Source: Chloroflexota bacterium (GTDB lineage Bacteria; Chloroflexota; UBA11872; VXOZ01). Taken from it: DNA of 64,000 bases. Position numbers and translations under genes: made by a program. Position 1 is the first letter of the stretch; every line of letters starts with the position of its first letter. Positions 1-64,000 of the stretch are shown in pieces. The stretch is taken from positions 1,888,001 through 1,952,000 of the forward strand of contig OZ219802.1 in NCBI GenBank assembly GCA_964291655.2, written 5' to 3'. The notes beneath the pieces are model-generated. The model had not been told where the DNA came from and ran no database searches. It saw only the letters and a list, made by a program, of their open reading frames with translations.

Positions 1-1871
1 AGCAGCAGTTCTTTGCAGCCGCCGCCGGCGGGCACCAGGCCCACGGCGGTCTCCACCAAGCCCACGTAGCTCTCTCGCGCCGCCACCACGCGCTGCGCCG
101 AAAGACCGAGTTCCAGCCCGCCGCCAAGCGCGCGCCCATACAGGACGGTCACAAAGGGTACGGGCATGCGCTTGAGCGCCAGCAGCGAGTACTGCAGCTT
201 GTGGATGAAGCGCTCGATAACGTCCCATTGCTGCTCTTGGGCGGCCTGGAGAATCATCGCGAGGTTCGCGCCGACGCAGACGTTAGGCTGCACGTGGCTG
301 CTGAGCACGAGACCCCGAAACGCGGACGGCACTTGCTCAGCGGCAATTTGAAGCATGTCGAGCACGTCCGCATCAATCGTCTGCTTCGGCCCGTGCACGT
401 CCAGAAAGGCGATGCCCTCGCCCAGGTCGCGGAGGGTCGCACCGGCGCGAGAAACGATCGTTTGGGACTGCGCCTGCAACCACGGCAGCGAGAGTGACTT
501 TTCACTGCCGCTGACATGCGCGTAACCGGACGCCGGTGTGGCCTGCTCTGTGCCCTTGTCGGTATAGCGGTAAAAGGGTTCGCTCTGCCGCGCCAGCGCG
601 TCTACCCACGGCGGTACCGCCAGGCCGTCGCGCCCCATGCGGCGTGCCGTCTCGGCAATGCCCAGGGCTTCCCAGGTCTCAAAGGGTCCCAATTCCCAGG
701 CGAATCCCCAACGCATGGCGTTATCGATGCTGGCGATTTCGTCGGCGACTTCGGGGATCTTGGCGACGGCAAAGGCGAAGAGCCGCGAGAGAATGCGCCA
801 GGCAAGCCGCCCGGCATCATCGTCGGCCCGTGCCAAAGCGGATATCCGGTCGCCGGTATCTTCTAGCTTTCGCACAGCACGGAGTGAAGGCGCATCCAAC
901 GAGCGCTGCGGACGGTACTCTAAGGCCTCTGGGTCGAGCACCAGGATCTCCCTGCCGCCGTCCGTCTCCTCGCGCTTGTAGAAGCCTTGACCGCTCTTTG
1001 CGCCCAGCCAGCCGCGCGCAACCATCTCTCTAACGAAGGCTGGCACGGCGAACGCCTCTTTCTCCCACGCCGCCGGCACCGTGGCCTGCAGCTTGTCGCA
1101 GATGTCTACGTAGACATCCAAGCCGATCAGGTCGAGGGTGCGAAAGGTGGCACTGCGGGGACGGCCCAGCGGCAGGCCGGTGACGGCGTCCACCTCGTCC
1201 GGACCAAGGCCCAAGTCCTGCATTGCGCGCAGGGTCTCCGCGAAAACGTAGAGCCCGATGCGGTTGCCGACGAAGCCGGGCACGTCGTGGGCAAGCACGC
1301 AACCCTTGCCCAGCGTCTCGCTGCCGAGCCGTTGCACGGCTGCCGTAACCGCGGGATCAGTCTCGTCCGTGGGGATCAGTTCGAAGAGCCGCAGGTAGCG
1401 GGGCGGGTTGAAGAAGTGCGCACCGAGAAATCTTTGTCTCACGGCCGGCGGCAGCACGTTGGCTATGGAGTGGATGGGAATGCTGGACGTATTGGTGCTG
1501 GCGATGGCGTCGTCCCGCACATGCGGCGCCAGTGTCGACCAGAGGCGCTGCTTGATCGCAAGGTCCTCGAAGACCGCCTCGACAATCCAATCACATTCGG
1601 CTAACCGCTCGCAGTGGTCCTCCACGTTGCCGGGGCGGACACGGTCCAGGTCGCCGCGATTGAAAAGCGGCGACGGACGCATGGCAGCGAGTTTTTCCAG
1701 GGCCGCTTCCGCCCGCCGGTCGCGACCTTCTGCATCCGGCACGTCGAGCAATTCGCATTCAATGCCGAAACCGGCCAACAGCGCGGCAATCTGCGCGCCC
1801 ATGGTGCCCGCGCCGATGACGGCAGCGCGGCGGACGGTCCAATCGCCTTTCGCAAGACCCGAATTTGCCAA
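1..1871 (-). CDS. 3-hydroxyacyl-CoA dehydrogenase / enoyl-CoA hydratase multifunctional protein (FadN-like), runs off the left edge
   Basis: Manual translation (not in ORF track because no stop is in the window): TTG at 1871 after AAGGGAA; N-terminal Rossmann motif VRRAAVIGAGTMGAQIA; crotonase-type ESYVGLVETAVGLVPAGGGCKELL at the window edge. Confidence 0.88.
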   Translation of the reverse strand, partial: MANSGLAKGDWTVRRAAVIGAGTMGAQIAALLAGFGIECELLDVPDAEGRDRRAEAALEKLAAMRPSPLFNRGDLDRVRPGNVEDHCERLAECDWIVEAVFEDLAIKQRLWSTLAPHVRDDAIASTNTSSIPIHSIANVLPPAVRQRFLGAHFFNPPRYLRLFELIPTDETDPAVTAAVQRLGSETLGKGCVLAHDVPGFVGNRIGLYVFAETLRAMQDLGLGPDEVDAVTGLPLGRPRSATFRTLDLIGLDVYVDICDKLQATVPAAWEKEAFAVPAFVREMVARGWLGAKSGQGFYKREETDGGREILVLDPEALEYRPQRSLDAPSLRAVRKLEDTGDRISALARADDDAGRLAWRILSRLFAFAVAKIPEVADEIASIDNAMRWGFAWELGPFETWEALGIAETARRMGRDGLAVPPWVDALARQSEPFYRYTDKGTEQATPASGYAHVSGSEKSLSLPWLQAQSQTIVSRAGATLRDLGEGIAFLDVHGPKQTIDADVLDMLQIAAEQVPSAFRGLVLSSHVQPNVCVGANLAMILQAAQEQQWDVIERFIHKLQYSLLALKRMPVPFVTVLYGRALGGGLELGLSAQRVVAARESYVGLVETAVGLVPAGGGCKELL

Positions 1872-1955
1872 GACTATTCCCTTCTTGTGCTGTGCTAACG
1901 GTGTCGGCGTGGGAAGTATCTAGTCCGCTATGGTGCTAACATCCCGCTTCAAAGA

Positions 1956-2823
1956 GCGGGGGACAAGCCCCCCAGTTGCGTCATTCCCGTGAAAACGGGA
2001 ATCCATCCTCTCTTCGCTGCACGCACACAGTGCTGAAGATGCGGGGGACAAGCCCCCGCGCTACAGTCCAGAGGCCGTCATTCCGGCGAAAGCCGGAATC
2101 CAGTCGCCACACATTCAGTAGAGCGGAAGTGTGTCGAGCCTGACGACCGATGCGTCCAGGTCAACAAGCTACTTACGATAGCCCAAGTATATTCCTTGTT
2201 GCGCTGCGGCGAAGGCGGCAAGCCCGCCAGAACCTTCGCCGCATTGTTAGTCTTCCTGCGCCCAGGAGCGGGGGGTTATACCCCTTCCAGTGCCGTCAAT
2301 CCCGTGAAAACGGGAATCCGTCCACTCTTCGCTGCACGCGCACTGTGCTAAAGATGCGGGGGACAAGCCCCCGCGCTACTACAGTTCAAAGGCCATCACT
2401 CCCGCGAAAGTTCGCCTCCGCATCGGGGGCGCGGAATCCATCTTCTCCGCAACGTGTGCGCACTGCCACAGGCGGGAGACTAGCTTCAATGACGTTGCAA
2501 TTGCCACTAAAGCGCGGAACATGGTACTTGCAAGTCCCCACATCCCCGGTAGCGCAGGTTTGTAACCTGCGTCTGTATTGGGCCAATCGTTGTGTGCCCT
2601 CTTCCCCAGTACGGTGCCCATGGGAAAAGGCCTGTTTCTCCTTGTATCCAGGAGCGGGGGACAAGCCCCCGCTCTACAGTCCAGAGGCCGTCATTCCGGC
2701 GAAAGCCGGAATCCAGTCGCCACACATTCAGTAGAGCGGAAGTGTGTCGAGCCTGACGACCGATGCGTCCAGGTCAACAGGCAACTTACGATAGCCCAAG
2801 TATATTCCTTGTTGCGCTGCGGC
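1956..2823. repeat. Mosaic cluster of REP-like palindromes with a ~170-bp direct duplication
   Basis: GCGGGGGACAAGCCCCCGC at 1956, 2041, 2356, 2654; CGTCATTCCGGCGAAAGCCGGAATCC-type at ~1979, 2076, 2293, 2688; GTAGCGCAGGTTTGTAACCTGCG at 2549; 2041-2210 is nearly identical to 2654-2823. Confidence 0.9.
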
Positions 2824-2877
2824 TTGCATTCCAGGTTCGAGCTAACACTCGCACAAGACTCCGCCTACTCAAAAAGC

Positions 2878-4491
2878 CTAGGTGCACGCGATGATTACCG
2901 CCCCCTCACCACGCGGGTCGGAGCCGCCATCCAGCCTGCCGTCTGTCCCGATTGTAACGAGCTGGCAGAGCGCAAAGCGGGACGGATAGCTGATGGGGCT
3001 TTGCTCCACGGTGAAACCCTTTGACCGCAGCGCGTCGCACGTATCCGTGCGCATGCGGGCGTCGCACCAGATTGTGTCGCCTTCGGCGTGGATGCGCGGC
3101 GCTGTCACCGCTTCCGTGGCGGTCATGCCGAAATCGACCACGTTCGTAAATGCCTGCAACAGGGCGCTCAGGATGGCGTTGCCGCCCGGCGCGCCCCACG
3201 CCACACACGGCTTGCCATCCCGCGTGGCAATGGCCGGCATCATCAGGTGCAGCCGCGCTTTGCGGGGAGCGAAGGAACTGGCGCGGCCCGGCCGGGGATC
3301 AAAGCGGTTCATGCCGTTGTTGTAGACAAATCCCATGCCCGGCGTGATGACGCCCGAATGGTTCCCGTTGCTGTGGGTAATGCACGCGATATTGCCCGCC
3401 GCGTCCACCACGGTGAGGTGGGTCGTATCCCCGTGCTCATGGGGTGGCGCGACGCCGCCTACGGTACCGGCCGTCACCGCCGCCCGGAGTTGGGCCGTGC
3501 GCTCCGTCGAAAGCAGCACCGACTCTGGTTTGTGAGATAGGAAATCCGGGTCTCCCAAGTAATCGCGCCGGTCTTGATTTACCAATTGCAGCGTAGACCC
3601 CAGATGGGAAAAATAATCCGTGCTGCCGTGTCCCAGCCCGGTGAGATCGAACCCCGCGAGCACGTTCAGCGACTGCAGCAGCAGCGGCCCGCCGCCCGGC
3701 GCGCCGTTGCTATACACCGTGTAGTCGCGGTAGGAAGTTGCGCGGGGGGCGTACGTGACCGGTCTGTACACGGCCAGATCGTCGCGGGTTACAAACGCGC
3801 CGTTGCGCTCCAGGTCATTGCCTATGCGCTGGGCCAACTCGCCGTGGTAGAAGTCATCCGCCCCGGCCGCGGCAAGCTGTTCGAGTGTATCGGCATACGC
3901 GGGATTGCAAAGCTGCTCGTCCGCGTCAAACAGCGCTCCGTCCGGTTTCAGGTAAAGCGCGGCACAATCGGCCGTTGCGCTCAGACGTTCGACACGGCTG
4001 GGTCTGTAGGGCTCCGGTTGCTCGTTGGTGACTTGCGCCATGCCCGGCAGCACGGGAAAGCCCTGCCGCGCGATGCGGATTGCCGGCTGCAGGAGGTCGC
4101 GCCAGGGCATGGTGCCAAAGCTGCGGTGCACCTCGCCCAAGGCGGCCACCGCGCCGGGCGTGCAGATAGAGGTGTAGCCCATAGTGCTGCGGTAGTCCTC
4201 GAAGAGGCTCTCACCGCTGAACTCGCCTTCACCGCGATAGTCGGCAAGCCACATGTCCTCCGTCACCTGCGATCCGGCGCGCAGGCAGCCATCCACGATT
4301 ACGTGGGCATCGTGCGCACGCGAAAAGAGGTGCGCCGACACCATGCCCCCGACACCGCAACTGAAGGGCGTCACGATCATCTGCACGAAAGCGGTGGCAA
4401 TGGCAGCGTCAAAGGCATTTCCGCCCGCTTCCAGAATTTTCGCGCCTTCCTCAGCGGCGCGGGGATGGACGCAGGCTACGATTCCAGGCAT
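2878..4491 (-). CDS. Gamma-glutamyltransferase family (Ntn-hydrolase) protein
   Basis: GGNAFDAAIATA N-terminus, autoproteolysis motif HGDTTHLTVVDAAGN, GAPGG and C-terminal GGSDPRGEG. Confidence 0.9.
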   Translation of the reverse strand: MPGIVACVHPRAAEEGAKILEAGGNAFDAAIATAFVQMIVTPFSCGVGGMVSAHLFSRAHDAHVIVDGCLRAGSQVTEDMWLADYRGEGEFSGESLFEDYRSTMGYTSICTPGAVAALGEVHRSFGTMPWRDLLQPAIRIARQGFPVLPGMAQVTNEQPEPYRPSRVERLSATADCAALYLKPDGALFDADEQLCNPAYADTLEQLAAAGADDFYHGELAQRIGNDLERNGAFVTRDDLAVYRPVTYAPRATSYRDYTVYSNGAPGGGPLLLQSLNVLAGFDLTGLGHGSTDYFSHLGSTLQLVNQDRRDYLGDPDFLSHKPESVLLSTERTAQLRAAVTAGTVGGVAPPHEHGDTTHLTVVDAAGNIACITHSNGNHSGVITPGMGFVYNNGMNRFDPRPGRASSFAPRKARLHLMMPAIATRDGKPCVAWGAPGGNAILSALLQAFTNVVDFGMTATEAVTAPRIHAEGDTIWCDARMRTDTCDALRSKGFTVEQSPISYPSRFALCQLVTIGTDGRLDGGSDPRGEGAVIIACT

Positions 4492-4635
4492 CCTTTGCGC
4501 TCCTCAAATTGCGGAAACTCGTTACTTCAAGACTCTTCTCGTGTAGGACTCTCATCTCTTACTTGCCCTGGGCGAGCTGGCAGTTTGCTCGGCTCTCTAT
4601 TCCAACGAATGTGGCCGGCCCACGTCCGTTATTCC

Positions 4636-4889
4636 TGTAAGTGATGAGTAATTCGTTGACAGAATACTCTCCCAAATTGGCAGTGTTGACAGATCATGTC
4701 ATTCCGAGCGCAGTGAGGAATCTAGGGCCCATGCAACGTGTCGCCCAATAGGCTCAACATCTTAGATTCCGCGCTCCGAGCGACTCTTCGCTGCGCTCCG
4801 TTCGGAATGACATGTGTACTGTTCATGTAGAGTACTGCGTTCAGCTGCTTCTGTTCTCAAATCTGTCAACGAATTACCTGACATTTACA
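4636..4889 (+). mobile_element. MITE family B copy 1 (254 bp, TGT...ACA ends, internal REP doublet)
   Basis: Imperfect terminal IRs TGTAAGTGATGAGTAATTCGTTGACAGA / TCTGTCAACGAATTACCTGACATTTACA; 5-bp direct repeat ATTCC at 4631-4635 and 4890-4894. Confidence 0.85.
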
Positions 4890-5029
4890 ATTCCGTCGGA
4901 AGCCAGCAGCCATCTTTGCCGCGTCCAGCGCACAGTCCTCACCCGAGACTCCGGCGTGCGCCGGAGTGACAGGTGGAATTCCATTCGCCGCTCGCTCCAC
5001 GTCACGGCCTGGCGCGCGATAGGCCGGTA

Positions 5030-5464
5030 TCACTCCAGCCTGCCGCTCGCCGTACCGACGACGACCGGCGTGCCGTCCTGGTTTTCGCACCAGACGTCGA
5101 GCGAGAATTGGACACCTGAATCTGTACTCTCTATGTCAGTGACGCGAGCCTTGGAAACGATGTCGTCACCGGCGTCGATGATGCCGATGAACTTAGAGGT
5201 GAGCTCACCGTGGCTAAGCCACGCCTCGCCAAAGAGGTCAACCAGCAGTTCCGTCAGGTGGCCGAGGCACATGGCGCCGGAGGCGGCTCGGGTGGGCAGG
5301 CCGCTCGCCTGCGCGGCGGCAAGGTCGGTGTGCACATTCTTGGCGGGCCAGCCGTCAAAACGCGGCCAGCCGCCGGAAAAGAGCCACGTGCGGTACGATG
5401 TAACCTTCTTCGTGCGGCCCGTTACGGTGTGGCCTACGGGCGCGTCGGGCGAGATCTGTTGCAT
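5030..5464 (-). CDS. MaoC-like hotdog-fold dehydratase subunit
   Basis: KNVHTDLAAAQASGLPTRAASG hydratase-2-like motif; C-terminal VWCENQDGTPVVVGTA. Confidence 0.75.
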   Translation of the reverse strand: MQQISPDAPVGHTVTGRTKKVTSYRTWLFSGGWPRFDGWPAKNVHTDLAAAQASGLPTRAASGAMCLGHLTELLVDLFGEAWLSHGELTSKFIGIIDAGDDIVSKARVTDIESTDSGVQFSLDVWCENQDGTPVVVGTASGRLE

Positions 5465-5507
5465 CTATGTGTCCTTGCTGCGTTATCTTCCAGCTTTCCG
5501 TCATTCC

Positions 5508-5751
5508 TGTAAGTGTTGAGTAATTTGTTGACAGAATTCTCTCTCTCAAATTGGCAGTGTTGACAGATCATGTCATTCCGAGCGGAGCGAGGAATCTAGG
5601 GCCCATGCAACGTGTCGCACAATAGGCTCAACATCCTAGATTCCTCTCTTCGCTGCGCTCCGTTCGGAATGACATGTGTACTGTTCATGTAGAGTACTGC
5701 GTTCAGTTGCTTTTGTTCTCAAATCTGTCAACGAATTACTCAACGCTTACA
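5508..5751 (+). mobile_element. MITE family B copy 2 (244 bp; both ends of left-end type)
   Basis: Body nearly identical to 4636-4889; ends TGTAAGTGTTGAGTAATT / AATTACTCAACGCTTACA; flanked by inverted GTCATTCC / GGAATGAC rather than a direct TSD. Confidence 0.82.
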
Positions 5752-5760
5752 GGAATGACA

Positions 5761-6189
5761 TTACTCTTTCCCCATGTAGATGTTCGTCGAAACACGGCGA
5801 AGCACTTGTGCGCCGGTCTCGGTGGTAATGAGCGCCTCGACAACCTGGTACTCTCGTTCCCGCTTACTATAGGTGTCTAAGATTTTCCAGGAAACGATGA
5901 TAGTGCTCCCAACAGGCGCGGGCTCATAGTACGTGGCTTCTTCATGAGTGTGAATGGCCGCCACACCGGCGGGCAGGGAAAACGAAGGACTGCGCGTCAG
6001 ATTGCTGAAGTTGAAGAGCAGCCCGGCGTGGATGATAGGCGGCGCGCCATCCTCGCCTGTCACATAGCGTAGATGTAAGTCCTCCACTGCGTGCAGGAAG
6101 TTCTCGTTGAATTCCTCCGTCACCTGAAAGGTGAACGGGTCCAGTTCATCACCGGCGACGAGCCGGTCGGTACGTTGCGGTGTTCCCAC
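5761..6189 (-). CDS. Hotdog-fold (MaoC-like) protein
   Basis: Size and pattern AIHTHEEATYYEPAPVGSTIIVSWKILDTYSKREREY typical of MaoC-like partner subunits; co-oriented with CoA ligase and second MaoC gene. Confidence 0.65.
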   Translation of the reverse strand: MGTPQRTDRLVAGDELDPFTFQVTEEFNENFLHAVEDLHLRYVTGEDGAPPIIHAGLLFNFSNLTRSPSFSLPAGVAAIHTHEEATYYEPAPVGSTIIVSWKILDTYSKREREYQVVEALITTETGAQVLRRVSTNIYMGKE

Positions 6190-6233
6190 GATGGCGCACT
6201 CTTTCTTAGATTGAGAAGTCTTGCTAATACTGC

Positions 6234-7643
6234 TTACATATCCACTCGTTCGTCCACAAAGCGCTTGAACTTGTAGCCGCCCGCGATTTCGCCAAAGCCG
6301 TCCGCCGGCAGGAACTCAATTTCGGGACTTATCTCCGTTTCGGCGCGCACGGTGGCCGCGATCTCGTGCCGTAAGCGCTCTCGTTCTGCCTCAGCGCAGG
6401 CGGCTCGCACCCGGAGTATGTCGGCGGAGAGCGGATCGTGGGGAGTCTCTCGACTGATGACAACCTGGTACTCCCTCACCCCGCGGCTGAGCAAACCCGA
6501 TAGTCCTTCTAACAGCATAGCCGGATTCACCAAGGTGCCCTTGACCTTCGTCAGGCCGTCTACGCGATACGGGCTGCCCAGGAAGCGCGGCTCATTGCGG
6601 CCGCAGTGGGGACACTGCTCGTGAGAGAGCGCCACGACGTCGCCGGCCGCGTAACGCAGCAGCACCGTGCCGCGCCGGTTGAGGTGCGTCAGGACCAGCA
6701 GGCCCCGCGCGCCGTCGGGTACGGGCGCATAGGTCTGCGGGTCAACCACCTCAAAGTGGAACTGCTCGGGCGCGGGCAGATGAGCGCCGCCGTTTTCGCG
6801 GCACTCGGTGGACGGCCCCATGAGCTCCGTCATGCCGTAGCCGTTATTGACCGTGACGTGCGGGCTGCCCAGGCGCGTGAGCCGCGCGCGCATGTCGTCG
6901 CGCATAGCCGTGGGGCAGGGCTCGCCCATTGCCATGACCAGCCGCACGGCGCTGAAGTCTTTTCCAAGTTCCTCAGCGCGCAAGATGATGCGCCGGACGT
7001 ACGAGGTGATGCCCCACAACACCGTGGCGCGTTGGCTCTCGATGAGGTCTATGGCCTCGTCCATGCGCCTATGCACCGGAAAGTCAGCATAGGCACGGCC
7101 GGTATGGGCGCTGAGCAGCTTACTGCCGGTCGCCATGGCGCCCCACGTGGCGCTCAAGTAACCCTGGTGCGGCACAGCGCTTAAAGGAAAGAGATTCATC
7201 ACCGTGTCGTCAGGCCCGACGCCCGCAATGCGCGCGCCGCGCTCCAGCAGATCGATGCGCGCAAAGCGATCGTGCACCGTGTCGTAGAACGGTGTCGGCT
7301 CGCCGGTTGACCCCGACGTATAGATGATGTCGGCAATCGTTCGCTCCTCCAGGCTCAGGCCGGCGGCGCGGGCGGGGTCAAGCCGAAACGACTCCGGATC
7401 GCGGACGTAGTCCTGTTTGGTCATGGGCGGCAGTTTGGGAATGTCATCTACGGTGCGGAAGTCGTCGGGCGTCAGCCCGTGCTCCCGCAGAACCCGGCGC
7501 GCATAGGGATGCGCCTGCGCCCACAGCGGCGCCATGCGCTGCAGGTAGGCGTTCTGCCGCTCGCGCAGCCGCTGGAGGTACGCGCTGGTTGCTGCCTCAG
7601 CGGACGGTTCTTGCATCTGCCGACTCTCAATGCGTGCGCTCAT
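6234..7643 (-). CDS. Phenylacetate-CoA ligase (PaaK)-like AMP-binding enzyme
   Basis: YTSGSTGEP adenylate-forming P-loop, NGYGMTE, LLRYAAGD, TKVKGTLVNP, C-terminal KFKRFVDER. Confidence 0.85.
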   Translation of the reverse strand: MSARIESRQMQEPSAEAATSAYLQRLRERQNAYLQRMAPLWAQAHPYARRVLREHGLTPDDFRTVDDIPKLPPMTKQDYVRDPESFRLDPARAAGLSLEERTIADIIYTSGSTGEPTPFYDTVHDRFARIDLLERGARIAGVGPDDTVMNLFPLSAVPHQGYLSATWGAMATGSKLLSAHTGRAYADFPVHRRMDEAIDLIESQRATVLWGITSYVRRIILRAEELGKDFSAVRLVMAMGEPCPTAMRDDMRARLTRLGSPHVTVNNGYGMTELMGPSTECRENGGAHLPAPEQFHFEVVDPQTYAPVPDGARGLLVLTHLNRRGTVLLRYAAGDVVALSHEQCPHCGRNEPRFLGSPYRVDGLTKVKGTLVNPAMLLEGLSGLLSRGVREYQVVISRETPHDPLSADILRVRAACAEAERERLRHEIAATVRAETEISPEIEFLPADGFGEIAGGYKFKRFVDERVDM

Positions 7644-8142
7644 CGTTGCCGTACTCAGTTGCCGTGCGTTGTTTTCCGCGACCTACGCCCATGTTGTGGC
7701 TATGGGAATTGGGCAAGGGTTGTGCAGGCTGCTTGGTTGCCTGTATGGATTTACCGATTCTAGCGCGGCGGGTAGGTGGTTTCAAGGAGCAGCGGTGCGA
7801 GCGGGCGGGCGTGAAGGGCTGAATCGCTGCCATTACTGTCCGAGGGATGTGCTTTGCTGTATCCCGGAATGAGGCGGACCCCTGCTAGGGCCGCGGGGTT
7901 GGTTCTGGCTCGGTGGTGTAAAATGTCACCAACGGTCGTAGACCCTGAAGCACGATTGGATTGTCTCGAGTTGGACGGGAGCAGGCGGAAGGGCGCGTGC
8001 TCGTTTCCATTTCGAGTTAGGAGGCGGGGGACAAGCCCCCGCGCTACCTGAAGCCGGATTTGCAGTTGCAAAAGCATATTGACCGTAATTTGAGGTCAGA
8101 CACTGAGGTGACACAAGCCAGCAAAGTTGGGAGGAAATTAGC

Positions 8143-9120
8143 ATGGCAAGCACGCAGATGTTGTCGGAAGTGATCACCGATTCTCGGGCGTGGACCGCGC
8201 AGTCAATCGATGGGGGCGAGTCGTGGCGCTACACTCTGACGGCGGACTGCTTTGCGGAGCTTGACGCCTTTGTCGCACAGCGGCGAGGCCAGTCCCAGCC
8301 GATTACTGAGACGCGGATTGCAAGCGCCGACTTTCCGGCTTGCGCCGCAGTCCTGAACGATGCTGTTGTCGCCTTGGAGAGCGGGCGGGGATTCATTATC
8401 GTCGAGCGGCTGTCGTTCGAGCGGTATTCCCGCGAGGAGGCCCAGATGGTCTATTGGGTCATCGGCCAGCTTCTCGGTGCGCCGTTCGCCCAGGACGTGA
8501 AAGGCACGCTGCTCTATGACGTGCGCGATACCGGGCAGGACGTATCCAAAGGGGCGCGCTTCTCCGTGAGCAACCTGGAGAGCAGTTTTCACATGGACCA
8601 CTGCTTCGGCGACCCCATTCCCGACATTCTCGGTCTGCTCAGCTTGCAGGGGGCGAAGTCCGGCGGCAGGAGCCAGTTCCTCAGCGCGTATACGCTGCAC
8701 AACGAACTGCTCACCAAGTGCCCGGACGCGCTGCCGATCCTCTATGAAAATTTCTACTTCGACCGGCGGGGGCAGTTCAAAGAGGGCGAAAAGCCGGTCT
8801 TCGAAGCGCCAATCTTTCGCTGGGATGCGCAGGGCCTGCACATCCGCTACCTGTACTACTACATTCAGGTGGGGCAAGAGAAGATGGGTGAGCCATTCAG
8901 TCCCGCGCAAGCCAAGGCGCTAGAGGCGGTGGAAGCGACGCTGACCCGCCAAGACCTGCACGTTGAGATGCTGCTCGAGCCGGGCCAGATGCTCTTCACA
9001 AGCAACCATTGGCTGCTGCACAACCGCACCTCTTTTGAAGACTATCCCGAACCGGAGCGGCGGCGGCACCTGGTGCGTCTCTGGTTGAGCAACCGCAACG
9101 GCGCAGTGGCACACCATTAG
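8143..9120 (+). CDS. TauD/TfdA-family Fe(II)/2-oxoglutarate dioxygenase
   Basis: HMD facial-triad motif, LLHNRTSFED and RRHLVRLWL; RBS GGAGGA. Confidence 0.88.
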   Translation: MASTQMLSEVITDSRAWTAQSIDGGESWRYTLTADCFAELDAFVAQRRGQSQPITETRIASADFPACAAVLNDAVVALESGRGFIIVERLSFERYSREEAQMVYWVIGQLLGAPFAQDVKGTLLYDVRDTGQDVSKGARFSVSNLESSFHMDHCFGDPIPDILGLLSLQGAKSGGRSQFLSAYTLHNELLTKCPDALPILYENFYFDRRGQFKEGEKPVFEAPIFRWDAQGLHIRYLYYYIQVGQEKMGEPFSPAQAKALEAVEATLTRQDLHVEMLLEPGQMLFTSNHWLLHNRTSFEDYPEPERRRHLVRLWLSNRNGAVAHH

Positions 9121-9197
9121 GCAGGCAGATGGGAAGCTGCCGGCAGTTTAGGCTCTGTACGCAATGGCCTTCTAGGTACCTCGCCACGCGAAGGAGC

Positions 9198-9662
9198 CCC
9201 TCTCCCGTGGCGAAGAGCATTGCGTAGCCGCCGCTGCAGGGAGAAAGTCCCCTCTCCCTTGAGGAGAGCTTTGCGTAACCCACGCCGGGACGGGAAAGTC
9301 CCCTCTCCCGGCGGAGACCTTTGCATAACCCCACTTTCAAGCAGGGGCACTCCCTCTCCCCGAGGAGAGGGTACAGAGCGCGGAACCGAGTGAAAATTAA
9401 GCCGCTCCGGTTCCCTCTCCTGGGGGAGAGGGTTAGAGCCTGCCCCGTACTCGATACGGGGGTGAGGGGGAAATAAACGCAGTACTGGCCAGCTCTAACT
9501 GAATTACCGTAGGCATGCAGTAGATTCTCTCTATAGGTGAGACGACTCATGCAAGAATCCCCTCACCCCGACCCTCTCTCCGAGGAGAGGGAGAAATTGC
9601 TGCGTCCCTGACCGAACTCCTACAAGACTTTCCATGGCGAGAGCAGGCCGGGATGAGGGTGA
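9198..9662. repeat. CCCTCTCCC-family REP cluster including a ~50-bp tandem array
   Basis: Four CCCTCTCCC units at ~50-bp spacing (9198-9370), followed by CCCTCTCC...GGAGAGGG hairpins and GGGTGAGGG / CCCTCACCC motifs. Confidence 0.85.
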
Positions 9663-9834
9663 GATTTCGGCAAGACGTATGAAAGCGTAGAGGCACGACA
9701 TGTCGTGCCCCTACCGGTTAGGTGGCAGACCGGTTTCCTCGTTCGCTAGAATCCCAAAACAAAAGGGAACAACCGCCTCGCTACGCTGAATTTGATGGAA
9801 GACCCAAGAATTCCTGACCTAAAGGAGAATTGCC

Positions 9835-10422
9835 ATGGCCGCCAACGAAGAACTGCGGGCAAGCGTCCGCCAAAGCTTTCCGGAATTAGCCGAGATCTCA
9901 GACACGACGCTGCGGGAGCAGGTGGTGGAGGCCTGGGCGTTTGCCCTCTCGGAAACCGAATTCACGGCCATCGAGCAGATGCGCGCGTCCGGCAACCCGG
10001 ATACCCCCGCCATGAAGCAAGGCACCCAAGCCGACCACCTGCGCGGCGTGGCCCGCATTGCCTTGGCCATGGCCGATTCCCTGGAGCAGGTGGTGGGGCC
10101 GCTGGGCATCGACCGCGACCTGCTATGCGCCGCTGCGCTCTGTCACGATCTGGGCAAGCCGTTCGAATTCAGTCCCGCCAACCAGGCGCGCTGGCGCGCC
10201 GACCCCCGCAAGGCGGGCTTCCCTGCAGTGCGGCATCCCGCGTATGGCGTGCACGTGGCGCTTACCGTGGGTCTGCCGGAAGCTATTGTGCACACGGCCG
10301 GCGCCCACTCCGCCGAGGGTGAAAACGTCGAGCGCAGCCTGGTAAACACCATCGTGCATCTGGCAGACCATGCGTATTGGACTATCCTGCGACGCGCCGG
10401 AGCCTTAGAAGAGGAAGCGTAG
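9835..10422 (+). CDS. HD-domain metal-dependent phosphohydrolase
   Basis: DHLRGV, LCHDLGK, RHPAYG, AHSAEG, IVHLAD motifs; RBS AAGGAG. Confidence 0.88.
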   Translation: MAANEELRASVRQSFPELAEISDTTLREQVVEAWAFALSETEFTAIEQMRASGNPDTPAMKQGTQADHLRGVARIALAMADSLEQVVGPLGIDRDLLCAAALCHDLGKPFEFSPANQARWRADPRKAGFPAVRHPAYGVHVALTVGLPEAIVHTAGAHSAEGENVERSLVNTIVHLADHAYWTILRRAGALEEEA

Positions 10423-10522
10423 CCGCACGACATGTCGTGCCCATAGGGGCAAATCTCCCATCCTTGCAGGAGAACTTTGCTTAACGAGGCCCCGAGGAAA
10501 AACGTGTTGCCCCCGCTCCTTG

Positions 10523-10895
10523 GGAGACCTTTGCATAACCCCACTTTCAAGCAGGGGCACTCCCTCTCCTGGGGGAGAGGGTTGGGGTGAGGGGACGTCT
10601 CACTCTTCTAATCGCACAGCTTGTACAATCAATTCAATCCAGATCCAAACCGGTCAATCACCGGCTTGCATTTCGAGCAACTTCACCCTCACCCCCGTAT
10701 CAAGTACGTGGGGAAGGGGAGAATCCCCGCAACCCGGATAGTTCTCACCAGTCTTGCACATTTTCCGATTGGCCATAGCGGAGAAAGCGACCTGTACATG
10801 CTGCAATCTTCTCACCCCAACTCTCTGCCTGGGAGAGGGAGGAAGCCTTGCGCCGCCAGCCCTAATGGTGCTTAGGTCTCCCAGGGAGAGGGAAC
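10523..10895. repeat. CCCTCTCC-family REP cluster
   Basis: GGAGACCTTTGCATAACCCCACTTTCAAGCAGGGGCACTCCCTCTCC identical to the unit at ~9313; further GGGTGAGGG / CCCTCACCC and GGGAGAGGG motifs. Confidence 0.8.
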
Positions 10896-11038
10896 AACTG
10901 CTGCCGGGAAGACGGAGTGGTTGCCGGTGAGAAGGGGGATTCCCCTGCCGGAGAGAGGGTGTAAGGCTTGCGCCTTTGGCTGAGGCGATGCTACGGCCTC
11001 CCTCAAGGTGCGGGAATTCTCAAGGGAATGGCGGTCGG

Positions 11039-11746
11039 TTAGGAATCTGACCCAACGCGTTCCATGACAAAGCTTCCCCCGATGATGCCTACTCTGAACT
11101 TGCCTGAAATCACATCATCTTCCAACATACCGTCAAAGGTCAGTGGGGGGTCCTGGTCCGGGATCACGAAACGAATCCGGCCGTCCGGGAAGACTTCGGC
11201 GGTAAAGGCGAGGTTCTCGATCCGCCGCGAAGAAATGTCGAGCGTGCCGCGCAACTCGCCGTCCTCGACAATGAGTGTAGCGCTTACCGGGATATCAGAC
11301 CCAAGCACCCGAGCATTCCCCTCCCAGTCTCCGACAAGCGATGCTCCCGGGACATCCGGCGTCGGTGTCGGGATGGGTGTGGGAACGACAGTAGGTACTG
11401 GAATGGGGGTAAGCGCCGGCGATGGCGTCGGCGTGGAAGTAGCCGTTGGCGCAAGAGTCGGCGTCGCCGTCGGGGTTGGTGTGGGAGCTGCCGTCGGGAT
11501 TGGCGAAGGAGCCGCGGTTGGTATCGGCGTAGGTACTGCTGTTGGCTGCGGCGTAACGGGGCCTGGGTTAAACGGCCCGCACGTGCTCAACAACACGACA
11601 AGCATGCCGAGCGCACATGTTCGTATGAAGAGCAGCTTTGGTACCCGTAGATACCAAGCTTGTGGGCCGTGCCGCGTTGACGTCGAAAGCCGTGTTGAAT
11701 TCTTCAGAGCGATGCAACCAAGATGTAGTGAGAATGTACCTGCCAA
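11039..11746 (-). CDS. Pro/Thr-rich putative lipoprotein with C-terminal beta-rich domain (true start probably downstream of 11746)
   Basis: Hydrophobic [12 protein letters not shown] segment, long PT/PI linker, then LVGDWEG...ISGKFRVG domain. Confidence 0.6.
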
Positions 11747-11830
11747 TAGATCAACTATAGCGCACCCAATGGCACTCTTGGCTTGCCGCCAGCGGCTGAC
11801 CCCCAGTTTCTTAGGAATATCTTAATGTGG

Positions 11831-11858
11831 AGAAGGGCCGGCAGACGCCGGCCCTTCT
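11831..11858. terminator. Strong hairpin downstream of solute-binding protein gene
   Basis: AGAAGGGCCGGC-agac-GCCGGCCCTTCT perfect 12-bp stem 42 bp after the stop codon; no clear U-tract. Confidence 0.4.
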
Positions 11859-11899
11859 GTAATTTCCAGCTACCGAAAACGTGCCCCCTCCTCGCGTCA

Positions 11900-13312
11900 C
11901 TAGCCAGCAAGCGCCTCGTCCACCAGCGCCTGCATCGGCTGCTTCATGCCGCGCAGGGCCTCCTGGACTGTCACCTTGCCCTCGAAGAGGTCACCAAAGA
12001 TCGGAGTGATGAGCTGGTCGCGGATCTGGTTGTAGGCGGCGGAACGGAAGGAGCGCCCCGCCGGCACCGCGTATTGCAGCGCGTCGCGGTACACCTCCAG
12101 GCGCACCTCCGCCTGGAACTCTGCATCACCGTAGATGTTCTGGGCCCATTCGTCGAAGAAGTCCACGCGGTGGAAGCCGGTACCGCGTGAGATCGCCCAG
12201 TTGATAGTCTGGCTGCCCCACTTGATGAGCGCCCAACCGGCATCCGGCTGCTTGGAACCGACCACGATGCCGTTGCCGTCCAGGTTCAGGTGCGAGACAG
12301 GCTGTGCGCTGGTGCCTCGCACGACCGGGCTATAGACGAACGGCGCGCCGCGCTGAATCGCCTCCAGTATCATGAAGAAACCGCCGGGCGCGCTGCGCAA
12401 CATGGCGCCCCGCTCTTCGACGAATGCCGTCCTGACGTTGGTGCCAAAGAGGTCGTTCACCTGCCCCGGCTTGTCCACGGAGCGGTCCTGAATCGCCATG
12501 GTGAAGAAGCGCTCGTAAGCGTCCACGAGCGCGGGATCGTCGGAAGTCACCGTGCGGTTGTCATCGGCGATCCATTCCGTGTCGAAGAGGTTCGGCCAGT
12601 CGATGAAGAGGTAGACCGGGCTCGCGCCCAGCAAGCCGAACTGCGAAGTCTTGCCGCCGTCTTCCTTCGTCAGCAGCTTCATTTCAGAGGTAAAGCGGTC
12701 GAAGTCCCAGTCGGGGTCTGTCCAGTCGGTGGGTGGCAGGTTCAGACCGGCCTCTTCGTACATGCGCTTGTTGGTTGGCGACACGGGCCAGTCGCCGCCG
12801 GACTGGTTCGGCAGCGCGAACAGCTTGCCGTCGCGCCGGAACCACGCGTCCATGGCGGCTTCGGGGAAGGGACTGAGGTCGACCTGGTCCTTGGCGACCC
12901 GATCGTCGATGGCTTCCACCGCTCCGAGCGCTGTGAGCGCCGGGTCGGTGAGCCAGGCTACGTCGGGCGCTTGGCCGCCGGCCACGAGAGTCTGCAGGAA
13001 CTCACGCCGGTCGCCGGTCCAGATGATCCACTTCAGCGTAATGCCGGGGTTGTCGTTCTCAAACGGCTCCTTAACCAGCCCGTCGACGTTATCCAATTGG
13101 CGGCTGTTGTGGTGGGTGAGCCATTGCACTTCCACGGGTTCGGCCATGGCGGGTTTCTCTTCCTCCGCCTTGGCAGTCTCTTCCTCGGCCATCTCTCCGC
13201 CGGGTTCCATCGCCGCGGGCTGTCCGCACGCGGCGAACAAGAGACTGCCTGCGGAGAATGCGCCGACACCGCCGAGCAGGCGACGTCGCGAAAAACGATC
13301 TCGAATGTCCAC
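11900..13312 (-). CDS. ABC transporter extracellular solute-binding protein (family 1), Tat lipoprotein
   Basis: SRRRLL twin-arginine signal, lipobox FAACG, FENDNPGITLK, AGGQAPDV, DGKLFALP. Confidence 0.88.
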   Translation of the reverse strand: MDIRDRFSRRRLLGGVGAFSAGSLLFAACGQPAAMEPGGEMAEEETAKAEEEKPAMAEPVEVQWLTHHNSRQLDNVDGLVKEPFENDNPGITLKWIIWTGDRREFLQTLVAGGQAPDVAWLTDPALTALGAVEAIDDRVAKDQVDLSPFPEAAMDAWFRRDGKLFALPNQSGGDWPVSPTNKRMYEEAGLNLPPTDWTDPDWDFDRFTSEMKLLTKEDGGKTSQFGLLGASPVYLFIDWPNLFDTEWIADDNRTVTSDDPALVDAYERFFTMAIQDRSVDKPGQVNDLFGTNVRTAFVEERGAMLRSAPGGFFMILEAIQRGAPFVYSPVVRGTSAQPVSHLNLDGNGIVVGSKQPDAGWALIKWGSQTINWAISRGTGFHRVDFFDEWAQNIYGDAEFQAEVRLEVYRDALQYAVPAGRSFRSAAYNQIRDQLITPIFGDLFEGKVTVQEALRGMKQPMQALVDEALAG

Positions 13313-13575
13313 TCTTCACTCTCCTTCGTTTGGAGCAAACCTGAAGTCACGTAGATCTTTGCCTCGTAGGGCCGCAGAGACTTCTCCTCCTTTCCGTAAG
13401 TGTCAAGTCTAACAATCTTAAATTATGCTTGTTAAAGGTGATTCGTCAAGCTCTACGGGGAGCAATAGTGTTGATTATCCCGGTATCGTGTAAGAGCGCA
13501 CGTCTGCGGCTACAATGTCTATATGAATGTATGAACTCTCTATGTTTGGGAAGAGTGTAGTAAGGAGCATGCCCC

Positions 13576-14454
13576 GTGAATGAGCGTTCCGCCCAACTAC
13601 GGGCTTTGATCGAGCGACCCGGCATTGTCGTCTTGCCCGGCGCGTATGACTGCTTGAGCGCGCGTCTCGCGGAGCAAGCCGGTTTCGAGACCGTTTTTAC
13701 GACCGGCTTCGGCTTCGCCGCCAGCGCGCTCGGCGTACCGGACCTCGGCTTGATGACTGCCAGCGAGATTCTGGACCGCGTACACAACATCGTGAACAGC
13801 GTGAACGTGCCCCTCGTCGCGGACATGGATACCGGTTACGGCAATCCGCTGAACGTCATCCGTACCGTGAGCGAGTGCGTGGCGCAGGGCGTGGCCGGCA
13901 TAATCTTGGAAGACCAGGAGTGGCCGAAGAAGTGCGGCCACCTGGAAGGCAAGCGCGTGATCCCTATGGAAGACCACGTGCAAAAGCTGCGCGCCGCGGT
14001 GGACGCCCGGGGCGATTCCGGCCTGGTGATCATCGCCCGCACCGATGCGCGCGCAGTGCTGGGTCTGGATGATGCCCTTGAACGCGGTCAGGCCTATTAC
14101 GAAGCCGGCGCCGACGTGGTCTTCATCGAAGCGCCCCAGTCGCTGGAGGAACTGCACGCTATCGCCGCAGCATTTCCTACCGCGCCGCTCTTCGCCAACA
14201 TGATCGAAGGCGGCAAGACGCCCGTCCTCTCACCCGCTGAACTCGCCGAGATTGGCTTCAAGATCGTGGTCTATCCGCTTTCGAGTCTCTTCTCCGCGGC
14301 GCGCGCCATGCAGCACGTCTATAAGGCGCTCAAAGAGCACGGCACGACCGGCACCATCACCGATATGACCACCCTGGATGAATTCACGGAGTGCGTGAAC
14401 GTGGACCAGTTCCGCGCCTGGGAGAAGCAATTCGCCACACCGGGTAGCGGTTGA
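13576..14454 (+). CDS. Isocitrate lyase / PEP mutase superfamily enzyme (methylisocitrate lyase-like)
   Basis: PGAYDCLSARL, ADMDTGYG, LEDQEWPKKCGH, IIARTDA, ANMIEGGKTP; RBS AAGGAG. Confidence 0.9.
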   Translation: MNERSAQLRALIERPGIVVLPGAYDCLSARLAEQAGFETVFTTGFGFAASALGVPDLGLMTASEILDRVHNIVNSVNVPLVADMDTGYGNPLNVIRTVSECVAQGVAGIILEDQEWPKKCGHLEGKRVIPMEDHVQKLRAAVDARGDSGLVIIARTDARAVLGLDDALERGQAYYEAGADVVFIEAPQSLEELHAIAAAFPTAPLFANMIEGGKTPVLSPAELAEIGFKIVVYPLSSLFSAARAMQHVYKALKEHGTTGTITDMTTLDEFTECVNVDQFRAWEKQFATPGSG

Positions 14455-14925
14455 CGGCAGACTTCCGCCCAAGACAGCAGCCGCGCCCACATCGTGCCGA
14501 GGCAGGACCGACCCATCTCACGAGAAATACACACGGCGGTAGGGCTTGTGGTAAAATCATACTCCAGAATGTAGCGGCATCTTGCCGTTACGAATCAGAT
14601 ATGGTACGGGATGTTCCTCTGCACGTGCCGCGTGCAGGTTGCGCTCCCCGGCACTGTACAGCACACTTCTGACGGCTAACTCGTTGCTTGCAAGACGGCA
14701 TGTTTTAGACCGGCATTGGTGGGCTGCGCGAGTCCCCGTACATCCGGCAGTAGTCTGCATACTTGGCTAAACTCGTGCCAGCAATCTATTACGCAAACAC
14801 AAACGCCGCACCGGCATCTCAGAGCCGCGCCTTGCACACAAGCGCATATGCAAGCCAATATAGCTTGATCGCACCGGCCGGTGTATCCAGTAACACCTTT
14901 GTCACCCACGCGAGACCGTGAGACC

Positions 14926-15354
14926 ATGCGCCTCCCCAATGACCGGACGTCAGCACGCGTAACCAAGTACGTGCTCCTCATTGCGGGATTAGTCATTGCG
15001 GCCACGTTGACCGGATTTCCGGCGCGCGTGCTCAATAGCTATGAAGTCAACCAGCGGGTCCTGGCGCTGGAGCAGCGCCTGGCCGCGCGCCAAGCTGAGA
15101 ATGAATCCCTGCAACACGAGCTGGCGCGCCGCCACACGGAGGCGTACATCCGCACGATGGCCAAAGAGCGTCTGGGATTGGTGGAGCCGGGTGAAGAGCT
15201 GGTGCTATTGCCCCTGGATGGGGAGCGTCCGGATTCCGCCATGGAAAAAACCAGCGTTCCTGTCAAAGACCTGTTGATTTCCGATACACCGTACGATGCG
15301 GAATGGGGGTACTTTTTGGAATGGGTTGCGCTGCTCAAGCGCAATTTCACATGA
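14926..15354 (+). CDS. Septum formation initiator (DivIC/FtsB family)
   Basis: Single TM segment, coiled coil, then YIRTMAKERLGLVEPGE signature. Confidence 0.8.
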   Translation: MRLPNDRTSARVTKYVLLIAGLVIAATLTGFPARVLNSYEVNQRVLALEQRLAARQAENESLQHELARRHTEAYIRTMAKERLGLVEPGEELVLLPLDGERPDSAMEKTSVPVKDLLISDTPYDAEWGYFLEWVALLKRNFT

Positions 15355-15803
15355 AGGATCACATACGAGATATGGACGTTCGCATCAAACGCATCGATCC
15401 CACGCTCCCGCTGCCCCGTTACGCCACCGCCGGGGCAGTTGCTTTTGATTTGTGCGCCCGCGCGAGCGTGACTATCGCGCCGCAAGCAACCTCTCGCGTA
15501 CCCTGCAACGTGGTGATTGAGGTGCCGCCGGGATACGCGCTTGTGGTGGCGAGCCGCAGCAGCACGCCGGTGCGCAAGGGCCTGCTGAAAGCGAACGGTA
15601 TCGGCATCATCGACCAGGACTACTGCGGTGATACCGACGAGATCCAAGCCCTCTTCTATAACGTGACGTCCGCGCCGGTAACCGTGGAGCGCGGCGAACG
15701 GATCGCCCAGGCGTTGCTTATCCCAGTTCCGCGCGTCACGTGGGAAGAGGTGGCAAGTCTTGACACTGAAGACCGCGGCGGCTTTGGCAGCACCGGCGTC
15801 TAG
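15351..15803 (+). CDS. dut: dUTP diphosphatase
   Basis: AVAFDL, ASRSS, GIIDQDYCG, GERIAQ, RGGFGSTG motifs; ATG overlaps upstream stop (ATGA); alternative start 15372. Confidence 0.93.
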   Translation: MKDHIRDMDVRIKRIDPTLPLPRYATAGAVAFDLCARASVTIAPQATSRVPCNVVIEVPPGYALVVASRSSTPVRKGLLKANGIGIIDQDYCGDTDEIQALFYNVTSAPVTVERGERIAQALLIPVPRVTWEEVASLDTEDRGGFGSTGV

Positions 15804-15958
15804 CTGAAGTGCCGTTGCCTAGCAACGGAATGTCTCTCTCTACGCCGTTCTTCCTTCGACAAGCTCAGGACGAACGGATTATTTTTCCGGGCTCCGCACG
15901 TGTGACCGTTAGATTGTTTCCACGCTCGCGTCGGCAAACCGGCACGCCTCGCCTGGAC

Positions 15959-16225
15959 TGTAAGTGTTGAGTAAATCGTTGACAGAATACGCTTTCCCGT
16001 AGAAAGCGCTACAAGGCCTTGTCATTCCGAGCGTAGCGTCGAACACTGTTCGCGGAATCTAGGGTCCCTGCTCAACACACTTTCACGGCCTCAGCACTCT
16101 AGATTCCGCGCTAAGAGCGTCACTCCGCTACGCTCCGTTCGGAATGACATGTATGTAGGCGAACACAGAGTTCTGCTCCCATGTTTCTTCTACCAATTCT
16201 GTCAACGAATTACCTGACATCTACA
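15959..16225 (+). mobile_element. MITE family B copy 3 (267 bp)
   Basis: Ends TGTAAGTGTTGAGTAAATCGTTGACAGA / TCTGTCAACGAATTACCTGACATCTACA; 5-bp TSD TGGAC at 15954-15958 and 16226-16230. Confidence 0.87.
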
Positions 16226-16376
16226 TGGACGACACACTGCATCCCTGTGGTTACGCCGGGCAACTTGCCCGGTGAACAACGCATCTCTCGTAGGACATGT
16301 GGCTGAAGCTCTACAGCGTGCGCGCCTGGGGTACCATGATCACATGATGTACCAAGATCGAACTGCGGAGGCGGCG

Positions 16377-17909
16377 GTGAGTGGGGTGAATAAACCAAGG
16401 CCGCCGCGCGATCCGTTGCTGGATACTGTAGCGCAGACCATTGCCAGCCATGACCTGCTACCCAGTGGCAGCAGGATTGTCGTGGCCGTGTCCGGCGGGG
16501 CGGATTCCATCGCTCTGCTCGACGCCCTGCAACAGCTTGCGCCGGGTCACCGCTGGCACCTCCACGTGGCACACGTGAATCACCAGCTCCGAGGCGCAGA
16601 ATCTGACGCGGACGCCGCGCTTGTTGCGCAATTTGCCGCGCGCGCAGGTTTGCCCTGCACGGTACGATCAATCGATGTCGCGCGGGCGCAGCAAGACCAC
16701 GCCTCACCGGAGAACACCGCCCGGCGGCTGCGCTACCGGCAGCTTGCCGCAATCGCCCGGCAAGCGGAAGCGCGCTACATTGCCCTAGCCCACCACCAGA
16801 ACGATCAAGCCGAGACCGTATTGCTCCATCTGCTGCGGGGCAGCGGTCCGGGCGGCCTTGCCGGCATGCGCTACGCGAGCCCGCTGCTGCTTACCGATGA
16901 TGCTGTGCCGGGTCCAGCTAACGTTGCCAGCGCTCGAGAAGACCGGCAGGAGGCGTACCATCCGCCTGACCCTACCATCACCCTGGTGCGACCACTGCTG
17001 AACGTAGCGCGCGCCGACATCCGCGCCTATTGCACCCACCGGGAACTGGCGTTTCGCGAAGACAGCAGTAATGAGACCACCACGCCGCAGCGGAACTGGC
17101 TGCGCCATGAAGTGCTCCCATTGCTCGAGACGCGTTACCCCGCAGCAGCGCGCACGCTGGCCCGCGCCGCCCGCGTATTCGAGGAAGACTCTGCGTATTT
17201 GAATGCATTGGCTGAAGACTGGTTACATCGGCATTCTCAGCGGCAGACAGACGGTGTGCTTTTCGCTCGCTCCCCGTGGCTCGCTCAGCCGCCCGCCTTG
17301 CAAGCGGCAGTGTTGCGCTCCGCCGTGGCGCGTGTGGTGGGGCACGTTCAAGGGCTGGAATACGCGCACGTCATTAGTGCGCGCGAGGTGCTGCGTCAGG
17401 ACAAGACCGGCGTCGCAAGTCCGCTTCCCGGCGGTTTGCTGTGCCGTGCCGAGCATGACGGCATCTGGATCGGATATGCGCCTGCGCCAGCATTCTTCCC
17501 GCCGATCACGCTCGCCGTACCCGGCCGCACGGAGATTGCGCAGCTCGGCTGCGCCATTCACGCCGCGCTGGTTAGACCAAGCGAGGTAGACTTCCACACC
17601 GGAACTATCGGTGAGGTCGCCTGGATCGACGCCGGACAGGCGGCCGGAGTTCTCAAGGTGCGGACGCGCCTGCCCGGCGACCGTTTCGTGCCGCTGGGCA
17701 TGACCGGCGAGAAGAAACTCCAGGACTTCCTGGTGGATGCTCGGGTGCCGGCGCGTCTGCGGGACCTTGTGCCGCTCATCGTTACAGAGAATAATGCTAT
17801 CGTTTGGGTCGCGGGACACCGCAGCGACGCCCGCTATCGCATCACCGATGAGACGCGGCATGTAATTCAGTTGCGCCTTGAATCATTGCCTGCGGAGAAC
17901 CTTACGTGA
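16377..17909 (+). CDS. tilS: tRNA(Ile)-lysidine synthase
   Basis: VAVSGGADS PP-loop, AHVNHQLRG, ARRLRY, AHHQNDQAETVL, LVRPLL, REDSSN, C-terminal GDRF...KKLQDF; start placed at GTG 16377 after GGAGG. Confidence 0.94.
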   Translation: MSGVNKPRPPRDPLLDTVAQTIASHDLLPSGSRIVVAVSGGADSIALLDALQQLAPGHRWHLHVAHVNHQLRGAESDADAALVAQFAARAGLPCTVRSIDVARAQQDHASPENTARRLRYRQLAAIARQAEARYIALAHHQNDQAETVLLHLLRGSGPGGLAGMRYASPLLLTDDAVPGPANVASAREDRQEAYHPPDPTITLVRPLLNVARADIRAYCTHRELAFREDSSNETTTPQRNWLRHEVLPLLETRYPAAARTLARAARVFEEDSAYLNALAEDWLHRHSQRQTDGVLFARSPWLAQPPALQAAVLRSAVARVVGHVQGLEYAHVISAREVLRQDKTGVASPLPGGLLCRAEHDGIWIGYAPAPAFFPPITLAVPGRTEIAQLGCAIHAALVRPSEVDFHTGTIGEVAWIDAGQAAGVLKVRTRLPGDRFVPLGMTGEKKLQDFLVDARVPARLRDLVPLIVTENNAIVWVAGHRSDARYRITDETRHVIQLRLESLPAENLT

Positions 17910-18012
17910 GCGGTGCCTTCAAGTCCGCACTCAAGGTCAATCCCCTCTCCTGGGGAGATTCTTGCGTTACTCATCTGCAGGCGAGTAAACCTCCCTCTCC
18001 CTGGGGAGAGGG

Positions 18013-19299
18013 TGTATAGACCTGACACATAGTTTACAGGTGTACGAGGACATACTTTACACATGAGTTGGTATTTCTACACGGGGCAGAGGTCCGCGCA
18101 GGTTCAGCTCTGCTATGTGGTGGGTCATGAACCACACACTCCACACGCCGTCACTGGTGGTTGGTCTCAGGCCGATGTGGCAACCCACAAACGCCTTGCC
18201 GACGCGGAACTCTCGTCCCTGAAAGTTGACCCAACCTTCCGCCATCACCTTGCGCGTCTCGTCGCCGTCGCCATACGTGATCGGGGGGAGTTCCTCGGGG
18301 AAGGAGCGGCGGCTCGGCGCGTAGCGGCTCAGGGGCGTTGCCATGTGGAGGGCCTGGTGCGGTCGTTCCAGGTTGTAGACGTCCCGCCAGCGGTCCAGGG
18401 CCGCTTGGCAGGTCGCGAGGTCGGCGAACCGCCTGCCTTGCAGCGCCTCAGCCTGCAAGGTGCGGTGGAACCGCTCCTCTTTGCCCTGGGTCTGCGGATG
18501 GTAGGGGCGACCATGGCTCACCGACACGCCCAGCCGCAGCAGCCAGACGGTAAGCCTGGTGTACGGGTGCGCGGCATTGCTGCCCCACGGCGACCCGTTG
18601 TCCATCAGCATACGCGCCGGCAGTCCGTAGCGGCGAAAGGCACTCGTCAGACATGCCCGCACCGTGTCTGCCCGCTCGTCCCCACAGGCCCACAGACCCA
18701 CGGCGAAGCGGGAGTGGTCGTCCAAGACGGTGAGCGGGTGGCAGCGCCCGGCGTCCACGGCGAAGTGACCCTTGTAGTCCATCTGCCACAGGTCGTTGGG
18801 ATACGGGTGTTCAAAGCGCTGCCAGTCCCGGTGCGTTCGCTCCACCGGGTCGATGAGATCGTGCCGATGGAGGATGTTGGTGATGGCGCTGGGGCTGGGA
18901 ACCACCGTGTGACCGGCGTTCAGCAGTGCGTGGTGGAGCTTGCGACCGCCCCACGCCGGGTGGCGCTTGCGCAGTTCTACCACGACCGCCTCCACCGCAG
19001 ATGGCGTGCGCCGCGGCGAGTGGTGCGGCCGACGCGAGCGGGACGTGAAGGCCTCTTCCCCCTCTTCGGCGTAACGATGCAGCAAGGCATAGCCAGTGGG
19101 CGGCGAGATCGCAAAGCGTCGACACAACGCGCGTATGTTCGCCCCCGGCGCTCGCGCCAAAGCGACGAATTCGCGCTTAGCATCCACAGCAGTACTCTCC
19201 TTCCAAGGCATGAGGCACCTCCTTCTTTACTCAGAAAGAGTGCCATACTGTGTAAAGTATGTCTGCGCACACCCGTTAAGTATCTCTCTGGTCTATACA
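18013..19299 (-). mobile_element. Complete IS481-family insertion sequence (1287 bp)
   Basis: ~49-bp imperfect IRs starting TGTATAGACC at both ends; 6-bp TSD AGAGGG at 18007-18012 and 19300-19305; single transposase ORF. Confidence 0.93.
18057..19211 (-). CDS. IS481-family DDE transposase
   Basis: MPWKE N-terminus, HTH, PNDLWQMDYKG, LDDHSRF, MDNGSPW, HPQTQGKEERFHRTL, YNLERPHQAL. Confidence 0.95.
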   Translation of the reverse strand: MPWKESTAVDAKREFVALARAPGANIRALCRRFAISPPTGYALLHRYAEEGEEAFTSRSRRPHHSPRRTPSAVEAVVVELRKRHPAWGGRKLHHALLNAGHTVVPSPSAITNILHRHDLIDPVERTHRDWQRFEHPYPNDLWQMDYKGHFAVDAGRCHPLTVLDDHSRFAVGLWACGDERADTVRACLTSAFRRYGLPARMLMDNGSPWGSNAAHPYTRLTVWLLRLGVSVSHGRPYHPQTQGKEERFHRTLQAEALQGRRFADLATCQAALDRWRDVYNLERPHQALHMATPLSRYAPSRRSFPEELPPITYGDGDETRKVMAEGWVNFQGREFRVGKAFVGCHIGLRPTTSDGVWSVWFMTHHIAELNLRGPLPRVEIPTHV

Positions 19300-19665
19300 A
19301 GAGGGTCGGGGTGAGGGGGTTATTTGCTACAATGGCCCTTTGCGTTGTGCAGCGTCAAGATGTATCAGAGTAGAATCGGTATGCATGTGGTGAGATTTCA
19401 GGAGATTCACCCTTACCCCCGTATCACGTACGGCGCAGGCTCTCGCCCTCTCCCGCCGAGAAAAACTTAGCGTAACTCCGTCATTCCGGCGAACGCCGGA
19501 ATCCAGAGCGCCCTTACAACTAAAGCTAGCATGATGTCAGGTCATTTCACCCCCATCCCAACCTTTCCCCTCAAAGGTGAAGGGTTATGCAAGAGTCTCC
19601 GTCGAGGGAGAGGGAACTCACTCGCATCCGTTAGGTTTCGCAGAGGGTCTCCTGGGCGAGAGGAC
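19300..19665. repeat. REP/MITE mosaic
   Basis: GGGTGAGGG and CCCTCTCCC motifs, CGTCATTCCGGCGAACGCCGGAATCC at 19479; 19484-19599 is homologous to the reverse complement of 42213-42329. Confidence 0.75.
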
Positions 19666-19707
19666 TAGAGTAAAAGCGAATCATCAATTGCCAATGGAAA
19701 ATCTAGC

Positions 19708-20751
19708 GTGAGCAGTGAACACTTTATGCGTAACGCAGGCCGCCAAAAGCGGGGCAACCGCGAGGTGCGCGAATCCGACGCACAGTCGGCAAATATTACC
19801 GCGCCAGAAAGTACCATCGCGGCTCCAGACTCGCCTTTGTCCGCCGACACGCGGCCCGCAACAGCCCAAGGTTCAGTGATCTCCGTTGCCGGCGCGCTGC
19901 TGCGTTCCACCCGTCCCCAGCAGTGGGTCAAGAATGTTCTCGTCTTTGCGGGTGTCATCTTTTCCCAGCAACTCACAGACGCCGATGCTGTGCAGTCCAG
20001 CGTGCTGACGTTCGGTCTCTTCGTGCTCGCGAGCGGCGGCATCTATCTCGTAAACGACATGCTCGATCTGGAAGCAGACCGCGCGCATCCGCTGAAACGG
20101 CGGCGTCCGCTGGCGGCGGGAGAAGTGCCGCTGCGCGCCGCCGTGGTCGCCGCCGTCGTCCTGCTGGGCGGCGCACTCATCGGTGCCTTCTTCATGCAGC
20201 TTGCGCTCGGGGCGATCCTGGCGCTCTATGTCGGCATGAATCTCGCCTACAGCGCGTGGTTGAAACACGTGATATTGCTGGACGTGTGCATAATTGCGTC
20301 CGGCTTCCTGCTGCGGGCAGCCGCGGGCGTCGTGGCCGTGCTTACGCCCATTTCACCTTGGCTCTACCTCTGCACGCTGCTGGCGGCACTGCTGATCATT
20401 CTGGGCAAGCGTCGCAGCGAACTGGCGCTGCTTGGCACTCAGGCCGCGGCCCACCGCCGCAATCTGGCGCGCTACACTACGGCGTCGCTCGACCGCTGGC
20501 TGAAACGCGTCGCCGTGACGACCGCAGCCGCGTATGTGCTCTATACGCTCTTTTCGCCCGCCACGTTCGGCAATCCGAAACTCATCGCCACGGTGCCCTT
20601 CGTCGTCTTCGGCTTGGTTCGCTACCTGCGCATAGCACGCGCGCCCGGCGGAGCCGAAAGCCCCGAGGCGCTGCTGGTCCGCGATCCCTGGCTGCTCGCC
20701 AGCGTCGTCCTCTGGGGCGCCACCGTGCTCGTGCTTTTGTATTTCGTATAG
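19708..20751 (+). CDS. UbiA-family prenyltransferase (decaprenyl-phosphate phosphoribosyltransferase-like)
   Basis: RPQQWVKNVLVF, YLVNDMLDLEADRAHPLKRRRPLAAG, AYSAWLKH, GKRRSEL; multiple TM helices; start uncertain. Confidence 0.88.
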   Translation: MSSEHFMRNAGRQKRGNREVRESDAQSANITAPESTIAAPDSPLSADTRPATAQGSVISVAGALLRSTRPQQWVKNVLVFAGVIFSQQLTDADAVQSSVLTFGLFVLASGGIYLVNDMLDLEADRAHPLKRRRPLAAGEVPLRAAVVAAVVLLGGALIGAFFMQLALGAILALYVGMNLAYSAWLKHVILLDVCIIASGFLLRAAAGVVAVLTPISPWLYLCTLLAALLIILGKRRSELALLGTQAAAHRRNLARYTTASLDRWLKRVAVTTAAAYVLYTLFSPATFGNPKLIATVPFVVFGLVRYLRIARAPGGAESPEALLVRDPWLLASVVLWGATVLVLLYFV

Positions 20752-21342
20752 GCCCCACTTGGCGCCTCTGTCGCTGTTGGCATGTCAAACTTGAATCCCC
20801 TAGGACTCACTGAGTGACAAGCGGAGGGTTTCCCCGCAAGGTAGCAGCTCAGCACACGGTAGAGTAAAGCCGCAAAGTGCCGTCATTTGTATGTTGAAAA
20901 TGGCGGACATATGAGCGAATGTACGTGGGTAACGCAAGGGGCGCGTTGTCCGTCATTCCCAAGCTAGGGGCGCGTTGTCCGTCATTCCCGCGCACGCGGG
21001 AATCCATCTTCTCCGGGGCATGTCAAAGAAGATCAGAATTGAGACGTGTAGCGCGGGGGCTTGTCCCCCGCTCTTTGCGCAAGAATCACGCACATGGCCC
21101 GACTTTCCCCAGCTAATCAAGGGATCGAGAAGCCTTGTGCCGGGAAATTGTGTTGCCGCTCCACTTTCGTCCTGTTCAGCAGAGAAACTCGACAGCGACG
21201 TGACGCCAATACCGACTGCAGTCCGTCATTCTCCTCCGGGGACAAAGACTTCACGCGCCAACTTCTTTGCTTCAACAGCCCAGGAGCGTATCCTTCGTGG
21301 CACAATTACAGTGACCCCGAATCCAATAGGACTATCGCACCC

Positions 21343-21735
21343 ATGACCACAACTGCTGAGACACCCGCCGCCATCCTGGAGCACCAGACCGCCGCCTGGA
21401 ACGCCGCGGACGTTGACGGCATTCTGCACGACTTCGCGCCGGATGCCGTGCTTACCAACGCCTCCGGCCAGACGCTCAGCGGCACCCCCGCCATTCGCCA
21501 GTCGCTCACGGCCTTCTTCAGCGCCTTCGCCCAGGTCCGCCTCACGGTGCGCGCGCTCGTCGCCCAGGGCGAAACCGCCGCCTGCGAGTGGGAGTTCTCC
21601 TGCCGCCACCGCCTCACCGGCAACGCCGCCCGCCTCCCCGCCAGTGTGTTTATCACCTGCAAGAACGGCAAAATCACCGAATGGCGCGAATACTACGACA
21701 CCGCCCAGTTCAAAGCGCAATTGGGACAAGGCTGA
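21343..21735 (+). CDS. SnoaL/NTF2-like domain protein
   Basis: AWNAADVDGILHDFAPDAV and NGKITEWREYYD motifs; start placed at ATG 21343. Confidence 0.85.
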   Translation: MTTTAETPAAILEHQTAAWNAADVDGILHDFAPDAVLTNASGQTLSGTPAIRQSLTAFFSAFAQVRLTVRALVAQGETAACEWEFSCRHRLTGNAARLPASVFITCKNGKITEWREYYDTAQFKAQLGQG

Positions 21736-21991
21736 TACTGAGGCATCGATGTTGGCTGTGAGTAATTCTCGCTGCTCATCCAATCTCGGAGCATTTGTGC
21801 TCTTGCAAACCGTCCGCAGACTAAGAACCATCTCCTGTTCATGTGACAAGGATGTGTTGGATAGCTTAGATAGCAGCGCCTTTACGGATGAAGAAGCTGA
21901 ACCGCCTTTTCCGCAGTGGCGCGCTCAGTTTCGACCGGCACAATTGCGGTTCTTGCCTTACCCGCGATAGGCTATCGGTAAGGAGGAGATC

Positions 21992-22105
21992 ATGATAGTC
22001 AAGGTCACTGCCAAACGCCAGGTAACCTTTCCCAAACACGTTCTGGATGCCATGGGCGTAGGACCCGGCGACCGGCTTGAGTTGCTGGAGGGCCCTGATG
22101 ATTGA
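21992..22105 (+). pseudogene. Truncated AbrB/MazE/SpoVT-family DNA-binding (antitoxin-like) ORF, 37 aa
   Basis: Strong RBS AAGGAGGAG then MIVKVTAKRQVTFPKHVLDAMGVGPGDRLELLEGPDD*; swapped-hairpin signature but stops early; no toxin follows. Confidence 0.7.
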
Positions 22106-22168
22106 CCCGCGCAACCAGACGCTCAAGAGGCTGCCCGCTGTGCGTCTCAAAGTTCTCTTGAAGAGTCC

Positions 22169-22789
22169 ATGAGTGCGACGCAACGAAAGATATCCGACGC
22201 CGCGGTGCGGAAGGCGACCGGCAAGGGCTGGGACGAGTGGTTCGTGCTGCTCGATGGCGAGGGGGCGGAGGCGCTGCCGCACAAGCAGATTGCGCGCCTG
22301 CTGTACGACAAGGGCTACATCACGAGCGGCTGGTGGTGCCAGATGGTCACCGTGGAATACGAGCGCGCCCGGGGCAAGCGGGTGCTCGGCGGTACGGAGA
22401 AGGCCGAATTCCAGATCGGCGTGCAGAAGTCGCTGCCGCTCTCGCCGGAGCACGCCTGGGACCTCATCACGCAGCCGGAAGGGCTCGCCCTGTGGCTCGG
22501 CACTGCCCCTGACCTGCGCTGGGAAAAGGGCGCGGCATACGCTACGGCAGAGGGCACGCGCGGCGAGGTCCGCAGCTTCACGCCGGAAAAGCACCTGCGC
22601 TTGACCTGGCAGCCGCCGGACTTTCCCGCTCCCTCTACCTTACAAGTCTCTCTGGAGCCGAGCGGCACAAAGACCGCCGTTCGCTTTCATCAAGAGAAGC
22701 TCGCCAACGCCGAGGCACGCGAGCAGATGCGGACGCACTGGCGGGAGGTTCTGCAGAAGCTGGCGGAGCTTGTGGAAGCTCGCAAATGA
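22169..22789 (+). CDS. SRPBCC/AHSA1-like domain protein
   Basis: ATGKGWDEWF N-terminal domain; C-terminal EVRSFTPEKHLRLTW...REQMRTHW START-like fold. Confidence 0.78.
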   Translation: MSATQRKISDAAVRKATGKGWDEWFVLLDGEGAEALPHKQIARLLYDKGYITSGWWCQMVTVEYERARGKRVLGGTEKAEFQIGVQKSLPLSPEHAWDLITQPEGLALWLGTAPDLRWEKGAAYATAEGTRGEVRSFTPEKHLRLTWQPPDFPAPSTLQVSLEPSGTKTAVRFHQEKLANAEAREQMRTHWREVLQKLAELVEARK

Positions 22790-23060
22790 ATGCGCCGCAG
22801 TGTGGCACACGCGCCACGCATCACGACAAGTAATCCTTTAGGGATTCTCCCGCGAGATCCCAACCTAATTCAGGGGAAGAACCAAGATCGAGCGGAAAGA
22901 GGAACTTGACGACGCGTTCGCAGTGATCGAGACCTACACCCCCTGGATTCCGGCTTGCGCCGGAATGACGGTAAGTTCATCACCCTGCGCCGCAAGAGCA
23001 CGCATTACGTGACCGCCATTGCGACTCATTTCTCGCGTTCCGCCGGGTGAAGCTTCCGGC

Positions 23061-25055
23061 CTATACCGCGTCGGAGACGGCATCGGGTTGCTGTGCAACC
23101 CGTTCCTGGTGGACGTGCGGGGGCAGCTTGCTGGGGGCGGCTACGTAGCGGGCGGCGTTCACCACCACCGCCACTGAGCCGAGGTTATGTGTCAGCGCGG
23201 CAGCGATAGGGCCGAGCACTCCGGTCGCCGCCAAGGCGATACCGGCGAGGTTCCAGACCAGCGCGAAAAGGAGATTCTGCTTGATGCCGCGCAGGGTCAT
23301 CTGGCTGATGGCAATCGCTGTGGGCAGTTGGCCGATGTCGCCGCGCATCAGGGCGATGTCGGCGGTTTCCGCCGCTACCGCCGTGCCGGTGCCGCCCATC
23401 ACAATGCCGAGATCGGCAGCCGCCAGCGCCGGGGCATCGTTCACGCCGTCGCCGGCCATTGCTACCCGTCTGCCGTCGTCCCGTGCGCCCCGTATCCATT
23501 CAACCTTGCCTTGCGGCAGCAAGCGGGCGTGCCAATCGTCGATGCCCACGGTCTCTGCCAGGCGCTTTGCCTCTGGCTGACGGTCGCCGGTGAGCATCAC
23601 AACCTGCCGGATGCCAAGCGCGTGGAGGTGCTCGATTGCTTGCGCCGCCGCCGGTCGCACGGTATCGGCAAACTGTATCCAGCCGCAAAAAGCTCCTTCC
23701 ACAGCAACTAACAGCAAGCTGCCGTCATGCGGTGCGGCCTCCTGCGGCGGCACGCCCGCGACGCCGTTCTCGCGGAGAAGTTCTCCGGTGCCGACCAGGA
23801 CGTGCTGTTGCCCGACGCGTCCTTCCACCCCTCTGCCCGGATACGCGCGAAAGTCTGTTGCAGACGGCAGATCGAGGGTTTGTGCAGCGGCATGACTCAC
23901 GAGCGCTTTGCCGAGCGGGTGTTCGGAATAGCGTTCCACCGCCGCCGCGAGCGTAAGCAGAGTCTCCGCCGCCATGCCCTCAGCCGGGATAACCTGCTGT
24001 ACCACGGGCGTGCCGAGGGTGAGCGTCCCGGTCTTGTCCACTGCTACGGTATCCACAGCGCCGGCGGCCTCGAAGCGGGCGCCGCCCTTGATGAGAATGC
24101 CCTGCCGCGCCGCGTTCGCTACCCCGGCGACAATAGCGGTAGGCGTCGCCAGGACCAGCGCGCACGGGCAGGCGATGATCAACACCGCCAGCGCCGCGCT
24201 GAGATTACCGGAAATCAGCCACGTGGCGCTGGAGACCAGCAGAATGGCAGGCGTAAAGTACTTGGCGTAGCGATCCGCCGCGCGCACGATCGGGGCGCGC
24301 TCCTCTTCAAGGGCGTCCAGCAGCCGTCCAATCTGCCCCACATACGCATTCTCACCCACCGCTTCCGTGCGAATCGTAAGCGCGCCGTCCTGGTTCAACG
24401 TACCCGCATACACGCGGTGCCCCGGCTCCTTGTGCACAGGGAGCGATTCACCGGTGACCAGCGTCTCGTCAACTGCCGCCGTGCCCGCAATTACCACGCC
24501 GTCCACCGGCAGGCGCTCACCCGGCTTCACCAGCACCCTGTCGCCTGGCTGCAAAGCGTCCGTGCTGACCTCTTCAATCTCGTCGCCCTCCAGGCGATGG
24601 GCATGCTCGGGCTGGAGCTCGGCCAAGTGTTCCAGCGCCGCCGTGGCGCGCTGGCTGGTGGCCTCCTCGAGCAGCTGGCCGAAGATCATCATGAAGACCA
24701 CGAGTCCGGCGGAGAGGTACTCACCGACCAGCACCGAGGCGATGACGGCAATGCTCACGAGTTCATCCACGTTCACCTGCCGCTGCCGCATGCCCTGCAG
24801 CGCACCCCACACGATGCCAGTTCCGCCAATAACAACCGCCGCCAGCGCCAAGCCCACGGCCAGGTAGGACTGGCCTTCCGGCACCAGTGATATCGTCAGT
24901 GTCTGGCCCAGATGGAAGTGCTGTGCAGCTCCTCCCTCGCTCGTGAAGGAGACCAGCCAGGCGGCGAGAATCAAGACACCCGTCGCCGCTACGGTGCGAA
25001 AGTGCGACGACCGCACCACGGGGCCGTATGTCTGCCAGAGATTGGAGAAAGGCAT
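23061..25055 (-). CDS. Heavy-metal-translocating P1B-type ATPase (ZntA/CadA-like)
   Basis: TGES, CPCALVLATP, DKTGT, SEHPL, MLTGD, GDGVNDAPAL motifs. Confidence 0.93.
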   Translation of the reverse strand: MPFSNLWQTYGPVVRSSHFRTVAATGVLILAAWLVSFTSEGGAAQHFHLGQTLTISLVPEGQSYLAVGLALAAVVIGGTGIVWGALQGMRQRQVNVDELVSIAVIASVLVGEYLSAGLVVFMMIFGQLLEEATSQRATAALEHLAELQPEHAHRLEGDEIEEVSTDALQPGDRVLVKPGERLPVDGVVIAGTAAVDETLVTGESLPVHKEPGHRVYAGTLNQDGALTIRTEAVGENAYVGQIGRLLDALEEERAPIVRAADRYAKYFTPAILLVSSATWLISGNLSAALAVLIIACPCALVLATPTAIVAGVANAARQGILIKGGARFEAAGAVDTVAVDKTGTLTLGTPVVQQVIPAEGMAAETLLTLAAAVERYSEHPLGKALVSHAAAQTLDLPSATDFRAYPGRGVEGRVGQQHVLVGTGELLRENGVAGVPPQEAAPHDGSLLLVAVEGAFCGWIQFADTVRPAAAQAIEHLHALGIRQVVMLTGDRQPEAKRLAETVGIDDWHARLLPQGKVEWIRGARDDGRRVAMAGDGVNDAPALAAADLGIVMGGTGTAVAAETADIALMRGDIGQLPTAIAISQMTLRGIKQNLLFALVWNLAGIALAATGVLGPIAAALTHNLGSVAVVVNAARYVAAPSKLPPHVHQERVAQQPDAVSDAV

Positions 25056-25300
25056 CGTCTACACCTGCTGAATTCTATTCACGCGCATCACAGTCAGCCT
25101 GGGACGCCGGTTTTGCAGCCGCGGAGTCGAAACAAGGCTATCCTGAAATGGCGATTGACCTTCGGTACGGCCGCGGCACAAAGCGACTGCTTCTCTACAG
25201 CCAATAGACTATATGGAATCTGGGGGCGCACGCAATCCCTGCCCTGCAAACGGCCTCATCCACTGCCGATCCTTGTCAGACATTCTACACCGGTGCACTT

Positions 25301-25329
25301 TTGACATGCGCGGCCAACATCGCTATACT
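25301..25329 (+). promoter_or_regulatory. Sigma70-type promoter upstream of the pheS leader
   Basis: TTGACA (25301-25306), 17-bp spacer, TATACT (25324-25329). Confidence 0.82.
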
Positions 25330-25335
25330 ATTGTC

Positions 25336-25533
25336 TTGCAAAGTAGCATAGCCCTTGCTTTAGGGGCATTTCCCAACAATACCTGTGGCGAGGGGCAATT
25401 AATTTATCCGTGGGCGTGGCAGTTTACGGGCCCGGAGAGCCGGGCAAAGTCTAGGCGAACCACGGAGACGTAGCCTAGCAGATCACCCGCCTTTCCGGCT
25501 GAACAGAAAGTGTTTACCCGCTTTCTGTTTTTT
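25336..25533 (+). ncRNA. Putative structured leader RNA / sRNA of unknown family
   Basis: Between promoter and terminator; stems TCCGTGG/CCACGGA, GCCCGG/CCGGGC, CTAGGC/GCCTAG (pseudoknot topology). Confidence 0.55.
25502..25533 (+). terminator. Intrinsic terminator / attenuator ahead of pheS
   Basis: AACAGAAAGTG-tttacc-CGCTTTCTGTT followed by TTTT. Confidence 0.75.
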
Positions 25534-25583
25534 GTTTGTGAAACGCAGCATTACTATATCTTGAAACGTAGGAACGGCAACCG

Positions 25584-26654
25584 ATGGCAGACGAGACGAC
25601 GGCAGCGGACATCGTAGCGCAACTTGAAGCGCTGGAGCGCGAAGCGCAGGCGCAACTCGCGGAGTGCGCCGCGGAGGCAGACCTGAGTGATTGGCGTACC
25701 ACGTACCTGGGCCGCAGCGGCAAAGTTACCCAACTCTTACGCGGTCTGGGCGGCCTGCCTAAAGAGGAACGCCCCCGCGTAGGCCAACTCGCCAACACGG
25801 TGAAGGGTCGGCTGGCGGAGGCGTTGGAGGCGCAGCAGGCGCTGCTCAAGCGCGGCCAGCACGCCGAAACCCTAAAGTCAGAGGCCCTTGACGTCACGCT
25901 CCCCGGCGATCCGGTACGCATGGGACAGCTCCATCCCACCACACAGGTGCTCAACGCGATTCTGGGCATCTTCGAGCGCATGGGGTTCCAGGTGGTGGAG
26001 GGGCCTGAGGTGGAGTGGGACCACTATAACTTCGCGATGCTCAATATTCCCTCCGACCATCCCGCCCGCGATATGTGGGATACGTTCTACGTGGATGCGG
26101 ATGCAACCAAGAACTTCGGCTCCATGCTGCTGCGCACGCACACCTCGCCGGTGCAAATTCGCGTAATGGAAAACACGCCGCCGCCTGTGCGCATCGTGGC
26201 GCCGGGGCGCGTCTATCGCAACGAGGCTACCGACGCCAGCCACGAAGCAATCTTCTACCAAGTGGAAGGTCTCGCCGTGGACGAGCGGACGAACATGGGG
26301 GACCTGAAAGGCGTGCTCACGGCATTCGCACGCGACCTCTTCGGCGTCAATACGCGCGTGCGCTTCAATTGCTCATACTTTCCGTTTGTAGAGCCGGGAG
26401 CGGAAGTATCCATTAGCTGCCACGTTTGCGGCGGTGACGGTTGCCGCGTCTGCAAGCATACCGGCTGGCTGGAGATTCTCGGCTGCGGCATGGTGCACCC
26501 GAACGTGCTCGAGGCCGTAAACTACGATCCCGCCCGCTACTCCGGCTTTGCGTTCGGCATGGGCGTTGAGCGCATTGCCATGCTCAAGTACGGCATCGAT
26601 GACATTCGCTACTTCTACAACAACGACATCCGCTTCCTTCAGCAGTTTCGCTGA
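25584..26654 (+). CDS. pheS: Phenylalanine-tRNA ligase alpha subunit
   Basis: HPARDMWDTFY, LLRTHTSPVQIR, FYQVEGL, YFPFVEP, GCGMVHP, GFAFGMGVER. Confidence 0.98.
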   Translation: MADETTAADIVAQLEALEREAQAQLAECAAEADLSDWRTTYLGRSGKVTQLLRGLGGLPKEERPRVGQLANTVKGRLAEALEAQQALLKRGQHAETLKSEALDVTLPGDPVRMGQLHPTTQVLNAILGIFERMGFQVVEGPEVEWDHYNFAMLNIPSDHPARDMWDTFYVDADATKNFGSMLLRTHTSPVQIRVMENTPPPVRIVAPGRVYRNEATDASHEAIFYQVEGLAVDERTNMGDLKGVLTAFARDLFGVNTRVRFNCSYFPFVEPGAEVSISCHVCGGDGCRVCKHTGWLEILGCGMVHPNVLEAVNYDPARYSGFAFGMGVERIAMLKYGIDDIRYFYNNDIRFLQQFR

Positions 26655-26877
26655 AGTCGTTCAACACTTTCGTTGAGGTCCTGCAACAGATCTGTTGACA
26701 CTATGAAATAGCTGCGTTGACGCAGAATCTGATGTTCTCGATCTTATGCAAAGCGCAACGGCAGCACTGAAAGCAACGTACCCAGCGCCGCGCGCGAGGC
26801 GCACTTTAGTCCGAATACGATAGACGTGGAGAGCAACGTCCGTTGGAGCGGACGCTCCCCGGGAGGTTCTTGATCGC

Positions 26878-29343
26878 ATGCGTGTATCACTCCGCTGGCT
26901 CGAAGAGTATGTAGCAATCAAGCTACCGGCTGAAGAGTTGGCACATGAGTTGACGATGGCCGGCATAGAGGTCGCACAGGTCATTCAGATCGGCGACTTC
27001 TGGCAGAACACGTTTGTCGGCACGGTCGTGGACCTCAAGGGCCATCCCAACGCCGATCGCCTGCAGCTTGTCACCGTTGATTACGGGCAAGAAGAACAAC
27101 CCACGTTCGTAACCGGCGCTATGAACATCGCCAAAGGCGATAAGGTGCCGGTGGCGCTGCTTGGCGCCGTGCTCAATGATGCCTATAGCGATACGCCACA
27201 GCGCATCGAGCTTAAGCCGGTCGTCCTGCGGGGAGTCAAGTCCGAAGGCATGGTCTGCTCTGCCAGAGAGCTTGGCTTGGGCGAAGACCATGAAGGCATT
27301 CTGATCCTCGATGCCGAGGCGCCGGTGGGCACGCCGCTCCAAGAATACATGGGCGATACAATCCTGGAACTTGATCTCAAGCCCAACCGCAGCGATTGTC
27401 TCGCTATGATTAACGTGGCCCGGGAAGTTTCGGCAATTACGGGAGAACGCTTGCGCCAACCGGCAACGCACAGAATAGACACGCCAACGCTTCCCGTGGT
27501 GCGTGTGGATATCAAAGAGCCGAAGTTCTGTGCGCGCTATGCGGCGGGCGTTGTCATAGACGTGACGATTGGGGCGTCGCCGCGCTGGATGCAAGAGCGG
27601 CTGCTGGCAGCAGGCATGCGTCCCATCAATAACATCGTGGACATCACAAATTACGTGATGCTGGAGTTTGGGCAACCGCTCCACGCCTTCGACTACGACA
27701 AGGTAACGGACGGAAACATCATCGTCCGGCGCGCTCACTTGGGCGAGAAACTAACCACCCTGGACGGAGAAGAGCGGACATTGGCTGCCGGCATGCTGGT
27801 CATCGCCGACCCCAACGGTCCTATCGCCCTGGCAGGCGTGATGGGCGGTCTGGATTCAGAAGTGACCGAGCGGACCACGCGCATCCTGTTGGAATCCGCC
27901 AGCTTCCACGCTACGTCGATCCGCCGCACGCGGCAAGCGCTTAACTTACCCAGCGAGGCATCCCGAAGGTTCGAACAGGGCGTGCCGCCGGAATTAGCTC
28001 CCATTGCGCGGGATCGCGCCATCGAACTCATCGTCGAGATTGCCGGCGGACGCGCCCGCAGCCACGCCGCGGATTCTTACGTCCGCCCGCAGCAACGCCC
28101 GGAGATTGAACTCTCCGAAGAGGACATTTCGCGGCTGCTCGGCATGGACATTCCCTTGACGACAGCCGCCGAGAAACTCCGGCCCTTGGGCTTCTCGTAT
28201 CGCCGTCAGAACAGCCGGCTGCACGTCACGGTGCCGCTCCACCGGCTGGACGTAAGCTGCTCAGCCGACCTCGTTGAGGAAGTCGCCCGCCTGGTAGGCT
28301 ACGACAACATTCCCACCACTATGCCGTCCGGCCCTTTGCCGGAAGCAGAGCCCGTACCGCTGCGCACGTGGACGGACCGGGCCAAACAGATACTGGTGGG
28401 CGCGGGCTTTGCGGAAGCGATCACTTACACGCTGACGAATGCGGCGCGGATGGGTCGCCTCTTGCCAAAGGGGGTGGCGGCTGAATTGCCCGACGGCCTG
28501 GCGCGCGTCGTGGCCGAATCAGTGCTGCCGCTGCACTCCTCTCCCCTTGACCTCAAGAACCCCTTTACTTCGGAGGCCAGCGCGCTGCGCACCGTGACGC
28601 TCGCGGGTCTGCTGGAGACGCTGGCAGGCAACCTCCGCCGCCAGACAAGCGACGTGCACCTCTTTGAGATAGCGCCCGTATTCCTCCCCGTGCGCTCCAA
28701 GCTGCCGGAGGAACGCCGCCTGCTCACCGCCGTGATGGGAGAATTCCGCACCGAGCAGTGGGGCGCCCGCGCCGAGAATACTTTCTATACGATCAAGGGC
28801 GCGGCGGAACAGGTTCTGCGGCAGTTCGGTATCACGGACTATGGCTTCGCGCCGGTGGAGCATCCGACATTTCATCCCTACCGGGCCGCGGCGGTGACCG
28901 TGCGCCAGGACGAAGAAGATCACGTGGTAGGCATTGTGGGCGAAATCAACGCAGAGGTGAGCGCCGCATTCGATATCGATCAACGGGCGCTGGCCTTGGT
29001 GCTCAATCTCCAGGAGTTGGTGTCTCTGGCCCGCGCCACACCGGTGTTCACGCCGCCGTCACGTCATCCTGCCGTGGTGCAAGACCTGGCGATTGTGCTG
29101 GATGCGGAAATCTCCGCCGAGCGGGTGGTAGAGGAAGTGCGCGGGGCAGGCGGCGATCTGCTGGAGAGCGTCGATCTCTTCGATGTCTACCAGGGCCCGC
29201 AAGTCCCCGACGGCAAGCGCAGCCTGGCCTACACCCTCACCTTCCGCGCCCCCGAACGCACGCTCAATGACGCCGAAGTAACCACCATCCGCGACCGTAT
29301 CATCGCCAAGCTGCAGGCATCCCTCAACGCCACATTGCGTTAG
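26878..29343 (+). CDS. pheT: Phenylalanine-tRNA ligase beta subunit
   Basis: MRVSLRWL, HPNADRL, LRGVKSEGMVCS, PNRSDCL, GQPLHAFD, DLVEEVARLVGY, LFDVYQG...KRSLAY. Confidence 0.98.
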   Translation: MRVSLRWLEEYVAIKLPAEELAHELTMAGIEVAQVIQIGDFWQNTFVGTVVDLKGHPNADRLQLVTVDYGQEEQPTFVTGAMNIAKGDKVPVALLGAVLNDAYSDTPQRIELKPVVLRGVKSEGMVCSARELGLGEDHEGILILDAEAPVGTPLQEYMGDTILELDLKPNRSDCLAMINVAREVSAITGERLRQPATHRIDTPTLPVVRVDIKEPKFCARYAAGVVIDVTIGASPRWMQERLLAAGMRPINNIVDITNYVMLEFGQPLHAFDYDKVTDGNIIVRRAHLGEKLTTLDGEERTLAAGMLVIADPNGPIALAGVMGGLDSEVTERTTRILLESASFHATSIRRTRQALNLPSEASRRFEQGVPPELAPIARDRAIELIVEIAGGRARSHAADSYVRPQQRPEIELSEEDISRLLGMDIPLTTAAEKLRPLGFSYRRQNSRLHVTVPLHRLDVSCSADLVEEVARLVGYDNIPTTMPSGPLPEAEPVPLRTWTDRAKQILVGAGFAEAITYTLTNAARMGRLLPKGVAAELPDGLARVVAESVLPLHSSPLDLKNPFTSEASALRTVTLAGLLETLAGNLRRQTSDVHLFEIAPVFLPVRSKLPEERRLLTAVMGEFRTEQWGARAENTFYTIKGAAEQVLRQFGITDYGFAPVEHPTFHPYRAAAVTVRQDEEDHVVGIVGEINAEVSAAFDIDQRALALVLNLQELVSLARATPVFTPPSRHPAVVQDLAIVLDAEISAERVVEEVRGAGGDLLESVDLFDVYQGPQVPDGKRSLAYTLTFRAPERTLNDAEVTTIRDRIIAKLQASLNATLR

Positions 29344-29401
29344 TTAGCGTGCTGAGGGAGAGAGATTAGTAAATTCGCCGCTGGTTTTGGCTAGTTAAGA
29401 C

Positions 29402-30055
29402 TCACTCAATTCCGGCGAGCTTACGAATCCCGTCGCGAAAAACCTGGAAACTCTTAGACTGGTTCCTCTCAACATCCATGTGCGGCGCGATGTTGCGGGC
29501 CCAATCACATTTTGCCTCCCCTGTTACCGGGTAGCCTTCTCGTTTCAATCGCGCTGCTCCGCCTGGATGGATTGCGTCCGCAAGGACCTCCCACGTGCCG
29601 CAGATACTGTCTTGCTCGTAACGGTTTAGAACTGGTTCTCTCGCTTTAGGATACGCGGCCTTCACGGCATTGGGGTCTCCCAGCAACCACGCCTCGCCTT
29701 CCTCGATAGCAATTCTAAAGAGCGTCGTTGGGCGCGGATAACATGAATACAGGACATTTAACAACTCTCTCTTAAGTGTCATGCAGTCGCGCCTGTCCAG
29801 GTCAACAACCACAATTACCGCAAAGCCCTCTTGCAAACTTTTACCGTAGCCCCTCAATACCTGTGGGAGTTGATTCAGTAGTAGCCGTTTCTGTTTGTCT
29901 ACCGATTCACGTAAGTCAGTTGGCAAGCGGCCTATACCCTTGTAGGCATGCACTCTCCAGGAATGAACCGAAGGGTCAGTACCAAGAATCCGCTCCAGTA
30001 TTTGCTCAAGTGCAATGCTGCCCGATGCATCTTCAACCAGCACCTCAAAGTGCAT
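29402..30055 (-). CDS. DUF4276-like (TOPRIM-type) protein
   Basis: MHFEVLVEDASG, VVVDLD, IEEGEAWLLGD, NQSKSF motifs; start placed at ATG 30055, overlapping the ATPase 3' end. Confidence 0.72.
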   Translation of the reverse strand: MHFEVLVEDASGSIALEQILERILGTDPSVHSWRVHAYKGIGRLPTDLRESVDKQKRLLLNQLPQVLRGYGKSLQEGFAVIVVVDLDRRDCMTLKRELLNVLYSCYPRPTTLFRIAIEEGEAWLLGDPNAVKAAYPKAREPVLNRYEQDSICGTWEVLADAIHPGGAARLKREGYPVTGEAKCDWARNIAPHMDVERNQSKSFQVFRDGIRKLAGIE

Positions 30056-31352
30056 TCGGCTCTCTCCACTCCAGGTAGTCACTGTACCAGAGACCTCCAA
30101 GCGGCAAGCCCTCGTCCACCATGGAAATGACAATCGGGTCGTCGCTGGCTCGTCGGATAGTGGCAAATCCATCCGCTTTTTTTTCTAAGACCCAGGTTTC
30201 ATCCGGCCTTAGTGCGTCAACGAAGTAAGGCTGATGCGTTGTAACGAAGATTTGAGGTGCGTTTTTTCTCCCAGTAGCATGTCGGCGAAACTCTTGAGCC
30301 AGTATCTCAAGCAGCCTATGGTAAAGGCCGTTCTCGGGCTCTTCAATGCAAATGAAAGGCGGCGGATGTGGATCTTCTAGCATGAGGAGATAGGCAAAGA
30401 CCTTGAGCGTGCCGTCGGACATTTGCTGTGCGTAGAAGGGATCTAAAAAACCTCGGTCACTAAAGCGCAGCAACAATCGCCCATCAGGGCTCCGTTCCGT
30501 TTCTACTTGCTTGATGCCGGGAATACGTCCAGCGATTCGTGCTAGAATTCGCTCGAACCTGTCTGGATGTTCTCTTTCCATAAATTGGACTACGTTGCCA
30601 AGATTGTCTCCATGCGCGTTCAATCGCCTTTGCGGGCCCGCCAAAGGCAGACTGCGGGCGGCGTCCGGTGTAAAATAGCTCAAGTACCACCCTTCAATAA
30701 ACTGACGAAATGCAGCAATCCTGGGATGCTGTTTTAGGGCACCAAGAGTTGAAATGCCAAGCCTACGTTTGTCCTGAAGCTCTACAAACTCAGTTTCCGC
30801 CTTCTCCTCACCTGCCAATTCACGCATGAATTCAACTAAGTCGATCCTAACTGTCCCATCTTCATCCACTTGTCGTCCTTGCGCATCACCCTTCCAGGCC
30901 ACGCCTACACCCTCGTTCATCATCAAGAATGAAAAAGGCCAACCACGTCTTTGCCCCTTACGACGTTGGCGCAAACGCTCGCGAGCTACATACGGGCGCC
31001 CCGAATCATCCAGATCAATTGCAACTTCATAGGTTATCGGCCGCGCTCTTGTCTCTTCCCTGTAGTAGATCGCGAACTCAATTGGCTCACTACTTCCTTG
31101 CGCGCGAATTCGCTCGAAGCCACCTCGCCCACTCGCATCGCATGCCTCTTCGATGCCCAGTTTGAGGCAGTCTGCCAAGAAGCCAAAGGCATCAAAAAGG
31201 GAACTCTTGCCCACACCATTCTTGCCAATCACCGCCGTCATGGGAGTCAGTGGTTGCGCAGCCTGAGTATTCCAGAGCTTTCCAAGTGTAATATCCTTGA
31301 GTACCCTATAGTTTTTGATTCTGATCCCCTCTATTCTTGCCATGACGGACAC
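30045..31352 (-). CDS. ABC-type/AAA_21-family ATPase
   Basis: IKNYRVL, Walker A GKNGVGKSS, signature MSDGT, Walker B ICIEEPENGLY, H-loop VTTHQP. Confidence 0.9.
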   Translation of the reverse strand: MSVMARIEGIRIKNYRVLKDITLGKLWNTQAAQPLTPMTAVIGKNGVGKSSLFDAFGFLADCLKLGIEEACDASGRGGFERIRAQGSSEPIEFAIYYREETRARPITYEVAIDLDDSGRPYVARERLRQRRKGQRRGWPFSFLMMNEGVGVAWKGDAQGRQVDEDGTVRIDLVEFMRELAGEEKAETEFVELQDKRRLGISTLGALKQHPRIAAFRQFIEGWYLSYFTPDAARSLPLAGPQRRLNAHGDNLGNVVQFMEREHPDRFERILARIAGRIPGIKQVETERSPDGRLLLRFSDRGFLDPFYAQQMSDGTLKVFAYLLMLEDPHPPPFICIEEPENGLYHRLLEILAQEFRRHATGRKNAPQIFVTTHQPYFVDALRPDETWVLEKKADGFATIRRASDDPIVISMVDEGLPLGGLWYSDYLEWREPNAL

Positions 31353-31457
31353 TACCTCTTTTTACCCTGAAGTTTTCAGGAACATCGCAGTTGTTCTGAT
31401 AGTCTTCTCACTAGCCCAATCGCTACTATAGCAACTTTCCAAAATGCAGCTGTTCGT

Positions 31458-34400
31458 CTAAGACGCGTGGGCTTTTTCGAGCGCGCCGTCGCGTTCCAGG
31501 ACGGCGCGGAGGTAGACGCCGGTGTAGGAGTGGGGCAGGTGGGCCAGCGTTTCCGGGGTGCCTTCGGCGATGAGTTCACCGCCGGCGTCGCCGCCCTCGG
31601 GGCCGAGGTCGATCACCCAGTCCACGCACTTGATTACTTCCAGGTTGTGCTCGATCACGATCACCGTATTGCCGGTGTCTACGAGGCGTTGCAGCACCTC
31701 CAGCAGGCGTTCCACGTCGGCGAAGTGCAGGCCGGTGGTGGGTTCGTCCAGGATGTAGAGCGTGCGGCCGGTGGCGCGTTTGGAAAGCTCAGAAGCTAGC
31801 TTGATGCGTTGCGCCTCGCCGCCGGAGAGCGTGGTGGCGGGCTGTCCCACGCGCATGTAGCCCAGGCCCACGTCCACGAGCGTTCTGAGTTTATTGTGAA
31901 TGCTGGGTATGTTTTCAAAGTATGCGTTGGCCTCGTCGATGGTGAGGTCGAGCACGTCGGCGATGGTCTTGCCCTTATAGGTGATTTCCAGCGCCTCGCG
32001 GTTGTAGCGCTGGCCGGCGCAGACCTCGCAGGGCACGTAGACGTCAGGCAGGAACTGCATTTCGATTTTGATGATGCCGTCGCCGCGGCAGGCCTCGCAA
32101 CGGCCGCCCTTTACATTAAAAGAGAAGCGACCCGGCTTGTAGCCGCGCACGCGCGCCTCCGGCGTCTTGGCGAATATCTCGCGCATGGGCGTGAACGCGC
32201 CAGTGTACGTCGCCGGGTTCGAGCGCGGCGTGCGTCCAATGGGCTGCTGGTTGATGTCGATGACCTTGTCGATGTTTTCCAGGCCCAGGATCGCGTCGTG
32301 GGGGCCGGGACGCTCGCGGCTGTTGTAGATCTCCTGCGCCAGGCGGCGGTAGAGCACGTCGATGACGAGCGAACTCTTGCCCGAGCCGGAGACGCCGGTC
32401 ACGCCGATAAGCCGTCCCAAAGGGAAGTCCACGTCGAGGCTTTTGAGATTATTGGCGCGGGCGCCTTTCACCGTAATTCTTGCTCTTCCCGCAGGCCCCG
32501 AGCCTGCCGCAGCCGTTCGTCCTGAGCTTGTCGAAGGACCGTGACCGGACTTTGCCGCGAGCGCCTTTCCTGATTTCCCCGCAGGAGCCCGTGCTGAGCT
32601 TGCCGCAGCCACTCGTCCTGACCCTCCTGCCGCAACCGTTTGCCCCGAGCCCCCCACATCCGTTCGCCCTGACCCTCCCGCAGCCGTTCGCCCTGAGCTT
32701 GTCGAAGGGCCTTGTCCAGAGCCTGTCGCAGGACCACGCCGTTCCTGCGGCACCGGAATCACCCGCCGGCCGGTCAGGTAAGCCGCCGTCAGGGATTCGT
32801 CCACCGCCATCACGTCCTCCAGCGGTCCCGCCGCCACGACGCGGCCGCCGTGCTCACCCGCGCCGGGCCCAATGTCGATCACGTGGTCGGCTGAGCGGAT
32901 CGTCTCCTCATCATGCTCTACCACCAGCACGGTATTCCCCAGGTCGCGCAGGCCGCTCAAGGTCTCGATGAGACGACGGTTGTCCCGTTGGTGCAGGCCG
33001 ATGGAGGGCTCATCCAGGATGTAGAGCACACCCACCAGGCCGGAGCCAATCTGGGTCGCCAGGCGGATGCGCTGCGCCTCGCCGCCGGAAAGCGTGGCGG
33101 TGGCGCGATCAAGGGTGAGATAGTCCAGCCCCACGTTCTCCAGGAAGTGCAGCCGCGCCCGAATCTCCTTGAGAATCTGGCGGCCGATCAGGCGTTCCCG
33201 CTCGGTGAGCGGCAGCGCCTGGAACCAGGCGCGGGCGTCCTTCACGGCAAAGGCCGTTACCTGCGCGATAGTGTGAGCGTTGATCGTGACAGAAAGACTC
33301 TCCGGCTTCAGGCGCGCGCCCTGGCAAGCGGGACAGGGCTGCACGGTCATGAAGCGCTCGATTTCCCCGCGCATGTAATCGGAATCGGTCTCTTTGTAGC
33401 GCCGCTGTAAATTGGGGATCACGCCTTCGAAGTCCACCGTAAACGTGCGCATCTCGTCGCGGGCGGCCTTCACCGTTACGGGAACGCGCTCTTCAATGCC
33501 ATAGAGCAGGATATCTACATGCTCTGCTGCCAGCTCCGCCACCGGCACGCGCAAAGAGAAATTGTAGTGCTCTGCCACCGCTTTCACCACCTGATAGAGG
33601 TAGGAATCCTTGGCGGTGAGCCGCGACCACGGCAGAATGGCGCCCTCCATGGGCGAGAGCCGCTTGTTGGGCACGATGAGGTCGGGATCGAACACCATGG
33701 TCGTGCCGATGCCGGTGCACTCCGGGCACGCGCCGTGAGGGCTATTGAAGGAAAACGTGCGCGGCTCCACCTCGCCCAACGAAATGCCGCAGTGCACGCA
33801 GGCGAATTGCTCGGAGAAGAGGAGCTCGACCGGCTCCGTTCTTTCGCCGGAATGACGGGCAGATGGATTGTCGGTTTCTCCAGTATTAAGATCGGATGGA
33901 CTCCCGCTTTCGCGGGAGTGACGGGAAGGGTCTGTCTTTCCGGTCTCAGCAAATTGACCATCGGAGACTGGATTCCGGCTTTCGCCGGAATGACGATCGG
34001 CGGACGGTTTCCCGCTCTTTTCGTCGATTCCGCCTTCTCCGTCATTCCCACTTTGTCCGTCATTCCCGCGCACGCGGGAATCCATCTTCTCTTCGCTGCC
34101 GGTACTTGCGTTCACACGCAGGTTGGACACTGCCGCGTCTCCGCCGGATGGACTCCCGCTCGCGCCGGAGTGACGGGCAGGGTCTGTCTTTCCAGTCTCT
34201 GAGAATTGACCATCGGAGACTGGATTCCGGCTTTCGCCGGAATGACGGTCAGATGGATCCCCGCCTTCTCCGTCATTCCCGTGAAAACGGGAATCCATCT
34301 TCTCTTCGTTTCCGCCTCCGTCACCAACGATTAAATGAGACTCAGTCGAATCCTCTTCGGATGGACTCCCGCTTTCGCGGGAGTGACGGGCAGGGCCCGT

Positions 34401-35195
34401 CTTTCCGGTCTCAGCAAATTGACCATCGGAGACTGGATTCCGGCTTTCGCCGGAATGACGGCCTGCCCCGTCAACAATCACAATCCGCACCACACTGGAG
34501 CCCAACCGCAGCGCCGTCTCCAACGAGTCCGCCACGCGCGTCTTATCCGTCTCGCCGCCCCGGTTCACCAAGCGATCCACCACAATCTCGATTGTGTGCT
34601 GCTTATAGCGGTCCAGGGTTGGCGTTTCGTCCAAGTCGTAGACCGTGCCGTCCACGCGCACGCGCACGTAGCCCGCCTGGCGCGCGTCCTCAAACACCTG
34701 CCGGTACTCGCCTTTGCGGTCCTGCACGATAGGCGCCAGGATCATGTAGCGCGTGCCGTCGGGCAGGTCGAGCAGCGTGTCTACCATCTGCTGGACAGTC
34801 TGCTGGGAAATCTCGCGGCCGCATTCCGGACAGTGGGGCACGCCGATGCGGGCAAAGAGCAGGCGCAGGTAGTCATACACTTCCGTGACCGTGCCGACCG
34901 TGGAGCGCGGGTTGCGGCTGGCGCCCTTCTGGTCGATGGAAATGGCGGGTGAGAGACCGTCGATGTGGTCGACGTCCGGCTTTTCCAGCATGCCGAGAAA
35001 CTGGCGGGCGTAGGCCGAAAGAGACTCCACGTAACGCCGCTGCCCTTCGGCAAAGATGGTATCGAAGGCCAGGCTCGATTTGCCGGAGCCGGAGAGGCCG
35101 GTGATGACCACTAGCTTATCGCGCGGTATGTCGAGGTCGATGTTCTTCAGGTTGTGTTCGCGCGCGCCGCGGATGCCGATGTACTCTTCAGCCAT
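31458..35195 (-). CDS. uvrA: Excinuclease ABC subunit A, enlarged (1245 aa) by two in-frame repeat-derived insertions
   Basis: [23 protein letters not shown], zinc fingers, two LSGGEAQRI signatures, second Walker [11 protein letters not shown]; open frame throughout. Confidence 0.97.
32484..32735. repeat. Intragenic array of CCGTTCGTCCTGAGCTTGTCGAAGG-family REP units in uvrA
   Basis: Full units at ~32513 and ~32684 with degenerate partial copies between; same family intergenic at 15853, 37163, 52478, 62065. Confidence 0.85.
33840..34466. repeat. Intragenic array of CGTC-family REP palindromes in uvrA
   Basis: GGATTCCGGCTTTCGCCGGAATGACG x3, GGACTCCCGC...GGAGTGACG x3, CGTCATTCCCG...CGGGAATCC x2 plus fragments. 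Confidence 0.92.
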
Positions 35196-35477
35196 GGAGT
35201 TTTGGGATCGCCTCTATTGGTGCTATACGGGGCACACAGCTACACGATATTGACCCTACGTAACATTCCGTGCGCAACGTCGAACAATGTTCGTTGACTT
35301 CGTCAAGGACGCGGAATCCGGAGTCTTTGCCACACGTAGTTCGCTGAGTTCAGGCCTCCAGATTCCTCACTGCGCTGCGCTCCGATCGGAATGACATGTA
35401 GGCAGAGCATTGCTGTGCATAGCAGTTTCGCGAATCAGTCTCCATGGTACCACGATGCCTCTCATTGAAGCAGACTA

Positions 35478-35506
35478 TTGACAGTCAACATTACATTGCA
35501 TATACT
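35478..35506 (+). promoter_or_regulatory. Sigma70-type promoter with overlapping palindrome
   Basis: TTGACA (35478-35483), 17 bp, TATACT (35501-35506); TTGAC-A-GTCAA inverted repeat overlaps the -35. Confidence 0.8.
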
Positions 35507-35613
35507 AACCGCAAGCGCTGGCGTATGCGGGCACGCCGGTCGTGTGTGTCAATAGACCCGCCGTATGTATAGGTGGTTTCATTCCAAAGACCCCCCTAAA
35601 AGGAGCAATGGTC

Positions 35614-36990
35614 ATGGAAGAGACACGATGTTCACGCCGTACGGTGCTGGCAGCAGTGCCGATAGTTGGCGGTGCAGCTATGCTCGCAGCTTGCGGCACG
35701 GCGCAGGTTGCCGCGCCGATGGAGGAGAAGTCAGCGCCTGAGGAGGAAGCCGAAGCCGCGCCCGCGCCGGCGGAAGACGTTGAGCTCACCTATCTCTCAC
35801 GCGATTCCGATAGCGCCACCCTCAAGGTGCGCGCGCTCTTCGACAAGTTTGAGGCGGCCAACCCCAACATCACCATTACAATCCAGAATATGTCCAGCGG
35901 TGATGAGGCGAAGACGAAGCTGCTCGTACAGGCAGCGTCGGGCGTACCCATTGACTTCCTGCGCACGAGCTGGGGCTCGTTCGCCGACCTCATCGAAGGC
36001 GAAATCCTGTCGCCCTTGGACGACTTCTTCAAGGCCGACGGCCTGGTGCCCGCAGAGCACTTCTTGCCAAACAGTCTGACCCACTGGACCGTCGGAGGGG
36101 TTCTGTACGGGTGGCCCGGCTCCGGTAACTGCGACGCCGTGCTGCTCAACAAGACAATGCTGGACAAGGCAGGCTTGGAGCCGCCGCCCATCGATCCCAC
36201 CGATGCTTCCTGGAATATGGATACGTTCCTTGAGTACGCCCGGGCGATGACGCAAGGCAACGAGCAGTTTGGGCACAATGGCGGCGTTTCCGCTTCCGAC
36301 GGCACGCGCGGCCACCAGCGCGGCGCGTACTTCGGCCAGATTTCTTGGGACGCTGAACGGCAGGTCGCCACGATGGACCATCCGAAGTTCATCGAGGGGC
36401 TGGCCTACTGGGTAGACCTCAAGCTCAAACACCGCGTGGTGCCGAGTGCGGAGGAGGCGGATAGTCTGGGCGCAGCCAATACCGGCAGGCGCGCCATCTG
36501 GGAAACCGGCAAAGTGGGCATGAACATCACCAACGGTTACCGGCAAGTGCCGTTTGAAGCCATCGGCGCGACTCTGCCGTTCAGCGCAGAGGTGAATATC
36601 TCCGGCCGCTCCTGGTTCCCGGCAATCCTCATCGGCTTTAGTCTGAACCCCGATGAGACGTGGCAGGTGAACCGTTGGATGATGGAGCCGGAACCCAATA
36701 CGGAGTTCACGCTAGCCATGGGGCACACGATTTCGGCGGTGCAGACGGCGGTGAATATGCCGGCCGAACAGCTCAAAGAGACTGTCGGGTTCGATGCCAT
36801 CGCCCACGCGGAACAAGCTAAGTTTAGCCCGCCGGCAAGCTACGGCATGAACGCCTACCCCACCTGGGGCGACGTCGGCACCGCTCTACGTCCGCACTTT
36901 GAGGCGTACGATGCCGGCGAACTGACGCCTGCGGAGTACGGCCGCGTGGCCACCGACATTATCAACGAACTCCTGGTTCCGAAGGAATAG
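35614..36990 (+). CDS. ABC transporter extracellular solute-binding protein, Tat lipoprotein
   Basis: SRRTVL signal, LAACG lipobox, FEAANPNITI, GVLYGWP, NKTMLDKAGL; start placed at ATG 35614 after AGGAG. Confidence 0.87.
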   Translation: MEETRCSRRTVLAAVPIVGGAAMLAACGTAQVAAPMEEKSAPEEEAEAAPAPAEDVELTYLSRDSDSATLKVRALFDKFEAANPNITITIQNMSSGDEAKTKLLVQAASGVPIDFLRTSWGSFADLIEGEILSPLDDFFKADGLVPAEHFLPNSLTHWTVGGVLYGWPGSGNCDAVLLNKTMLDKAGLEPPPIDPTDASWNMDTFLEYARAMTQGNEQFGHNGGVSASDGTRGHQRGAYFGQISWDAERQVATMDHPKFIEGLAYWVDLKLKHRVVPSAEEADSLGAANTGRRAIWETGKVGMNITNGYRQVPFEAIGATLPFSAEVNISGRSWFPAILIGFSLNPDETWQVNRWMMEPEPNTEFTLAMGHTISAVQTAVNMPAEQLKETVGFDAIAHAEQAKFSPPASYGMNAYPTWGDVGTALRPHFEAYDAGELTPAEYGRVATDIINELLVPKE

Positions 36991-37456
36991 GCGGAGGCAG
37001 CAGCGGCCACTTTCCTGGCCTGAGCGTGGTGAGCGTTTAGCATGTTGATCGCCGCAGGGGCACGATATATCGTGCCCCTGCGATGGGTTTGGCAGTATAG
37101 TGTGAACCGTAGCGCGGGGGCTTGTCCCCCGCTAATTGGCTTAGAACTGGGGTTGGCAGCCACCGTTCGCCCCGAGCTAGTCGAAGGGTCGAAACATGAA
37201 CGGTTCGGCACACGCTTCGCTACTGGCTTGTAGCCCTTTTGTCTGGTTGGTCGTCCCAAAAGAATCGCAATCAAGTTATGCGTAGTGCCGCGGATTGCGC
37301 TCGTACTTGGTTGAGGCATACGGAGCGTGTGGGTGGATTTTCGTTCCGGCGCAAGGCGCTGCAAGCCACCCAGAAGCGTCCGTTCCAAGCGATTACGGAG
37401 CCGATGGAAAGCTCAAGAAGAGATGTAGAATGAGGTGGCCCAAGAGGAGGTAAGTC

Positions 37457-38527
37457 ACGTCGGATTCTATCAGCAATCCAGAATACCTTAACCCCGGCTG
37501 GCTCACCAGCCGGTTGTCTGAGCAGGGGCACCTTCCCTCAGGCGAGGTGCTCCGCATTACGCCCGGACAGTCATTTGAATCGACCGCCGCATTCCTCACG
37601 CCGCTCACTGTCACCTACTCGCATGATGCTCCTGCCTCTGCTCCTCATCAACTCGTAGTGAAGATCTATCGTGAGGATTGGTACGGCGGTGGGCTGGCTG
37701 AAGCGGTATTCTATCAGGAGTTCGTCGCCGCCATGCCCGCTGCACCCGTAGTGACCTGCTACGACGTTACAATCGTTCCTGAGCACTACTACTGCCGCTT
37801 TGTGTTTCAAGACATCTCGAAGTCCCATGCTCCGCCGGCCGGCACTCCCAGTCAGGCTCAGCTTGAAGAGATCGTAGATGGACTGCTGCAGTTTCACACG
37901 AAATGGTGGGATCATCCCCGCATCAGCCGAAGCGACTTTTTCGGAAAGGCCGGCGGTCCGCTACGCATGACCCATGCTACCAAGGAGTCGACGTTTCTCG
38001 CCTACTGTCAACACATCGCAAGGGGCTTTAGTGCCTTTGCCGATGATCTTGGGGATGAGCTCCCCGGCGAATGGCGGCAGTTGTGTGAGCGAGCAATCGC
38101 GTCCTGGCCCGGCTTGTTTCTTAACCGGGTCTCGTCAGGCAAGGCCCTCACGTTAATCCACGGCGACTTCGGCCTGTGGAACATCTACCTGCCGCACAAT
38201 TCCAATACACATCGGCTCTGCTTTCTTGACTGGGAAACGTATAAGCGCAGCATCGGCGTCTACGACCTCGCGTATATGCTCATTACGGCTGACTATTCAG
38301 GTGATCTTGACACAAGAAACCGAATGGAAGGCCAGTTGCTGCGCCGGTACCACGATGGGCTGCTCGCACAGGGCATCGCGGACTACGACTGGGACGACTG
38401 CGGCTACGATTACCGGCTCTCCGTCATCGCCAATCTGTTCCCCCCGGTGGGGTGGCAGCGGCTCAGCAGCCTGCAGGCAGCTATCACCGCCTTCCACGAA
38501 TGGGGCTGTGCTGATTTGCTCGACTGA
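37457..38527 (+). CDS. APH / ecdysteroid-kinase-like phosphotransferase (possible ACG start; annotated alternative TTG 37514)
   Basis: LVVK, TLIHGDFGLWNI (Brenner motif), FLDWE, GVYDLAYML; AGGAGG precedes in-frame ACG at 37457. Confidence 0.8.
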   Translation, partial: TSDSISNPEYLNPGWLTSRLSEQGHLPSGEVLRITPGQSFESTAAFLTPLTVTYSHDAPASAPHQLVVKIYREDWYGGGLAEAVFYQEFVAAMPAAPVVTCYDVTIVPEHYYCRFVFQDISKSHAPPAGTPSQAQLEEIVDGLLQFHTKWWDHPRISRSDFFGKAGGPLRMTHATKESTFLAYCQHIARGFSAFADDLGDELPGEWRQLCERAIASWPGLFLNRVSSGKALTLIHGDFGLWNIYLPHNSNTHRLCFLDWETYKRSIGVYDLAYMLITADYSGDLDTRNRMEGQLLRRYHDGLLAQGIADYDWDDCGYDYRLSVIANLFPPVGWQRLSSLQAAITAFHEWGCADLLD

Positions 38528-38780
38528 ACTGAAGGGCGGCTTGGTCTGCCGCGAGCGCACAGCCGTTCTATATGGTCAGGAGGACTCGTTGGTCAAAGGC
38601 ATGCACGGGACTGTTCTTCCCGCCGGAAGCGGTGGCTTTCCCCCGCGTGCGCGGGACTGACGGAAAAGAAAACTGCCAGTCTTGGTTAGAATGGTGGTTC
38701 GCACACTGGATTTTGCGACGAAGAATCGAGGCAAAGTTGCTAATTGCTAGTGAATTCATACACGCATAGGTAGGAGATCG

Positions 38781-39599
38781 ATGAAAATCTACGTGATGAC
38801 GGACATGGAAGGCGTGGCGGGGGTTATCGACTCGCCGAATTACTGCTTCCCGGAGTCCCGCTACTACGAGCGCGGCTGCGAGTTGACCACCTTGGAAGTC
38901 AACGCCGCCATCGAAGGGGCGTTGGAAGCCGGGGCTACAGAAATTGTGGTGACGGACGGCCACGGGCACGGGGCGATCACGCCCATGCTGCTGCACCCGG
39001 CAGCGAAACTCTTGACAGGACGCCCACGCCCCATTGGCGCCGTCCTCGACGCATCGTTCGACGTCGCCATCAGCATCGGCCAGCACGCCAAGTCCAACGC
39101 CCCCGGCGGCCATCTGGCCCACTCCGGTTCGTTTACAGTGGAGGAGCTGACCATCAACGGAATCTCCATCGGCGAAAGTGGCCGGAGTTTTATTAGCGCG
39201 GCGTACTTCGGCGTGCCGTACGTCTTTCTGAGCGGCGATCTGGCAGCGGCGGCAGAAGCGCAGGCGCTGGCGCCGGGTATAGAAACGGCGGTGGTAAAGG
39301 AAGGCCTTGACCGTGGTTCGGCCACCGGTCTTGGCATGGACGAGAACCGCGCGTTCAACGGCGCTGCCATTCACCTGCATCCCACCAAAGCGCGGCAGCT
39401 CATCTACGAGGGCGTAAAGCGCGGCATCGCACGCCGTGACGAAATCGGCCGCTTCTGGCTGGAGCCGCCGTACACCCTCGTACACACCCAACGCCCTGAG
39501 AACGGCGTCCCTGGGGGTGAGGCCCGCGTCACCGGCGATGACATTCTAAAGGTATTCAGGACGCCGCTCGAGTTAGGCAAGCACGTCGAAGCGCGTTGA
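38781..39599 (+). CDS. M55-family D-aminopeptidase (DppA-like)
   Basis: MKIYVMTDMEGVAGV, DGHG, GQHA, LAHS, IGES, LSGD motifs; RBS AGGAG. Confidence 0.9.
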   Translation: MKIYVMTDMEGVAGVIDSPNYCFPESRYYERGCELTTLEVNAAIEGALEAGATEIVVTDGHGHGAITPMLLHPAAKLLTGRPRPIGAVLDASFDVAISIGQHAKSNAPGGHLAHSGSFTVEELTINGISIGESGRSFISAAYFGVPYVFLSGDLAAAAEAQALAPGIETAVVKEGLDRGSATGLGMDENRAFNGAAIHLHPTKARQLIYEGVKRGIARRDEIGRFWLEPPYTLVHTQRPENGVPGGEARVTGDDILKVFRTPLELGKHVEAR

Positions 39600-40252
39600 C
39601 GATAGCTGCGCAGTATACTAAGCCCAGTGAGCGCTAGGGTCGGCTAGTTAGCCCCAATCTAACTTGTGGGAATTGTGCGGACAAAGTGACGAATGGACTT
39701 CGTAGCGCAGGTTTGTAACCTGCGTCCAACCGTTACCGGCTTGACTTTGTGTAGGTTCTATCTATCGGGTTTTTGCATGCACTACTTGCAATTGGCCGAG
39801 CAAAGCGACCGCATACGGCTGGCAGGTGATAAAGCCCTCTCCTGGGGGAGAGGGTTTGGGTGAGGGCGACTCTGCGCCGGCAACATGCTATCGCGGCGGC
39901 CCTGAAAGACGATGCGAATACCGTCCGAGATTCCACGCCATCTTTGCTAGACTAGGCTCTGTGGACATTCAGTGTCATTCCGAGCGCAAGCGTCGAACTG
40001 GGTTCGCTGACTTCGTCAAAGACGCGGAATCTCAAGCGTTTGTACGGGATTGTCTCTCGTGTTTCTCCGCAAAGTGGCAAAGATGATACTTGCGCATGTG
40101 GTCGCTCGCCACCCCGCGAAGTAGCACGATCCGGTGTCGCGTGAAGATGGATTCCCGTTTTCACGGGAATGACGGCAAAATGTCCACACAGCCTAGCAGT
40201 CACCGAATAAAAGCCTTCTTTCTACCGCCAAACAACACCGGAAAGGAACAGC

Positions 40253-41458
40253 ATGACCTACACGTTGCTCTGGGGGGATACCCACATCCACGCCGAATAC
40301 TCGCCGTGCTTCAAGCCGGAGGCAATACCGGATGGGTTCGACGGCTCGCCCGCGGACTGCTACCGCTACGCGCGTGACGTGGCGGAGATAGATTTCGCCG
40401 CCGTCACCGATCACACCTGGTCGGGCATGGGGGGAAAAACGCCCATCATGCTTACCGACGACCAATATGGGGTGATCCTGGAGGCGAACCGCGCCTATCA
40501 GGATCCCGGCAGGTTCGTGACCTTCCCGGCATACGAGTGGAATTCACCCAAAGACCGCACCTGGGGTCACCACAACGCGCTTTTCTGCGACGATGAACCG
40601 CCCTTGCTGCCGAGCGGCAGCGCCGTGAGCTCGCTCGATGAGGTGTGGGCGGCGTTTGATGAACTGCCGTATGGGGCGATGTTGATACCGCACCATCTGG
40701 CGCGGGACCGCACGCCCTACGACTGGTCGACTTTCAATCCACGCTACGAGCCGATAGTTGAGATCACGTCCATGTGGGGCAATTACGAGTACAAGGGTAA
40801 CCCGCATGAATGCGATCCCAACTGGTCGCCAAGCGTCCCGGGTTCGTTCCTGCAGGACGGCCTGGCGCGGGGACACCGCCCAGGCGTGATCGGCGGCAGC
40901 GACAACCACACCGGCCACTCCGGGGGACACCATTTCCCGTTTGATCCCATGATTCCAGGTCGCCCTTTGAACGAAATCCTGGCGGCGCGCGGTCCCCAGC
41001 GCCGTAATGCGCTCGGCGCCGGCCTGGCCGGCGTCTACGCGGAGGACTTTACGCGCGAGGGCATCTTTGCCGCCCTGCACGCCCGCCGCTGCTTTGCCGC
41101 TACCGGCCATAAGATCCGCCTCTGGACCGAGACGAACGGCCTGGAAATGGGTGCTGAAGGCGGCGCGCTGCCGGACGAGCCGCGCACGGTTCACATTGCC
41201 GTGAACGGCACCGCGCCCATTGCCCACGTTACGCTGGTACGCAATAACGTGGACGTGCAGAGATTCCGTCCGCAGGAATCGTCGGCTGATGTGACCGTAG
41301 ACCTCGTAGACGACGATCCGATGGAGAAGATCGTGAAAGTCTCACCGCCCGTGGCCGCTGGCGACGACGATTCGCTGGTCTACTATTACGTGCGCGTGGT
41401 GCAAGCTGACGAACGCACGGCGTGGTCCAGCCCGGTCTGGTTCACTGTGCGGGCATAG
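40253..41458 (+). CDS. PHP-like metallohydrolase (DUF3604 / CehA-McbA-like)
   Basis: WGDTHIH, DFAAVTDH, AYEW, GHHN, IPHH, GGSDNH, C-terminal YYYVRVVQ...AWSSPVW. Confidence 0.8.
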   Translation: MTYTLLWGDTHIHAEYSPCFKPEAIPDGFDGSPADCYRYARDVAEIDFAAVTDHTWSGMGGKTPIMLTDDQYGVILEANRAYQDPGRFVTFPAYEWNSPKDRTWGHHNALFCDDEPPLLPSGSAVSSLDEVWAAFDELPYGAMLIPHHLARDRTPYDWSTFNPRYEPIVEITSMWGNYEYKGNPHECDPNWSPSVPGSFLQDGLARGHRPGVIGGSDNHTGHSGGHHFPFDPMIPGRPLNEILAARGPQRRNALGAGLAGVYAEDFTREGIFAALHARRCFAATGHKIRLWTETNGLEMGAEGGALPDEPRTVHIAVNGTAPIAHVTLVRNNVDVQRFRPQESSADVTVDLVDDDPMEKIVKVSPPVAAGDDDSLVYYYVRVVQADERTAWSSPVWFTVRA

Positions 41459-41864
41459 GCTTCCGTGTTAGACTCCGCACGATTCAGGACATGCAGGCGG
41501 CGCAAGTCAATGGCTTGTTTGGCCCTGTGTCTAACCTCGCCGCCGCTATCGCGCTGGGCTGGGACTCTCTCCTACGAAGCCTCCCCTGCGCTACCTTGAC
41601 ACTGCAGCGAAACCCTTACCATACTGAGAGCGTTGCACGCATTGCGCAGGCAACGAGATGGCGCACCGGTGTCTCGCCTTCTCGCTGTAGCAAGGTCAGG
41701 GTAGGCTTTAGCTCTCTTCTTAGAGATACCCCAGTGCCGGGGTACGGGGTGAAGGGAAACCCCGCAATCTGAGCCACCTTGACCGACCTGGTGCACTTGC
41801 GTAAGAGTCCTATAGGTAGAGAGTACCGGGATAGCAGGAATCCCCTCACCCCGGCCCTCTCCCC

Positions 41865-42151
41865 TGTATAGACCGGGTTGATGGGTAACACATGTTCGGG
41901 TTGATAGGTTACACCATCGAATATGGGAGTTTTCGTTGTATGCAGTGTCCATGCCATGGAAGTTAGACCAACTCAATACCCTTATGGATACGGTTTTTCC
42001 CCTGGCACCAGCTCACGAACTGAACATGAGTATGTCGTGGTGCCTGGAACGTCTATTTCTCTGCCCAACCTAAAGCGCCCGAAGGTGTCAATCAGTACAA
42101 TGTGTAACCTATCAACCCGAACACCTGTTACCTATCAGCCCAGTCTGTACA
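41865..42151 (-). mobile_element. IS481-type MITE, family A variant 2 (287 bp)
   Basis: Ends TGTATAGACC / GTCTGTACA, each with two GGGTTGAT(A/G)GGT(A/T)ACA-type repeats; 6-bp TSD CTCCCC; homologous over its length to 52748-53035. Confidence 0.9.
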
Positions 42152-42329
42152 CTCCCCAGGGGAGAGGGGGTATACGTGACAGTTTTTCGGGTCGTGCAGG
42201 GGTCTCCCCAGTGAGACTTTTGCATAGCCCTTCAACTTGGAGGGGTAAGGTTGGGATGAGGGTGAAACGGCTTGACATTATGCTATTGTTGGTTGTAAAG
42301 GCATACTGGATTCCGGCTTGCGCCGGAAT

Positions 42330-42474
42330 TGTAAATGTCAGGTAATTCGTTGACAGATTTGGTAGAAGAAACATGGGAGCAGAACTCTGTGCTTGCCTAC
42401 ATACATGTCATTCCGAACGGAGCGTAGCGGAGTGTCGCTCTTAGCGCGGAATCTAGAGTGCTGAGGCCGTGAAA
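42330..42474 (-). mobile_element. MITE family B copy 4, truncated
   Basis: TGTAAATGTCAGGTAATTCGTTGACAGA end directly after GGAAT of a CGTC REP; matches reverse complement of copy 3 up to 42474 then stops. Confidence 0.8.
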
Positions 42475-42969
42475 TGGAGCGGTTCCGGTCCCCTCTCCTG
42501 GGGGAGAGGGTTAGGGTGAGGGGATCTTCTCACTTACCGGCTTGAGTGGTGCAAAGGTCTCCGGCGGTAGAGGGTTTGGATGAGGAGGAATCCCCGCAAT
42601 CTAAGCCGCTTTGGTGGATTTGGCACACGTACGTAAAGGTATTTCACGTGGAAAGTCCAGGGGGAGCAGGAATCCCCTCACCCCGGCCCTCTCCCCAGGG
42701 GAAAGGGAGCAGAGTACGGATCCGAGTGAACATGGAGCGGCTCCGGTTCCCTCTCCTGGGGGAGAGGGTTAGGGTGAGGGGATCTTCTCACTTACCGGCT
42801 TGATTGGTGCAAAGGTCTTCGGTGGTAGAGGGTTTGGATGAGGAGGAATCCCCGCAATCTGAGCCGCTTTGGTGGATTTGGCACACGTACGTAAAGGTAT
42901 TTCACGTGGAAAGTCCAGGGGAAGCAGGAATCCCCTCACCCCGGCCCTCTCCCCAGGGGAGAGGGAGCA
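42475..42969. repeat. Tandem duplication of a 258-bp REP-doublet unit
   Basis: Units start at 42475 and 42733 (TGGAGCGG...); each has GGGAGAGGGTTAGGGTGAGGG and inverted CCCTCACCCCGGCCCTCTCCC around a near-identical spacer. Confidence 0.9.
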
Positions 42970-43273
42970 TACGGGATAGTTTTTCGGGTCGTGCAGGGGG
43001 TCTCCCAGGGGAGAGGGAGTCTATATGCCTATCGATTGGGTCGGAAAGAGGGTTCTCCATGGAGTGGGAGTCTCCTCCCCTGTTGTTCGGGTCGTGTAAG
43101 GGTTTCCCCAGGGAGTGGGGGCTTACTTGCGTCACCTGCCGGAGCGATGAATAGGCAACCTCGGGGAGCGTGGATCGCTTTAGTGCTTGGGTCTTTGATG
43201 GATTTACGCTGATCCGGTGCTAGCTGATGAGAGGCTGACAGACTGAATTTCTGAAGTGAGATAGAGCAATACT

Positions 43274-44350
43274 ATGGCGGATTTGATGGATGCGGTGGTG
43301 TGTTACGGGCCGCAAGATTATCGGGTGGAGCAGGCGCCGATGCCGGTTATGACGGATGCGGCCATGATTCTGCGCACGGCTGCGAGCGGCATTTGCGCCA
43401 GCGACATCAAGTGCTACGATGGCGCGGGGCACTTCTGGGGCAGCGAGACCCGCCGCCCTTACGTGATTACGCCGGTGGTGCCCGGGCATGAGTTTAGCGG
43501 GTACGTGGAGGCCGTTGATCCGGCGGTGGCTGAGCAACACGGCTTGCAAGCAGGCGACCTGGTCGTGGTGGAGCAGATCGTGCCCTGTTGGCAGTGCCGT
43601 TTCTGCACACGCGGCCACTACTGGATGTGCCAGGTCAATTATATTTTCGGATTCAAGGGCGGTATCTGTGATGGCGGCATGGCCACGCACGTACGCGTGC
43701 CGCGCAATGCCATCGTCCACAAGGTGCCGGCAGGACTGACGGCGGAACAGGCCGCTTACGTTGAACCCCTGGGCTGTGCACTCCACGCGGTGGAACGCGG
43801 TGAGATTGAAGTCGGCGATACCGTGGTAGTTGCCGGACTGGGCAACATCGGCCTCTGCATGCTGCAGGCGGCCCGACTCTACTCACCCGGCAAGCTCATC
43901 GGCATCGACCTGCACCCCCGACGCCGGGCGTTGGCCACCGAGTTTGGCGCCGACGTTGTGTTGGACCCCACCGACCCCGGCGCTATGGAGGCAGTGCTCG
44001 ACCTAACGGACGGCTACGGCTGCGACGTGTACATCGAGGCCACCGGCCACCCTTCCGGCGTGACGCAAGGGCTGGACATGGTGCGCAAGCTCGGCACGTT
44101 CGTGGAGTTCAGCGTGTTTGGGGATGACGTGGTAGCCGATTGGACCATCATCGGCGACCGCAAGGAGCTGAACATCCACGGCGCGCACCTCAGTCCCTAT
44201 ACGTATCCATTGGCTATGGACCTCTTGCTGCAGGAGAAGGTCACCGTGGACCCGCTCATCAGCCATACGTTCCCCATCAGCGCGTTTCCGGATGCCATCG
44301 AGGCAGCGCATAATAATGCCGAGGGCATGAAGGTAATGATTGTACCGTGA
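43274..44350 (+). CDS. Zinc-dependent MDR polyol dehydrogenase (erythritol/threitol dehydrogenase-like)
   Basis: GICASD, GHEF, CWQCRFC...C structural Zn site, EPLGC, GLGNIG. Confidence 0.88.
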   Translation: MADLMDAVVCYGPQDYRVEQAPMPVMTDAAMILRTAASGICASDIKCYDGAGHFWGSETRRPYVITPVVPGHEFSGYVEAVDPAVAEQHGLQAGDLVVVEQIVPCWQCRFCTRGHYWMCQVNYIFGFKGGICDGGMATHVRVPRNAIVHKVPAGLTAEQAAYVEPLGCALHAVERGEIEVGDTVVVAGLGNIGLCMLQAARLYSPGKLIGIDLHPRRRALATEFGADVVLDPTDPGAMEAVLDLTDGYGCDVYIEATGHPSGVTQGLDMVRKLGTFVEFSVFGDDVVADWTIIGDRKELNIHGAHLSPYTYPLAMDLLLQEKVTVDPLISHTFPISAFPDAIEAAHNNAEGMKVMIVP

Positions 44351-44396
44351 GCGGCAGAGGGGTCTTGCCGCCAGTTCACAGTGTATGAAATCTGAG

Positions 44397-44762
44397 TAGC
44401 GCGGGGGCTTGTCCCCCGCTCTGGGTGGGCGAGATCATGTGCAGGGACTGCAGGAGCTTTCCCCGCCGGTAAGGTGATTTCGGCACCCGGTGAGGTGATT
44501 TCGGCACGAAGATAAGATGGATTCCGGTTTTCACCGGAATGACGGGCCGGTCGGGGCCCTATCCGTGTGGCGCGGGGACTTGCCCCCCGCTCTGGGTAGG
44601 CGAGATCATGTGCAGGGACTGTATGAGCTTTTCCCCGCCGGTAAGGTGATTTCGGCACCCTGTGAGGTGATATCGGCACGAAGATAAGATGGATTCCGGT
44701 TTTCACCGGAATGACGGACCGGTGGGCCCTATCCGTGTAGCGCGGGGGCTTGTCCCCCTGCT
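44397..44762. repeat. Tandem duplication of a ~171-bp composite REP unit
   Basis: GTAGCGCGGGGGCTTGTCCCCCGC-type at 44397, 44568, 44738; each full unit also has GGATTCCGGTTTTCACCGGAATGACG and two AGGTGATTTCGGCAC repeats. Confidence 0.9.
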
Positions 44763-44909
44763 CTTGGACGGAGAGTCTAACGGTAGCGTGGGTTTCATTT
44801 CCCGCGCTTGGGCGGGCACGCTAAACTGAGAGTGTCGCAGGCCACATCCAAGCCGCAGAGGATATTCTTTTACATAGACACTTCCTAGGAGATAAGGAGC
44901 AGATATCGT

Positions 44910-45701
44910 ATGAAAATCGCCTGTCAGGAGAACAAGGTACCGGGAGAGACGTTTCAGGAGAAGATCGACAACTTGGAGCGCTTCGGCTTTGCAGGCGTGG
45001 AGTTGATGCATGGCCGGTTGGCGGAACGGCTGTCGGAGGTCAAACAGGCGCTCAGCAACAGCAGTGTGCAGGCCAGCACGATCTGCACCGGCTCGGAGCA
45101 CGACCTCCTGGGTGTGACCAAGGACGACCGCGCCGCGCGCATGGAGCGTTTCCGCGGGTTGCTGGCGCTGGCCGGTGAACTGGGTCTCGTGGGCGTCATC
45201 GCGGTGCCGGTGCGGGGGCGCGATCCAATCTTCCCAGATCTTTCACCCTATCAGTCCGGCGCGGACCTGGAGCGCAATCTCTACGTAGAGTTGCTGCGCG
45301 AGGCGGGTGAGAGCGCCGCGCGGGAGGGTACGAATATCCTCGTGGAGCCGCTCAATCGCTATGAAACCCATCTGGCCAATACGCTTGCCGACGGCGCTGC
45401 CCTCTGTGCGGCGGCGGACCATCCCAACGTCAATATCATGGCCGACTTCTTCCACATGAGCATCGAGGAAGCGGACATCGCGGCCAGCATCCGCGATGCG
45501 GCGCAATACGTCAAACACGTCCATCTCGCCGATAGCAACCGCACCCAACCCGGCACAGGCCACACGGAGTTCAATTCCGGCTTTGCCGCCCTGCAGGAGA
45601 TTGGCTTCGACGGCTTCATGGCGCTGGAGTGCGGCATTACCGGCGATCCGGAAGAGTCCTTGCCGGCCACGGCTGCCTACTTGAAGAGCTGCATGGCGTA
45701 G
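44910..45701 (+). CDS. Sugar phosphate isomerase/epimerase (xylose isomerase-like TIM barrel)
   Basis: VEPLNRYE, ADFFHMSIEE, HVHLADSNR..PGTGH, ALEC. Confidence 0.9.
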   Translation: MKIACQENKVPGETFQEKIDNLERFGFAGVELMHGRLAERLSEVKQALSNSSVQASTICTGSEHDLLGVTKDDRAARMERFRGLLALAGELGLVGVIAVPVRGRDPIFPDLSPYQSGADLERNLYVELLREAGESAAREGTNILVEPLNRYETHLANTLADGAALCAAADHPNVNIMADFFHMSIEEADIAASIRDAAQYVKHVHLADSNRTQPGTGHTEFNSGFAALQEIGFDGFMALECGITGDPEESLPATAAYLKSCMA

Positions 45702-45881
45702 CGCAACGAGTCCTCGCTTCCCGCTGGGGGCACGTGCAGAGCGACCCCATAACTGTCCGGGGGTCGCTCACGTCAACTCTTGCTCCTGTATGAGGAGTTA
45801 CGCAGATATTTCCAGCGGGTGAGGAGTCTCAATTCGTGAAGCAGAGTGTAACGCGCCCTGCCGGCAAACTAATGGCCCCGC

Positions 45882-47048
45882 TTACCGCGGCATGGCGGCC
45901 ATGATGGCGATGGCGCGTTCAATTTCTTCTTCGCTGTTCATGAAAGCTGTGCACAGGCGCACGCCCTGCATGTCGTCGTGCATCAGCGCGCGGCACCAGA
46001 CCTCATTTTCATGCAGATAGGCGGCGAGGTCAGCGCCTGTAACCCCATCCACGCCGTACGCCACGATGCCTGTGTGCGCATCCGGGTGCTCGGGATCATA
46101 GCAGACTACTTTCGGGTGCTTGAGGAGTTCGCCGCGCAGCCAGCGCGAGAGGTGCTTGCTGCGCCCTTCGATAGCTTCTATCCCGTGTCCTTCTAAGTAC
46201 TCCACGGCGACGCCCAGCCCCGCCATGGTGGGAAAGTTCACCGAACCCCATTCCAACCGTCCTGGATAGGGTTGCCAGTCAACCGCGCCGGTCTCGAAAT
46301 CTATGTGCTTGGCCACGTGGCTGCCGGACCACGAAATCTGCAGCACGTCGCGCATGCGTTCGGCCACGTAGAAGCAGCCGGTCCCATAGGGACCGAGCAT
46401 CCATTTGTAGCCGAGCACCGCGTAGAAGTCAGGATCGATTGCGGCAATATCCACGTCGAGCTGGCCGACAGCCTGCCCGCCGTCAAGGTAGACGAACGCG
46501 CCGCGCTCGCGGGCCAGGCGGCACATCTCAGCCACGGGCAGTTCCGTGCCGCGGTCCTGCGTCACGTGGCTCAACGCCACGAGCTTGGTGCGCGGGGAGA
46601 GCAACGCCGTGAAATTGGCGAGATTCTCTTCCGGTGTCGCGCCCACCGGCATGTGGTGGATCACCGCGCCGTACCGTTTGCGGCCGATGTTATAGAGCGG
46701 CAGCCAAAGGGCGTCGTCCTCCTCATTGCTCGTAATGATCTCGTCACCCGGTAGCAGCGGCAGCCCGGAAACCACCATGCTAATGCTGTTGGAGACGTTG
46801 TTCACCATCGAGATGGTATCGTCAGGCACGTGAAATAACCGCGCCAGCGCCTCCCGGGTGCGTTGCTTGTGCAGAAAGCGCTCATCGCGGCGGCTCTGGA
46901 ACCACGGGCCCTGCTCAAAAAAGAACTGCCAGCGGTCGGTCACTTCATCCAGCACCGGACGGGCGTTCATCCCAATGCCGGCCGTGTGCAGGTAGATGCC
47001 GTGCTGCAGCGCCGGAAAGTCCTCTCGAATGCGCGGAATGTCCAACAT
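45882..47048 (-). CDS. Class V PLP-dependent aminotransferase / cysteine desulfurase-like
   Basis: IREDFPAL, TKLVALSHV, LDGGQAVG, GYKWMLGPYGTG (PLP Lys). Confidence 0.85.
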   Translation of the reverse strand: MLDIPRIREDFPALQHGIYLHTAGIGMNARPVLDEVTDRWQFFFEQGPWFQSRRDERFLHKQRTREALARLFHVPDDTISMVNNVSNSISMVVSGLPLLPGDEIITSNEEDDALWLPLYNIGRKRYGAVIHHMPVGATPEENLANFTALLSPRTKLVALSHVTQDRGTELPVAEMCRLARERGAFVYLDGGQAVGQLDVDIAAIDPDFYAVLGYKWMLGPYGTGCFYVAERMRDVLQISWSGSHVAKHIDFETGAVDWQPYPGRLEWGSVNFPTMAGLGVAVEYLEGHGIEAIEGRSKHLSRWLRGELLKHPKVVCYDPEHPDAHTGIVAYGVDGVTGADLAAYLHENEVWCRALMHDDMQGVRLCTAFMNSEEEIERAIAIMAAMPR

Positions 47049-47098
47049 GCCTGATCCTCTTCTGGTTGTTTACCGCCTAAGCGCTTGGATTCGGTTCA

Positions 47099-47175
47099 TC
47101 GGACCTAGAGTCCGCATGTTCGGACACCAGTCCGCGCAATCGGACTTTAGTCCGCATATTCGGACTCTCGTCCGC
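47099..47175. repeat. Four tandem ~20-bp units, each a CGGAC-N4/5-GTCCG palindrome
   Basis: TCGGAC ctaga GTCCGC atgt TCGGAC acca GTCCGC gcaa TCGGAC ttta GTCCGC atat TCGGAC tctc GTCCGC. Confidence 0.85.
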
Positions 47176-47318
47176 GTGCTCGTGCACCGGGAAGCGCAGC
47201 CTCGTTAACAGGCCGTAGCGCGGGGGTTTACCCCCCGCTTCCCCGCTCGGCGTCAATAGCAAGCATTAGCTTAGGCAAGCGCTTACTACTGCTACCGCAC
47301 CGCCTCGCCGCTCAGCGG

Positions 47319-47663
47319 CTAGCCCGACCCGCCAGGCCGGTCGTACGCTGTGCTTTCGGCCGCGAACTTCGTCTTGCCGAGCGCAGCTTGCATTTCATCT
47401 ACGGTAAGCAGCGGTGTAGTCTTAACTGTCTTGACGTGACCCGGCGAAATGGCGGCAATCACTGCGGCCGCGGCGGTCATGCCGTCCGGGGCCTCGAAGA
47501 TCACGACCCCATCGTAGTCGCCAAAGGCATACCACACGCCGATCAGACGGCCGCCGAGGCTCTCCAGCAGCGGCTCGATGGCGTCCCTCCGGTCCTCCGG
47601 ACTATTGGCCAATTGCTTCCAGGTCTCAATGTCATAGGAAAACTGTGACATGAACGTAGGCAT
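47319..47663 (-). CDS. GYD-domain protein
   Basis: LGGRLIGVWYAFGDYDGVVIFEAPD and KTTPLLT; RBS AAAGGA. Confidence 0.85.
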   Translation of the reverse strand: MPTFMSQFSYDIETWKQLANSPEDRRDAIEPLLESLGGRLIGVWYAFGDYDGVVIFEAPDGMTAAAAVIAAISPGHVKTVKTTPLLTVDEMQAALGKTKFAAESTAYDRPGGSG

Positions 47664-48001
47664 TGCGCATCAATCCTTTCTGTTGTGCACTATCCGCGCT
47701 CATCGCCCTTGAGAGCACGCGGTCTAATGCTTTTCCCAGTGCAGGCCACGCTGGAACATAGACTTGGCATTTGCCCAAATCCGCTGTCCGCGGACTACAG
47801 ACCCTCAACCAGCCAAGATTCGCCAGCCTGCCCTGCAAACCATTCGTCTCTAGTATATCCCGTCGGCTCCGTTCTGACCGCCTGCAGCAGCCAGAGAATT
47901 GCCCCACACTTTCATCGTTCCAGCGGGATGCCCGTCGTTCCTCTGCATTGTCATTCATTCCCTCAAGTTGTCCGTCACTTGACTCTCAACACAGATACTC
48001 A

Positions 48002-48254
48002 TGTAAGTGCTGAGTAATTCGTTGACAGAATTCGCTTTCCCGTAGAAAGCGTTACAAGGCCTTGTCATTCCGAGCGTAGCGAGGAATCTAGAGTGCTGAG
48101 GCCGTGAAAGTGTGTTGAGCAGGGACCCTAGATTCCGCGCTAAGAGCGACACTCCGCTACGCTCCGTTCGGAATGACATGTATGTAGGCAAGCACAGAGC
48201 TCTGCTCCCATGTTTCTTATCCCAAATCTGTCAACGAATTACCTGACACTTCCA
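48002..48254 (+). mobile_element. MITE family B copy 5 (253 bp)
   Basis: Ends TGTAAGTGCTGAGTAATTCGTTGACAGA / TCTGTCAACGAATTACCTGACACTTCCA followed by ATTCC; body near-identical to copy 3 except inverted central loop. Confidence 0.85.
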
Positions 48255-48299
48255 ATTCCTGTTGTCAGAACTGCTCGTAGCACATGCGGCGGTTCGCGC

Positions 48300-49427
48300 T
48301 TAGGACAGCCGCCGCACCGCCCGCGCAAGCGCATTCGCATTGCGGCGGTGGAAGTCTTGTTCGCGGGCGCTGATGCCGGTAATCATGAGACGCGGCATCA
48401 GGGACTCCGCCACGGGGCACCAACCCCGCCGATATGGCAGCGGCTGCGACTGTGGATCGCGGTTCACGCCGTACGCGCCGCCCAAACTGAAGACGGGATG
48501 CAGGTACGCCGGCACGCCCACGTAGCCGAAGCTGAACGCGGCTTCCTCCGCTGCACACGCCTCCTTGAATGCCTCCAACGAGAGTCCGTCCGCATGCGGC
48601 GCAAAGGCTGCCACCCAAAGATGGTAGGAGTGGACGCTGTCTGGGCTGGCTGCTTGGGGCTTAAGCCACGTGCAGCCTTCTGCTGCCTCCGCATAGAGCT
48701 GGGCGCTGGCGCGATCTTCCGCCACGTAGTCACGCGCGCGGCGCAACTGCACCCGTGCCACGGCGGCGGTCATTTCGGTCATGCGGAAATTGTGCGCCAG
48801 CCGCGTCGGCGCCGCGCCAAACGTCACGATGGCGCGCACCTGCTCGGCAAGATACGCATCATTCGTGACCGCGATACCGCCGTCGCCGGTGCTCAGGTGC
48901 TTCGACGACTGGAAGCTGAAGACGCCCACAGAGCCGAGCGTCCCCGCATTGCGCCCCTGAAACTCGCCGAACAGCACGTGGGCGCAGTCTTCGATCACGG
49001 GCAGCTTGTGGGCATCCGCCACTGCCAAAATTCCCGTCATATCCGCCGGTTCGCCCCAGTGATGGGTAACGATGATAGCCTTGGTGCGCGGTGTGATGCG
49101 CTCTGCCAGCGAGGCGGGGTCCATGTTGTGGGTGGACTCGTCAACGTCCGCGTACACGGGCATGGCCCCCGTGTAGAGCACCGCCAGACCGCCAAAGAGC
49201 ACCAGCGGGTCGCACACCACCTCATCACCCGCGCCGACACCCACCGCCCAGAGCGCCGCATGCAGCCCGCCCATGGCGGAATTGCAGGAAATCGCATGGT
49301 TCGCCCCCAGCGCCGCCGCAAACTCCTCTTCCAGCGCCGCCGCTTCCGGTCCGGCGCTGAGCACCCCGGATTCCAGCACCCGCGTCACCGCCGCGATGTC
49401 CTCCGCGTCGAAAACTTTCTTGCTCAT
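48300..49427 (-). CDS. DegT/DnrJ/EryC1/StrS-family aminotransferase
   Basis: ITPRTKAIIVTH, VIEDCAH, FSFQSSKHLSTGDGG, HNFRMTE. Confidence 0.9.
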   Translation of the reverse strand: MSKKVFDAEDIAAVTRVLESGVLSAGPEAAALEEEFAAALGANHAISCNSAMGGLHAALWAVGVGAGDEVVCDPLVLFGGLAVLYTGAMPVYADVDESTHNMDPASLAERITPRTKAIIVTHHWGEPADMTGILAVADAHKLPVIEDCAHVLFGEFQGRNAGTLGSVGVFSFQSSKHLSTGDGGIAVTNDAYLAEQVRAIVTFGAAPTRLAHNFRMTEMTAAVARVQLRRARDYVAEDRASAQLYAEAAEGCTWLKPQAASPDSVHSYHLWVAAFAPHADGLSLEAFKEACAAEEAAFSFGYVGVPAYLHPVFSLGGAYGVNRDPQSQPLPYRRGWCPVAESLMPRLMITGISAREQDFHRRNANALARAVRRLS

Positions 49428-50126
49428 TGTGCTTGCCCTCTCACGTGCCTATCGCGCAAACCGTCGTATTGGTCTCTTGATGATACTGTATTGAGCGCAG
49501 TTAGTTGCTTGCCCCGCCGCCTGTGGCATCGTCTGCTCTTCAACGTCCCATGCCTCCATGTCCGGCAATACGTAAGGGCACGACATGTCGTGCCTCTACC
49601 ACCTGGATTTCCCAAACAAAGCCCAAAGTGGCAGCAAGATCAAAGGCCGGTCCCAGCTCTCGTCACATTGCAGTTACTTCCCCAACATCATCGAGAATTA
49701 CGGAGTAGGGCGGCGCACCTGAAGGGAAGAGCGCGGTGCTAGGCCTTAGTCACTCCGGCTTTCGCCGGAGTCCAGGAACCAGGAGGAGAAGACTGTTACG
49801 ACGACCTGAAACCCCGCATCAACCAAGTGACATTTCTCGGAAGTCTCACTCTGTTGGCGCAACTGAGCTTGTTGACGAATTCTCTCCTAGACCAAGTCAA
49901 ATTCCAATGAGAATCCTTTGTGCCATGCTCTGGCACGTATCGCTCCCGGCCGTCTGGATTCCGGCTTTCGCCGGAATGACGACTTTGGAGCTTGGACTGC
50001 AGGAAGGTCTCTTGGTGAGCGGGAGTCATCCGGGAGACTGGGAGAGTGTCTCCCCTTGCCGGTCAGTCGGATGACTAGAAAACCCACCAAAGCGGGCATG
50101 CGCGCAAATGTCGCAGCTTCTTCGCC

Positions 50127-52118
50127 TTACTCGACGATTACCGCTTCCTGCTGGCCGGCGCGGATCTCGCGGATTTGGTCGCGGAGGAGCGCGGCGCGCT
50201 CGAAGTCCAGGTCTTTCGCCGCTTTGCGCATCTGCTTTTCAAGCTCCTTGATGAGCTTGGCCGACTCCTTGGCCGAGAGCGGTTTGTGCTCCGCCTGATA
50301 GCTCGATTCCTCTTCCGCCACGGCGCGAATGGTATCGGTAATGTCGCGGATCGCCTTGTGCACGCTCTCCGGCTGGATGCCGTGCTGATCGTTGAAGGCG
50401 ACCTGCTTTTCGCGGCGGCGGTAGGTCTCGTCGATGGCCCGGCGCATAGAATCGGTGACGTTGTCGGCATAGAGGACCACGTGGCCGTGGACATGCCGCG
50501 CGGCGCGCCCGATAGTCTGCACCAGCGAAGTCTCGCTGCGCAGGTAGCCTTCTTTATCCGCATCGAGAATCGCCACCAGCGACACTTCCGGCAGGTCCAG
50601 ACCCTCCCGCAGCAGGTTGATGCCCACCACCACGTCGTAGACCCCCAAGCGGAGGTCGCGCAGAATCTCAACGCGTTCGAGAGTGTCGATTTCCGAGTGG
50701 AGGTAGTGCACCTTGATGCCGATCTCGTTCAGGTATTCGGCGAGTTGCTCGGCCATGCGCTTGGTGAGGGTCGTAACTAATACGCGCTCGTGCTGCTCCA
50801 CCCGCTGACGGATTTGGCTGACGAGATGGTCTATCTGTCCGGCGGTGGGCTGGATCTCGATGGATGGGTCTACGAGGCCGGTCGGTCGAATGATCTGCTC
50901 CACCACCTGGCTGCTGCGTTCGCGCTCATACATGCTGGGCGTCGCGGACACGAAGACTACCTGGTTGAGCCGCTGCTCCAGCTCCTGGAACATGAGCGGC
51001 CGGTTGTCAAGCGCGCTGGGCAAACGGAAGCCGTAGTCCACCAGCACCTGCTTGCGGGAGCGGTCCCCGGCGTACATGCCGCGCAACTGCGGCACAGCCA
51101 CGTGGGACTCGTCGATGAACATCAGGAAGTCTTTGGGGAAATAGTCCAGCAGCGTCCACGAGGGATCCCCGGCGCTGCGGCCGTCCAGATGGCGGCTGTA
51201 GTTCTCAATGCCCTTGCAATGGCCGGTCTCGCGCAACATCTCCAGGTCAAAGTGGGTGCGTTGGAGCAGGCGCTGCGTCTCCAGGAGCTTGCCTTCGCGT
51301 TCGAGCTCGGCAATGCGTTCGTCGAGTTCCACCTCGATGTTCTTGACGGCGGATTCGATGCGCTCCACCGGTGTCACGAAGTGGCTCGCCGGATAGATGT
51401 TGATGGCCTGCCGCTGGTCGAGGATTTCGCCCGTGAGGGGATCGATCTCGATGATGCGGTCCACCTCGTCGCCAAAGAAGTCTATGCGTATCGCCGTGTC
51501 GCCATAGGCGGGAAAGATGTCGAGCACGTCGCCCTTCACGCGGTACGTGCCGCGCTTGAAGTCCACGTTATTGCGCTCGTACTGGATGTCGTTCAAGCGC
51601 CGTAACACGTTCTGGCGGCGGTATTGTTCACCCACGTTCAGCGGGACTACCACCTGCCCATAGTCGTGGGGCGAGCCCATGCCGTAGATGCAGGACACGC
51701 TGGCGACGATAATGACGTCCGGCCGTTCCAGCAAAGACCGCGTGGCCGAGAGCCGGAGTTTTTCTACCTCTTCGTTTACGTCGGAATCTTTCTCGATATA
51801 GGTATCCGTGCGGGGAAGGTACGCCTCAGGTTGGTAGTAATCGTAGTAGGAGACGAAGTATTCGACCGCGTTCTCCGGAAAGAAATCGCGAAACTCCGAG
51901 AAGAGTTGGGCGGCCAGAGTCTTATTGGGCGCTAGTACCAAGGCGGGTCTCTGAATGGCTTGAATGACCTGCGCCATGGTAAGGGTCTTGCCGGAACCGG
52001 TGACGCCAAGGAGGGTTTGAAAGGGATATTCAGCATGGCAACCACTGACCAGTTGGTCGATGGCTTCCGGCTGATCGCCGCGCGGCTCAAGCTCTGTGAC
52101 CAATTGAAACGGAGGCAC
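50127..52118 (-). CDS. uvrB: Excinuclease ABC subunit B
   Basis: [65 protein letters not shown]. Confidence 0.98.
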
Positions 52119-52257
52119 GGACTCTCTCCCAAAGCAGCGTGTGAATGACGACTGAGGTAAAGCGCAGAGCGCGCTTGGGGCGACTGGCAGTTGTGCCCAC
52201 TACTCCGTGTATGATACCATAGCATTCGATTCCTCAGAGAAGAGAGGCGGTAGATTC

Positions 52258-52464
52258 GTGCCTAAGATGAAGACGCACAAAAGTACGCGCAAGCGGTTCA
52301 AGGTCAGCGGCACTGGCAAGCTGATGCGGCCGAAAGGGAGCATGAACCACCTGCGCCGCAAGAAGAAGCCGCGTACGCTGCGCATGACGACGCAGTATTT
52401 CGAAGCGCCCGATGGCGAGACAAAGCGCGTCAAGCAACTCCTTCCCGGAGCCGGCATTAAGTAA
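52258..52464 (+). CDS. rpmI: 50S ribosomal protein L35
   Basis: (M)PKMKTHKSTRKRFKVSGTGKL; start placed at GTG 52258. Confidence 0.92.
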   Translation: MPKMKTHKSTRKRFKVSGTGKLMRPKGSMNHLRRKKKPRTLRMTTQYFEAPDGETKRVKQLLPGAGIK

Positions 52465-52747
52465 GTGCCAGTAGCCGCCGTTCGTCCTGAGCCTGCCTGC
52501 CCTGAGCCGGTCGAAGGGTCGAAGGATGAAAAGGCGGGAGAATACACCTGAAGCGAGACGCAAAGCAACGAATGAGAGTAGCGCGGGGGCTTGTCCCCCG
52601 CCGTTCACGCTAAACCCCACCAAGGGCAAGTAGTCCAATTTGGCTGCTTTGCTGAGTCAGAGCGACGGTAGCACAGGATATTGATGTATGGCGCACTAAG
52701 TCGATTACACCAATCCAGCGCTCCTCTGGTTCCCTCTCCCTGGGGAG

Positions 52748-53035
52748 TGTACAGACCGGGGACATAGGTAACAGTTGTTCGGGGACATGGGTTACACATT
52801 TTACTGATTGACACCTACGAGAGCATTGGGTTGGTCCGGGTTTGATAAGAGACTGGCGACACAGTGCACTCACTTTCAGCCTGTCAGCTTGTGCCAGAGA
52901 AACAAACTGTGTGCATAAGGATATTGAGCGGATCTAACTTTCAAGGCAAGGACATCGCATACTACGAAAATCCCCTCGTTCTATGGTGTAACCTATGTGC
53001 CCGAACATGTGTAACCCATGTACCCGGTCTATACA
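52748..53035 (+). mobile_element. IS481-type MITE, family A variant 1 (288 bp)
   Basis: Ends TGTACAGACC / GGTCTATACA, two GG(G/A)CAT(A/G)GGT(A/T)ACA-type repeats per end; 5-bp TSD GGGAG; apparently identical to 62464-62751. Confidence 0.92.
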
Positions 53036-53124
53036 GGGAGAGGGCTAGGGTGAGGGGGACCCCTCAAGTCGACTAGGTTGAACCAGTAAAAGAAACATAG
53101 CAAACACCAAAGAGTAGAGAGACT

Positions 53125-53490
53125 ATGCCTCGAGTAAAACGCGGCGTCACCTCCCATAAACGCCATAAGAAAGTACTGAAGCGCGCCTCAGGCTACTGGG
53201 GCGGCCGCCACCGCCTGTTCAAGACGGCAAATGAAGCAGTAATGCGCGGCATGGCCTTTGCCTACCGCCACCGCCGCACCCGCAAGCGCGAAATGCGCCG
53301 CCTCTGGATCGTGCGCATCAACGCCGCCGCGCGCCAGCACGACCTCTCCTACAGCGCCTTCATGCACGGCCTGCGTGAAGCCAACGTCAACTTGGACCGC
53401 AAGATGCTGGCGGACCTGGCCGTGCGAGACAGCGCGGCCTTTGCCGAACTTGCAAACGTAGCCAAAGGCGCCGTCCCGGCTGCTTCGTAG
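53125..53490 (+). CDS. rplT: 50S ribosomal protein L20
   Basis: [36 protein letters not shown]. Confidence 0.97.
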
Positions 53491-53624
53491 AGCATCCCGC
53501 GTACGCGCAACCCGATTCGCAGGCAAGCCCTCTTGATTTACCTGCTGTAGCTGCCTACGTCTTCCGCAGCGAGATTGAACATGCAGACTTGGCCGCACCT
53601 ACGCATGCAAGCTCGACCATGCGT

Positions 53625-53960
53625 TCACGCGCTTTGCACCCTGTCTTCTAGTACGAGCTTGATCCACTCGTTGATGCTCATGCCGCTCTGTAGCGCTGTG
53701 GCCGCCACGCGCTGATGCAAGTCCGATCCGAGCCGCAGCGTGAGTTTTCCAGAGAGCGGTTTGCGTGGCTCCACGCCATCTTCCGCGCACGAGGCTAGGT
53801 ACTCCTCGATTGAAATGCGAAACTCGCGTTTCAGTCCTTCTACGTTAGTGGCCTCGAACGTGACGATGGGATAGGGCCCAGCGTTGACGACCTGTCCATG
53901 CAGAAGCCCTACCGAATCGTCATATTCAACCGTGGCGATGTAGCCTTTATATTCCATCAT
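53625..53960 (-). CDS. HicB-family antitoxin
   Basis: MEYKGYIATVEYD, FRISIEEYLASC, PRKPLSGKLTLRL, MSINEWI (RHH). Confidence 0.88.
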   Translation of the reverse strand: MMEYKGYIATVEYDDSVGLLHGQVVNAGPYPIVTFEATNVEGLKREFRISIEEYLASCAEDGVEPRKPLSGKLTLRLGSDLHQRVAATALQSGMSINEWIKLVLEDRVQSA

Positions 53961-54045
53961 GGCGTCACCCCAATTCGTAGTCAGTCCTTGTGCAGGCGCT
54001 TGTGGTACACTCCCTACCGGGATGGTATAGCATTTCGGAGACTAC

Positions 54046-54189
54046 ATGGGAATTCGGTCACTGCTTTACTGGCTAGCCCGGCTGCTCGGCGACGTGAATG
54101 CCGTGCGCAGAGGACGCATCGGGCAACGCATCGCGCGCCGCGTGGCGGGCAAGGCTGCGAGTCGAGCAATGCGCAAGACACTGCGGTAA
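54046..54189 (+). CDS. Small highly cationic hypothetical protein, 47 aa (below ORF-track cutoff)
   Basis: GGAG RBS then MGIRSLLYWLARLLGDVNAVRRGRIGQRIARRVAGKAASRAMRKTLR*. Confidence 0.65.
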   Translation: MGIRSLLYWLARLLGDVNAVRRGRIGQRIARRVAGKAASRAMRKTLR

Positions 54190-54414
54190 GCAAGGCCGAC
54201 TTTGCCAGCAACTTGGCAGTCCAACCAGATGCCTACCTGCCGGTGTGCTCTCGCAAAGATTACAGCGCCTTCCGGGAAAGGCGCACTCAGTTCAGTAGCA
54301 TGATAGTCAGGCAAAGCACATGTCTTGCCGTCACTCCCCCCATGCTGGCTCTGGACTCGCTAAGGACTGGGATTCTTCCATCACCTGCAAGTACGGTGAA
54401 GGCACATTCGCCTC

Positions 54415-55044
54415 ATGCGCAGACACCTCGGGTTCCTATCGAACACACGCCGGCAGCGGCCCCTTGCCAGTATTGCCAATCTGATCCTGCTAGGCCTCTG
54501 CGTCAGTGTGCTCGCCTGTGGAGGGGATGAAGAGAGCGACTTGGCTGCTGCCGTAACGCCCACCGCCAATGTGGAAGCTAAGGCCACGCCCGTGCTCCTG
54601 GCTACGCTTACCGCTCCGGCCAAGGCTACGTCAACACCTCCGCCCGCTCCCACAGCTTCTGCTGTTCCGTCACCGATACCCTCCCCTGTGCCTACCGCTA
54701 TCCCATCACCAATACCCTCTCCATCTCCCGTGCCTACCGCTATCCCGTCGCCAATATCCACACCTTCCCCAGTCCCCACCGCCATGCCGTCACCATTACC
54801 TTCGCCTTCTCCCGCGCCTACTTCAATCCCGCTGCCTGCTGCAACTCCTTCGCCACTACCGGCTCCTACGGCAATGCCGCAGGGTGACTTCGACGCGCAA
54901 CAATACGTTGGCAAAGGAGATGCATTCAACTGCGGCGACTTCGAGTATCAGTGGCAGGCCCAGGCAGTGCTGGAAGCGGACAAGTCAGACCCAAACCGAC
55001 TGGATAGAGACAAAGACGGCACCGCCTGCGAGAGCCTCAAGTAG
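54415..55044 (+). CDS. Pro-rich lipoprotein with C-terminal Excalibur-like Ca-binding domain
   Basis: VLACG lipobox, PS/PT linker, FNCGDF...DPNRLDRDKDGTACE. Confidence 0.82.
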   Translation: MRRHLGFLSNTRRQRPLASIANLILLGLCVSVLACGGDEESDLAAAVTPTANVEAKATPVLLATLTAPAKATSTPPPAPTASAVPSPIPSPVPTAIPSPIPSPSPVPTAIPSPISTPSPVPTAMPSPLPSPSPAPTSIPLPAATPSPLPAPTAMPQGDFDAQQYVGKGDAFNCGDFEYQWQAQAVLEADKSDPNRLDRDKDGTACESLK

Positions 55045-55198
55045 GGCGAGTTACAGATTTGCCTTAGCCTAGAGTGCGAATTTCACTTAAGTGGTCGCAG
55101 CATCGGCGGGAGAAGGATTTAGAAGCAAATCGAATTGACGATTGAGTCATACGGTATGATGTATGTATGCCGCAATGTGTGCCATTCAGAGGTGTGAT

Positions 55199-55921
55199 AT
55201 GTCGACAAGAAACGATGTCGTCACATTAAAGCTAGATGGAGTAGTGTCATTCCCAGACTTCGCCAGGGCCATTAGCGAACTTAACGAATTGCTGAAGTCC
55301 CTTAGTTCTGAGATTACGGGCAGTGCTGTTTCAGTAGAGTGGAAAGTTATCGAGCTTTCCGCTTCAAGTGCGGCAACTACTTTACAAGGAACTTCCGATG
55401 ACCCAAAGGACGTTCCGTCGCTAATGGCCGCCTACTCCATCGTCGGCCAAGCATTAGAAGATCACTCTGAGATTCCATACTCCGAGGATATCCGCAGACA
55501 TGCTCTTTCAATTGCATCTCTAGTCAATGGCGAGATAACTGCTGTTCACTTCAGCACACCAAGGGCACAGCATATTGTCCGCGAGCCTCCCAAACGGGAA
55601 CAGAAACCAGAAACCGTAGATGCGTTTGGGGCGATAGAAGGACGGATACGGACGCTTTCCGACCGTCAGAACCTCAAATTCACGCTGTATGAGAATCTAT
55701 TTGACGCCCCCGTCATCTGTTACCTTTCTCTTGAAAACGCCGATGAGGCTGCGCGGCTTTGGCGAAAGCAAGTACTTGTCGAGGGGATGATTCGGCGCGA
55801 CCCGAAGACCGGCATTCCGACCCAAATCAGGAGCATCCGAACAATCAATGAGATACCTTCTACTGCTCCTGGCTCTTACCGAGAGGCGCGGGGAGTTTTG
55901 CGAAACGTCGCGAATTCTTAG
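55199..55921 (+). CDS. Hypothetical protein, upstream partner of PIN nuclease
   Basis: Long ORF in AT-richer DNA; start placed at ATG 55199 after GAGGTG; 8 bp from PIN gene. Confidence 0.7.
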   Translation: MSTRNDVVTLKLDGVVSFPDFARAISELNELLKSLSSEITGSAVSVEWKVIELSASSAATTLQGTSDDPKDVPSLMAAYSIVGQALEDHSEIPYSEDIRRHALSIASLVNGEITAVHFSTPRAQHIVREPPKREQKPETVDAFGAIEGRIRTLSDRQNLKFTLYENLFDAPVICYLSLENADEAARLWRKQVLVEGMIRRDPKTGIPTQIRSIRTINEIPSTAPGSYREARGVLRNVANS

Positions 55922-55929
55922 GGGGCGCA

Positions 55930-56412
55930 ATGCCAGATCTTCCAATCTATATATACTGGGACGCCAACTGTTTCTTGCATTACATCAATGACACGCCAGA
56001 GTACATAAACACGCTACAGGGGATTTTGAGCGAGGTAGAGCAGAGCGAGGGGAAGCGCAAGATTGTCACTTCCATTTTGTCATTAGTAGAGGTGGCACAC
56101 TCGGGCCAAGAACTTATCGACCGAACGCTCGACGAGTCGGCACTTAACAATATTGATAAGCTCTTCTATGACAGCAGCGTGGTGTTGCTTGTAGAGTTTA
56201 CGCCGTTCATCGCGAAACAGGCCCGCGGAATAATGAGAATTGGTTTGGAGGAAAGCCTTAAGCGAGATCCACGCGACTGCATACATCTTGCGACCGCTAA
56301 GTACATGAAAGTGTGTGAGGCCCACACTTATGACAAAGCGCTTTGGGCCTATTCAGACCATCTTGGGATCAAAGTTTGCGAGCCGCGTGTCCAGAATCCA
56401 CGCCTCTTCTAA
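55930..56412 (+). CDS. PIN-domain (VapC-like) nuclease
   Basis: IYWDANCF, TSILSLVEV, RDCIHLATA, HTYD acidic catalytic motifs. Confidence 0.85.
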   Translation: MPDLPIYIYWDANCFLHYINDTPEYINTLQGILSEVEQSEGKRKIVTSILSLVEVAHSGQELIDRTLDESALNNIDKLFYDSSVVLLVEFTPFIAKQARGIMRIGLEESLKRDPRDCIHLATAKYMKVCEAHTYDKALWAYSDHLGIKVCEPRVQNPRLF

Positions 56413-56433
56413 GTCAGGAATGCGACAACACCC

Positions 56434-57750
56434 CTAACTTGCCGTATCGCGCTTCTGAACCGTCTTTAGTGCCGCCCGGGCGCGGTCGAGAATCTCGCCT
56501 ATGTCCTCATCGCTGTGGGCGAGCGAGAAGTAGAGCTTCTCACCCGGATTCGTAAGGATACCGGAGCGGAGCAGCTCTTGGGCGAATGCGATGCGCTTGG
56601 TATTGTCGGTCTGCAGGCAGTCGCGGTAGCTGCGCAATTCCCCTTCGCCGAAGAAGACCTGCAGCAGCGGCCCTGCGCCGATGGCTTGCAGCGGCTCACC
56701 AAACTCCCTGCCGAGCGCTTCCAGCCCTTCGCGCACTGTATCGCCAATCGCGTGCAGACGCGCAAAGCTGCCTTCTTCCTGCAGCACGCTCAGGGTTGCC
56801 AGGCCGGCCACGGCGCTCAGGGGATTGCCGCTGAACGTGCCGCCCATCCAGACGTAGCGCGGCGTGCCACGGATAGCCGACGAGACCACCTCCATGATTG
56901 CGGCGGGTCCGGCCACCGCGGCCTGCGGATAGCCGCCGCCCAGCGCCTTGCCGAGCACTGCCAGATCCGGCTCCACGCCGTAGTATTCCTGCGCGCCGCC
57001 CCAGGCCAAGCGAAAGCCGGTGACGATTTCGTCGAAGATCAGCAGCGCCCCGACTTCGTGTGCCAGGTCGCGCACGGCGGCCAGGAAGCCCGGCTCCGGA
57101 TTGAGCGCCCGCTGGAGCGGTTCCATGATGATGGCTGCCAGGTCGTCACCGTGTTGGTGCACCAGCTCGCGGGTCAGGTCGAGGTTGTTGAACTCCGAAA
57201 TCAACACCTGCTCTTGCACCTGCGCCGGGATGCCGCTGCTGTCCGGAATGCCGTGGGGATAGTCGCTGGTGCGGGGCGGCGCGGTGCTCAGGGTGGCGTA
57301 ATCATTGCCGCCGTGGAGCGCGCCTTCGAATTTGAGCACCTTGTTGCGGCCGGTATAGGCCCGGGCGATGCGCACCGCGTAGAAGGTGGCCTCCGTGCCG
57401 GTGCTTACGAAGCGGATCTGCTCGGCGCACGGCACGGCAGCGACTACTTGCTCGGCAAGCCGAATTGCCGGTTCGTTCAGGAGAAAGTACGTCGCGCCCT
57501 GCGCGACCTGTGCCTGCACCGCCGCCACCACCGCCGGATGGGCGTGCCCGATGAGCACGGGCCCCGATCCCAGGATGCAGTCGATGTACTCGCGTCCGGT
57601 CATGTCCCACACGTGGCTGCCGCGCCCGTGGGTGACCACAATCTGATATTCGTCCGGCAGCCGCCACAAGCCGGAACTGCCGCCTGGAAAGTGCTGCCGG
57701 CTGGACGCCAAGAGTTCCTGCTGTGTTGCCGCCATTGACAAAGGGTTCAT
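56434..57750 (-). CDS. Class III aminotransferase (glutamate-1-semialdehyde aminomutase-like)
   Basis: GREYID, GTEAT, LIFDEIVTGFR, PDLAVLGKALGGG, GTFSGNPLS. Confidence 0.88.
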   Translation of the reverse strand: MNPLSMAATQQELLASSRQHFPGGSSGLWRLPDEYQIVVTHGRGSHVWDMTGREYIDCILGSGPVLIGHAHPAVVAAVQAQVAQGATYFLLNEPAIRLAEQVVAAVPCAEQIRFVSTGTEATFYAVRIARAYTGRNKVLKFEGALHGGNDYATLSTAPPRTSDYPHGIPDSSGIPAQVQEQVLISEFNNLDLTRELVHQHGDDLAAIIMEPLQRALNPEPGFLAAVRDLAHEVGALLIFDEIVTGFRLAWGGAQEYYGVEPDLAVLGKALGGGYPQAAVAGPAAIMEVVSSAIRGTPRYVWMGGTFSGNPLSAVAGLATLSVLQEEGSFARLHAIGDTVREGLEALGREFGEPLQAIGAGPLLQVFFGEGELRSYRDCLQTDNTKRIAFAQELLRSGILTNPGEKLYFSLAHSDEDIGEILDRARAALKTVQKRDTAS

Positions 57751-58170
57751 GTTATTGCTTCCTTACGCGAATTATTGCAGACGCTGAGTGCCTATCACAT
57801 GTGTGGATTCCGGCGCAGGCATCGGCTACTTGCACCGGATTGGTGGGGCTGCACACCAATCGCAACCCTCCGGTCGCAGGCTTGCGCCTGGGCCTTGCGC
57901 AAAGTATCTTACCATGCCGCCAATTGACTCCGGTCTCTGCCCCAAGGAGAGCTATGTCCAAACGCTGGATTTGGGGCGTGGATTGGGTGTATGGCAGAGT
58001 TTCGCCCTCACCCCGGCCCTCTCCCCCCGGGAGAGGGAGAAAGAATCTGTGCCCTTGGATGAGGTTTCGAATTGGTCTGCACAAGCGTCGCTAATGGGTG
58101 TGGTGCGAATGGGTTTCTCGACACGTCTGCGGACCCTGACTCCGCGGACGGCAAGAGGCCCAAGACTATG

Positions 58171-59214
58171 CTACGCAAGCACCTCGTCAGCGTGAGCGAA
58201 GAGCGAGGGAATGCCGCCCGTGTGCACGAAGACGACGCGCTCGCCTGGCTTGAAGGTGCCGTTCCGCACCAGGTCGATGAGGCCGGACATGGCCTTGCCG
58301 GTGTACGTGAGGTCGAGCAGGATGCCTTCGGTGCGCGCCACGGTGTGCACCGCCTCGCGGCCCGCGGCGGTGGTAATGCCGTGTCCGGCGCCGAAGTACT
58401 CTTCGCGTACGTCCACTTCATCAGCAGTTAAAGCGCAGGGGATGCCGTAGTAGTGCGCGGCGGTTTGGGAGAGGGCGGCAATGCGCTCGCGCTGCGGCGG
58501 ATTCTGCGGGCGGATGGAGATGCCAGTGACGTGGTAGGGCAAACCCAACGCCTTCACCGTGGCGGCAATGCCGGTGTGGGTGGAGCCGGAACCGGAGGTG
58601 ACGACAATTGTCGTCGGCTGCTCCGGCAGGTGCTGCAATTGCTCGTGCAGCTCCAGCATGCCGCTCAAGTAGCCCACCACGGACTTGACGGCAAGTTCGG
58701 GATACTTGTTCGTGAAGCGGTAGGGCCGCCTGCCCTGGGCCTTGAGCGATTTCACGCGCTCGTCGATGATGGCCTGCACGCCCACGTCGTCGGCATCGGG
58801 CGCGACCTCCACGTGCGCGCCGAAGAGGTGGTCGAGGAGCAGGTTGCCCTGCACGTCCGCCCGGTGCTTTAGCGCTCCCAGAACGAGGAAACACTCCATC
58901 CCTAGTTTCGCCGCGGCCGCCGCGGTCTGGCGGCACTGGTTCGATTGCGGATACGCGCCGGTAATGATGCAGTCCGCGCCCTGGGCGATGGCTTCACCAA
59001 ACAGAAATTCCAGGTTGCGCGTCTTGTTGCCGCCCAGCGCCAGGCCGGTCAGGTCGTCGCGCTTGATGGAGATGTCGGAACCGCCCAGGTGCGCCGTGAG
59101 GCGTGGGCAATTGTCGAGCGGCGTGGGTACATGCGCCAACTGAGCGCGCGGAAGAGCAGCCAGCATCTCGCGAAAGGTCTCCGTCGTGATCGTCGGCTGT
59201 TCCGGAATAGCCAC
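58171..59214 (-). CDS. D-cysteine desulfhydrase / ACC deaminase family PLP enzyme
   Basis: PTPL, IKRDDLTGLALGGNKTRNLE, QSNQCR, SGSGST, LDLTYTGKA, FVHTGG; start placed at GTG 59214 after AAGGAGG. Confidence 0.9.
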   Translation of the reverse strand: MAIPEQPTITTETFREMLAALPRAQLAHVPTPLDNCPRLTAHLGGSDISIKRDDLTGLALGGNKTRNLEFLFGEAIAQGADCIITGAYPQSNQCRQTAAAAAKLGMECFLVLGALKHRADVQGNLLLDHLFGAHVEVAPDADDVGVQAIIDERVKSLKAQGRRPYRFTNKYPELAVKSVVGYLSGMLELHEQLQHLPEQPTTIVVTSGSGSTHTGIAATVKALGLPYHVTGISIRPQNPPQRERIAALSQTAAHYYGIPCALTADEVDVREEYFGAGHGITTAAGREAVHTVARTEGILLDLTYTGKAMSGLIDLVRNGTFKPGERVVFVHTGGIPSLFAHADEVLA

Positions 59215-59837
59215 TGAATGCTGCCTCCTTGGGCATTTCGCAACCCTCATTACCGCTTGAGTACTCAACGCACCGCTACTGAGAGTGAGATCCCCGCTCT
59301 CAGTGGTGCCCCGTTTCGGCGTGCGGGGCAGGCATTGTGCCGTTGTAAGGAATACGCCGGCTTCGTCGTAGATGTGGAATTTGGCAGGAGCGGTGAGAGT
59401 CTCCCCTCACCCCAACCCTCTCCCCAGGGAGAGGGAGCAAACCGCGCGCCTTGGGCCCGAGGGGTAGGAGCACTTCGCGTGCCTTTGGCCCGGGGAGTGG
59501 GAGCATACCGTGCGCCAATCAGGCCACTAAATAGGAGTCGCTATGCGCCCTTGGCTCTACCCCGCAAAGCCTGTTCCGTACCTTGATAGGGAGTCTCCCC
59601 AGGGCATGGGGGTCTTCTTGCCTGCCGACCTTTCTTGTGCAAAGCATGCGGGGTATGCAAAACGGGCTCTCCGCTCGGAATTGTCTAGAGTCTGACCCGT
59701 ACTTGAAGCGGAGGGAGGGATATTCCCTGCCAAGACAACCTACACCGGCCCGCTTGACGGAAATTTGCTCCGCTTGCCTCGCGCCGCCAAATTCGAACTT
59801 CAGCTTTCGCGGCACGTAGGGGCGTTAGCGTCGCTGC

Positions 59838-60305
59838 TCACGTAGTAGTGTTCACGGCGACAGCTTGAAGTTCGGCTTCGATCTGCTCCAGCCGTTCCCG
59901 TACGCGCAGGGAACGCTCGTCAAATTGGTCGCGCATTTCAGCCACCTGGCGCATGCGCCCATCCAGCACTTCGACCTGTTGCTCCAGAATTTCCAAACCC
60001 TTCCGCAAGGAATCCCGCTTGGTTTCCAGGTCGGACGCCTGCTTGCTTTCTTGCCGCAGCAGCTTGAGCGACTCCATCGCCTCCACCACCTGTTTGATTT
60101 CGCGCAATGAAAAGCCCAGCAGGCGCTTGAGCTGCACGATATTCTCCAGGCGGTCAATATCCGCAGCCGAATAGAGGCGGAAGCCGCCTTCCATGCGAGA
60201 GGGCGGCGCGAGCAAACCGATTTCTTCGTAATACCGCAGCGTGCGTGGTGTAAGGCTCAGTTGCTCGGCTACCTCGCCGATTTGAAGATAGCGTTCAGCA
60301 GACAT
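59838..60305 (-). CDS. MerR-family transcriptional regulator
   Basis: LQIGEVAEQLSLTPRTLRYYEEIGLL...GFRLYS...LGFSLREIK; start placed at ATG 60305. Confidence 0.92.
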   Translation of the reverse strand: MSAERYLQIGEVAEQLSLTPRTLRYYEEIGLLAPPSRMEGGFRLYSAADIDRLENIVQLKRLLGFSLREIKQVVEAMESLKLLRQESKQASDLETKRDSLRKGLEILEQQVEVLDGRMRQVAEMRDQFDERSLRVRERLEQIEAELQAVAVNTTT

Positions 60306-60415
60306 AGCAGTCCCCCAGCAGTTCCCCCGAACATGCGCACCATTCTCTGTTCGCACCGTATACCGTTACAGGCACGCCTTAATCATAGGGGGCAGTTTCC
60401 GTTAAAGTCAACGAC

Positions 60416-61237
60416 TTAGCTGTCCAGTCCTCCCTGGTTGCGGAAAGGCTGCGGCAGGCGTTGCAGCGACCCGTCCAAGAAGCGTGCAACCAAAGGATCG
60501 CTGCCGTGCAAATAGACCGGCCAGACTCTGAAGAAGTTGCCGCCGAGCAGCGCCGCGTCGCCGGCCGCGATCTGGTAGACCAACGCCCGCCGCGGCGTAT
60601 CGCTGTTATTGGGATGGGTGTAGTGCAGCAGATTGCCGTGGTGAATGGTCATGCTCCCGGCAGGTCCTTCCAAGTCGAACAGGTTGCCGTTGGCAACGTC
60701 GGGGGCGTAATCGTCGGCGGTGGAGCAGTGCCCCAGGAACGCGCCGTCCGCGTCGTGGTGACTCACCGGGCCGCGCGTGTGGCTGCCGGGGATGGCCTGC
60801 AACGCGCCGTTCCGCACCGTCGTGTCGTCCAGCAAGAAGGTTACCGCCAGCACGTCGTAATTGGTGAGTGGGTGAAAGGGGTAGTCCTGGTGCCAGTCCA
60901 CGGCGCCCTCACCTTTGGCGATGGGCTTCCAGTGGACCCGCGCCTGAATCAAATGCAGGTTCTCGCCGATGAGCTGCACGGAGGCTCCCACAAGCGCGGG
61001 ATGGTGCGCGGCCTCCATGAAGGCATCCTGCAAGAAGATCACGTCGTGAATAGCAACGGTGCGTTCCTTGCCGCCGCGTCGGAGCCGTTCCTCGTCCAGC
61101 GCGTCGGCGGCTGCCCGCAGCCCGGCGAGCTCCTGCGTCGACAGCACGTTGGGGAGAATCAGAAAACCGTTCTCGTGATAGGACGCGAGCTGCTCGTCGC
61201 TCAGGACCGGTTGGGCAGGGGCCGCCCGATTCGCCAT
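60416..61237 (-). CDS. Phytanoyl-CoA dioxygenase (PhyH) family protein
   Basis: YHENGFL, WHQD, NGALQAIPGSH, HHGNLLH, NNSDTPRRAL; start placed at ATG 61237 after AAGGAGG. Confidence 0.9.
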   Translation of the reverse strand: MANRAAPAQPVLSDEQLASYHENGFLILPNVLSTQELAGLRAAADALDEERLRRGGKERTVAIHDVIFLQDAFMEAAHHPALVGASVQLIGENLHLIQARVHWKPIAKGEGAVDWHQDYPFHPLTNYDVLAVTFLLDDTTVRNGALQAIPGSHTRGPVSHHDADGAFLGHCSTADDYAPDVANGNLFDLEGPAGSMTIHHGNLLHYTHPNNSDTPRRALVYQIAAGDAALLGGNFFRVWPVYLHGSDPLVARFLDGSLQRLPQPFRNQGGLDS

Positions 61238-61362
61238 AGTGCCGTCCTCCTTCTCGCGTAGTATTGCGGGGGCAAATGCATCTGTCAAGCCGGCTCGCTG
61301 CCGTGCACGGAATCGGCTTTGGTATACTGAGAAAAAGACGCGGCAGTGAAGGATAGCGCCCT

Positions 61363-61659
61363 ATGGCAGAGACGGAGTTGATTACACTGCGGCTCTTCGC
61401 GGTCTTTCGCGAAGCCCTGGGCAGTAGCACGCTGCAACAAGAAGTGCCCGCCGGGACGACGGTTGGCCAGGTGCTGGCCCGGCTCATTGACGAGTACCCG
61501 GCGTTGAGGGGCGCAGAAGCAGCCGTGTCTTTCTCCGTCAACCGCACGTACGCCTCGGCGGAAACGGTACTACACGCCGGTGATGAGGTAGCTTTCATCC
61601 CGCCGGTAAGCGGTGGAGACACTTGCCTGTCTTGGACACTCTCGCTTACCCCGGAATAG
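61363..61659 (+). CDS. moaD: Molybdopterin synthase sulfur carrier subunit with 13-aa C-terminal extension
   Basis: LRLFAVFRE...SVNRTY...GDEVAFIPPVSGG followed by DTCLSWTLSLTPE. Confidence 0.88.
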   Translation: MAETELITLRLFAVFREALGSSTLQQEVPAGTTVGQVLARLIDEYPALRGAEAAVSFSVNRTYASAETVLHAGDEVAFIPPVSGGDTCLSWTLSLTPE

Positions 61660-61671
61660 AAGCAAGAAGAC

Positions 61672-61910
61672 TCCCTCTCCCTAAGAAGACCACTGCATTG
61701 ACCTTGGCGAGGCGGGAAAGTTCCCTCTCCCGGCAGAGACCTTTGCATTACCCTTGCCGGGTCGGATAGGTCCCCTCTCCCGGAGAGACCCTTGCGTTAC
61801 CCTTGCAGGGTCGGATAAGTCCCCTCTCCCGGCGGAGACCTTTGCGCAACTCAAGCGGTAGCGATATAGTTCCCTCTCCCTCGACGGGAGAGGGCTAGGG
61901 TGAGGGTGGA
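61672..61910. repeat. ~50-bp tandem array of CCCTCTCCC / GAGACCTTTGC units
   Basis: Five CCCTCTCCC motifs at ~50-bp spacing; same unit type as 9198-9370. Confidence 0.85.
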
Positions 61911-62025
61911 TCTCCTGAAGTCTCTCCATATGCACACCAAATCTGCCCTGCTACGGCTTGACACTGCCCAGCGTAAAGGGCCATCGTAGCAACAAGACCC
62001 CCCTCACCCTGGCGCACTCCCCAGG

Positions 62026-62213
62026 AGGCCGTCTCATAAACGCATCGCTCCGTGTAGACTTGCCCTTCGACCCTTCGACAGGCTCAGGGCGAACGTAACA
62101 GGCAACAATCCGTTCGTGCTGAGGGCTTCGCGCAGCAGGCTACGCGAAGCCTGCTGCGCGAAGCCCTTGTCGAAGCACGATTTAGCTTATCAAATCGACT
62201 TATGAGACAGCCT
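62026..62213. mobile_element. MITE family C (188 bp) containing a REP doublet
   Basis: TIR AGGCCGTCTCATAA / TTATGAGACAGCCT; 6-bp direct repeat CCCAGG at 62020-62025 and 62214-62219. Confidence 0.72.
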
Positions 62214-62463
62214 CCCAGGGAAAGGGAGTAGCTCTTGCGCCTCCGGCCGGGGTTACGCAGAGGTCCCCGGCGGGAGAGGGCTAGAGCCTGCCCCCTACTC
62301 GATACAGCGTATCGACACGATACGGGGGTGAAGGGGGATTATCTGCAGCCCAGGCACGTATCTCTTCTCAAGGCTCTTTTCACTGCATTGGCGCACTTCA
62401 GTACAGGTCTTGCGGGTAGAATGGACAGGACTAGCAGAAATCCCCTCACCCCGGCCCTCTCCC

Positions 62464-62751
62464 TGTACAGACCGGGGACATAGGTAACAGTTGTTCGGGG
62501 ACATGGGTTACACATTTTACTGATTGACACCTACGAGAGCATTGGGTTGGTCCGGGTTTGATAAGAGACTGGCGACACAGTGCACTCACTTTCAGCCTGT
62601 CAGCTTGTGCCAGAGAAACAAACTGTGTGCATAAGGATATTGAGCGGATCTAACTTTCAAGGCAAGGACATCGCATACTACGAAAATCCCCTCGTTCTAT
62701 GGTGTAACCTATGTGCCCGAACATGTGTAACCCATGTACCCGGTCTATACA
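62464..62751 (+). mobile_element. IS481-type MITE, family A variant 1 (288 bp)
   Basis: Apparently identical to 52748-53035; 5-bp TSD CTCCC. Confidence 0.92.
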
Positions 62752-62931
62752 CTCCCCAAGGAGAGGGAGAATTTCTCGCGCCGTTGGCCAACCTTAAGCC
62801 GTTGGCCAACGTTTCAATGAAGTCGCCTGGGGAGTAGGATTGGGTAAGAGGTGAATCCTTGTCGATGCTGCCTGTCCCGCCAGCTTGACGGAATTGCGCA
62901 CAGGCCACATATTTTTGGGAGAAGCTAACTA

Positions 62932-63408
62932 ATGTCCATAGCCAAGACTACGGCAGAGAAAGTCGAGACCGGTCACTTTCGCATCCTCGAGCGCCCGATC
63001 ACGGCTGACGAACTTATCCCCCATGTGCTCACCGACGCCTACGGCGCCGTGGCGACGTTCTCCGGCACGGTGCGCAACCACGCCCGCGGCAAGCACGTCA
63101 CCGGCCTGACCTACGAGGCCTACCCGGAGATGGCTGAGGCGGAAATGCGCAAGATCGCGGTGGAGGTCTATGCGCAGTGGCCGGAATGCAAAGTGGCTAT
63201 GCTGCATCGCATCGGCAGGCTGGAGATCGGTGACGTCTCGGTGGCGATCGCGGTGGCCACACCTCACCGCAAGGAGTCGTTCGAGGCCTGTGAATTCGCC
63301 ATCAACCGGCTCAAGGAGACCGTACCCATCTGGAAGAAAGAGGCCTACGCCGACGGTGAGGTGTGGGTGGAAGGCGTCTCCCCCGGCGCAGACGGCAACG
63401 CGGGCTAA
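62932..63408 (+). CDS. moaE: Molybdopterin synthase catalytic subunit
   Basis: GAVATFSGTVRN, LTYEAYPEMA, HRIGRL, PHRKESF, LKETVPIWKKE. Confidence 0.95.
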   Translation: MSIAKTTAEKVETGHFRILERPITADELIPHVLTDAYGAVATFSGTVRNHARGKHVTGLTYEAYPEMAEAEMRKIAVEVYAQWPECKVAMLHRIGRLEIGDVSVAIAVATPHRKESFEACEFAINRLKETVPIWKKEAYADGEVWVEGVSPGADGNAG

Positions 63409-63493
63409 GTCCCACGCGCCTTAGGCCAGTGCGTTGGGGAATTGGACTATTAGCTCCTAGGCGAGCACACCCACGCTACGCTTTTGCCGCACG

Positions 63494-64000
63494 TTACGAG
63501 CCTACGGCGCTTGGCTCCCTCATTGGGACCATACTTTCCTTGTGCGGTGCGATATCCGCGTAGGCGCGGGCGTAGAGATCGGCGCGATTCTGGCGCAGCA
63601 TGGTTCGCCGGTGGTCGTACTTCGTGCACCAGCTCGTCCAGCGCTCTTCGTCCAGGTCGAGCGTCGCGGTGGCGTGGCCTGCGCGGTGTCCGGTCTCAGC
63701 CAGGGTAAAGCCATTGAAGTCATAGATCGTCGCATGACTCTGGCGGTACTGCCATCCGAGCGGCCTGTCCTGGAGAAACGTAGACGTGACCAAGAAGCAG
63801 GAGGCATCGTGCGCGCGGGTGCGCAGCATCTCCGAGCGAATGGTCTCGGTCGGCCCGGCGGCTTGGGTGGGATGGAGCAGCACGTCCGTGCCCTTCAAGC
63901 CGTAAATCTGGCAAATCTCCGGAAACGCTTGATCGTTGCAGATGAAGACGCCGTAGCGGACGCCGTCCACTTCGATGGGCTCGATTTCGTCCCCGGGGGT
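63494..64000 (-). CDS. Carbon-nitrogen hydrolase (nitrilase superfamily), 5' end outside the window
   Basis: GVFICNDQAFPE nucleophile motif, GTDVLLHP, RTRAHD, C-terminal NRADLY. Confidence 0.82.
   Translation of the reverse strand, partial: TPGDEIEPIEVDGVRYGVFICNDQAFPEICQIYGLKGTDVLLHPTQAAGPTETIRSEMLRTRAHDASCFLVTSTFLQDRPLGWQYRQSHATIYDFNGFTLAETGHRAGHATATLDLDEERWTSWCTKYDHRRTMLRQNRADLYARAYADIAPHKESMVPMREPSAVGS

Follow-up and report, generated by a model that had tools for sequence, protein, structure and literature searches.

Within the 3.47-Mb genome of this Chloroflexota bacterium, insertion sequences (ISs) of one IS481-family clade, together with two MITE families borrowing their transposases, are best read, at a probability of roughly 0.85, as inserting site-specifically into one abundant intergenic repeat. 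A census of complete elements with TGTAYAGAC ends over the whole genome gave 72 of them, i.e., 4 copies of ISA, 24 copies of ISB and ISC taken together and 44 MITEs, seven solo ends, all of them weak hits or fragments, being excluded from every count. Collected in this way, as the preliminary description of the DNA had proposed, the elements lie neither mostly outside the repeat nor at random positions within it, since 71 of the 72 are inside a CCCTCTCC/GGAGAGGG palindrome, at fixed offsets, and the remaining one is in a composite copy, within its second hairpin. Automatic assignment placed 69 in such palindromes, and manual reading placed the other three within the repeat family, namely (i) in a motif arm whose loop already carries an IS1182 copy, (ii) between recombinant flanks, each a motif half, and (iii) in the second hairpin of the composite motif. 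As palindromes with their margins make up 0.27% of the element-free genome, the concentration of elements is far beyond chance (69/72, binomial P = 4e-173). The core of the preliminary description thus stands, i.e., IS481-family elements and MITEs with like ends target one abundant palindrome, but the helper it named, its strictness as to the arm and the identity of the repeat as a plain REP do not.

The window, i.e., the whole stretch of 64,000 nucleotides analysed, contains four elements, for which the coordinates, ends and TSDs first described were recovered by direct reading, each element splitting one repeat. The complete IS481-family insertion sequence ISA (18013-19299, 1287 bp, minus strand, ends TGTATAGACC...GGTCTATACA), identical in its 4 genome copies, carries a transposase ORF of 384 aa (18057-19211, minus strand) and is bordered by the TSD AGAGGG (18007-18012 and 19300-19305). 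On the plus strand, the left part of its motif (17993-18012) comprises the C-arm CCCTCTCC (17993-18000), the loop CTGG and the G-arm GGAGAGGG (18005-18012), the final 6 nt of which are the TSD copy at 18007-18012, while the right part (19300-19317) comprises the other TSD copy, the spacer TCGG and the third repeat, or "tail", GGTGAGGG (19310-19317). MITE_A (41865-42151, 287 bp), 1 of 11 copies, its own ends matching those of ISC at 43/45 and 45/45 positions, has the TSD CTCCCC (GGGGAG on the target strand; 41859-41864 and 42152-42157) and interrupts a minus-strand motif with the tail CCCTCACC at 41843-41850 and the other arm GGAGAGGG at 42161-42168. MITE_B (52748-53035, 288 bp), 1 of 33 copies, its own ends matching those of ISB at 41/45 and 45/45 positions, has the TSD GGGAG (52743-52747 and 53036-53040) and interrupts a plus-strand motif with the C-arm at 52732-52739 and GGGAGAGGG-CTA-GGGTGAGGG at 53036-53056; a second copy, identical in sequence (62464-62751, 288 bp), has the TSD CTCCC (GGGAG on the target strand; 62459-62463 and 62752-62756), its motif being on the minus strand. 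Excision of the element with one TSD copy restores CCCTCTCC-N4/5-GGAGAGGG-N4-GGTGAGGG in all four cases and, as had also been claimed, both element orientations relative to the target occur and the ISA cut lies 4 bp nearer the tail than the MITE cuts. Ten intact motifs in the window are unoccupied (9560, 10562, 39835, 42491, 42675, 42749, 42933, 58005, 59404, and 61872), e.g., the one at 10562-10593 on the plus strand.

The motif is made of three 9-mers spaced by about one helical turn, i.e., a C-rich arm, a pairing G-rich arm and a second G-rich copy as the tail (CCCTCTCCC-N2-5-GGGAGAGGG-N3-GGGTGAGGG). While the preliminary description was right in seeing an abundant palindromic repeat, this is not a plain REP hairpin and, judged by its fit to the published pattern, it is the BoxC/PIT/TMECO intrastrand-triplex motif, the third repeat of which matters. 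This motif has been described from 262 proteobacterial genomes and from some cyanobacteria (Holder et al., 2015, NAR, where the earlier work of Bachellier and of Maher is cited), and the string "Chloroflex" occurs 0 times in the main text of that paper. The likeness extends to the pattern CCCTCNCCC-loop-GGGNGAGGG-N3-GGGNGAGGG, the class II stem order, loop-2 types including TTA and CCG, and intergenic placement in many copies; on the other hand, loop 1 is here often just 2 nt (stems counted as 9) and the motif is here the main IS and MITE target, whereas Holder et al. (2015) found no link to transposons or mobile elements in the E. coli contexts they examined. The published TMECO pattern has 48 exact matches in the genome and 141 once tolerance of the kind used by the authors is allowed, or 63 and 210, respectively, after in-silico excision of the elements, and about one third of the motif copies are occupied.

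Since motif halves flank every element, they could be conceived as parts of the element itself (longer terminal repeats) or as element-made, with the target illusory. This reading is scarcely credible: 141 intact motifs are without an element, the asymmetric tail is found on either element side and either element end faces it, offsets are lineage-specific, and the motif is present in the 262 proteobacterial genomes, with no mobile-element link in the E. coli contexts examined (Holder et al., 2015). It is further contradicted by two empty orthologous sites, obtained from the comparison with related genomes that had been suggested at the outset: in the same-genus genome G008, the sites of the MITEs at 52748 and 41865 each have an uninterrupted motif with a single TSD copy. 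Genome-wide, no pair among the 72 insertions has both outer flanks in common, recombinant flanks are seen in some flank pairs, and a perfect TSD of 5-6 bp is present in 62 elements, the other 10 having none (8), 1 bp (one) or 3 bp (one).

The insertion position is defined to the nucleotide, as measured from TSD midpoint to palindrome centre in the 61 insertions whose TSD reaches 3 bp or more. For ISB, ISC and the MITEs, 51 midpoints lie at +1 to +3.5 bp tailward, 6 at -3.5, which mirrors this exactly, and 1 at +9.5, the duplicated 5-6 bp being those where loop 1 meets the G-arm (GGGAG, GGGGA, or GGGGAG). For ISA, the midpoints lie at +7 to +9 (3/3; the fourth copy is at the same place by manual reading), the TSD being the final 5-6 bp of the same G-arm, (A)GAGGG. 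The use of a single arm first described is therefore a strong preference (52 insertions on the tail-proximal side, 6 mirroring them exactly) but not absolute; element orientation is roughly balanced (9:8 for ISB). Random insertion with survival only in a neutral repeat could draw on the under-representation of the motif in long open frames, which hold 126/292 palindromes against 86% of the genome, insertions there being probably harmless. Yet non-coding DNA far exceeds 0.27% of the genome and none of the 72 elements is in intergenic DNA other than the motif; this reading is contradicted by offsets that are exact to the nucleotide and vary from one IS lineage to another, and many copies are identical (16/33 of MITE_B, 11/24 of ISB/ISC, 4/4 of ISA) and hence recent, which makes this explanation highly improbable. 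As for the "safe harbour" proposed in the preliminary description, the motif may act as one, the observation being its depletion in long open frames.

The transposase of ISA belongs to the IS481 family (NF033577, "IS481 family transposase", 293 bits for a cut-off of 224) and consists of two HTH domains, an rve (DDE) core and about 90 C-terminal residues without a Pfam family. ISB and ISC, two further IS481-family ISs outside the window, encode proteins about 54% identical to that of ISA, and in each of the 28 IS copies the frame stays open over 398 codons or more, in keeping with activity. Over the 45-nt ends, ISA and the MITEs are alike at just 27-33 positions, against 41-45 for ISB/ISC, and ISA is therefore not the cognate helper of the MITEs; the helper/MITE system earlier proposed holds in the sense that IS481-family cognates exist, the ends pairing MITE_B with ISB and MITE_A with ISC. 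In what amounts to a natural domain swap, the differences between the ISB and ISC transposases are nearly confined to the first ~92 residues and the terminal repeats differ in parallel. Target offsets are shared despite these differing N-terminal residues, and the first ~90 residues of the transposase would read the IS ends, not the target.

Like targeting by relatives is seen in at least 17 other genomes. Among the 48 relatives evaluated in the range of 60-84% protein identity, 29 are in a full tailed motif, 14 are bordered on one side or both by motif arms (9 of them centred in a version with a 15-bp stem) and 5 are elsewhere. In one MAG each of Desulfobaccales and Thiotrichales, copies are likewise at the tail-proximal junction of loop and arm. 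Across genomes, the TSD sequence varies with the motif variant (GGGAG, ACGGG, GGCCT, and ATACG); in short-loop variants the site remains some 3 bp from the centre on the tail side, and in the variant with a 15-bp stem and a 7-nt loop it is at the centre. Relatives at 56-59% identity are mixed, 13 of 27 evaluated being outside such motifs, so that motif targeting is not general to the IS481 family.

The local word alone is insufficient for targeting, since GGGAGAGGG outside palindromes is occupied in 1/236 cases (the IS1182-occupied motif) against 69/292 palindromes (P = 1e-18). The tail matters too: with perfect arms and a loop of 4-5 nt, 50/130 tailed motifs are occupied against 1/27 tail-less ones (P = 2e-4), and the second hairpin of composite motifs, which adjoins the displaced tail, is occupied in 1/37 cases, both of these latter classes being small and possibly differing in age or context. 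Loop 2 of the CCG type is occupied in 17/32 cases against 2/22 for TTA, and loop-7 motifs exhibit no tail effect (5/40 vs. 0/12). Motif occupancy reflects history as well as preference.

In the preferred explanation, the transposase itself, rather than a host factor, would read the motif in full, tail and both arms included, through its sequence, an altered DNA shape or the two combined; the insertion position would follow from the geometry of the bound complex and not from the local cut-site sequence; integration would proceed by ordinary DDE chemistry, the stagger being 5-6 bp; and a landing pad mostly outside genes would enable the elements to reach high copy number, presumably to their benefit. 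As a sub-mechanism of this explanation and not an alternative to targeting, a non-B structure might be recognised, i.e., a hairpin/cruciform or an intrastrand (purine-motif) triplex with the tail folded onto the G-arm, the transposases being drawn to distorted G-arm junctions, at the tip for ISB, ISC and the MITEs and at the base for ISA. The need for a palindromic partner (1/236) and for a third strand (1/27 vs. 50/130) would suit such a structure, as would the 52:6 bias to the arm that would bear the third strand, the cutting of opposite ends of one 9-nt G-arm by two IS lineages, and TSDs that change in sequence among variants while keeping their place relative to the hairpin tip, exactly central in the variant with the 15-bp stem and 7-nt loop. 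Genome L020 has an independent insertion that, like the single off-type one of the present genome, is at the junction of loop and 3' arm of a different hairpin (CCCCGTA/TACGGGG) adjoining the tail. As single-stranded DNA, the hairpin is the centroid fold, but its z-scores are undistinctive (-0.6 to -0.95). Holder et al. (2015) report stable triplex formation in vitro by an oligonucleotide of the motif class. Against recognition of such a structure, DDE integration staggered by 5-6 bp requires the two strands of a single duplex, and the hairpin tip of an extruded cruciform does not provide them; three direct or inverted 9-mers one helical turn apart equally suit a multimeric sequence-reading protein; and the loop-2 preference suits sequence reading at least equally. 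No replication-strand bias of occupied versus empty motifs was seen (30:34 vs. 71:75) and hence no support for capture of single-stranded folds at forks, the test being weak as origin calls from GC skew are uncertain.

IS481 elements are not alone in using the landing pad, since an IS1182-family IS (25 copies), unrelated to the IS481 clade, occupies the loop of the same motif with duplication of the 4-nt loop. IS1272 (PMC5678879) and other IS1182-family elements insert at stem-loops; the likeness is in the loop site, and comparison of mechanisms is only a lead. One motif is thus used in three registers by ISA, ISB/ISC and the IS1182-family IS, with unrelated or distant transposases, which is readable as an intrinsic DNA property or a bound host factor and not as three separately evolved specificities. 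A motif-bound host protein could tether or activate transpososomes whose transposases by themselves lack motif specificity, in line with two IS families (IS481 and IS1182) on one motif, with a conservation across phyla suggesting a cellular ligand or function, and with the binding of classical E. coli REPs by host proteins. This is rather unlikely: no candidate protein was identified in this analysis, a conserved tether would be required in Chloroflexota, Desulfobaccales and Thiotrichales alike, in all of which this IS clade finds the motif, and IS3-family precedents, with experiments cited in Tobes and Pareja (2006), suggest that the transposase sets the specificity. A motif-bound host protein would nonetheless yield an equal pattern.

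Targeting of REPs is known for the IS3, IS110, IS4, IS5 and IS256 families. To our knowledge, no IS481-family member has been reported to target a REP-like repeat; a literature search found no such report, nor one of the BoxC/PIT/TMECO motif as an IS target, in agreement with the preliminary description, which knew of no such IS481 property. The elements share with canonical Bordetella IS481 and typical members the transposase family, a size of ~1.0-1.3 kb, ends starting with TGT and a TSD of 5-6 bp, but have a REP-like repeat for target, that of IS481 being of a short NCTAGN type. In the main text of Tobes and Pareja (2006), where "IS481" occurs 0 times, IS1397 and ISKpn1 (IS3 family) insert into palindromic units/REPs of enterobacteria, ISPsy8 being a further comparable element; common points are a DDE transposase of retroviral-integrase type, a short TSD and a fixed central site in an extragenic palindrome that is both short and abundant, and specificity is ascribed there to the transposase. 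Unlike IS1397 and ISKpn1, the present ISs belong to the IS481 family with a single ORF and no frameshift, their repeat is BoxC/TMECO, two matched MITE families share the target, two lineages use two offsets, and occupancy reaches about a third of the motif copies. The same paper tabulates the IS110-family IS621, ISPa11, ISPpu9 and ISPpu10, with all or nearly all copies inside REPs (7/7, 6/6), as is the case here; theirs is, however, another enzyme class without terminal inverted repeats (TIRs) and with a site-specific-recombination-like mechanism, whereas TIRs and TSDs of 5-6 bp are present here and nothing suggests IS110 chemistry. In this Chloroflexota genome, insertion of related ISs, and of the miniature elements derived from them, is almost confined to one short repeated motif, at fixed positions, and IS481 is a further transposon family joining those known to choose harmless repeat landing sites.

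The four window elements are present exactly as the preliminary description had given them, with positions, ends and target-site duplications (TSDs) all re-read. The insertion sequence (IS) named ISA (18013-19299, 1287 bp, ends TGTATAGACC/GGTCTATACA, 6-bp TSD AGAGGG) carries a single transposase ORF of 384 aa on the minus strand (18057-19211), with two HTH domains and an rve core. The three miniature elements (MITEs) lie at 41865-42151 (287 bp, TSD CTCCCC), 52748-53035 (288 bp, TSD GGGAG) and 62464-62751 (288 bp, TSD CTCCC). Once each element and one TSD copy are excised, the REP is indeed rebuilt, as CCCTCTCC-loop-GGAGAGGG-N4-GGTGAGGG. Over the whole window, the three MITEs included, Rfam gave no match at gathering score.

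IS481-family elements measure about 1-1.3 kb, have terminal inverted repeats starting with TGT and generate a short TSD. ISA and two related ISs located outside the window, namely ISB and ISC, are 1287 and 1265 bp long with TGTAYAGAC ends, and the TSD, among 69, is 5 bp in 44 and 6 bp in 16. Against NF033577 (IS481-family transposase, NCBIfam; cut-off 224), the transposases score 293.3 (ISA), 290.1 (ISB) and 278.7 bits (ISC), while the next-best family model, IS3, reaches 117 bits, below its cut-off of 160. Each transposase is one ORF of 384 or 397 aa, with no IS3-type programmed frameshift and with the Pfam domains rve, rve_3, HTH_32 and HTH_28. Pfam gives no family for the 89 C-terminal residues of either the ISA or the ISB transposase, even at E = 10; the match to the closest solved relative, i.e., the IS21-family IstA of IS5376 (8q4d, E = 2e-11), spans the catalytic core and the C-terminal part, and as such the C-terminal region is not a special addition.

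The window corresponds to C2:1888001-1952000 in the genome G000 (3.47 Mb, contigs C1 and C2, 59% G+C). This genome was searched by BLAST with the four window elements and their 45-nt ends; the 151 end matches obtained correspond to 72 complete elements plus 7 solo ends, the latter excluded from the counts. ISA is present in 4 identical copies and ISB and ISC together in 24 copies of a 1265-bp IS, about 69% identical to ISA in DNA and encoding transposases 55% (ISB) and 53% (ISC) identical to that of ISA. ISB and ISC are distinct types; an end of each is combined in two chimeras (C2:909903-911167 and C2:1793963-1795227). The MITEs fall into MITE_A (11 copies of 287 bp) and MITE_B (33 copies of 288 bp). 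Perfect TSDs of 5-6 bp border 62 of the 72 elements, and no two share both outer flanks, so that the 72 insertions are separate events.

MITE_A and MITE_B have the attributes of such elements, i.e., many copies, a length too short for a transposase gene, ends matching those of an IS, and the same TSD length and target. The ends of MITE_B match those of ISB at 41 and 45 of 45 nt and those of MITE_A match ISC at 43 and 45, against 27-33 for either family compared with ISA; their TSDs and target offsets are also those of ISB/ISC. Their interiors are unrelated to the ISs; between the two MITE families, similarity is about 75% throughout their length. The idea of a helper/MITE system was thus right, but the helper had been misplaced, since end matching designates ISB and ISC, outside the window, instead of ISA as the cognate helpers; the nearest one lies just upstream of the window (C2:1884924-1886188).

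For the target, all 72 elements with one TSD copy each were excised in silico before listing palindromes, defined as CCCTCTCC/GGAGAGGG with at most one mismatch per arm and a loop of 2-8. The element-free genome contains 292 palindromes, 213 of them with the third G-rich repeat, or tail, GGTGAGGG on one or both sides. With a short imperfect palindrome in more than 100 copies and an extragenic tendency, the repeat resembles a classical REP in these respects; frames of at least 150 codons hold 126 of the 292 motifs, as compared with 86% of the genome, a depletion that is a crude sign of a mostly intergenic location. Palindromes and their margins, 0.27% of the genome, contain 69 of the 72 insertions (P = 4e-173). 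The three others are (i) the ISA copy at C2:1707063, in the arm of a motif with a copy of an IS1182-family element already in its loop, (ii) the copy at C2:1507574, in a composite motif, within its second hairpin, and (iii) the copy at C2:1520257, flanked on both sides by motif halves, though of different motifs. With 71/72 insertions in a palindrome, none outside the repeat family, fixed offsets and empty sites in a relative, these elements behave as REP-targeting ISs such as IS1397 and ISPpu9 do, and the landing pad proposed from the window alone is borne out genome-wide.

Offsets were scored for those assigned insertions whose TSD is 3 bp or longer (61). In the ISB/ISC/MITE group, the TSD midpoint lies +1 to +3.5 bp tailward of the palindrome centre in 51 (TSDs GGGAG in 21, GGGGAG in 12 and GGGGA in 11), at the exact mirror position in the other arm in 6 (CTCCT or CTCCC) and at +9.5 in 1. 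ISA sits at +7 to +9 in 3/3, the fourth copy being at the same place when read by eye. Counted along the 9-nt G-arm, the duplicated nucleotides are the first 5 for the ISB/ISC group and the last 5 for ISA; therefore, the two lineages use the two ends of one arm. That all elements split the same arm, as first described, holds as a strong preference (52:6, P = 3e-10) but not as an absolute rule. Elements face either way along the motif in about equal numbers (ISB 9:8, MITE_A 3:7).

The MITE_B copy C2:1520257-1520544 forms with C2:1511277-1511564 an inverted pair about 9 kb apart, without TSDs. When the right flank of one is joined to that of the other in reverse complement, a motif results whose GGGGAG duplication matches, and the alternative pairing gives no match; an inversion by recombination between the MITEs, with further change, may have occurred there.

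The repeat resembles a published motif. The TMECO motif, earlier BoxC or PIT, reads CCCTCNCCC-N3-6-GGGNGAGGG-N3-GGGNGAGGG and is described as a class II purine-motif intrastrand triplex with 3610 occurrences in 262 proteobacterial genomes; its loop-2 types include TTA and CCG, and triplex folding in vitro was demonstrated for the E. coli motif (Holder, 2015, PMC4666352). Allowing at most one mismatch per stem and a loop 1 of 1-7 nt, the TMECO pattern occurs here 141 times, 48 of them exact, figures rising to 210 and 63 after in-silico excision. The loop-2 types are CCG (48), CTA (46), TTG (43), TTA (38) and TCG (20), whereas loop 1 differs from the published 3-6 nt in being 2 nt in many copies. 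By pattern and loop-2 types, the repeat is the BoxC/PIT/TMECO motif, and what had been taken for the tail of a REP would correspond to its third strand. Single-strand fold energy, where prediction covers the hairpin part only, was not distinctive against shuffles (z = -0.6 to -0.95) and is uninformative for such G/C-rich words.

An ORF of 226 aa at C2:2523379-2524059 (locus L083, 1399-2079, minus strand) scores 82.2 bits against NF047646 (REP-associated tyrosine transposase, RAYT; cut-off 80). Within 1.5 kb of this borderline ORF there is no motif, the only pattern match having 3 mismatches, and mobilisation of the repeat by a RAYT is accordingly not claimed.

What the target needs can be read from occupancy, which is 69/292 for palindromes as opposed to 1/236 for the word GGGAGAGGG outside palindromes, that single case being a motif occupied by the IS1182-family element. 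With perfect arms and a loop of 4-5, 50/130 motifs with a tail are occupied versus 1/27 without (P = 2e-4). Many of the copies without a tail have a composite form, with another hairpin, CCCCGTA-N5-TACGGGG, standing between G-arm and tail; this second hairpin, itself adjoining the tail, is occupied in 1/37. Occupancy also differs with the sequence of loop 2, CCG being occupied in 17/32 and TTA in 2/22 (P = 0.001), and loop-7 motifs are less used (5/40 with perfect arms and tail).

The composite second hairpin is preceded by (C/T)TAGAGCCTG and has 37 sites genome-wide; examples are found at about 19400-19460 of the window (minus strand) and at 1455-1525 of locus L094 in the relative G012. Right of ISA, the stretch 19306-19700 is a mosaic of other short intergenic repeats, with 20-69 copies here and many copies in the same-genus genome G008; one block after the motif contains TTGCTACAATGG, which resembles an extended -10 promoter. 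At about C2:2554000 (2509288-2509462 in element-free coordinates), at least four motif palindromes are repeated in tandem every 44 bp; their tail is degenerate (CTCACCCTAA), and a MITE_A occupies one unit.

Comparison with G008, whose flanks are 94-99% identical to those of the window, revealed that, where MITEs 52748 and 41865 are inserted in the window, G008 has the motif uninterrupted and only one copy of the TSD. For ISA (18013) no clean empty site was found, since the relatives lack the IS there but differ in the intergenic region, G012 having a composite motif and G003 no motif; for MITE 62464 no orthologue could be picked, the flank itself being repetitive. Because of the offsets and the empty sites, both survivorship of insertions without target specificity and the motif being part of the element are excluded.

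In other genomes, one genome per species was scanned with the ISB transposase and the best 80 loci were taken, with ends and flanks located in 75. Among these best loci, the 48 evaluated at 60-84% identity comprise 29 copies in a full motif with tail, 14 with motif arms on at least one flank and 5 elsewhere; 9 of those 14 come from one genome, where they are inserted exactly centrally in a 15-bp-stem version, with GGCCT or AGGCC as TSD. The 27 evaluated at 56-59% identity comprise 4 in a full motif, 10 with arms and 13 elsewhere. Copies read by eye have their site about 3 bp tailward, and a Desulfobaccales copy and a Thiotrichales copy also sit in tailed motifs. In a motif variant with loop TTGAC the TSD is ACGGG, and in another genome (locus L020) the ATACG insertion in the composite second hairpin recurs independently. 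Since TSDs differ among variants, the sequence at the cut site changes with the motif; short-loop variants keep the position relative to hairpin tip and tail, while the 15-bp-stem variant is cut centrally. Stop-free translation was obtained for 46/80 fetched transposase ranges, and the match ranges at L008 and L024 each contain an in-frame stop, so that some of these copies may be decaying.

The same motif is also host to an IS1182-family IS of 1656 bp (NF033551, 364 bits, cut-off 270), present in G000 in 25 copies 98.5-99.9% identical, e.g., C1:64924-66579 (locus L104, 65-1720). It lies in loop 1, with flanks CCCTCTCC-loop / IS / loop-GGAGAGGG in 23/23 evaluable copies, 2 being at contig ends; insertion duplicates the 4-nt loop, and GAGG(G/C)TGT forms the ends of the IS. 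The long frame is stop-free inside the element and continues past the right end into the motif.

Insertion by the IS481-family elements is site-specific, with offsets proper to each lineage; it depends on the pairing arm and on the third repeat, and a clade of transposases has conserved this behaviour. Most likely, it is the transposase itself that reads the entire motif, the cut position being set by how the bound complex is arranged in space. ISB (C1:379525-380789, L001) and ISC (C2:685450-686714, L002) were compared: their transposases, nearly identical from about residue 93, diverge strongly over the first ~92, and this N-terminal divergence is paralleled in the subterminal repeats while the target is unchanged. 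As N-termini and ends differ together and targets are the same, end recognition is placed in the first HTH and target reading elsewhere; the pattern looks like modular exchange of an end-binding module.

What is read could be B-form sequence or the shape of the hairpin or triplex DNA, the latter being possible though doubtful; that a host protein bound to the motif tethers the elements is improbable. Three transposases acting at three registers of one motif fit either shape reading or a host tether. Occupied and empty motifs show no difference in replication-strand bias (30:34 vs 71:75, P = 0.88), a weak test given the atypical GC skew of C1. On this 830-kb contig, the minimum and maximum of cumulative GC skew are a few kb apart, at the contig ends, and the profile is nearly monotonic, unlike the two-armed profile of the 2.64-Mb contig. 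A bolder reading is that the transposases of the IS481 clade and, independently, the IS1182-family transposase find their target through an intrastrand triplex/H-DNA-like fold of the motif, with cuts at the junctions that bound the triplex-bearing G-arm; we would give it roughly one chance in four.

REP-directed insertion is known for IS3 (IS1397, ISKpn1, ISPsy8), IS110, IS4, IS256 and IS5 elements, and "IS481" does not occur in the text of that survey, whose additional files could contain cases (Tobes and Pareja, 2006). In the parts of PMC12859917 and PMC2680597 considered, IS481 is mentioned solely in other contexts. No literature linking IS481-family elements to REPs was found, though supplementary lists could hide cases, and none linking any IS to intrastrand-triplex motifs, though the genome list of Holder (2015) could include Chloroflexota. 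As far as these searches go, the IS481 family and the widely distributed target are new, the case also having matched MITEs and a testable role of the third repeat, and insertion is linked here for the first time to the BoxC/TMECO motif, a cross-phylum repeat.

In annotating Chloroflexota genomes, split motif halves should be taken as marks of IS/MITE borders. More broadly, REP-directed insertion is a way for mobile DNA to multiply without killing its host, and the present case is unusually clean, with 71/72 insertions in the motif, two lineages at two offsets, two helper-matched MITE families, two empty sites and conservation in many genomes. That targeting depends on the third repeat, and that ISB and ISC represent a natural swap of N-termini, makes it testable which part of a DDE transposase reads the target and whether sequence or DNA shape is read; as E. 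coli K-12 has 23 TMECO motifs (Holder, 2015, PMC4666352), a laboratory assay has ready-made targets. The motif is associated with rearranged loci in E. coli, and for the E. coli contexts treated there the authors report no transposon link (Holder, 2015, PMC4666352); insertion into the motif offers a mechanism for such rearrangements. If the fold itself were read, non-B DNA would be guiding transposition in a natural setting, and the "genomic instability" tied by Holder et al. to triplex motifs across bacteria would have a concrete cause in IS/MITE traffic into these motifs.

Follow-up and report, generated by a model that had tools for sequence, protein, structure and literature searches.

The leader of about 200 nt that precedes pheS in the window (the whole 64,000-nt stretch of DNA from a Chloroflexota bacterium analysed here) is probably a ribosome-mediated, or leader-peptide, transcription attenuator, a reading to which, from comparison of related leaders, we assign a probability of roughly 0.62. 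The initial annotation had regarded the same region as an uncharacterised riboswitch, a protein-binding leader or an independent structured small RNA (sRNA). That proposal fits poorly with two further sets of leaders, both located upstream of DAHP synthase genes: the paralogous leader of the same genus encodes M-x6-YYYLF in 17/17 genomes, and the leaders of a second family, referred to below as f4, encode Y-[F/Y]-x-F. In the f4 set the conservation runs codon by codon. Taken together, the two sets suggest that sensing is done by a translating ribosome, and the presence of short ORFs with aromatic codons in all 53 leaders makes an attenuator the most likely interpretation, rather than a riboswitch or an sRNA.

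The genome carrying the pheS locus comprises 3.47 Mb in two contigs, and the closest named pheS loci come from MAGs assigned to Chloroflexota or 'Dehalococcoidia'. On the opposite strand, the coding region of a P-type ATPase gene ends at position 25055, leaving a gap of 528 nt to pheS. Two promoter-like sites were detected in positions 24800-26000, compared to a mean of 0.3 in shuffled sequences. The promoter, which had been described as near-consensus, and rightly so (Table 1), is present with its hexamers 17 nt apart, together with the terminator, in 17/17 leaders of an uncultured Chloroflexota genus, the span of these leaders being 202-228 nt. A blastn search with the pheS leader retrieved it from all 16 other genomes of the genus and from none of the 24 genomes belonging to other families of the class. 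The distance from the T tract to the pheS ATG is about 25 nt in 14 of the 16 aligned species, so pheST must be transcribed through the terminator, which in the genome under study lies 50 nt before pheS; since read-through into pheST is obligatory, the leader is to be seen as a cis-acting attenuator and not as a separate gene. The initial annotation was thus right in describing a promoter-driven, pseudoknot-capable leader with a terminator that has to be read through to reach pheS.

Table 1 Features of the pheS leader and of the pheST genes in the window. A2 is the 17-sequence core alignment of the pheS leaders.
Feature	Position	Strand	Remarks
Sigma-70-type promoter TTGACA-17 nt-TATACT	25301..25329	+	Score 11/12; both hexamers in 17/17 leaders of the genus
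Variable 5' part of the leader, including a small hairpin (25351-25367)	25345..25389	+	Sequence varies among species groups
SD-like GAGGGGC ('X')	25390..25396	+	5-7 nt before the leader start codon; nearly invariant; can also pair with Z
Leader ORF, 23 codons and stop, (M)YPWAWQFTGPESRAKSRRTTET*	25402..25473	+	Constant length, no frame-breaking gaps, TAG in 17/17
Pseudoknot helix A, 5' strand TCCGTGG	25407..25413	+	Within the ORF; pairs with 25460-25466 (CCACGGA)
Phe codon TTT (codon 8), proposed sensing codon	25423..25425	+	Invariant
Local hairpin H, GCCCGG-AGAG-CCGGGC	25430..25445	+	98% paired, no both-side change (A2)
Long-range helix B, 5' strand, 'Y' (CCGGAGAG-C-CGGG)	25432..25444	+	Pairs with 25486-25498
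Hairpin C, CTAGGC...GCCTAG	25451..25478	+	94.1% paired, one-sided changes only (A2)
Long-range helix B, 3' strand, 'Z' (CCCG-C-CTTTCCGG)	25486..25498	+	Pyrimidine-rich; followed by 2 nt and the terminator stem; identified by pair counts, duplex energies and geometry
Intrinsic terminator, 12-bp stem GAACAGAAAGTG/CGCTTTCTGTTT and T tract	25501..25536	+	25501-25530 with T tract in the terminator scan; -14.4 kcal/mol
pheS (phenylalanyl-tRNA synthetase alpha chain), regulated gene	25584..26654	+	PF01409 (1.2e-103), PF02912
pheT (beta chain)	26878..29343	+	B3_4, B5, tRNA_synthFbeta, FDX-ACB, tRNA_bind

The search against Rfam, which had been suggested as a check, matched no family, T-box RF00230 included, whether the 64-kb window was scanned at the gathering score or positions 25050-25650 at E ≤ 10, in line with the claim that the leader is not a T-box. 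At the locus of the DAHP-synthase leader Rfam likewise returned no family and no T-box, nor did 20 further Chloroflexota loci give a match ahead of pheS; small Phe-rich ORFs before pheS showed no consistent pattern in 80 loci of other lineages. The whole leader is predicted to fold at -77 kcal/mol (z -2.98), with three of 200 shuffled sequences folding equally well.

Pair counts and RNAalifold were run on alignment A2. The best-supported helix of the leader is the long-range helix B formed by Y and Z, which the initial annotation did not contain. Ten of its pairs were scored, with the outermost two C-G pairs of CCGG omitted, and these are paired in 100% of cases, two of them having changed on both sides (six cells); the duplex energy (1:2, where 1 is Y, 2 is Z, and 3 and 4 are the terminator arms) is -20 to -24 kcal/mol for the pheS leader, within an overall range of -20 to -29 kcal/mol. 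Helix B and hairpin H are mutually exclusive. The pseudoknotted stems that had been named earlier are all present in the sequence, and helix A covaries at two pairs changed on both sides, with 86.6% of its cells paired and pairs broken in four to five species. Its 3' strand is the loop of hairpin C (25460-25466), and the stop codon TAG of the leader ORF occupies positions 25471-25473. The pairing of X with Z holds in 94.1% of cases with zero both-side changes. The terminator is also as previously described: its stem is 100% paired in 17/17 leaders, 10 of its 12 pairs are invariant, and the duplex energy (3:4) ranges from -14 to -17 kcal/mol. The small hairpin in the 5' part was correctly recognised in this sequence, but that part of the leader varies between species.

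The statement that no Phe-rich leader peptide precedes pheS is correct insofar as the ORF is not Phe-rich, but a 23-codon ORF with an SD-like sequence, an invariant TTT and an invariant TAG does exist. The terminator is located directly upstream of the structural gene, and between it and the promoter there is a short ORF with a ribosome-binding site, a start and a stop codon in 16/17 pheS leaders and in 17/17 DAHP-synthase leaders of the genus. The start codon of the pheS-leader ORF is ATG in 16 of the 17 genomes of the genus and ATT in the genome under study, where the ATT is identical in contigs of four runs from one study; these contigs are identical to the window and are possibly the source of the same DNA. 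Among RNA runs, none was listed as containing the locus. The ORF has one invariant Phe codon, with Trp and Tyr codons in most, not all, species. This TTT is kept in 17/17 pheS leaders, in 17/17 DAHP-synthase leaders of the genus and in 19/19 f4 leaders. TTT is the minor Phe codon, accounting for 36% genome-wide, and TAT accounts for 33%; in the leaders TTT is used in 17/17 cases and TAT in 48 of the 51 Tyr codons, and this preference for minor, wobble-read codons was counted as further support for sensing by a ribosome. The variation within the ORFs has no third-position bias, the entropy sums by codon position being 13.9/9.5/12.6 and 6.1/8.0/7.8, and several of the 'synonymous' changes would leave the RNA helices just as undisturbed, for example TAA to TGA or TAG opposite a U in the hairpin. 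The distance from the end of the ORF to the terminator is about 30 nt in the pheS and f4 leaders and about 60 nt in the DAHP-synthase leaders of the genus. Besides this pattern of variation, the ATT start in this genome and the single Phe codon count against the attenuator reading, the known Phe attenuators having several.

A covariance model built from the pheS leaders (R1) has exactly two matches per genome in 17/17 genomes of the genus, the pheS leader scoring 127-179 bits and a second copy 19-36 bits (22.5 bits in the genome under study). There the second, weak copy is located upstream of a gene whose 349-aa product is a DAHP synthase (PF00793, 1.7e-83; NF006421, 2.4e-149) that carries a ferredoxin-like domain at its N-terminus. 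This enzyme catalyses the first step on the way to the aromatic amino acids. In 17/17 genomes the leader before this gene contains an SD-like sequence, a GTG start and 19 codons reading M-x6-Y-Y-Y-L-F-[T/I/M]-[K/E]-P-E-G-P-A, followed by a stop codon (TAA in 14, TAG in two, TGA in one). The ORFs of the two paralogs have an in-frame F-T-x-P-E-G-x-A in common. Both leaders also contain the UUU and, separated from it by a spacer of 5-6 nt, the hairpin GCCGG-AGRG(N)-CCGGC, as well as the long-range partner CCCUCCGG or CUCUCCGG. They end in one and the same terminator stem, GCAGAAAG/CUUUCUGC, which occurs in two places only in the genome, the pheS and the DAHP-synthase leaders; the hairpin motif has nine occurrences, and the full architecture is found at these two leaders only.

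Beyond the genus, a phylum sample of 148 genomes gave two weak matches to the model, one of which (G019, E 0.025) is real and the other unrelated, and a pattern scan of metagenomes gave 21 stretches with a single true relative (L168). By reading and protein match, the ORF behind the G019 leader resembles DAHP synthase and the next one EPSP synthase. In family f4, to which G019 belongs, DAHP-synthase genes are present in 19/19 genomes from five genera, and all 19 have a related leader; the families f2, f3, f5 and f6 were searched by the pheS-based model alone. The f4 leader peptide follows the pattern ...Y-[F/Y]-x-F-[T/I/M/R]-x-P-[A/V]-x-P-[A/V]-G...stop, the Y being present in 18 of the 19 (G019 has R-F-A-F), with an in-frame stop in 19/19 and in-frame start codons in 16 of the 17 leaders parsed. 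The triplets TAT, TTC and TTT are conserved around one freely varying codon, a pattern predicted by a reading frame and not by an RNA motif. Further parts of the leader are a GGCCGG hairpin, separated from the UUU by 4-5 nt, as well as helix B and the terminator GCAGAGG/CCUCUGC. Helix B is 88.9% paired, and both-side changes affect four of its pairs in 20 cells, a value reached by none of 500 shuffles (0/500); controls with the strands slid gave 17-45% pairing; the counterpart of hairpin H is 94.7% paired with no covariation. No such leader was seen in the 17 f4 pheS loci read, where pheS is preceded by a coding region that we take to be ribosomal protein L20. The search for homologs and their downstream genes, also suggested initially, thus yielded relatives before both pheS and DAHP synthase, with compensatory changes in helix B. 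The DAHP-synthase leaders of f4 would be the older relatives, copying being the simplest history: the pheS leader most likely arose in the genus as a copy of an old DAHP-synthase attenuator that retained only the Phe codon.

An RNA-only sensor would be either a riboswitch responding to Phe or to some related metabolite, or an RNA that binds uncharged tRNAPhe much as a T-box does. In such a sensor the ligand would decide between hairpin H and helix B, the pseudoknotted fold of helices A, B and C would serve as the aptamer and the UUU would act as the specifier facing the anticodon. We consider such a sensor unlikely, even though the compact fold covaries and can form a pseudoknot, Phe is common to the roles of both regulated genes, the UUU with the following A is invariant in all three leader sets and the genome under study has no ATG. 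The lack of a strong antiterminator is also reminiscent of T-boxes, in which the antiterminator needs its ligand to hold. What this reading leaves unexplained is the SD-like sequence, start and in-frame stop read in 52 of the 53 leaders, SD and start having been checked one by one in the two leader sets of the genus, and the YYYLF and Y-F-x-F codons. In addition, the pheS, DAHP-synthase and f4 leaders differ in the interior of the fold, the common part being limited to H/B, the UUU and the terminator, which would leave no ligand pocket that all of them conserve; by eye, neither an antiterminator nor a bulge of the UGGN type was seen; and Rfam, as stated above, gave no match, T-box included.

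A trans-acting RNA-binding protein would read hairpin H or the terminator stem in the manner of TRAP or PyrR and sense aromatic amino acids or PheRS itself. In all 17 genomes the two paralogs carry the same stem, GCAGAAAG/CTTTCTGC, and the invariance of 10 of its 12 pairs goes beyond what a terminator needs; hairpin H is invariant as well, and an RNA antiterminator is missing. Yet in f4 both the terminator stem (GCAGAGG/CCTCTGC) and the loop of H are different, so the sequence itself is not kept across the wider family, and the conserved ORF and its aromatic codons are left unaccounted for. We regard this scheme as quite improbable. Finally, an independent sRNA of about 200 nt or a small-protein gene, with pheS expressed by unregulated leak-through, is very unlikely despite the strong promoter and terminator that bracket a discrete unit and despite a terminator predicted under every modelled condition, given that the T tract lies too close to the pheS ATG in 14 of the 16 aligned species to leave room for a promoter, that the unit always accompanies pheS or DAHP synthase and that the peptide is not conserved outside its aromatic codons.

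The leader-peptide attenuator proposed here has an unusual geometry. According to the RNAduplex and RNAfold extents, 52 of the 53 leaders have a spacer of 3-6 nt from the UUU to helix B. The linker that joins helix B to the terminator stem measures 0 nt in 40 leaders and 1-3 nt in the remaining 13. The terminator 5' arm has no conserved partner besides its own 3' arm, the sole trace being GUUU with AAGU (4 bp). The antiterminator put forward in the initial annotation, CACCCGCCTTTC with GAAAG of the terminator 5' arm, did not hold up: the pairing of Z with this arm (2:3) amounts to -1.8 to -7.2 kcal/mol, and an uninterrupted CUUUC is found only in this genome and in G008 among the 17. For Y with the terminator 3' arm (1:4) the values are -5 to -15 kcal/mol, and neither 1:4 nor 2:3 complementarity was seen by eye in the f4 leaders. 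When the footprint of a ribosome was masked before folding, helix B formed with the ribosome placed 6-12 nt short of the UUU, while the terminator 5' arm stayed largely unpaired; in the genome under study, the one for which the computation covered the whole leader, the terminator still formed. In these models base pairing alone is of the wrong sign, as a stalled ribosome would favour helix B together with the terminator and the leader would always terminate, and for this reason the steric step presented below is one that we purely infer.

Several other arrangements were considered and rejected. Y paired with the terminator 3' arm as an antiterminator has complementarity in the genus only and could not beat the local hairpin. 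The 'a:3' pairing of UCUGUU with AGCAGA is confined to the DAHP-synthase leaders of the genus, and a his-type cascade is not conserved, as judged by eye. A +1 frameshift at the hungry codon, taking the ribosome through the terminator, would find the frame open past it in 14 of 15 pheS leaders, but closed before or inside it in 13 of 17 DAHP-synthase leaders. Hairpin H shows only a loose likeness to the acceptor stem of the tRNAPhe of the genome (GCCGAGA/UCUCGGC). The 3' end of 16S rRNA, sought for comparison with Z, was not matched by the pattern used.

For the attenuator, the translation of the ORF, the sign of the response and the link between helix B and read-through are what we infer from the arrangement of the elements. 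Of the transcripts initiated at the promoter, the majority would be expected to end at the terminator before pheS. When Phe-tRNAPhe is scarce, a ribosome would stall with the UUU in its A site and Y left wound; the free Y would pair with Z to give helix B, and more RNA polymerases would read into pheST. When Phe-tRNAPhe is plentiful, the ribosome would pass Y and reach the stop codon, helix B would exist without a ribosome next to it and the terminator would work. Given the short spacer and linker on either side of helix B, a stalled ribosome would sit at the foot of the terminator stem, a placement based on what is generally known about the closest approach of a helix to the ribosome, and there it might hinder completion of the hairpin in RNA polymerase, leaving the terminator free to act once the ribosome has moved on or is absent. 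Helix B would then be a bridge coupling translation to termination, the ribosome itself being the antiterminator and a single sensing codon being enough. We regard this sub-model as doubtful, although it is our best guess for the last step and would account for both narrow spacings, for the covariation in helix B and for the lack of an antiterminator; the upstream Tyr codons, located 6-12 nt further from helix B, fit it less well.

The pheST operon of E. coli is attenuated via a leader peptide, as stated in PMC11802643. As in the leader described here, a promoter, a leader ORF with Phe codons and a terminator are located before pheS, and the presumed sensor is a ribosome awaiting Phe-tRNAPhe. 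The E. coli leader differs in having a 2:3 antiterminator that shares the terminator 5' arm, which is absent here, where helix B abuts the terminator, and the E. coli Phe-leader of Rfam has no sequence match to the pheS leader. The pheM leader peptide contains several Phe codons, compared to one here. PMC11802643 also describes aroR of C. glutamicum, a leader peptide with Phe-Tyr-Phe before the DAHP synthase gene aroF, where read-through is reported to rise on Phe limitation. Both aroR and the present leaders have a cluster of Phe and Tyr codons (Y-F-x-F or YYYLF here) before DAHP synthase, although the phylum is different, the comparison is one of peptide and not of structure, and the leader has here also been recruited to pheST. 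Classical attenuators before aminoacyl-tRNA synthetase genes are reported for Actinobacteria in PMC1262725.

A literature search, with most subscription journals outside it, returned no leader-peptide transcription attenuation in Chloroflexi. Such attenuation is textbook in Proteobacteria and is known in Actinobacteria. The same genome appears to have a further example before thrS, where an ORF with I-T-T(-T) and a 2:3 antiterminator, CGAGAGG with CCTCTCG, were found, and this leader looks like a textbook attenuator. An antiterminator of this kind, using the terminator 5' arm and comparable in strength to the terminator, is present in the thrS leader and absent from the pheS leader. By blastn the genus keeps the thrS leader in 15 of its 16 other genomes; of the 15 sequences aligned, 11 contain the T-T pair. 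It turned up in a genome-wide attenuator scan that is insensitive, having missed the DAHP-synthase leader.

T-boxes (RF00230) resemble the pheS leader in forming a leader of about 200 nt before an aminoacyl-tRNA synthetase gene, in the terminator read-out and in the invariant cognate codon. They differ in that the leader here has no T-box sequence, antiterminator bulge or model match, and its codon belongs to a frame with an SD-like sequence, a start and a stop. With the tRNAPhe of the genome ending in ...GGCACCA, no conserved UGGU that could serve as a bulge for the NCCA end was seen by eye. If the attenuator reading is correct, it carries a warning for riboswitch searches, in which a covarying, pseudoknotted, Rfam-negative leader can turn out to be a translated attenuator. 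It would also define a small aromatic regulon comprising DAHP synthase and, in one genus, PheRS, in which a regulatory leader was copied to a new gene and its sensing codons were trimmed to suit.

The closest parallel to the steric sub-model is pyrBI. There, a ribosome that follows RNA polymerase at a short distance is itself the obstacle to formation of the terminator hairpin, and the leader ORF runs through the terminator. In both cases the ribosome would serve as the antiterminator, but the ORF of the pheS leader ends before the terminator and the proximity would be supplied by helix B, so that the leader may represent a natural attenuator that works without an RNA antiterminator and with a very tight, conserved spacing.

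Elsewhere in the genome to which the window belongs (G000), a DAHP synthase gene is preceded by a second, paralogous copy of the pheS leader. The terminator stem of this paralog is identical to that of the pheS leader, and its leader ORF reads MLVAVHNYYYLFTKPEGPA. In the sister family (f4, 19 genomes from five genera), in which related leaders precede DAHP synthase, pheS lies directly 3' of a coding region which we take to encode ribosomal protein L20, and a terminator-bearing leader is absent (pheS loci L212-L228), so pheS sits in a different operon setting in each of the two families. As a separate observation on the interval between the leader and pheS, an insertion of about 270 nt, containing internally repeated GC-rich units, separates the leader terminator from the pheS start in one species (locus L018 of G011, another genome of the genus).

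Features discussed here, with positions in the window, on contig C1 of G000 or in extracted loci (L-numbers)
Feature	Position	Strand	Remark
Leader paralog	G000:C1:691907-692047 = L105:1501-1641	+	Outside window; precedes DAHP synthase gene
DAHP synthase gene downstream of leader paralog	L105:1787-2836
Leader of threonyl-tRNA synthetase-like gene	G000:C1 about 8000-8400 (L172)	-	Outside window
+1 frame relative to pheS leader ORF	Window 25424-25561		Open
pheS-pheT spacer	Window 26655-26877		223 nt, unusually long
ORF with DUF4276 domain, 256 aa	Window 29402-30172	-	Just 3' of pheT, opposite strand

The +1 frame is open from the invariant UUU codon of the leader ORF past the entire terminator in 14 of the 15 pheS leaders. 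In 13 of the 17 DAHP-synthase leaders it closes upstream of the terminator or within it. The openness in the pheS leaders probably arises as a side effect of the conservation of the sequence.

Pyrimidine tracts are present in segment Z, a strand of helix B (CACCC..CUUUCC, window 25484-25498), and in the terminator 3' arm (CUUUCUG, window 25516-25528), their purine partners being the opposite strand Y and the SD-like segment X. Both tracts are reminiscent of the 16S rRNA anti-Shine-Dalgarno tail; a search of the assembly for the 16S rRNA 3' end did not find it with the pattern used.

A further leader precedes a gene which, from reading its translation, appears to code for a threonyl-tRNA synthetase-like protein. 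It includes a promoter and a leader ORF with I-T-T(-T), as well as two copies of CGAGAGG with CCTCTCG between them, and matches no Rfam family. The leader is kept in 15 of the 16 other genomes of the genus (BLASTN), with the T-T pair readable in 11 of the 15 aligned sequences, and by its appearance it looks like a textbook attenuator.

Follow-up and report, generated by a model that had tools for sequence, protein, structure and literature searches.

Palindromic repeats inserted in frame (REPs and Rickettsia palindromic elements, RPEs) provide the textbook example of how selfish DNA can extend bacterial proteins by peptide segments, and the published cases are small. RPEs are selfish palindromes that lie in frame in still-functional genes and add peptide to their products, with one or two elements per gene; they are said to have been described by Ogata et al. 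in 2000 and 2002. REPs lying in frame in genes, notably those for replication and repair, were reported by Di Nocera, De Gregorio and Rocco (2013, BMC Genomics 14:522; PMC3733652). The available part of that article names as hosts uvrA of Thioalkalivibrio and both uvrA genes of Opitutus terrae, describes REP dimers and clusters inside genes with REP-coded stretches of at most 43–82 aa, states that RPE ends carry CGTC, and lists CGTC repeats in five phyla, Chloroflexi not being among those listed there. Here we describe an in-frame array of CGTC-tagged REPs in the uvrA gene of a Chloroflexota bacterium, found in a 64,000-nt window of its genome (positions 1,888,001 to 1,952,000 of contig OZ219802.1).

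The uvrA gene and its inserts

The product of uvrA belongs to UvrA class I, with UvrA_inter and UvrA_DNA-bind domains, two ABC ATPase halves, an ABC_tran Pfam match and a full-length match to solved UvrA (Table 1). Solved UvrA aligns to aa 1–243, 457–822 and 907–1233 of the product; insert 1 puts 213 aa in the place of one chain residue and insert 2 puts 84 aa in the place of four. Insert 1 follows the final strand of the UvrB-binding domain (IVIVDG upstream) and precedes the next UvrA strand. A preliminary description of this DNA had placed it in what is a short loop of ordinary UvrA, and the site indeed spans only 13–20 aa, anchor to anchor, in 46 measured ordinary Chloroflexota UvrA (regex anchors, which left 23 of 69 ordinary matches and three g8 genomes unmeasured).

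Table 1. Features of the uvrA locus (positions in the window; peptides as read in uvrA)
Feature	Position	Strand	Description
uvrA	31458..35195	-	1245-aa ORF; sole uvrA in the genome; solved UvrA chains match at E=0
UvrA_inter (PF17760)	34473..34802	-	Pfam, aa 132-241; directly upstream of insert 1; AF2 pLDDT 82-96, last strand E235-241
UvrA_DNA-bind (PF17755)	33354..33689	-	Pfam, aa 503-614; downstream of insert 1
Insert 1	33828..34466	-	213 aa (aa 244-456), 639 nt; alignment break at query 243/457 = chain 261/263
REP core 1	34434..34460	-	RHSGESRNP; 0 mismatches, -13.6 kcal/mol; commonest genome variant (44 genome copies)
REP core 2	34362..34388	-	RHSRESGSP; compensated stem changes, -15.9 kcal/mol
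REP core 3	34271..34297	+	Inverted relative to uvrA; -10.8 kcal/mol
REP core 4	34221..34247	-	RHSGESRNP; 0 mismatches
REP core 5	34149..34175	-	RHSGASGSP; one stem mismatch, -11.6 kcal/mol
REP core 6	34058..34084	+	Inverted; half copy GNDGEGG follows at about 34040 (family D4)
REP core 7	33969..33995	-	RHSGESRNP; 0 mismatches
REP core 8	33897..33923	-	RHSRESGSP
REP core 9	33831..33857	-	RHSGERTEP; degenerate half copy at 3' junction, 6 mismatches, no hairpin
Insert 2	32478..32729	-	84 aa (aa 823-906), 252 nt; alignment gap at query 822/907 = chain 629/634

Insert 1 is made up of REP cores and private spacers in three diverged blocks, all in frame. A scan with the 27-nt consensus recovered nine cores, matching the earlier count of 9–10 CGTC-type palindromes; eight of them form intact hairpins, with folding energies of -10.8 to -15.9 kcal/mol, and the junction peptide of the degenerate ninth recurs in a relative, P0004. 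The peptides read from the sequence at the outset, RHSGESRNP (three copies), RHS[RG][EA]SGSP (three) and MDSR[FV][HR]GND (two), were all recovered after IVIVDG in the uvrA frame. Likewise, the GGAATGACG anchors lie at 33849, 33987, 34239 and 34452 with gaps of 138, 252 and 213 nt, each divisible by 3, and the triplicated unit ending in [AS]ETGKT[GD]P[AS]RHS was seen three times, as DNA copies of 123 nt that are 82–85% alike and spaced by 252 and 213 nt. The insert had been taken to consist entirely of REP DNA, which proved too strong: the cores account for 243 of its 639 nt (38%). The spacers occur only in uvrA, with no match of at least 45 nt elsewhere in the genome, and a composite mobile element as their source was therefore rejected.

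Insert 2 sits in the linker that joins the ABC halves. A second dispersed repeat, GPSTSSGRT, with 24–40 copies in the genome, is present twice in it, together with degenerate GSGRT copies. The length of this site is 13–143 aa in the clade vs 6 aa in the outgroup.

The insertion of REPs normally disrupts genes, and insert 1 adjoins the UvrB-binding domain, as might be expected if uvrA had lost its function and were decaying, with the array as pseudogene junk. Against such decay, the 1245 codons contain no stop and no frameshift, no Pfam domain or invariant motif is missing, and dN/dS of the core is 0–0.08 in four comparisons (detailed below). Furthermore, uvrB and uvrC of the genome are intact, and no second uvrA was found in its two contigs. 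We regard a pseudogene as highly improbable.

In an AF2 model of aa 1–700 (70-row alignment), aa 244–455 formed coil with no secondary structure at pLDDT 35–47, flanked by confident strands at 235–241 and 456–461. Insert 1 is predicted to be a disordered, acidic loop rich in Ser, Gly, Glu, Asp and Arg; 'domain', the term first applied to it, suits neither a predicted coil nor near-neutral evolution. The RNA of the segment is strongly structured (fold z = -8.1), and nothing speaks positively for its removal after transcription or translation, as an intron or intein, to leave an ordinary mature protein. Intein and homing-endonuclease Pfam families were absent at E<=0.01, the insert being low-complexity coil. 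No Rfam intron was found either, the only Rfam matches being three to one plant miRNA model (25–31 bits vs a gathering score of 150), which were rejected as hairpin look-alikes far below threshold. In addition, every relative keeps the frame free of stops, which would be needless if the segment were excised from the RNA. Removal of the segment is scarcely credible.

The REP family across the genome

The repeat measures 27 nt and folds into a hairpin in which an 8-bp stem carries a GNRA-type loop and a CGTC tag stays unpaired. Read in the orientation of the element, all nine uvrA cores start with CGTC, which is unpaired in the eight intact hairpins. The stem variants CCGGC/GCCGG, CCCGC/GCGGG and CCCGT/ACGGG preserve pairing and match subfamilies found genome-wide. 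The genome contains 179 strict palindromes, or 212 cores at up to 5 mismatches; two 9-mers of the REP occur 229 times vs about 27 expected from base composition, and a degenerate 25-nt pattern gave 96 genome matches, with 0 for the reversed control.

According to gene calls from a crude model of our own, not an annotation, which occupy about 79% of the genome, 187 of the 212 cores lie outside genes. The family is thus predominantly intergenic, in agreement with the initial view that the array is built from the same palindromes that fill the intergenic regions. Eight of the 25 cores inside gene calls are in uvrA, and the 11 REP copies of the window besides those of uvrA are all outside called genes. 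The largest REP cluster in the genome is that in uvrA (8 cores), followed by clusters of 6, 4 and 3, 15 doublets and 161 singletons. A search for the repeat in other genes, as had been suggested, found it inside Pfam domains of an Eco57I-type methylase, a HerA DUF87 protein, MoeA and an APH-type kinase.

No dedicated RAYT was found next to the REP, the single Y1_Tnp match genome-wide (30 bits) having no core within 5 kb. As a many-copy palindrome with unpaired CGTC, an intergenic bias and no flanking RAYT, the repeat falls within the CGTC-tagged REP superfamily. Identity with a GTAG REP or REPtron was ruled out by the CGTC tag and by the lack of a RAYT adjoining any core.

Variation and selection among relatives

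The uvrA gene was open in 16/16 congeneric genomes, with no stop in any matched piece, and all had an insert at the position of insert 1 (site 1), ranging from 67 to 353 aa. Site 1 measured 59–353 aa in 48 distinct clade sequences, with 37 different lengths, so that the length polymorphism looked for in an alignment of relatives was plainly there; in five outgroup sequences it measured 13–14 aa. The ancestral loop length of 13–20 aa was sought among the 48 clade sequences and found in none. Such a lack of reversion is not predicted by pure neutrality with free deletion, and constitutes weak evidence, coming as it does from related sequences. No conserved non-REP motif was found in the clade inserts, and conservation in insert 1 is restricted to the DNA palindromes.

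Comparison of individual relatives argues for turnover. P0004 has one block and the same C-terminal junction as the window, whereas L016 has two blocks and a different junction. The array had been described as expanding through REP insertion; its relatives look instead like products of quick two-way turnover and mosaicism, and much of the growth appears to be local duplication of blocks, each of REP plus private spacer. The site-1 loop of the congener L019 holds four copies of a different hairpin family instead. Six genomes of another family carry 41–148 strict copies of the same REP, yet have 17 aa at site 1; therefore, presence of the REP alone does not yield an array.

We estimated dN/dS (NG86) along the gene. 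Against the closest relative, the ratio was 0, 0 and 0.06 in core segments, 0.84 in insert 1 and 0.28 in insert 2. Against three further relatives, it was 0.015–0.084 in the core and about 0.61 in insert 1, the latter value being only rough because alignments of the insert to more distant relatives are uncertain. Judged from these sequence comparisons, purifying selection on the UvrA core is strong, and insert 1 evolves almost neutrally. The central point of the preliminary description, an in-frame array inside an otherwise intact single-copy uvrA, is upheld by these core ratios and by the open congeneric genes; reading frame and flanking domains are intact and conserved, as for other intragenic in-frame REPs.

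The REP has five open frames and one that contains a stop. A frame census of the 48 clade inserts counted 119 RHS-type and 77 MDSR-type readings and 0 in each of the three other open frames. Both frames in use are hydrophilic, a bias which suggests that the segment is translated, and which further argues against its removal from the RNA. The SFRRKPES frame is open and hydrophilic, yet was never used in the 48 inserts; hydrophobicity alone therefore does not account for the bias, much of which may come from frames inherited through block duplication. On the strength of frame maintenance and the hydrophilic-frame bias, we infer that UvrA protein is made with the loop.

The persistence of the insert in 48/48 clade sequences and 16/16 congeners, none shorter than 59 aa, could also mean that the REP loop gained a function and was selectively retained, whether as a needed spacer or flexible tether linking the UvrB-binding domain to the UvrA core, as a regulator of UvrA–UvrB loading or, with its strongly structured mRNA, as a control of the message by its eight hairpins. 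Consistent with such a function are the refilling of the loop in L019 with another hairpin family rather than its loss and the lower dN/dS of insert 2; the available part of the article by Di Nocera et al. (2013; PMC3733652) also speculates that repair genes may have their activity modified by the REPs they carry. Set against these are the dN/dS of 0.84 in insert 1, the 37 lengths among 48 sequences, conservation confined to DNA palindromes, the predicted coil, and the six genomes that manage with the same REP and no insert. We consider retention for a function unlikely.

The genome is metagenome-derived, and the array, or the number and order of its blocks, could be a mis-assembly or strain chimera. 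The count of three blocks and their order come from one assembly, and the locus is highly polymorphic between relatives. No Logan contig spanned the array, k=31 unitigs stopped at every REP core, and joints between cores were many in both DNA runs, many of them reflecting the repeat itself. Against an artefact, block-specific unitigs with 0 mismatches tiled 33500–34386 and 34435–34800 at flank-like depth (array vs flanks: 6.3–8.8 vs 6.1 and 3.5 in run X1; 32–34 vs 32.5 and 24.8 in run X2), a match in depth that is not independent support because these runs may be the source sample. More tellingly, 16 independently assembled congeners and 32 more database sequences have in-frame arrays at the same site, and the genome is in only two contigs. 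An assembly artefact is very unlikely.

Two RNA-library runs yielded pieces only 90–95% alike, which come from relatives and left the array unbridged; depth in these libraries, derived from the whole community, piled up on the REP cores. X22, a 313-nt RNA-library contig, covers 33619–33851 and then continues into unlike sequence. Runs labelled sponge or coral metagenome had small shares (0.05–0.29), from which no bearing on habitat was drawn.

Origin of the loop and comparison with known in-frame repeats

Taken together, the data make it likely that the REP array occupies a permissive loop, is remodelled fast, and is a near-neutral passenger of a functional UvrA. In an ancestor of this Chloroflexota genus, one or more CGTC-tagged REPs would have entered a permissive beta-hairpin loop of UvrA, where the UvrB-binding domain ends. 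The loop would since have been remodelled quickly through the gain of more REPs (their stems represent at least four subfamilies), through duplication and deletion of blocks of about 200–250 nt (REP plus spacer) and, probably as a third route, through recombination between alleles. Selection on the rest of uvrA would purge frame-shifting, stop-frame and hydrophobic-frame variants, and the survivor would be an acidic disordered loop drifting nearly neutrally on an otherwise functional UvrA. We infer both mechanisms, of insertion and of block turnover, as well as the functional neutrality of the loop.

A more far-reaching possibility, which we hold to be doubtful, is that the loop acts as a 'nursery' in which successive hairpin families are captured, block-amplified and reshuffled, and that the 50 to 340 new residues have become indispensable or irreversible for UvrA. 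If so, either constructive neutral evolution would be at work or the loop would serve as a new tether when UvrA hands damage over to UvrB, and the locus would represent an ongoing natural origin of domain-sized de novo protein sequence from non-coding selfish DNA in a core gene.

The array is of interest in its own right: one loop of a core repair enzyme holds a segment as large as a protein domain, and the length of this segment differs between almost every pair of related species. The relatives provide a natural series for the birth, the frame and hydropathy filtering and the turnover of new disordered protein sequence. Further questions are how far UvrA tolerates such bulk beside its UvrB-binding domain and why, judging from the literature, palindromes so often strike uvrA. 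A practical consequence of such arrays is that short-read assemblies break at them and that protein lengths become inflated in metagenome-derived genomes.

A literature search on the insert peptide strings returned no papers, and one on sponge Chloroflexi and palindromic repeats returned titles and abstract openings on symbiont genomics. The array resembles RPEs by mode of insertion only, both being selfish palindromes in frame in functional genes. It differs from them in phylum and sequence family, in having nine cores arranged in higher-order blocks, and in its extreme length polymorphism between species.

Closer are the REPs of Di Nocera et al., which, in the part of the article available (PMC3733652), share with those described here a short stem-loop with unpaired CGTC, a mostly intergenic location with some copies in frame in genes, and the lack of a flanking dedicated transposase. 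Compared with the 43–82 aa given there, the loop of 213 aa and the second site of 84 aa in this uvrA, and the 353 aa from anchor to anchor in a congener, are larger, although Additional file 3 of that article may list larger cases. The claim of a scale beyond known examples is thus sustained with respect to those lengths, but its comparison with single elements overlooks the dimers and clusters already published. Also setting the present locus apart from the REPs described in that part of the article are its blocks of REP plus private spacer, its genus-wide persistence with turnover, and the replacement of the REP by another hairpin in one lineage. Since in-frame REPs, including those in uvrA, appear in what is available of that work, the array belongs to the already known in-frame insertions of REPs, among which it is a very large and hypervariable one.

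The uvrA gene and its two insertions

The uvrA gene of the window carries two in-frame insertions (Table). Pfam matches to the encoded protein comprised UvrA_inter (aa 132-241), UvrA_DNA-bind (aa 503-614) and ABC_tran, and solved UvrA chains were recovered with E = 0. Alignment to a solved chain fell into three clean pieces (query residues 1-243, 457-822 and 907-1233 against chain residues 21-261, 263-629 and 634-960), and the protein therefore contains two insertions. Close homologues, at 88% identity, are labeled as Chloroflexi/Chloroflexota MAG proteins. No second, normal uvrA, a case raised in the preliminary description, was found in the 3.47-Mb, two-contig genome, which holds a single copy; uvrB (near 50346-50474 of the same window) and uvrC are intact.

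Table. Features of the uvrA region and other genes of the same genome with in-frame REP sequence
Feature	Location	Strand	Description
uvrA ORF	window 31458-35195	minus	1245 aa, complete class I UvrA
Insert 1	window 33828-34466	minus	aa 244-456, 213 aa; gap in solved-chain alignment
Insert 2	window 32478-32729	minus	aa 823-906, 84 aa; linker between the two ABC halves
ORF directly downstream of uvrA	window 30045-31352	minus	435 aa; N-terminus looks like an AAA_21/OLD-like P-loop ATPase
L038	G000:C2:91593-94574		Eco57I-type restriction-modification methylase; ~170-aa insert of the same REP peptides
L039	G000:C1:95331-97214		HerA DUF87 ATPase; one or two in-frame REP cores, hydrophilic frames
L040	G000:C2:2267718-2269460		581-aa membrane protein, no Pfam match; one or two in-frame cores, hydrophilic frames
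L041	G000:C2:389818-391449		MoeA; ~110-aa insert in MoCF_biosynth domain, two REP cores
L042	G000:C2:2625192-2626553		APH-type kinase; one or two in-frame REP cores, hydrophilic frames

Composition of the inserts and the dispersed REP family

Scanning with the 27-nt consensus located nine REP cores in insert 1. Eight form hairpins of -10.8 to -15.9 kcal/mol in which an 8-bp stem carries a loop of 4 nt and the CGTC tag stays unpaired, and the remaining one is a half-degenerate copy at the 3' junction. Seven cores lie in the sense orientation, read as RHSxxSxxP, and two are inverted, read as MDSRxxGND; their stems form at least four subfamilies, each matching a genome-wide variant. The copy numbers given in the preliminary description for three peptide families were borne out in the ORF, as were the GGAATGACG anchors at 33849, 33987, 34239 and 34452 and the triplicated unit, which is represented in the DNA by three copies of 123 nt that are 82-85% similar and lie at spacings of 252 and 213 nt. 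The insert had also been described as entirely REP DNA; REP cores are present, but they account for only 243 of 639 nt (38%), the rest being spacer, and no further copy of the spacers was found elsewhere in the genome. Insert 1 thus consists of REP cores and private spacer DNA, locally duplicated as blocks. Its RNA is unusually structured (z = -8.1). Insert 2 is composed of a dispersed repeat read as GPSTSSGRT, present in 24-40 copies in the genome, and degenerate GSGRT copies.

The CGTC REP family of insert 1 is a genuine dispersed repeat: the genome contains 229 tag 9-mers versus ~27 expected, 179 strict palindromes, and 96 matches to a degenerate REP pattern versus none for the reversed control. 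The family is mostly intergenic, with 187 of 212 cores (at ≤5 mismatches) outside our crude gene calls, which cover ~79% of the genome, and all 11 window copies outside uvrA beyond called genes. The largest REP cluster of the whole genome is that in uvrA (8 cores), followed by clusters of 6, 4 and 3, 15 doublets and 161 singletons. The clusters of 6 and 4 cores lie 12-22 kb upstream of the window (contig C2, ~1865557 and ~1875751); an ORF overlapping the former has a negative coding score, and this cluster appears intergenic. The sole Y1_Tnp match in the genome is weak and has no REP core nearby.

Elsewhere in the genome, four genes have the repeat inside Pfam domains, and a fifth, with no Pfam match, also has it in frame (Table). 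In the methylase, the Pfam domain match is interrupted by the insert and falls into two parts. Of the six REP reading frames, one has a stop and two are hydrophobic. The two hydrophilic frames are used in four of these five genes, the exception being MoeA, with the hydrophobic VIPAKAGIQ frame. In a census of 48 uvrA inserts from the clade, 119 cores were of the RHS type and 77 of the MDSR type, and the remaining three open frames were not used at all; since blocks are inherited, the cores do not represent independent events.

Length and content of the insertion site among relatives

Among 40 related genomes searched in all six frames, each of the 16 congeners yielded a uvrA, and no matched piece contained a stop. 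Measured between the conserved anchors ETALxLG and LxFSExFAC, the site of insert 1 spans 225 aa in the window and 67-353 aa in congeners (one congener gene is cut by a contig end), versus 13-20 aa in 46 ordinary Chloroflexota UvrA, a further 23 being not measurable with these anchors. For a tree, congener loci were pooled with database sequences at 76-89% identity, excluding 11 duplicates, one 1938-aa double UvrA, the partial sequences P0046-P0051 and the contig-truncated locus L024. The alignment of related UvrA proposed in the preliminary description revealed extensive length polymorphism: the 48 distinct clade sequences retained have 37 different lengths at this site (59-353 aa), compared with 13-14 aa in five outgroup sequences, and on the core-protein tree sister taxa nearly always differ. 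The insert 2 site spans 13-143 aa in the clade versus 6 in the outgroup. Several same-class genomes (G017, G019, G025, G027 and G035) have UvrA-like open frames of double length, 1938-2021 aa, and second UvrA paralogues of 1083-1182 aa occur in some; both are unrelated to the REP insert.

Block content is mosaic among relatives. The relative P0004 has one block with the C-terminal junction of the window, the closest relative (L016) has two with another junction, GQESDDSRKPVE, common to L010 and L011, and the window gene has three. The loop of one congener, L019 (G011, 1393-1617), lacks the CGTC REP and instead contains another hairpin family in four copies, each read as PHPxxLPxGEG. All 16 congeners carry the CGTC REP (31-139 strict copies each). 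Six genomes of another family have 41-148 strict copies and only 17 aa at the site; REP presence by itself therefore does not yield the uvrA array.

Sequence support came solely from Logan contigs of public runs. Two DNA runs, both possibly the source sample, hold 84-86% of words, and zero-mismatch block-specific unitigs tile 33500-34386 and 34435-34800 at the depth of the flanks. None of the Logan contigs spans the array, and RNA-library contigs, which are only 90-95% alike, do not bridge it. The strongest case against an artefact is the occurrence of in-frame arrays at the same site in many independently assembled relatives.

Selection, proposed history and relation to known REPs

Nei-Gojobori dN/dS on codon alignments was 0, 0 and 0.06 for the three UvrA core segments against the closest relative and 0.015-0.084 against three further relatives. 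Insert 1 had a ratio of 0.84 in the comparison with the closest relative and of ~0.61 with the other three, for which the alignments are less certain; for insert 2 the values were 0.28-0.70. This contrast indicates that uvrA is functional and that insert 1 drifts almost freely at the protein level. Insert 1 has an acidic composition in which Ser, Gly, Glu, Asp and Arg are abundant. In an AlphaFold2 model (aa 1-700, 70-row alignment), pLDDT was 82-96 in the UvrB-binding domain and 35-47, with no secondary structure, at aa 244-455; confidence is regained at strand 456-461, which places insert 1 in a predicted beta-hairpin turn.

The main rival explanation, that the loop serves a function, would fit the retention of the insert in every lineage and the refilling of the loop with another repeat in one of them, and we consider it unlikely. 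The most likely history combines REP capture, block turnover and filtering. Judging from the anatomy, the ancestor of the genus would have received a CGTC REP in a permissive loop of uvrA, more REPs would have been acquired there, and blocks of 200-250 nt would have been repeatedly duplicated, deleted and recombined. Purifying selection on uvrA would have purged frame-breaking and probably also hydrophobic variants, a filter for which the open frames and the dN/dS contrast provide support.

GTAG- and CGTC-tagged REPs were defined by Di Nocera, De Gregorio and Rocco 2013 (PMC3733652), passages of which describe intragenic REPs in several species. Many of the host genes reported there act in replication or repair, among them uvrA in Thioalkalivibrio and the two uvrA copies of Opitutus terrae. 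In-frame REP insertion, uvrA included, is thus of a kind already known; the observation in the preliminary description was confirmed, and its interpretation is supported only in part. The same passages report CGTC REPs without a dedicated transposase and place CGTC repeats in five phyla, Chloroflexi not among them. The intragenic clusters described there encode at most 43-82 aa, whereas the two inserts of the window gene measure 213 and 84 aa, and in a congener the site of insert 1 reaches 353 aa between the anchors. Set against these passages, what is new is the size and block architecture of the array, its persistence throughout the genus together with very fast turnover, and the colonization of one loop by different repeat families.
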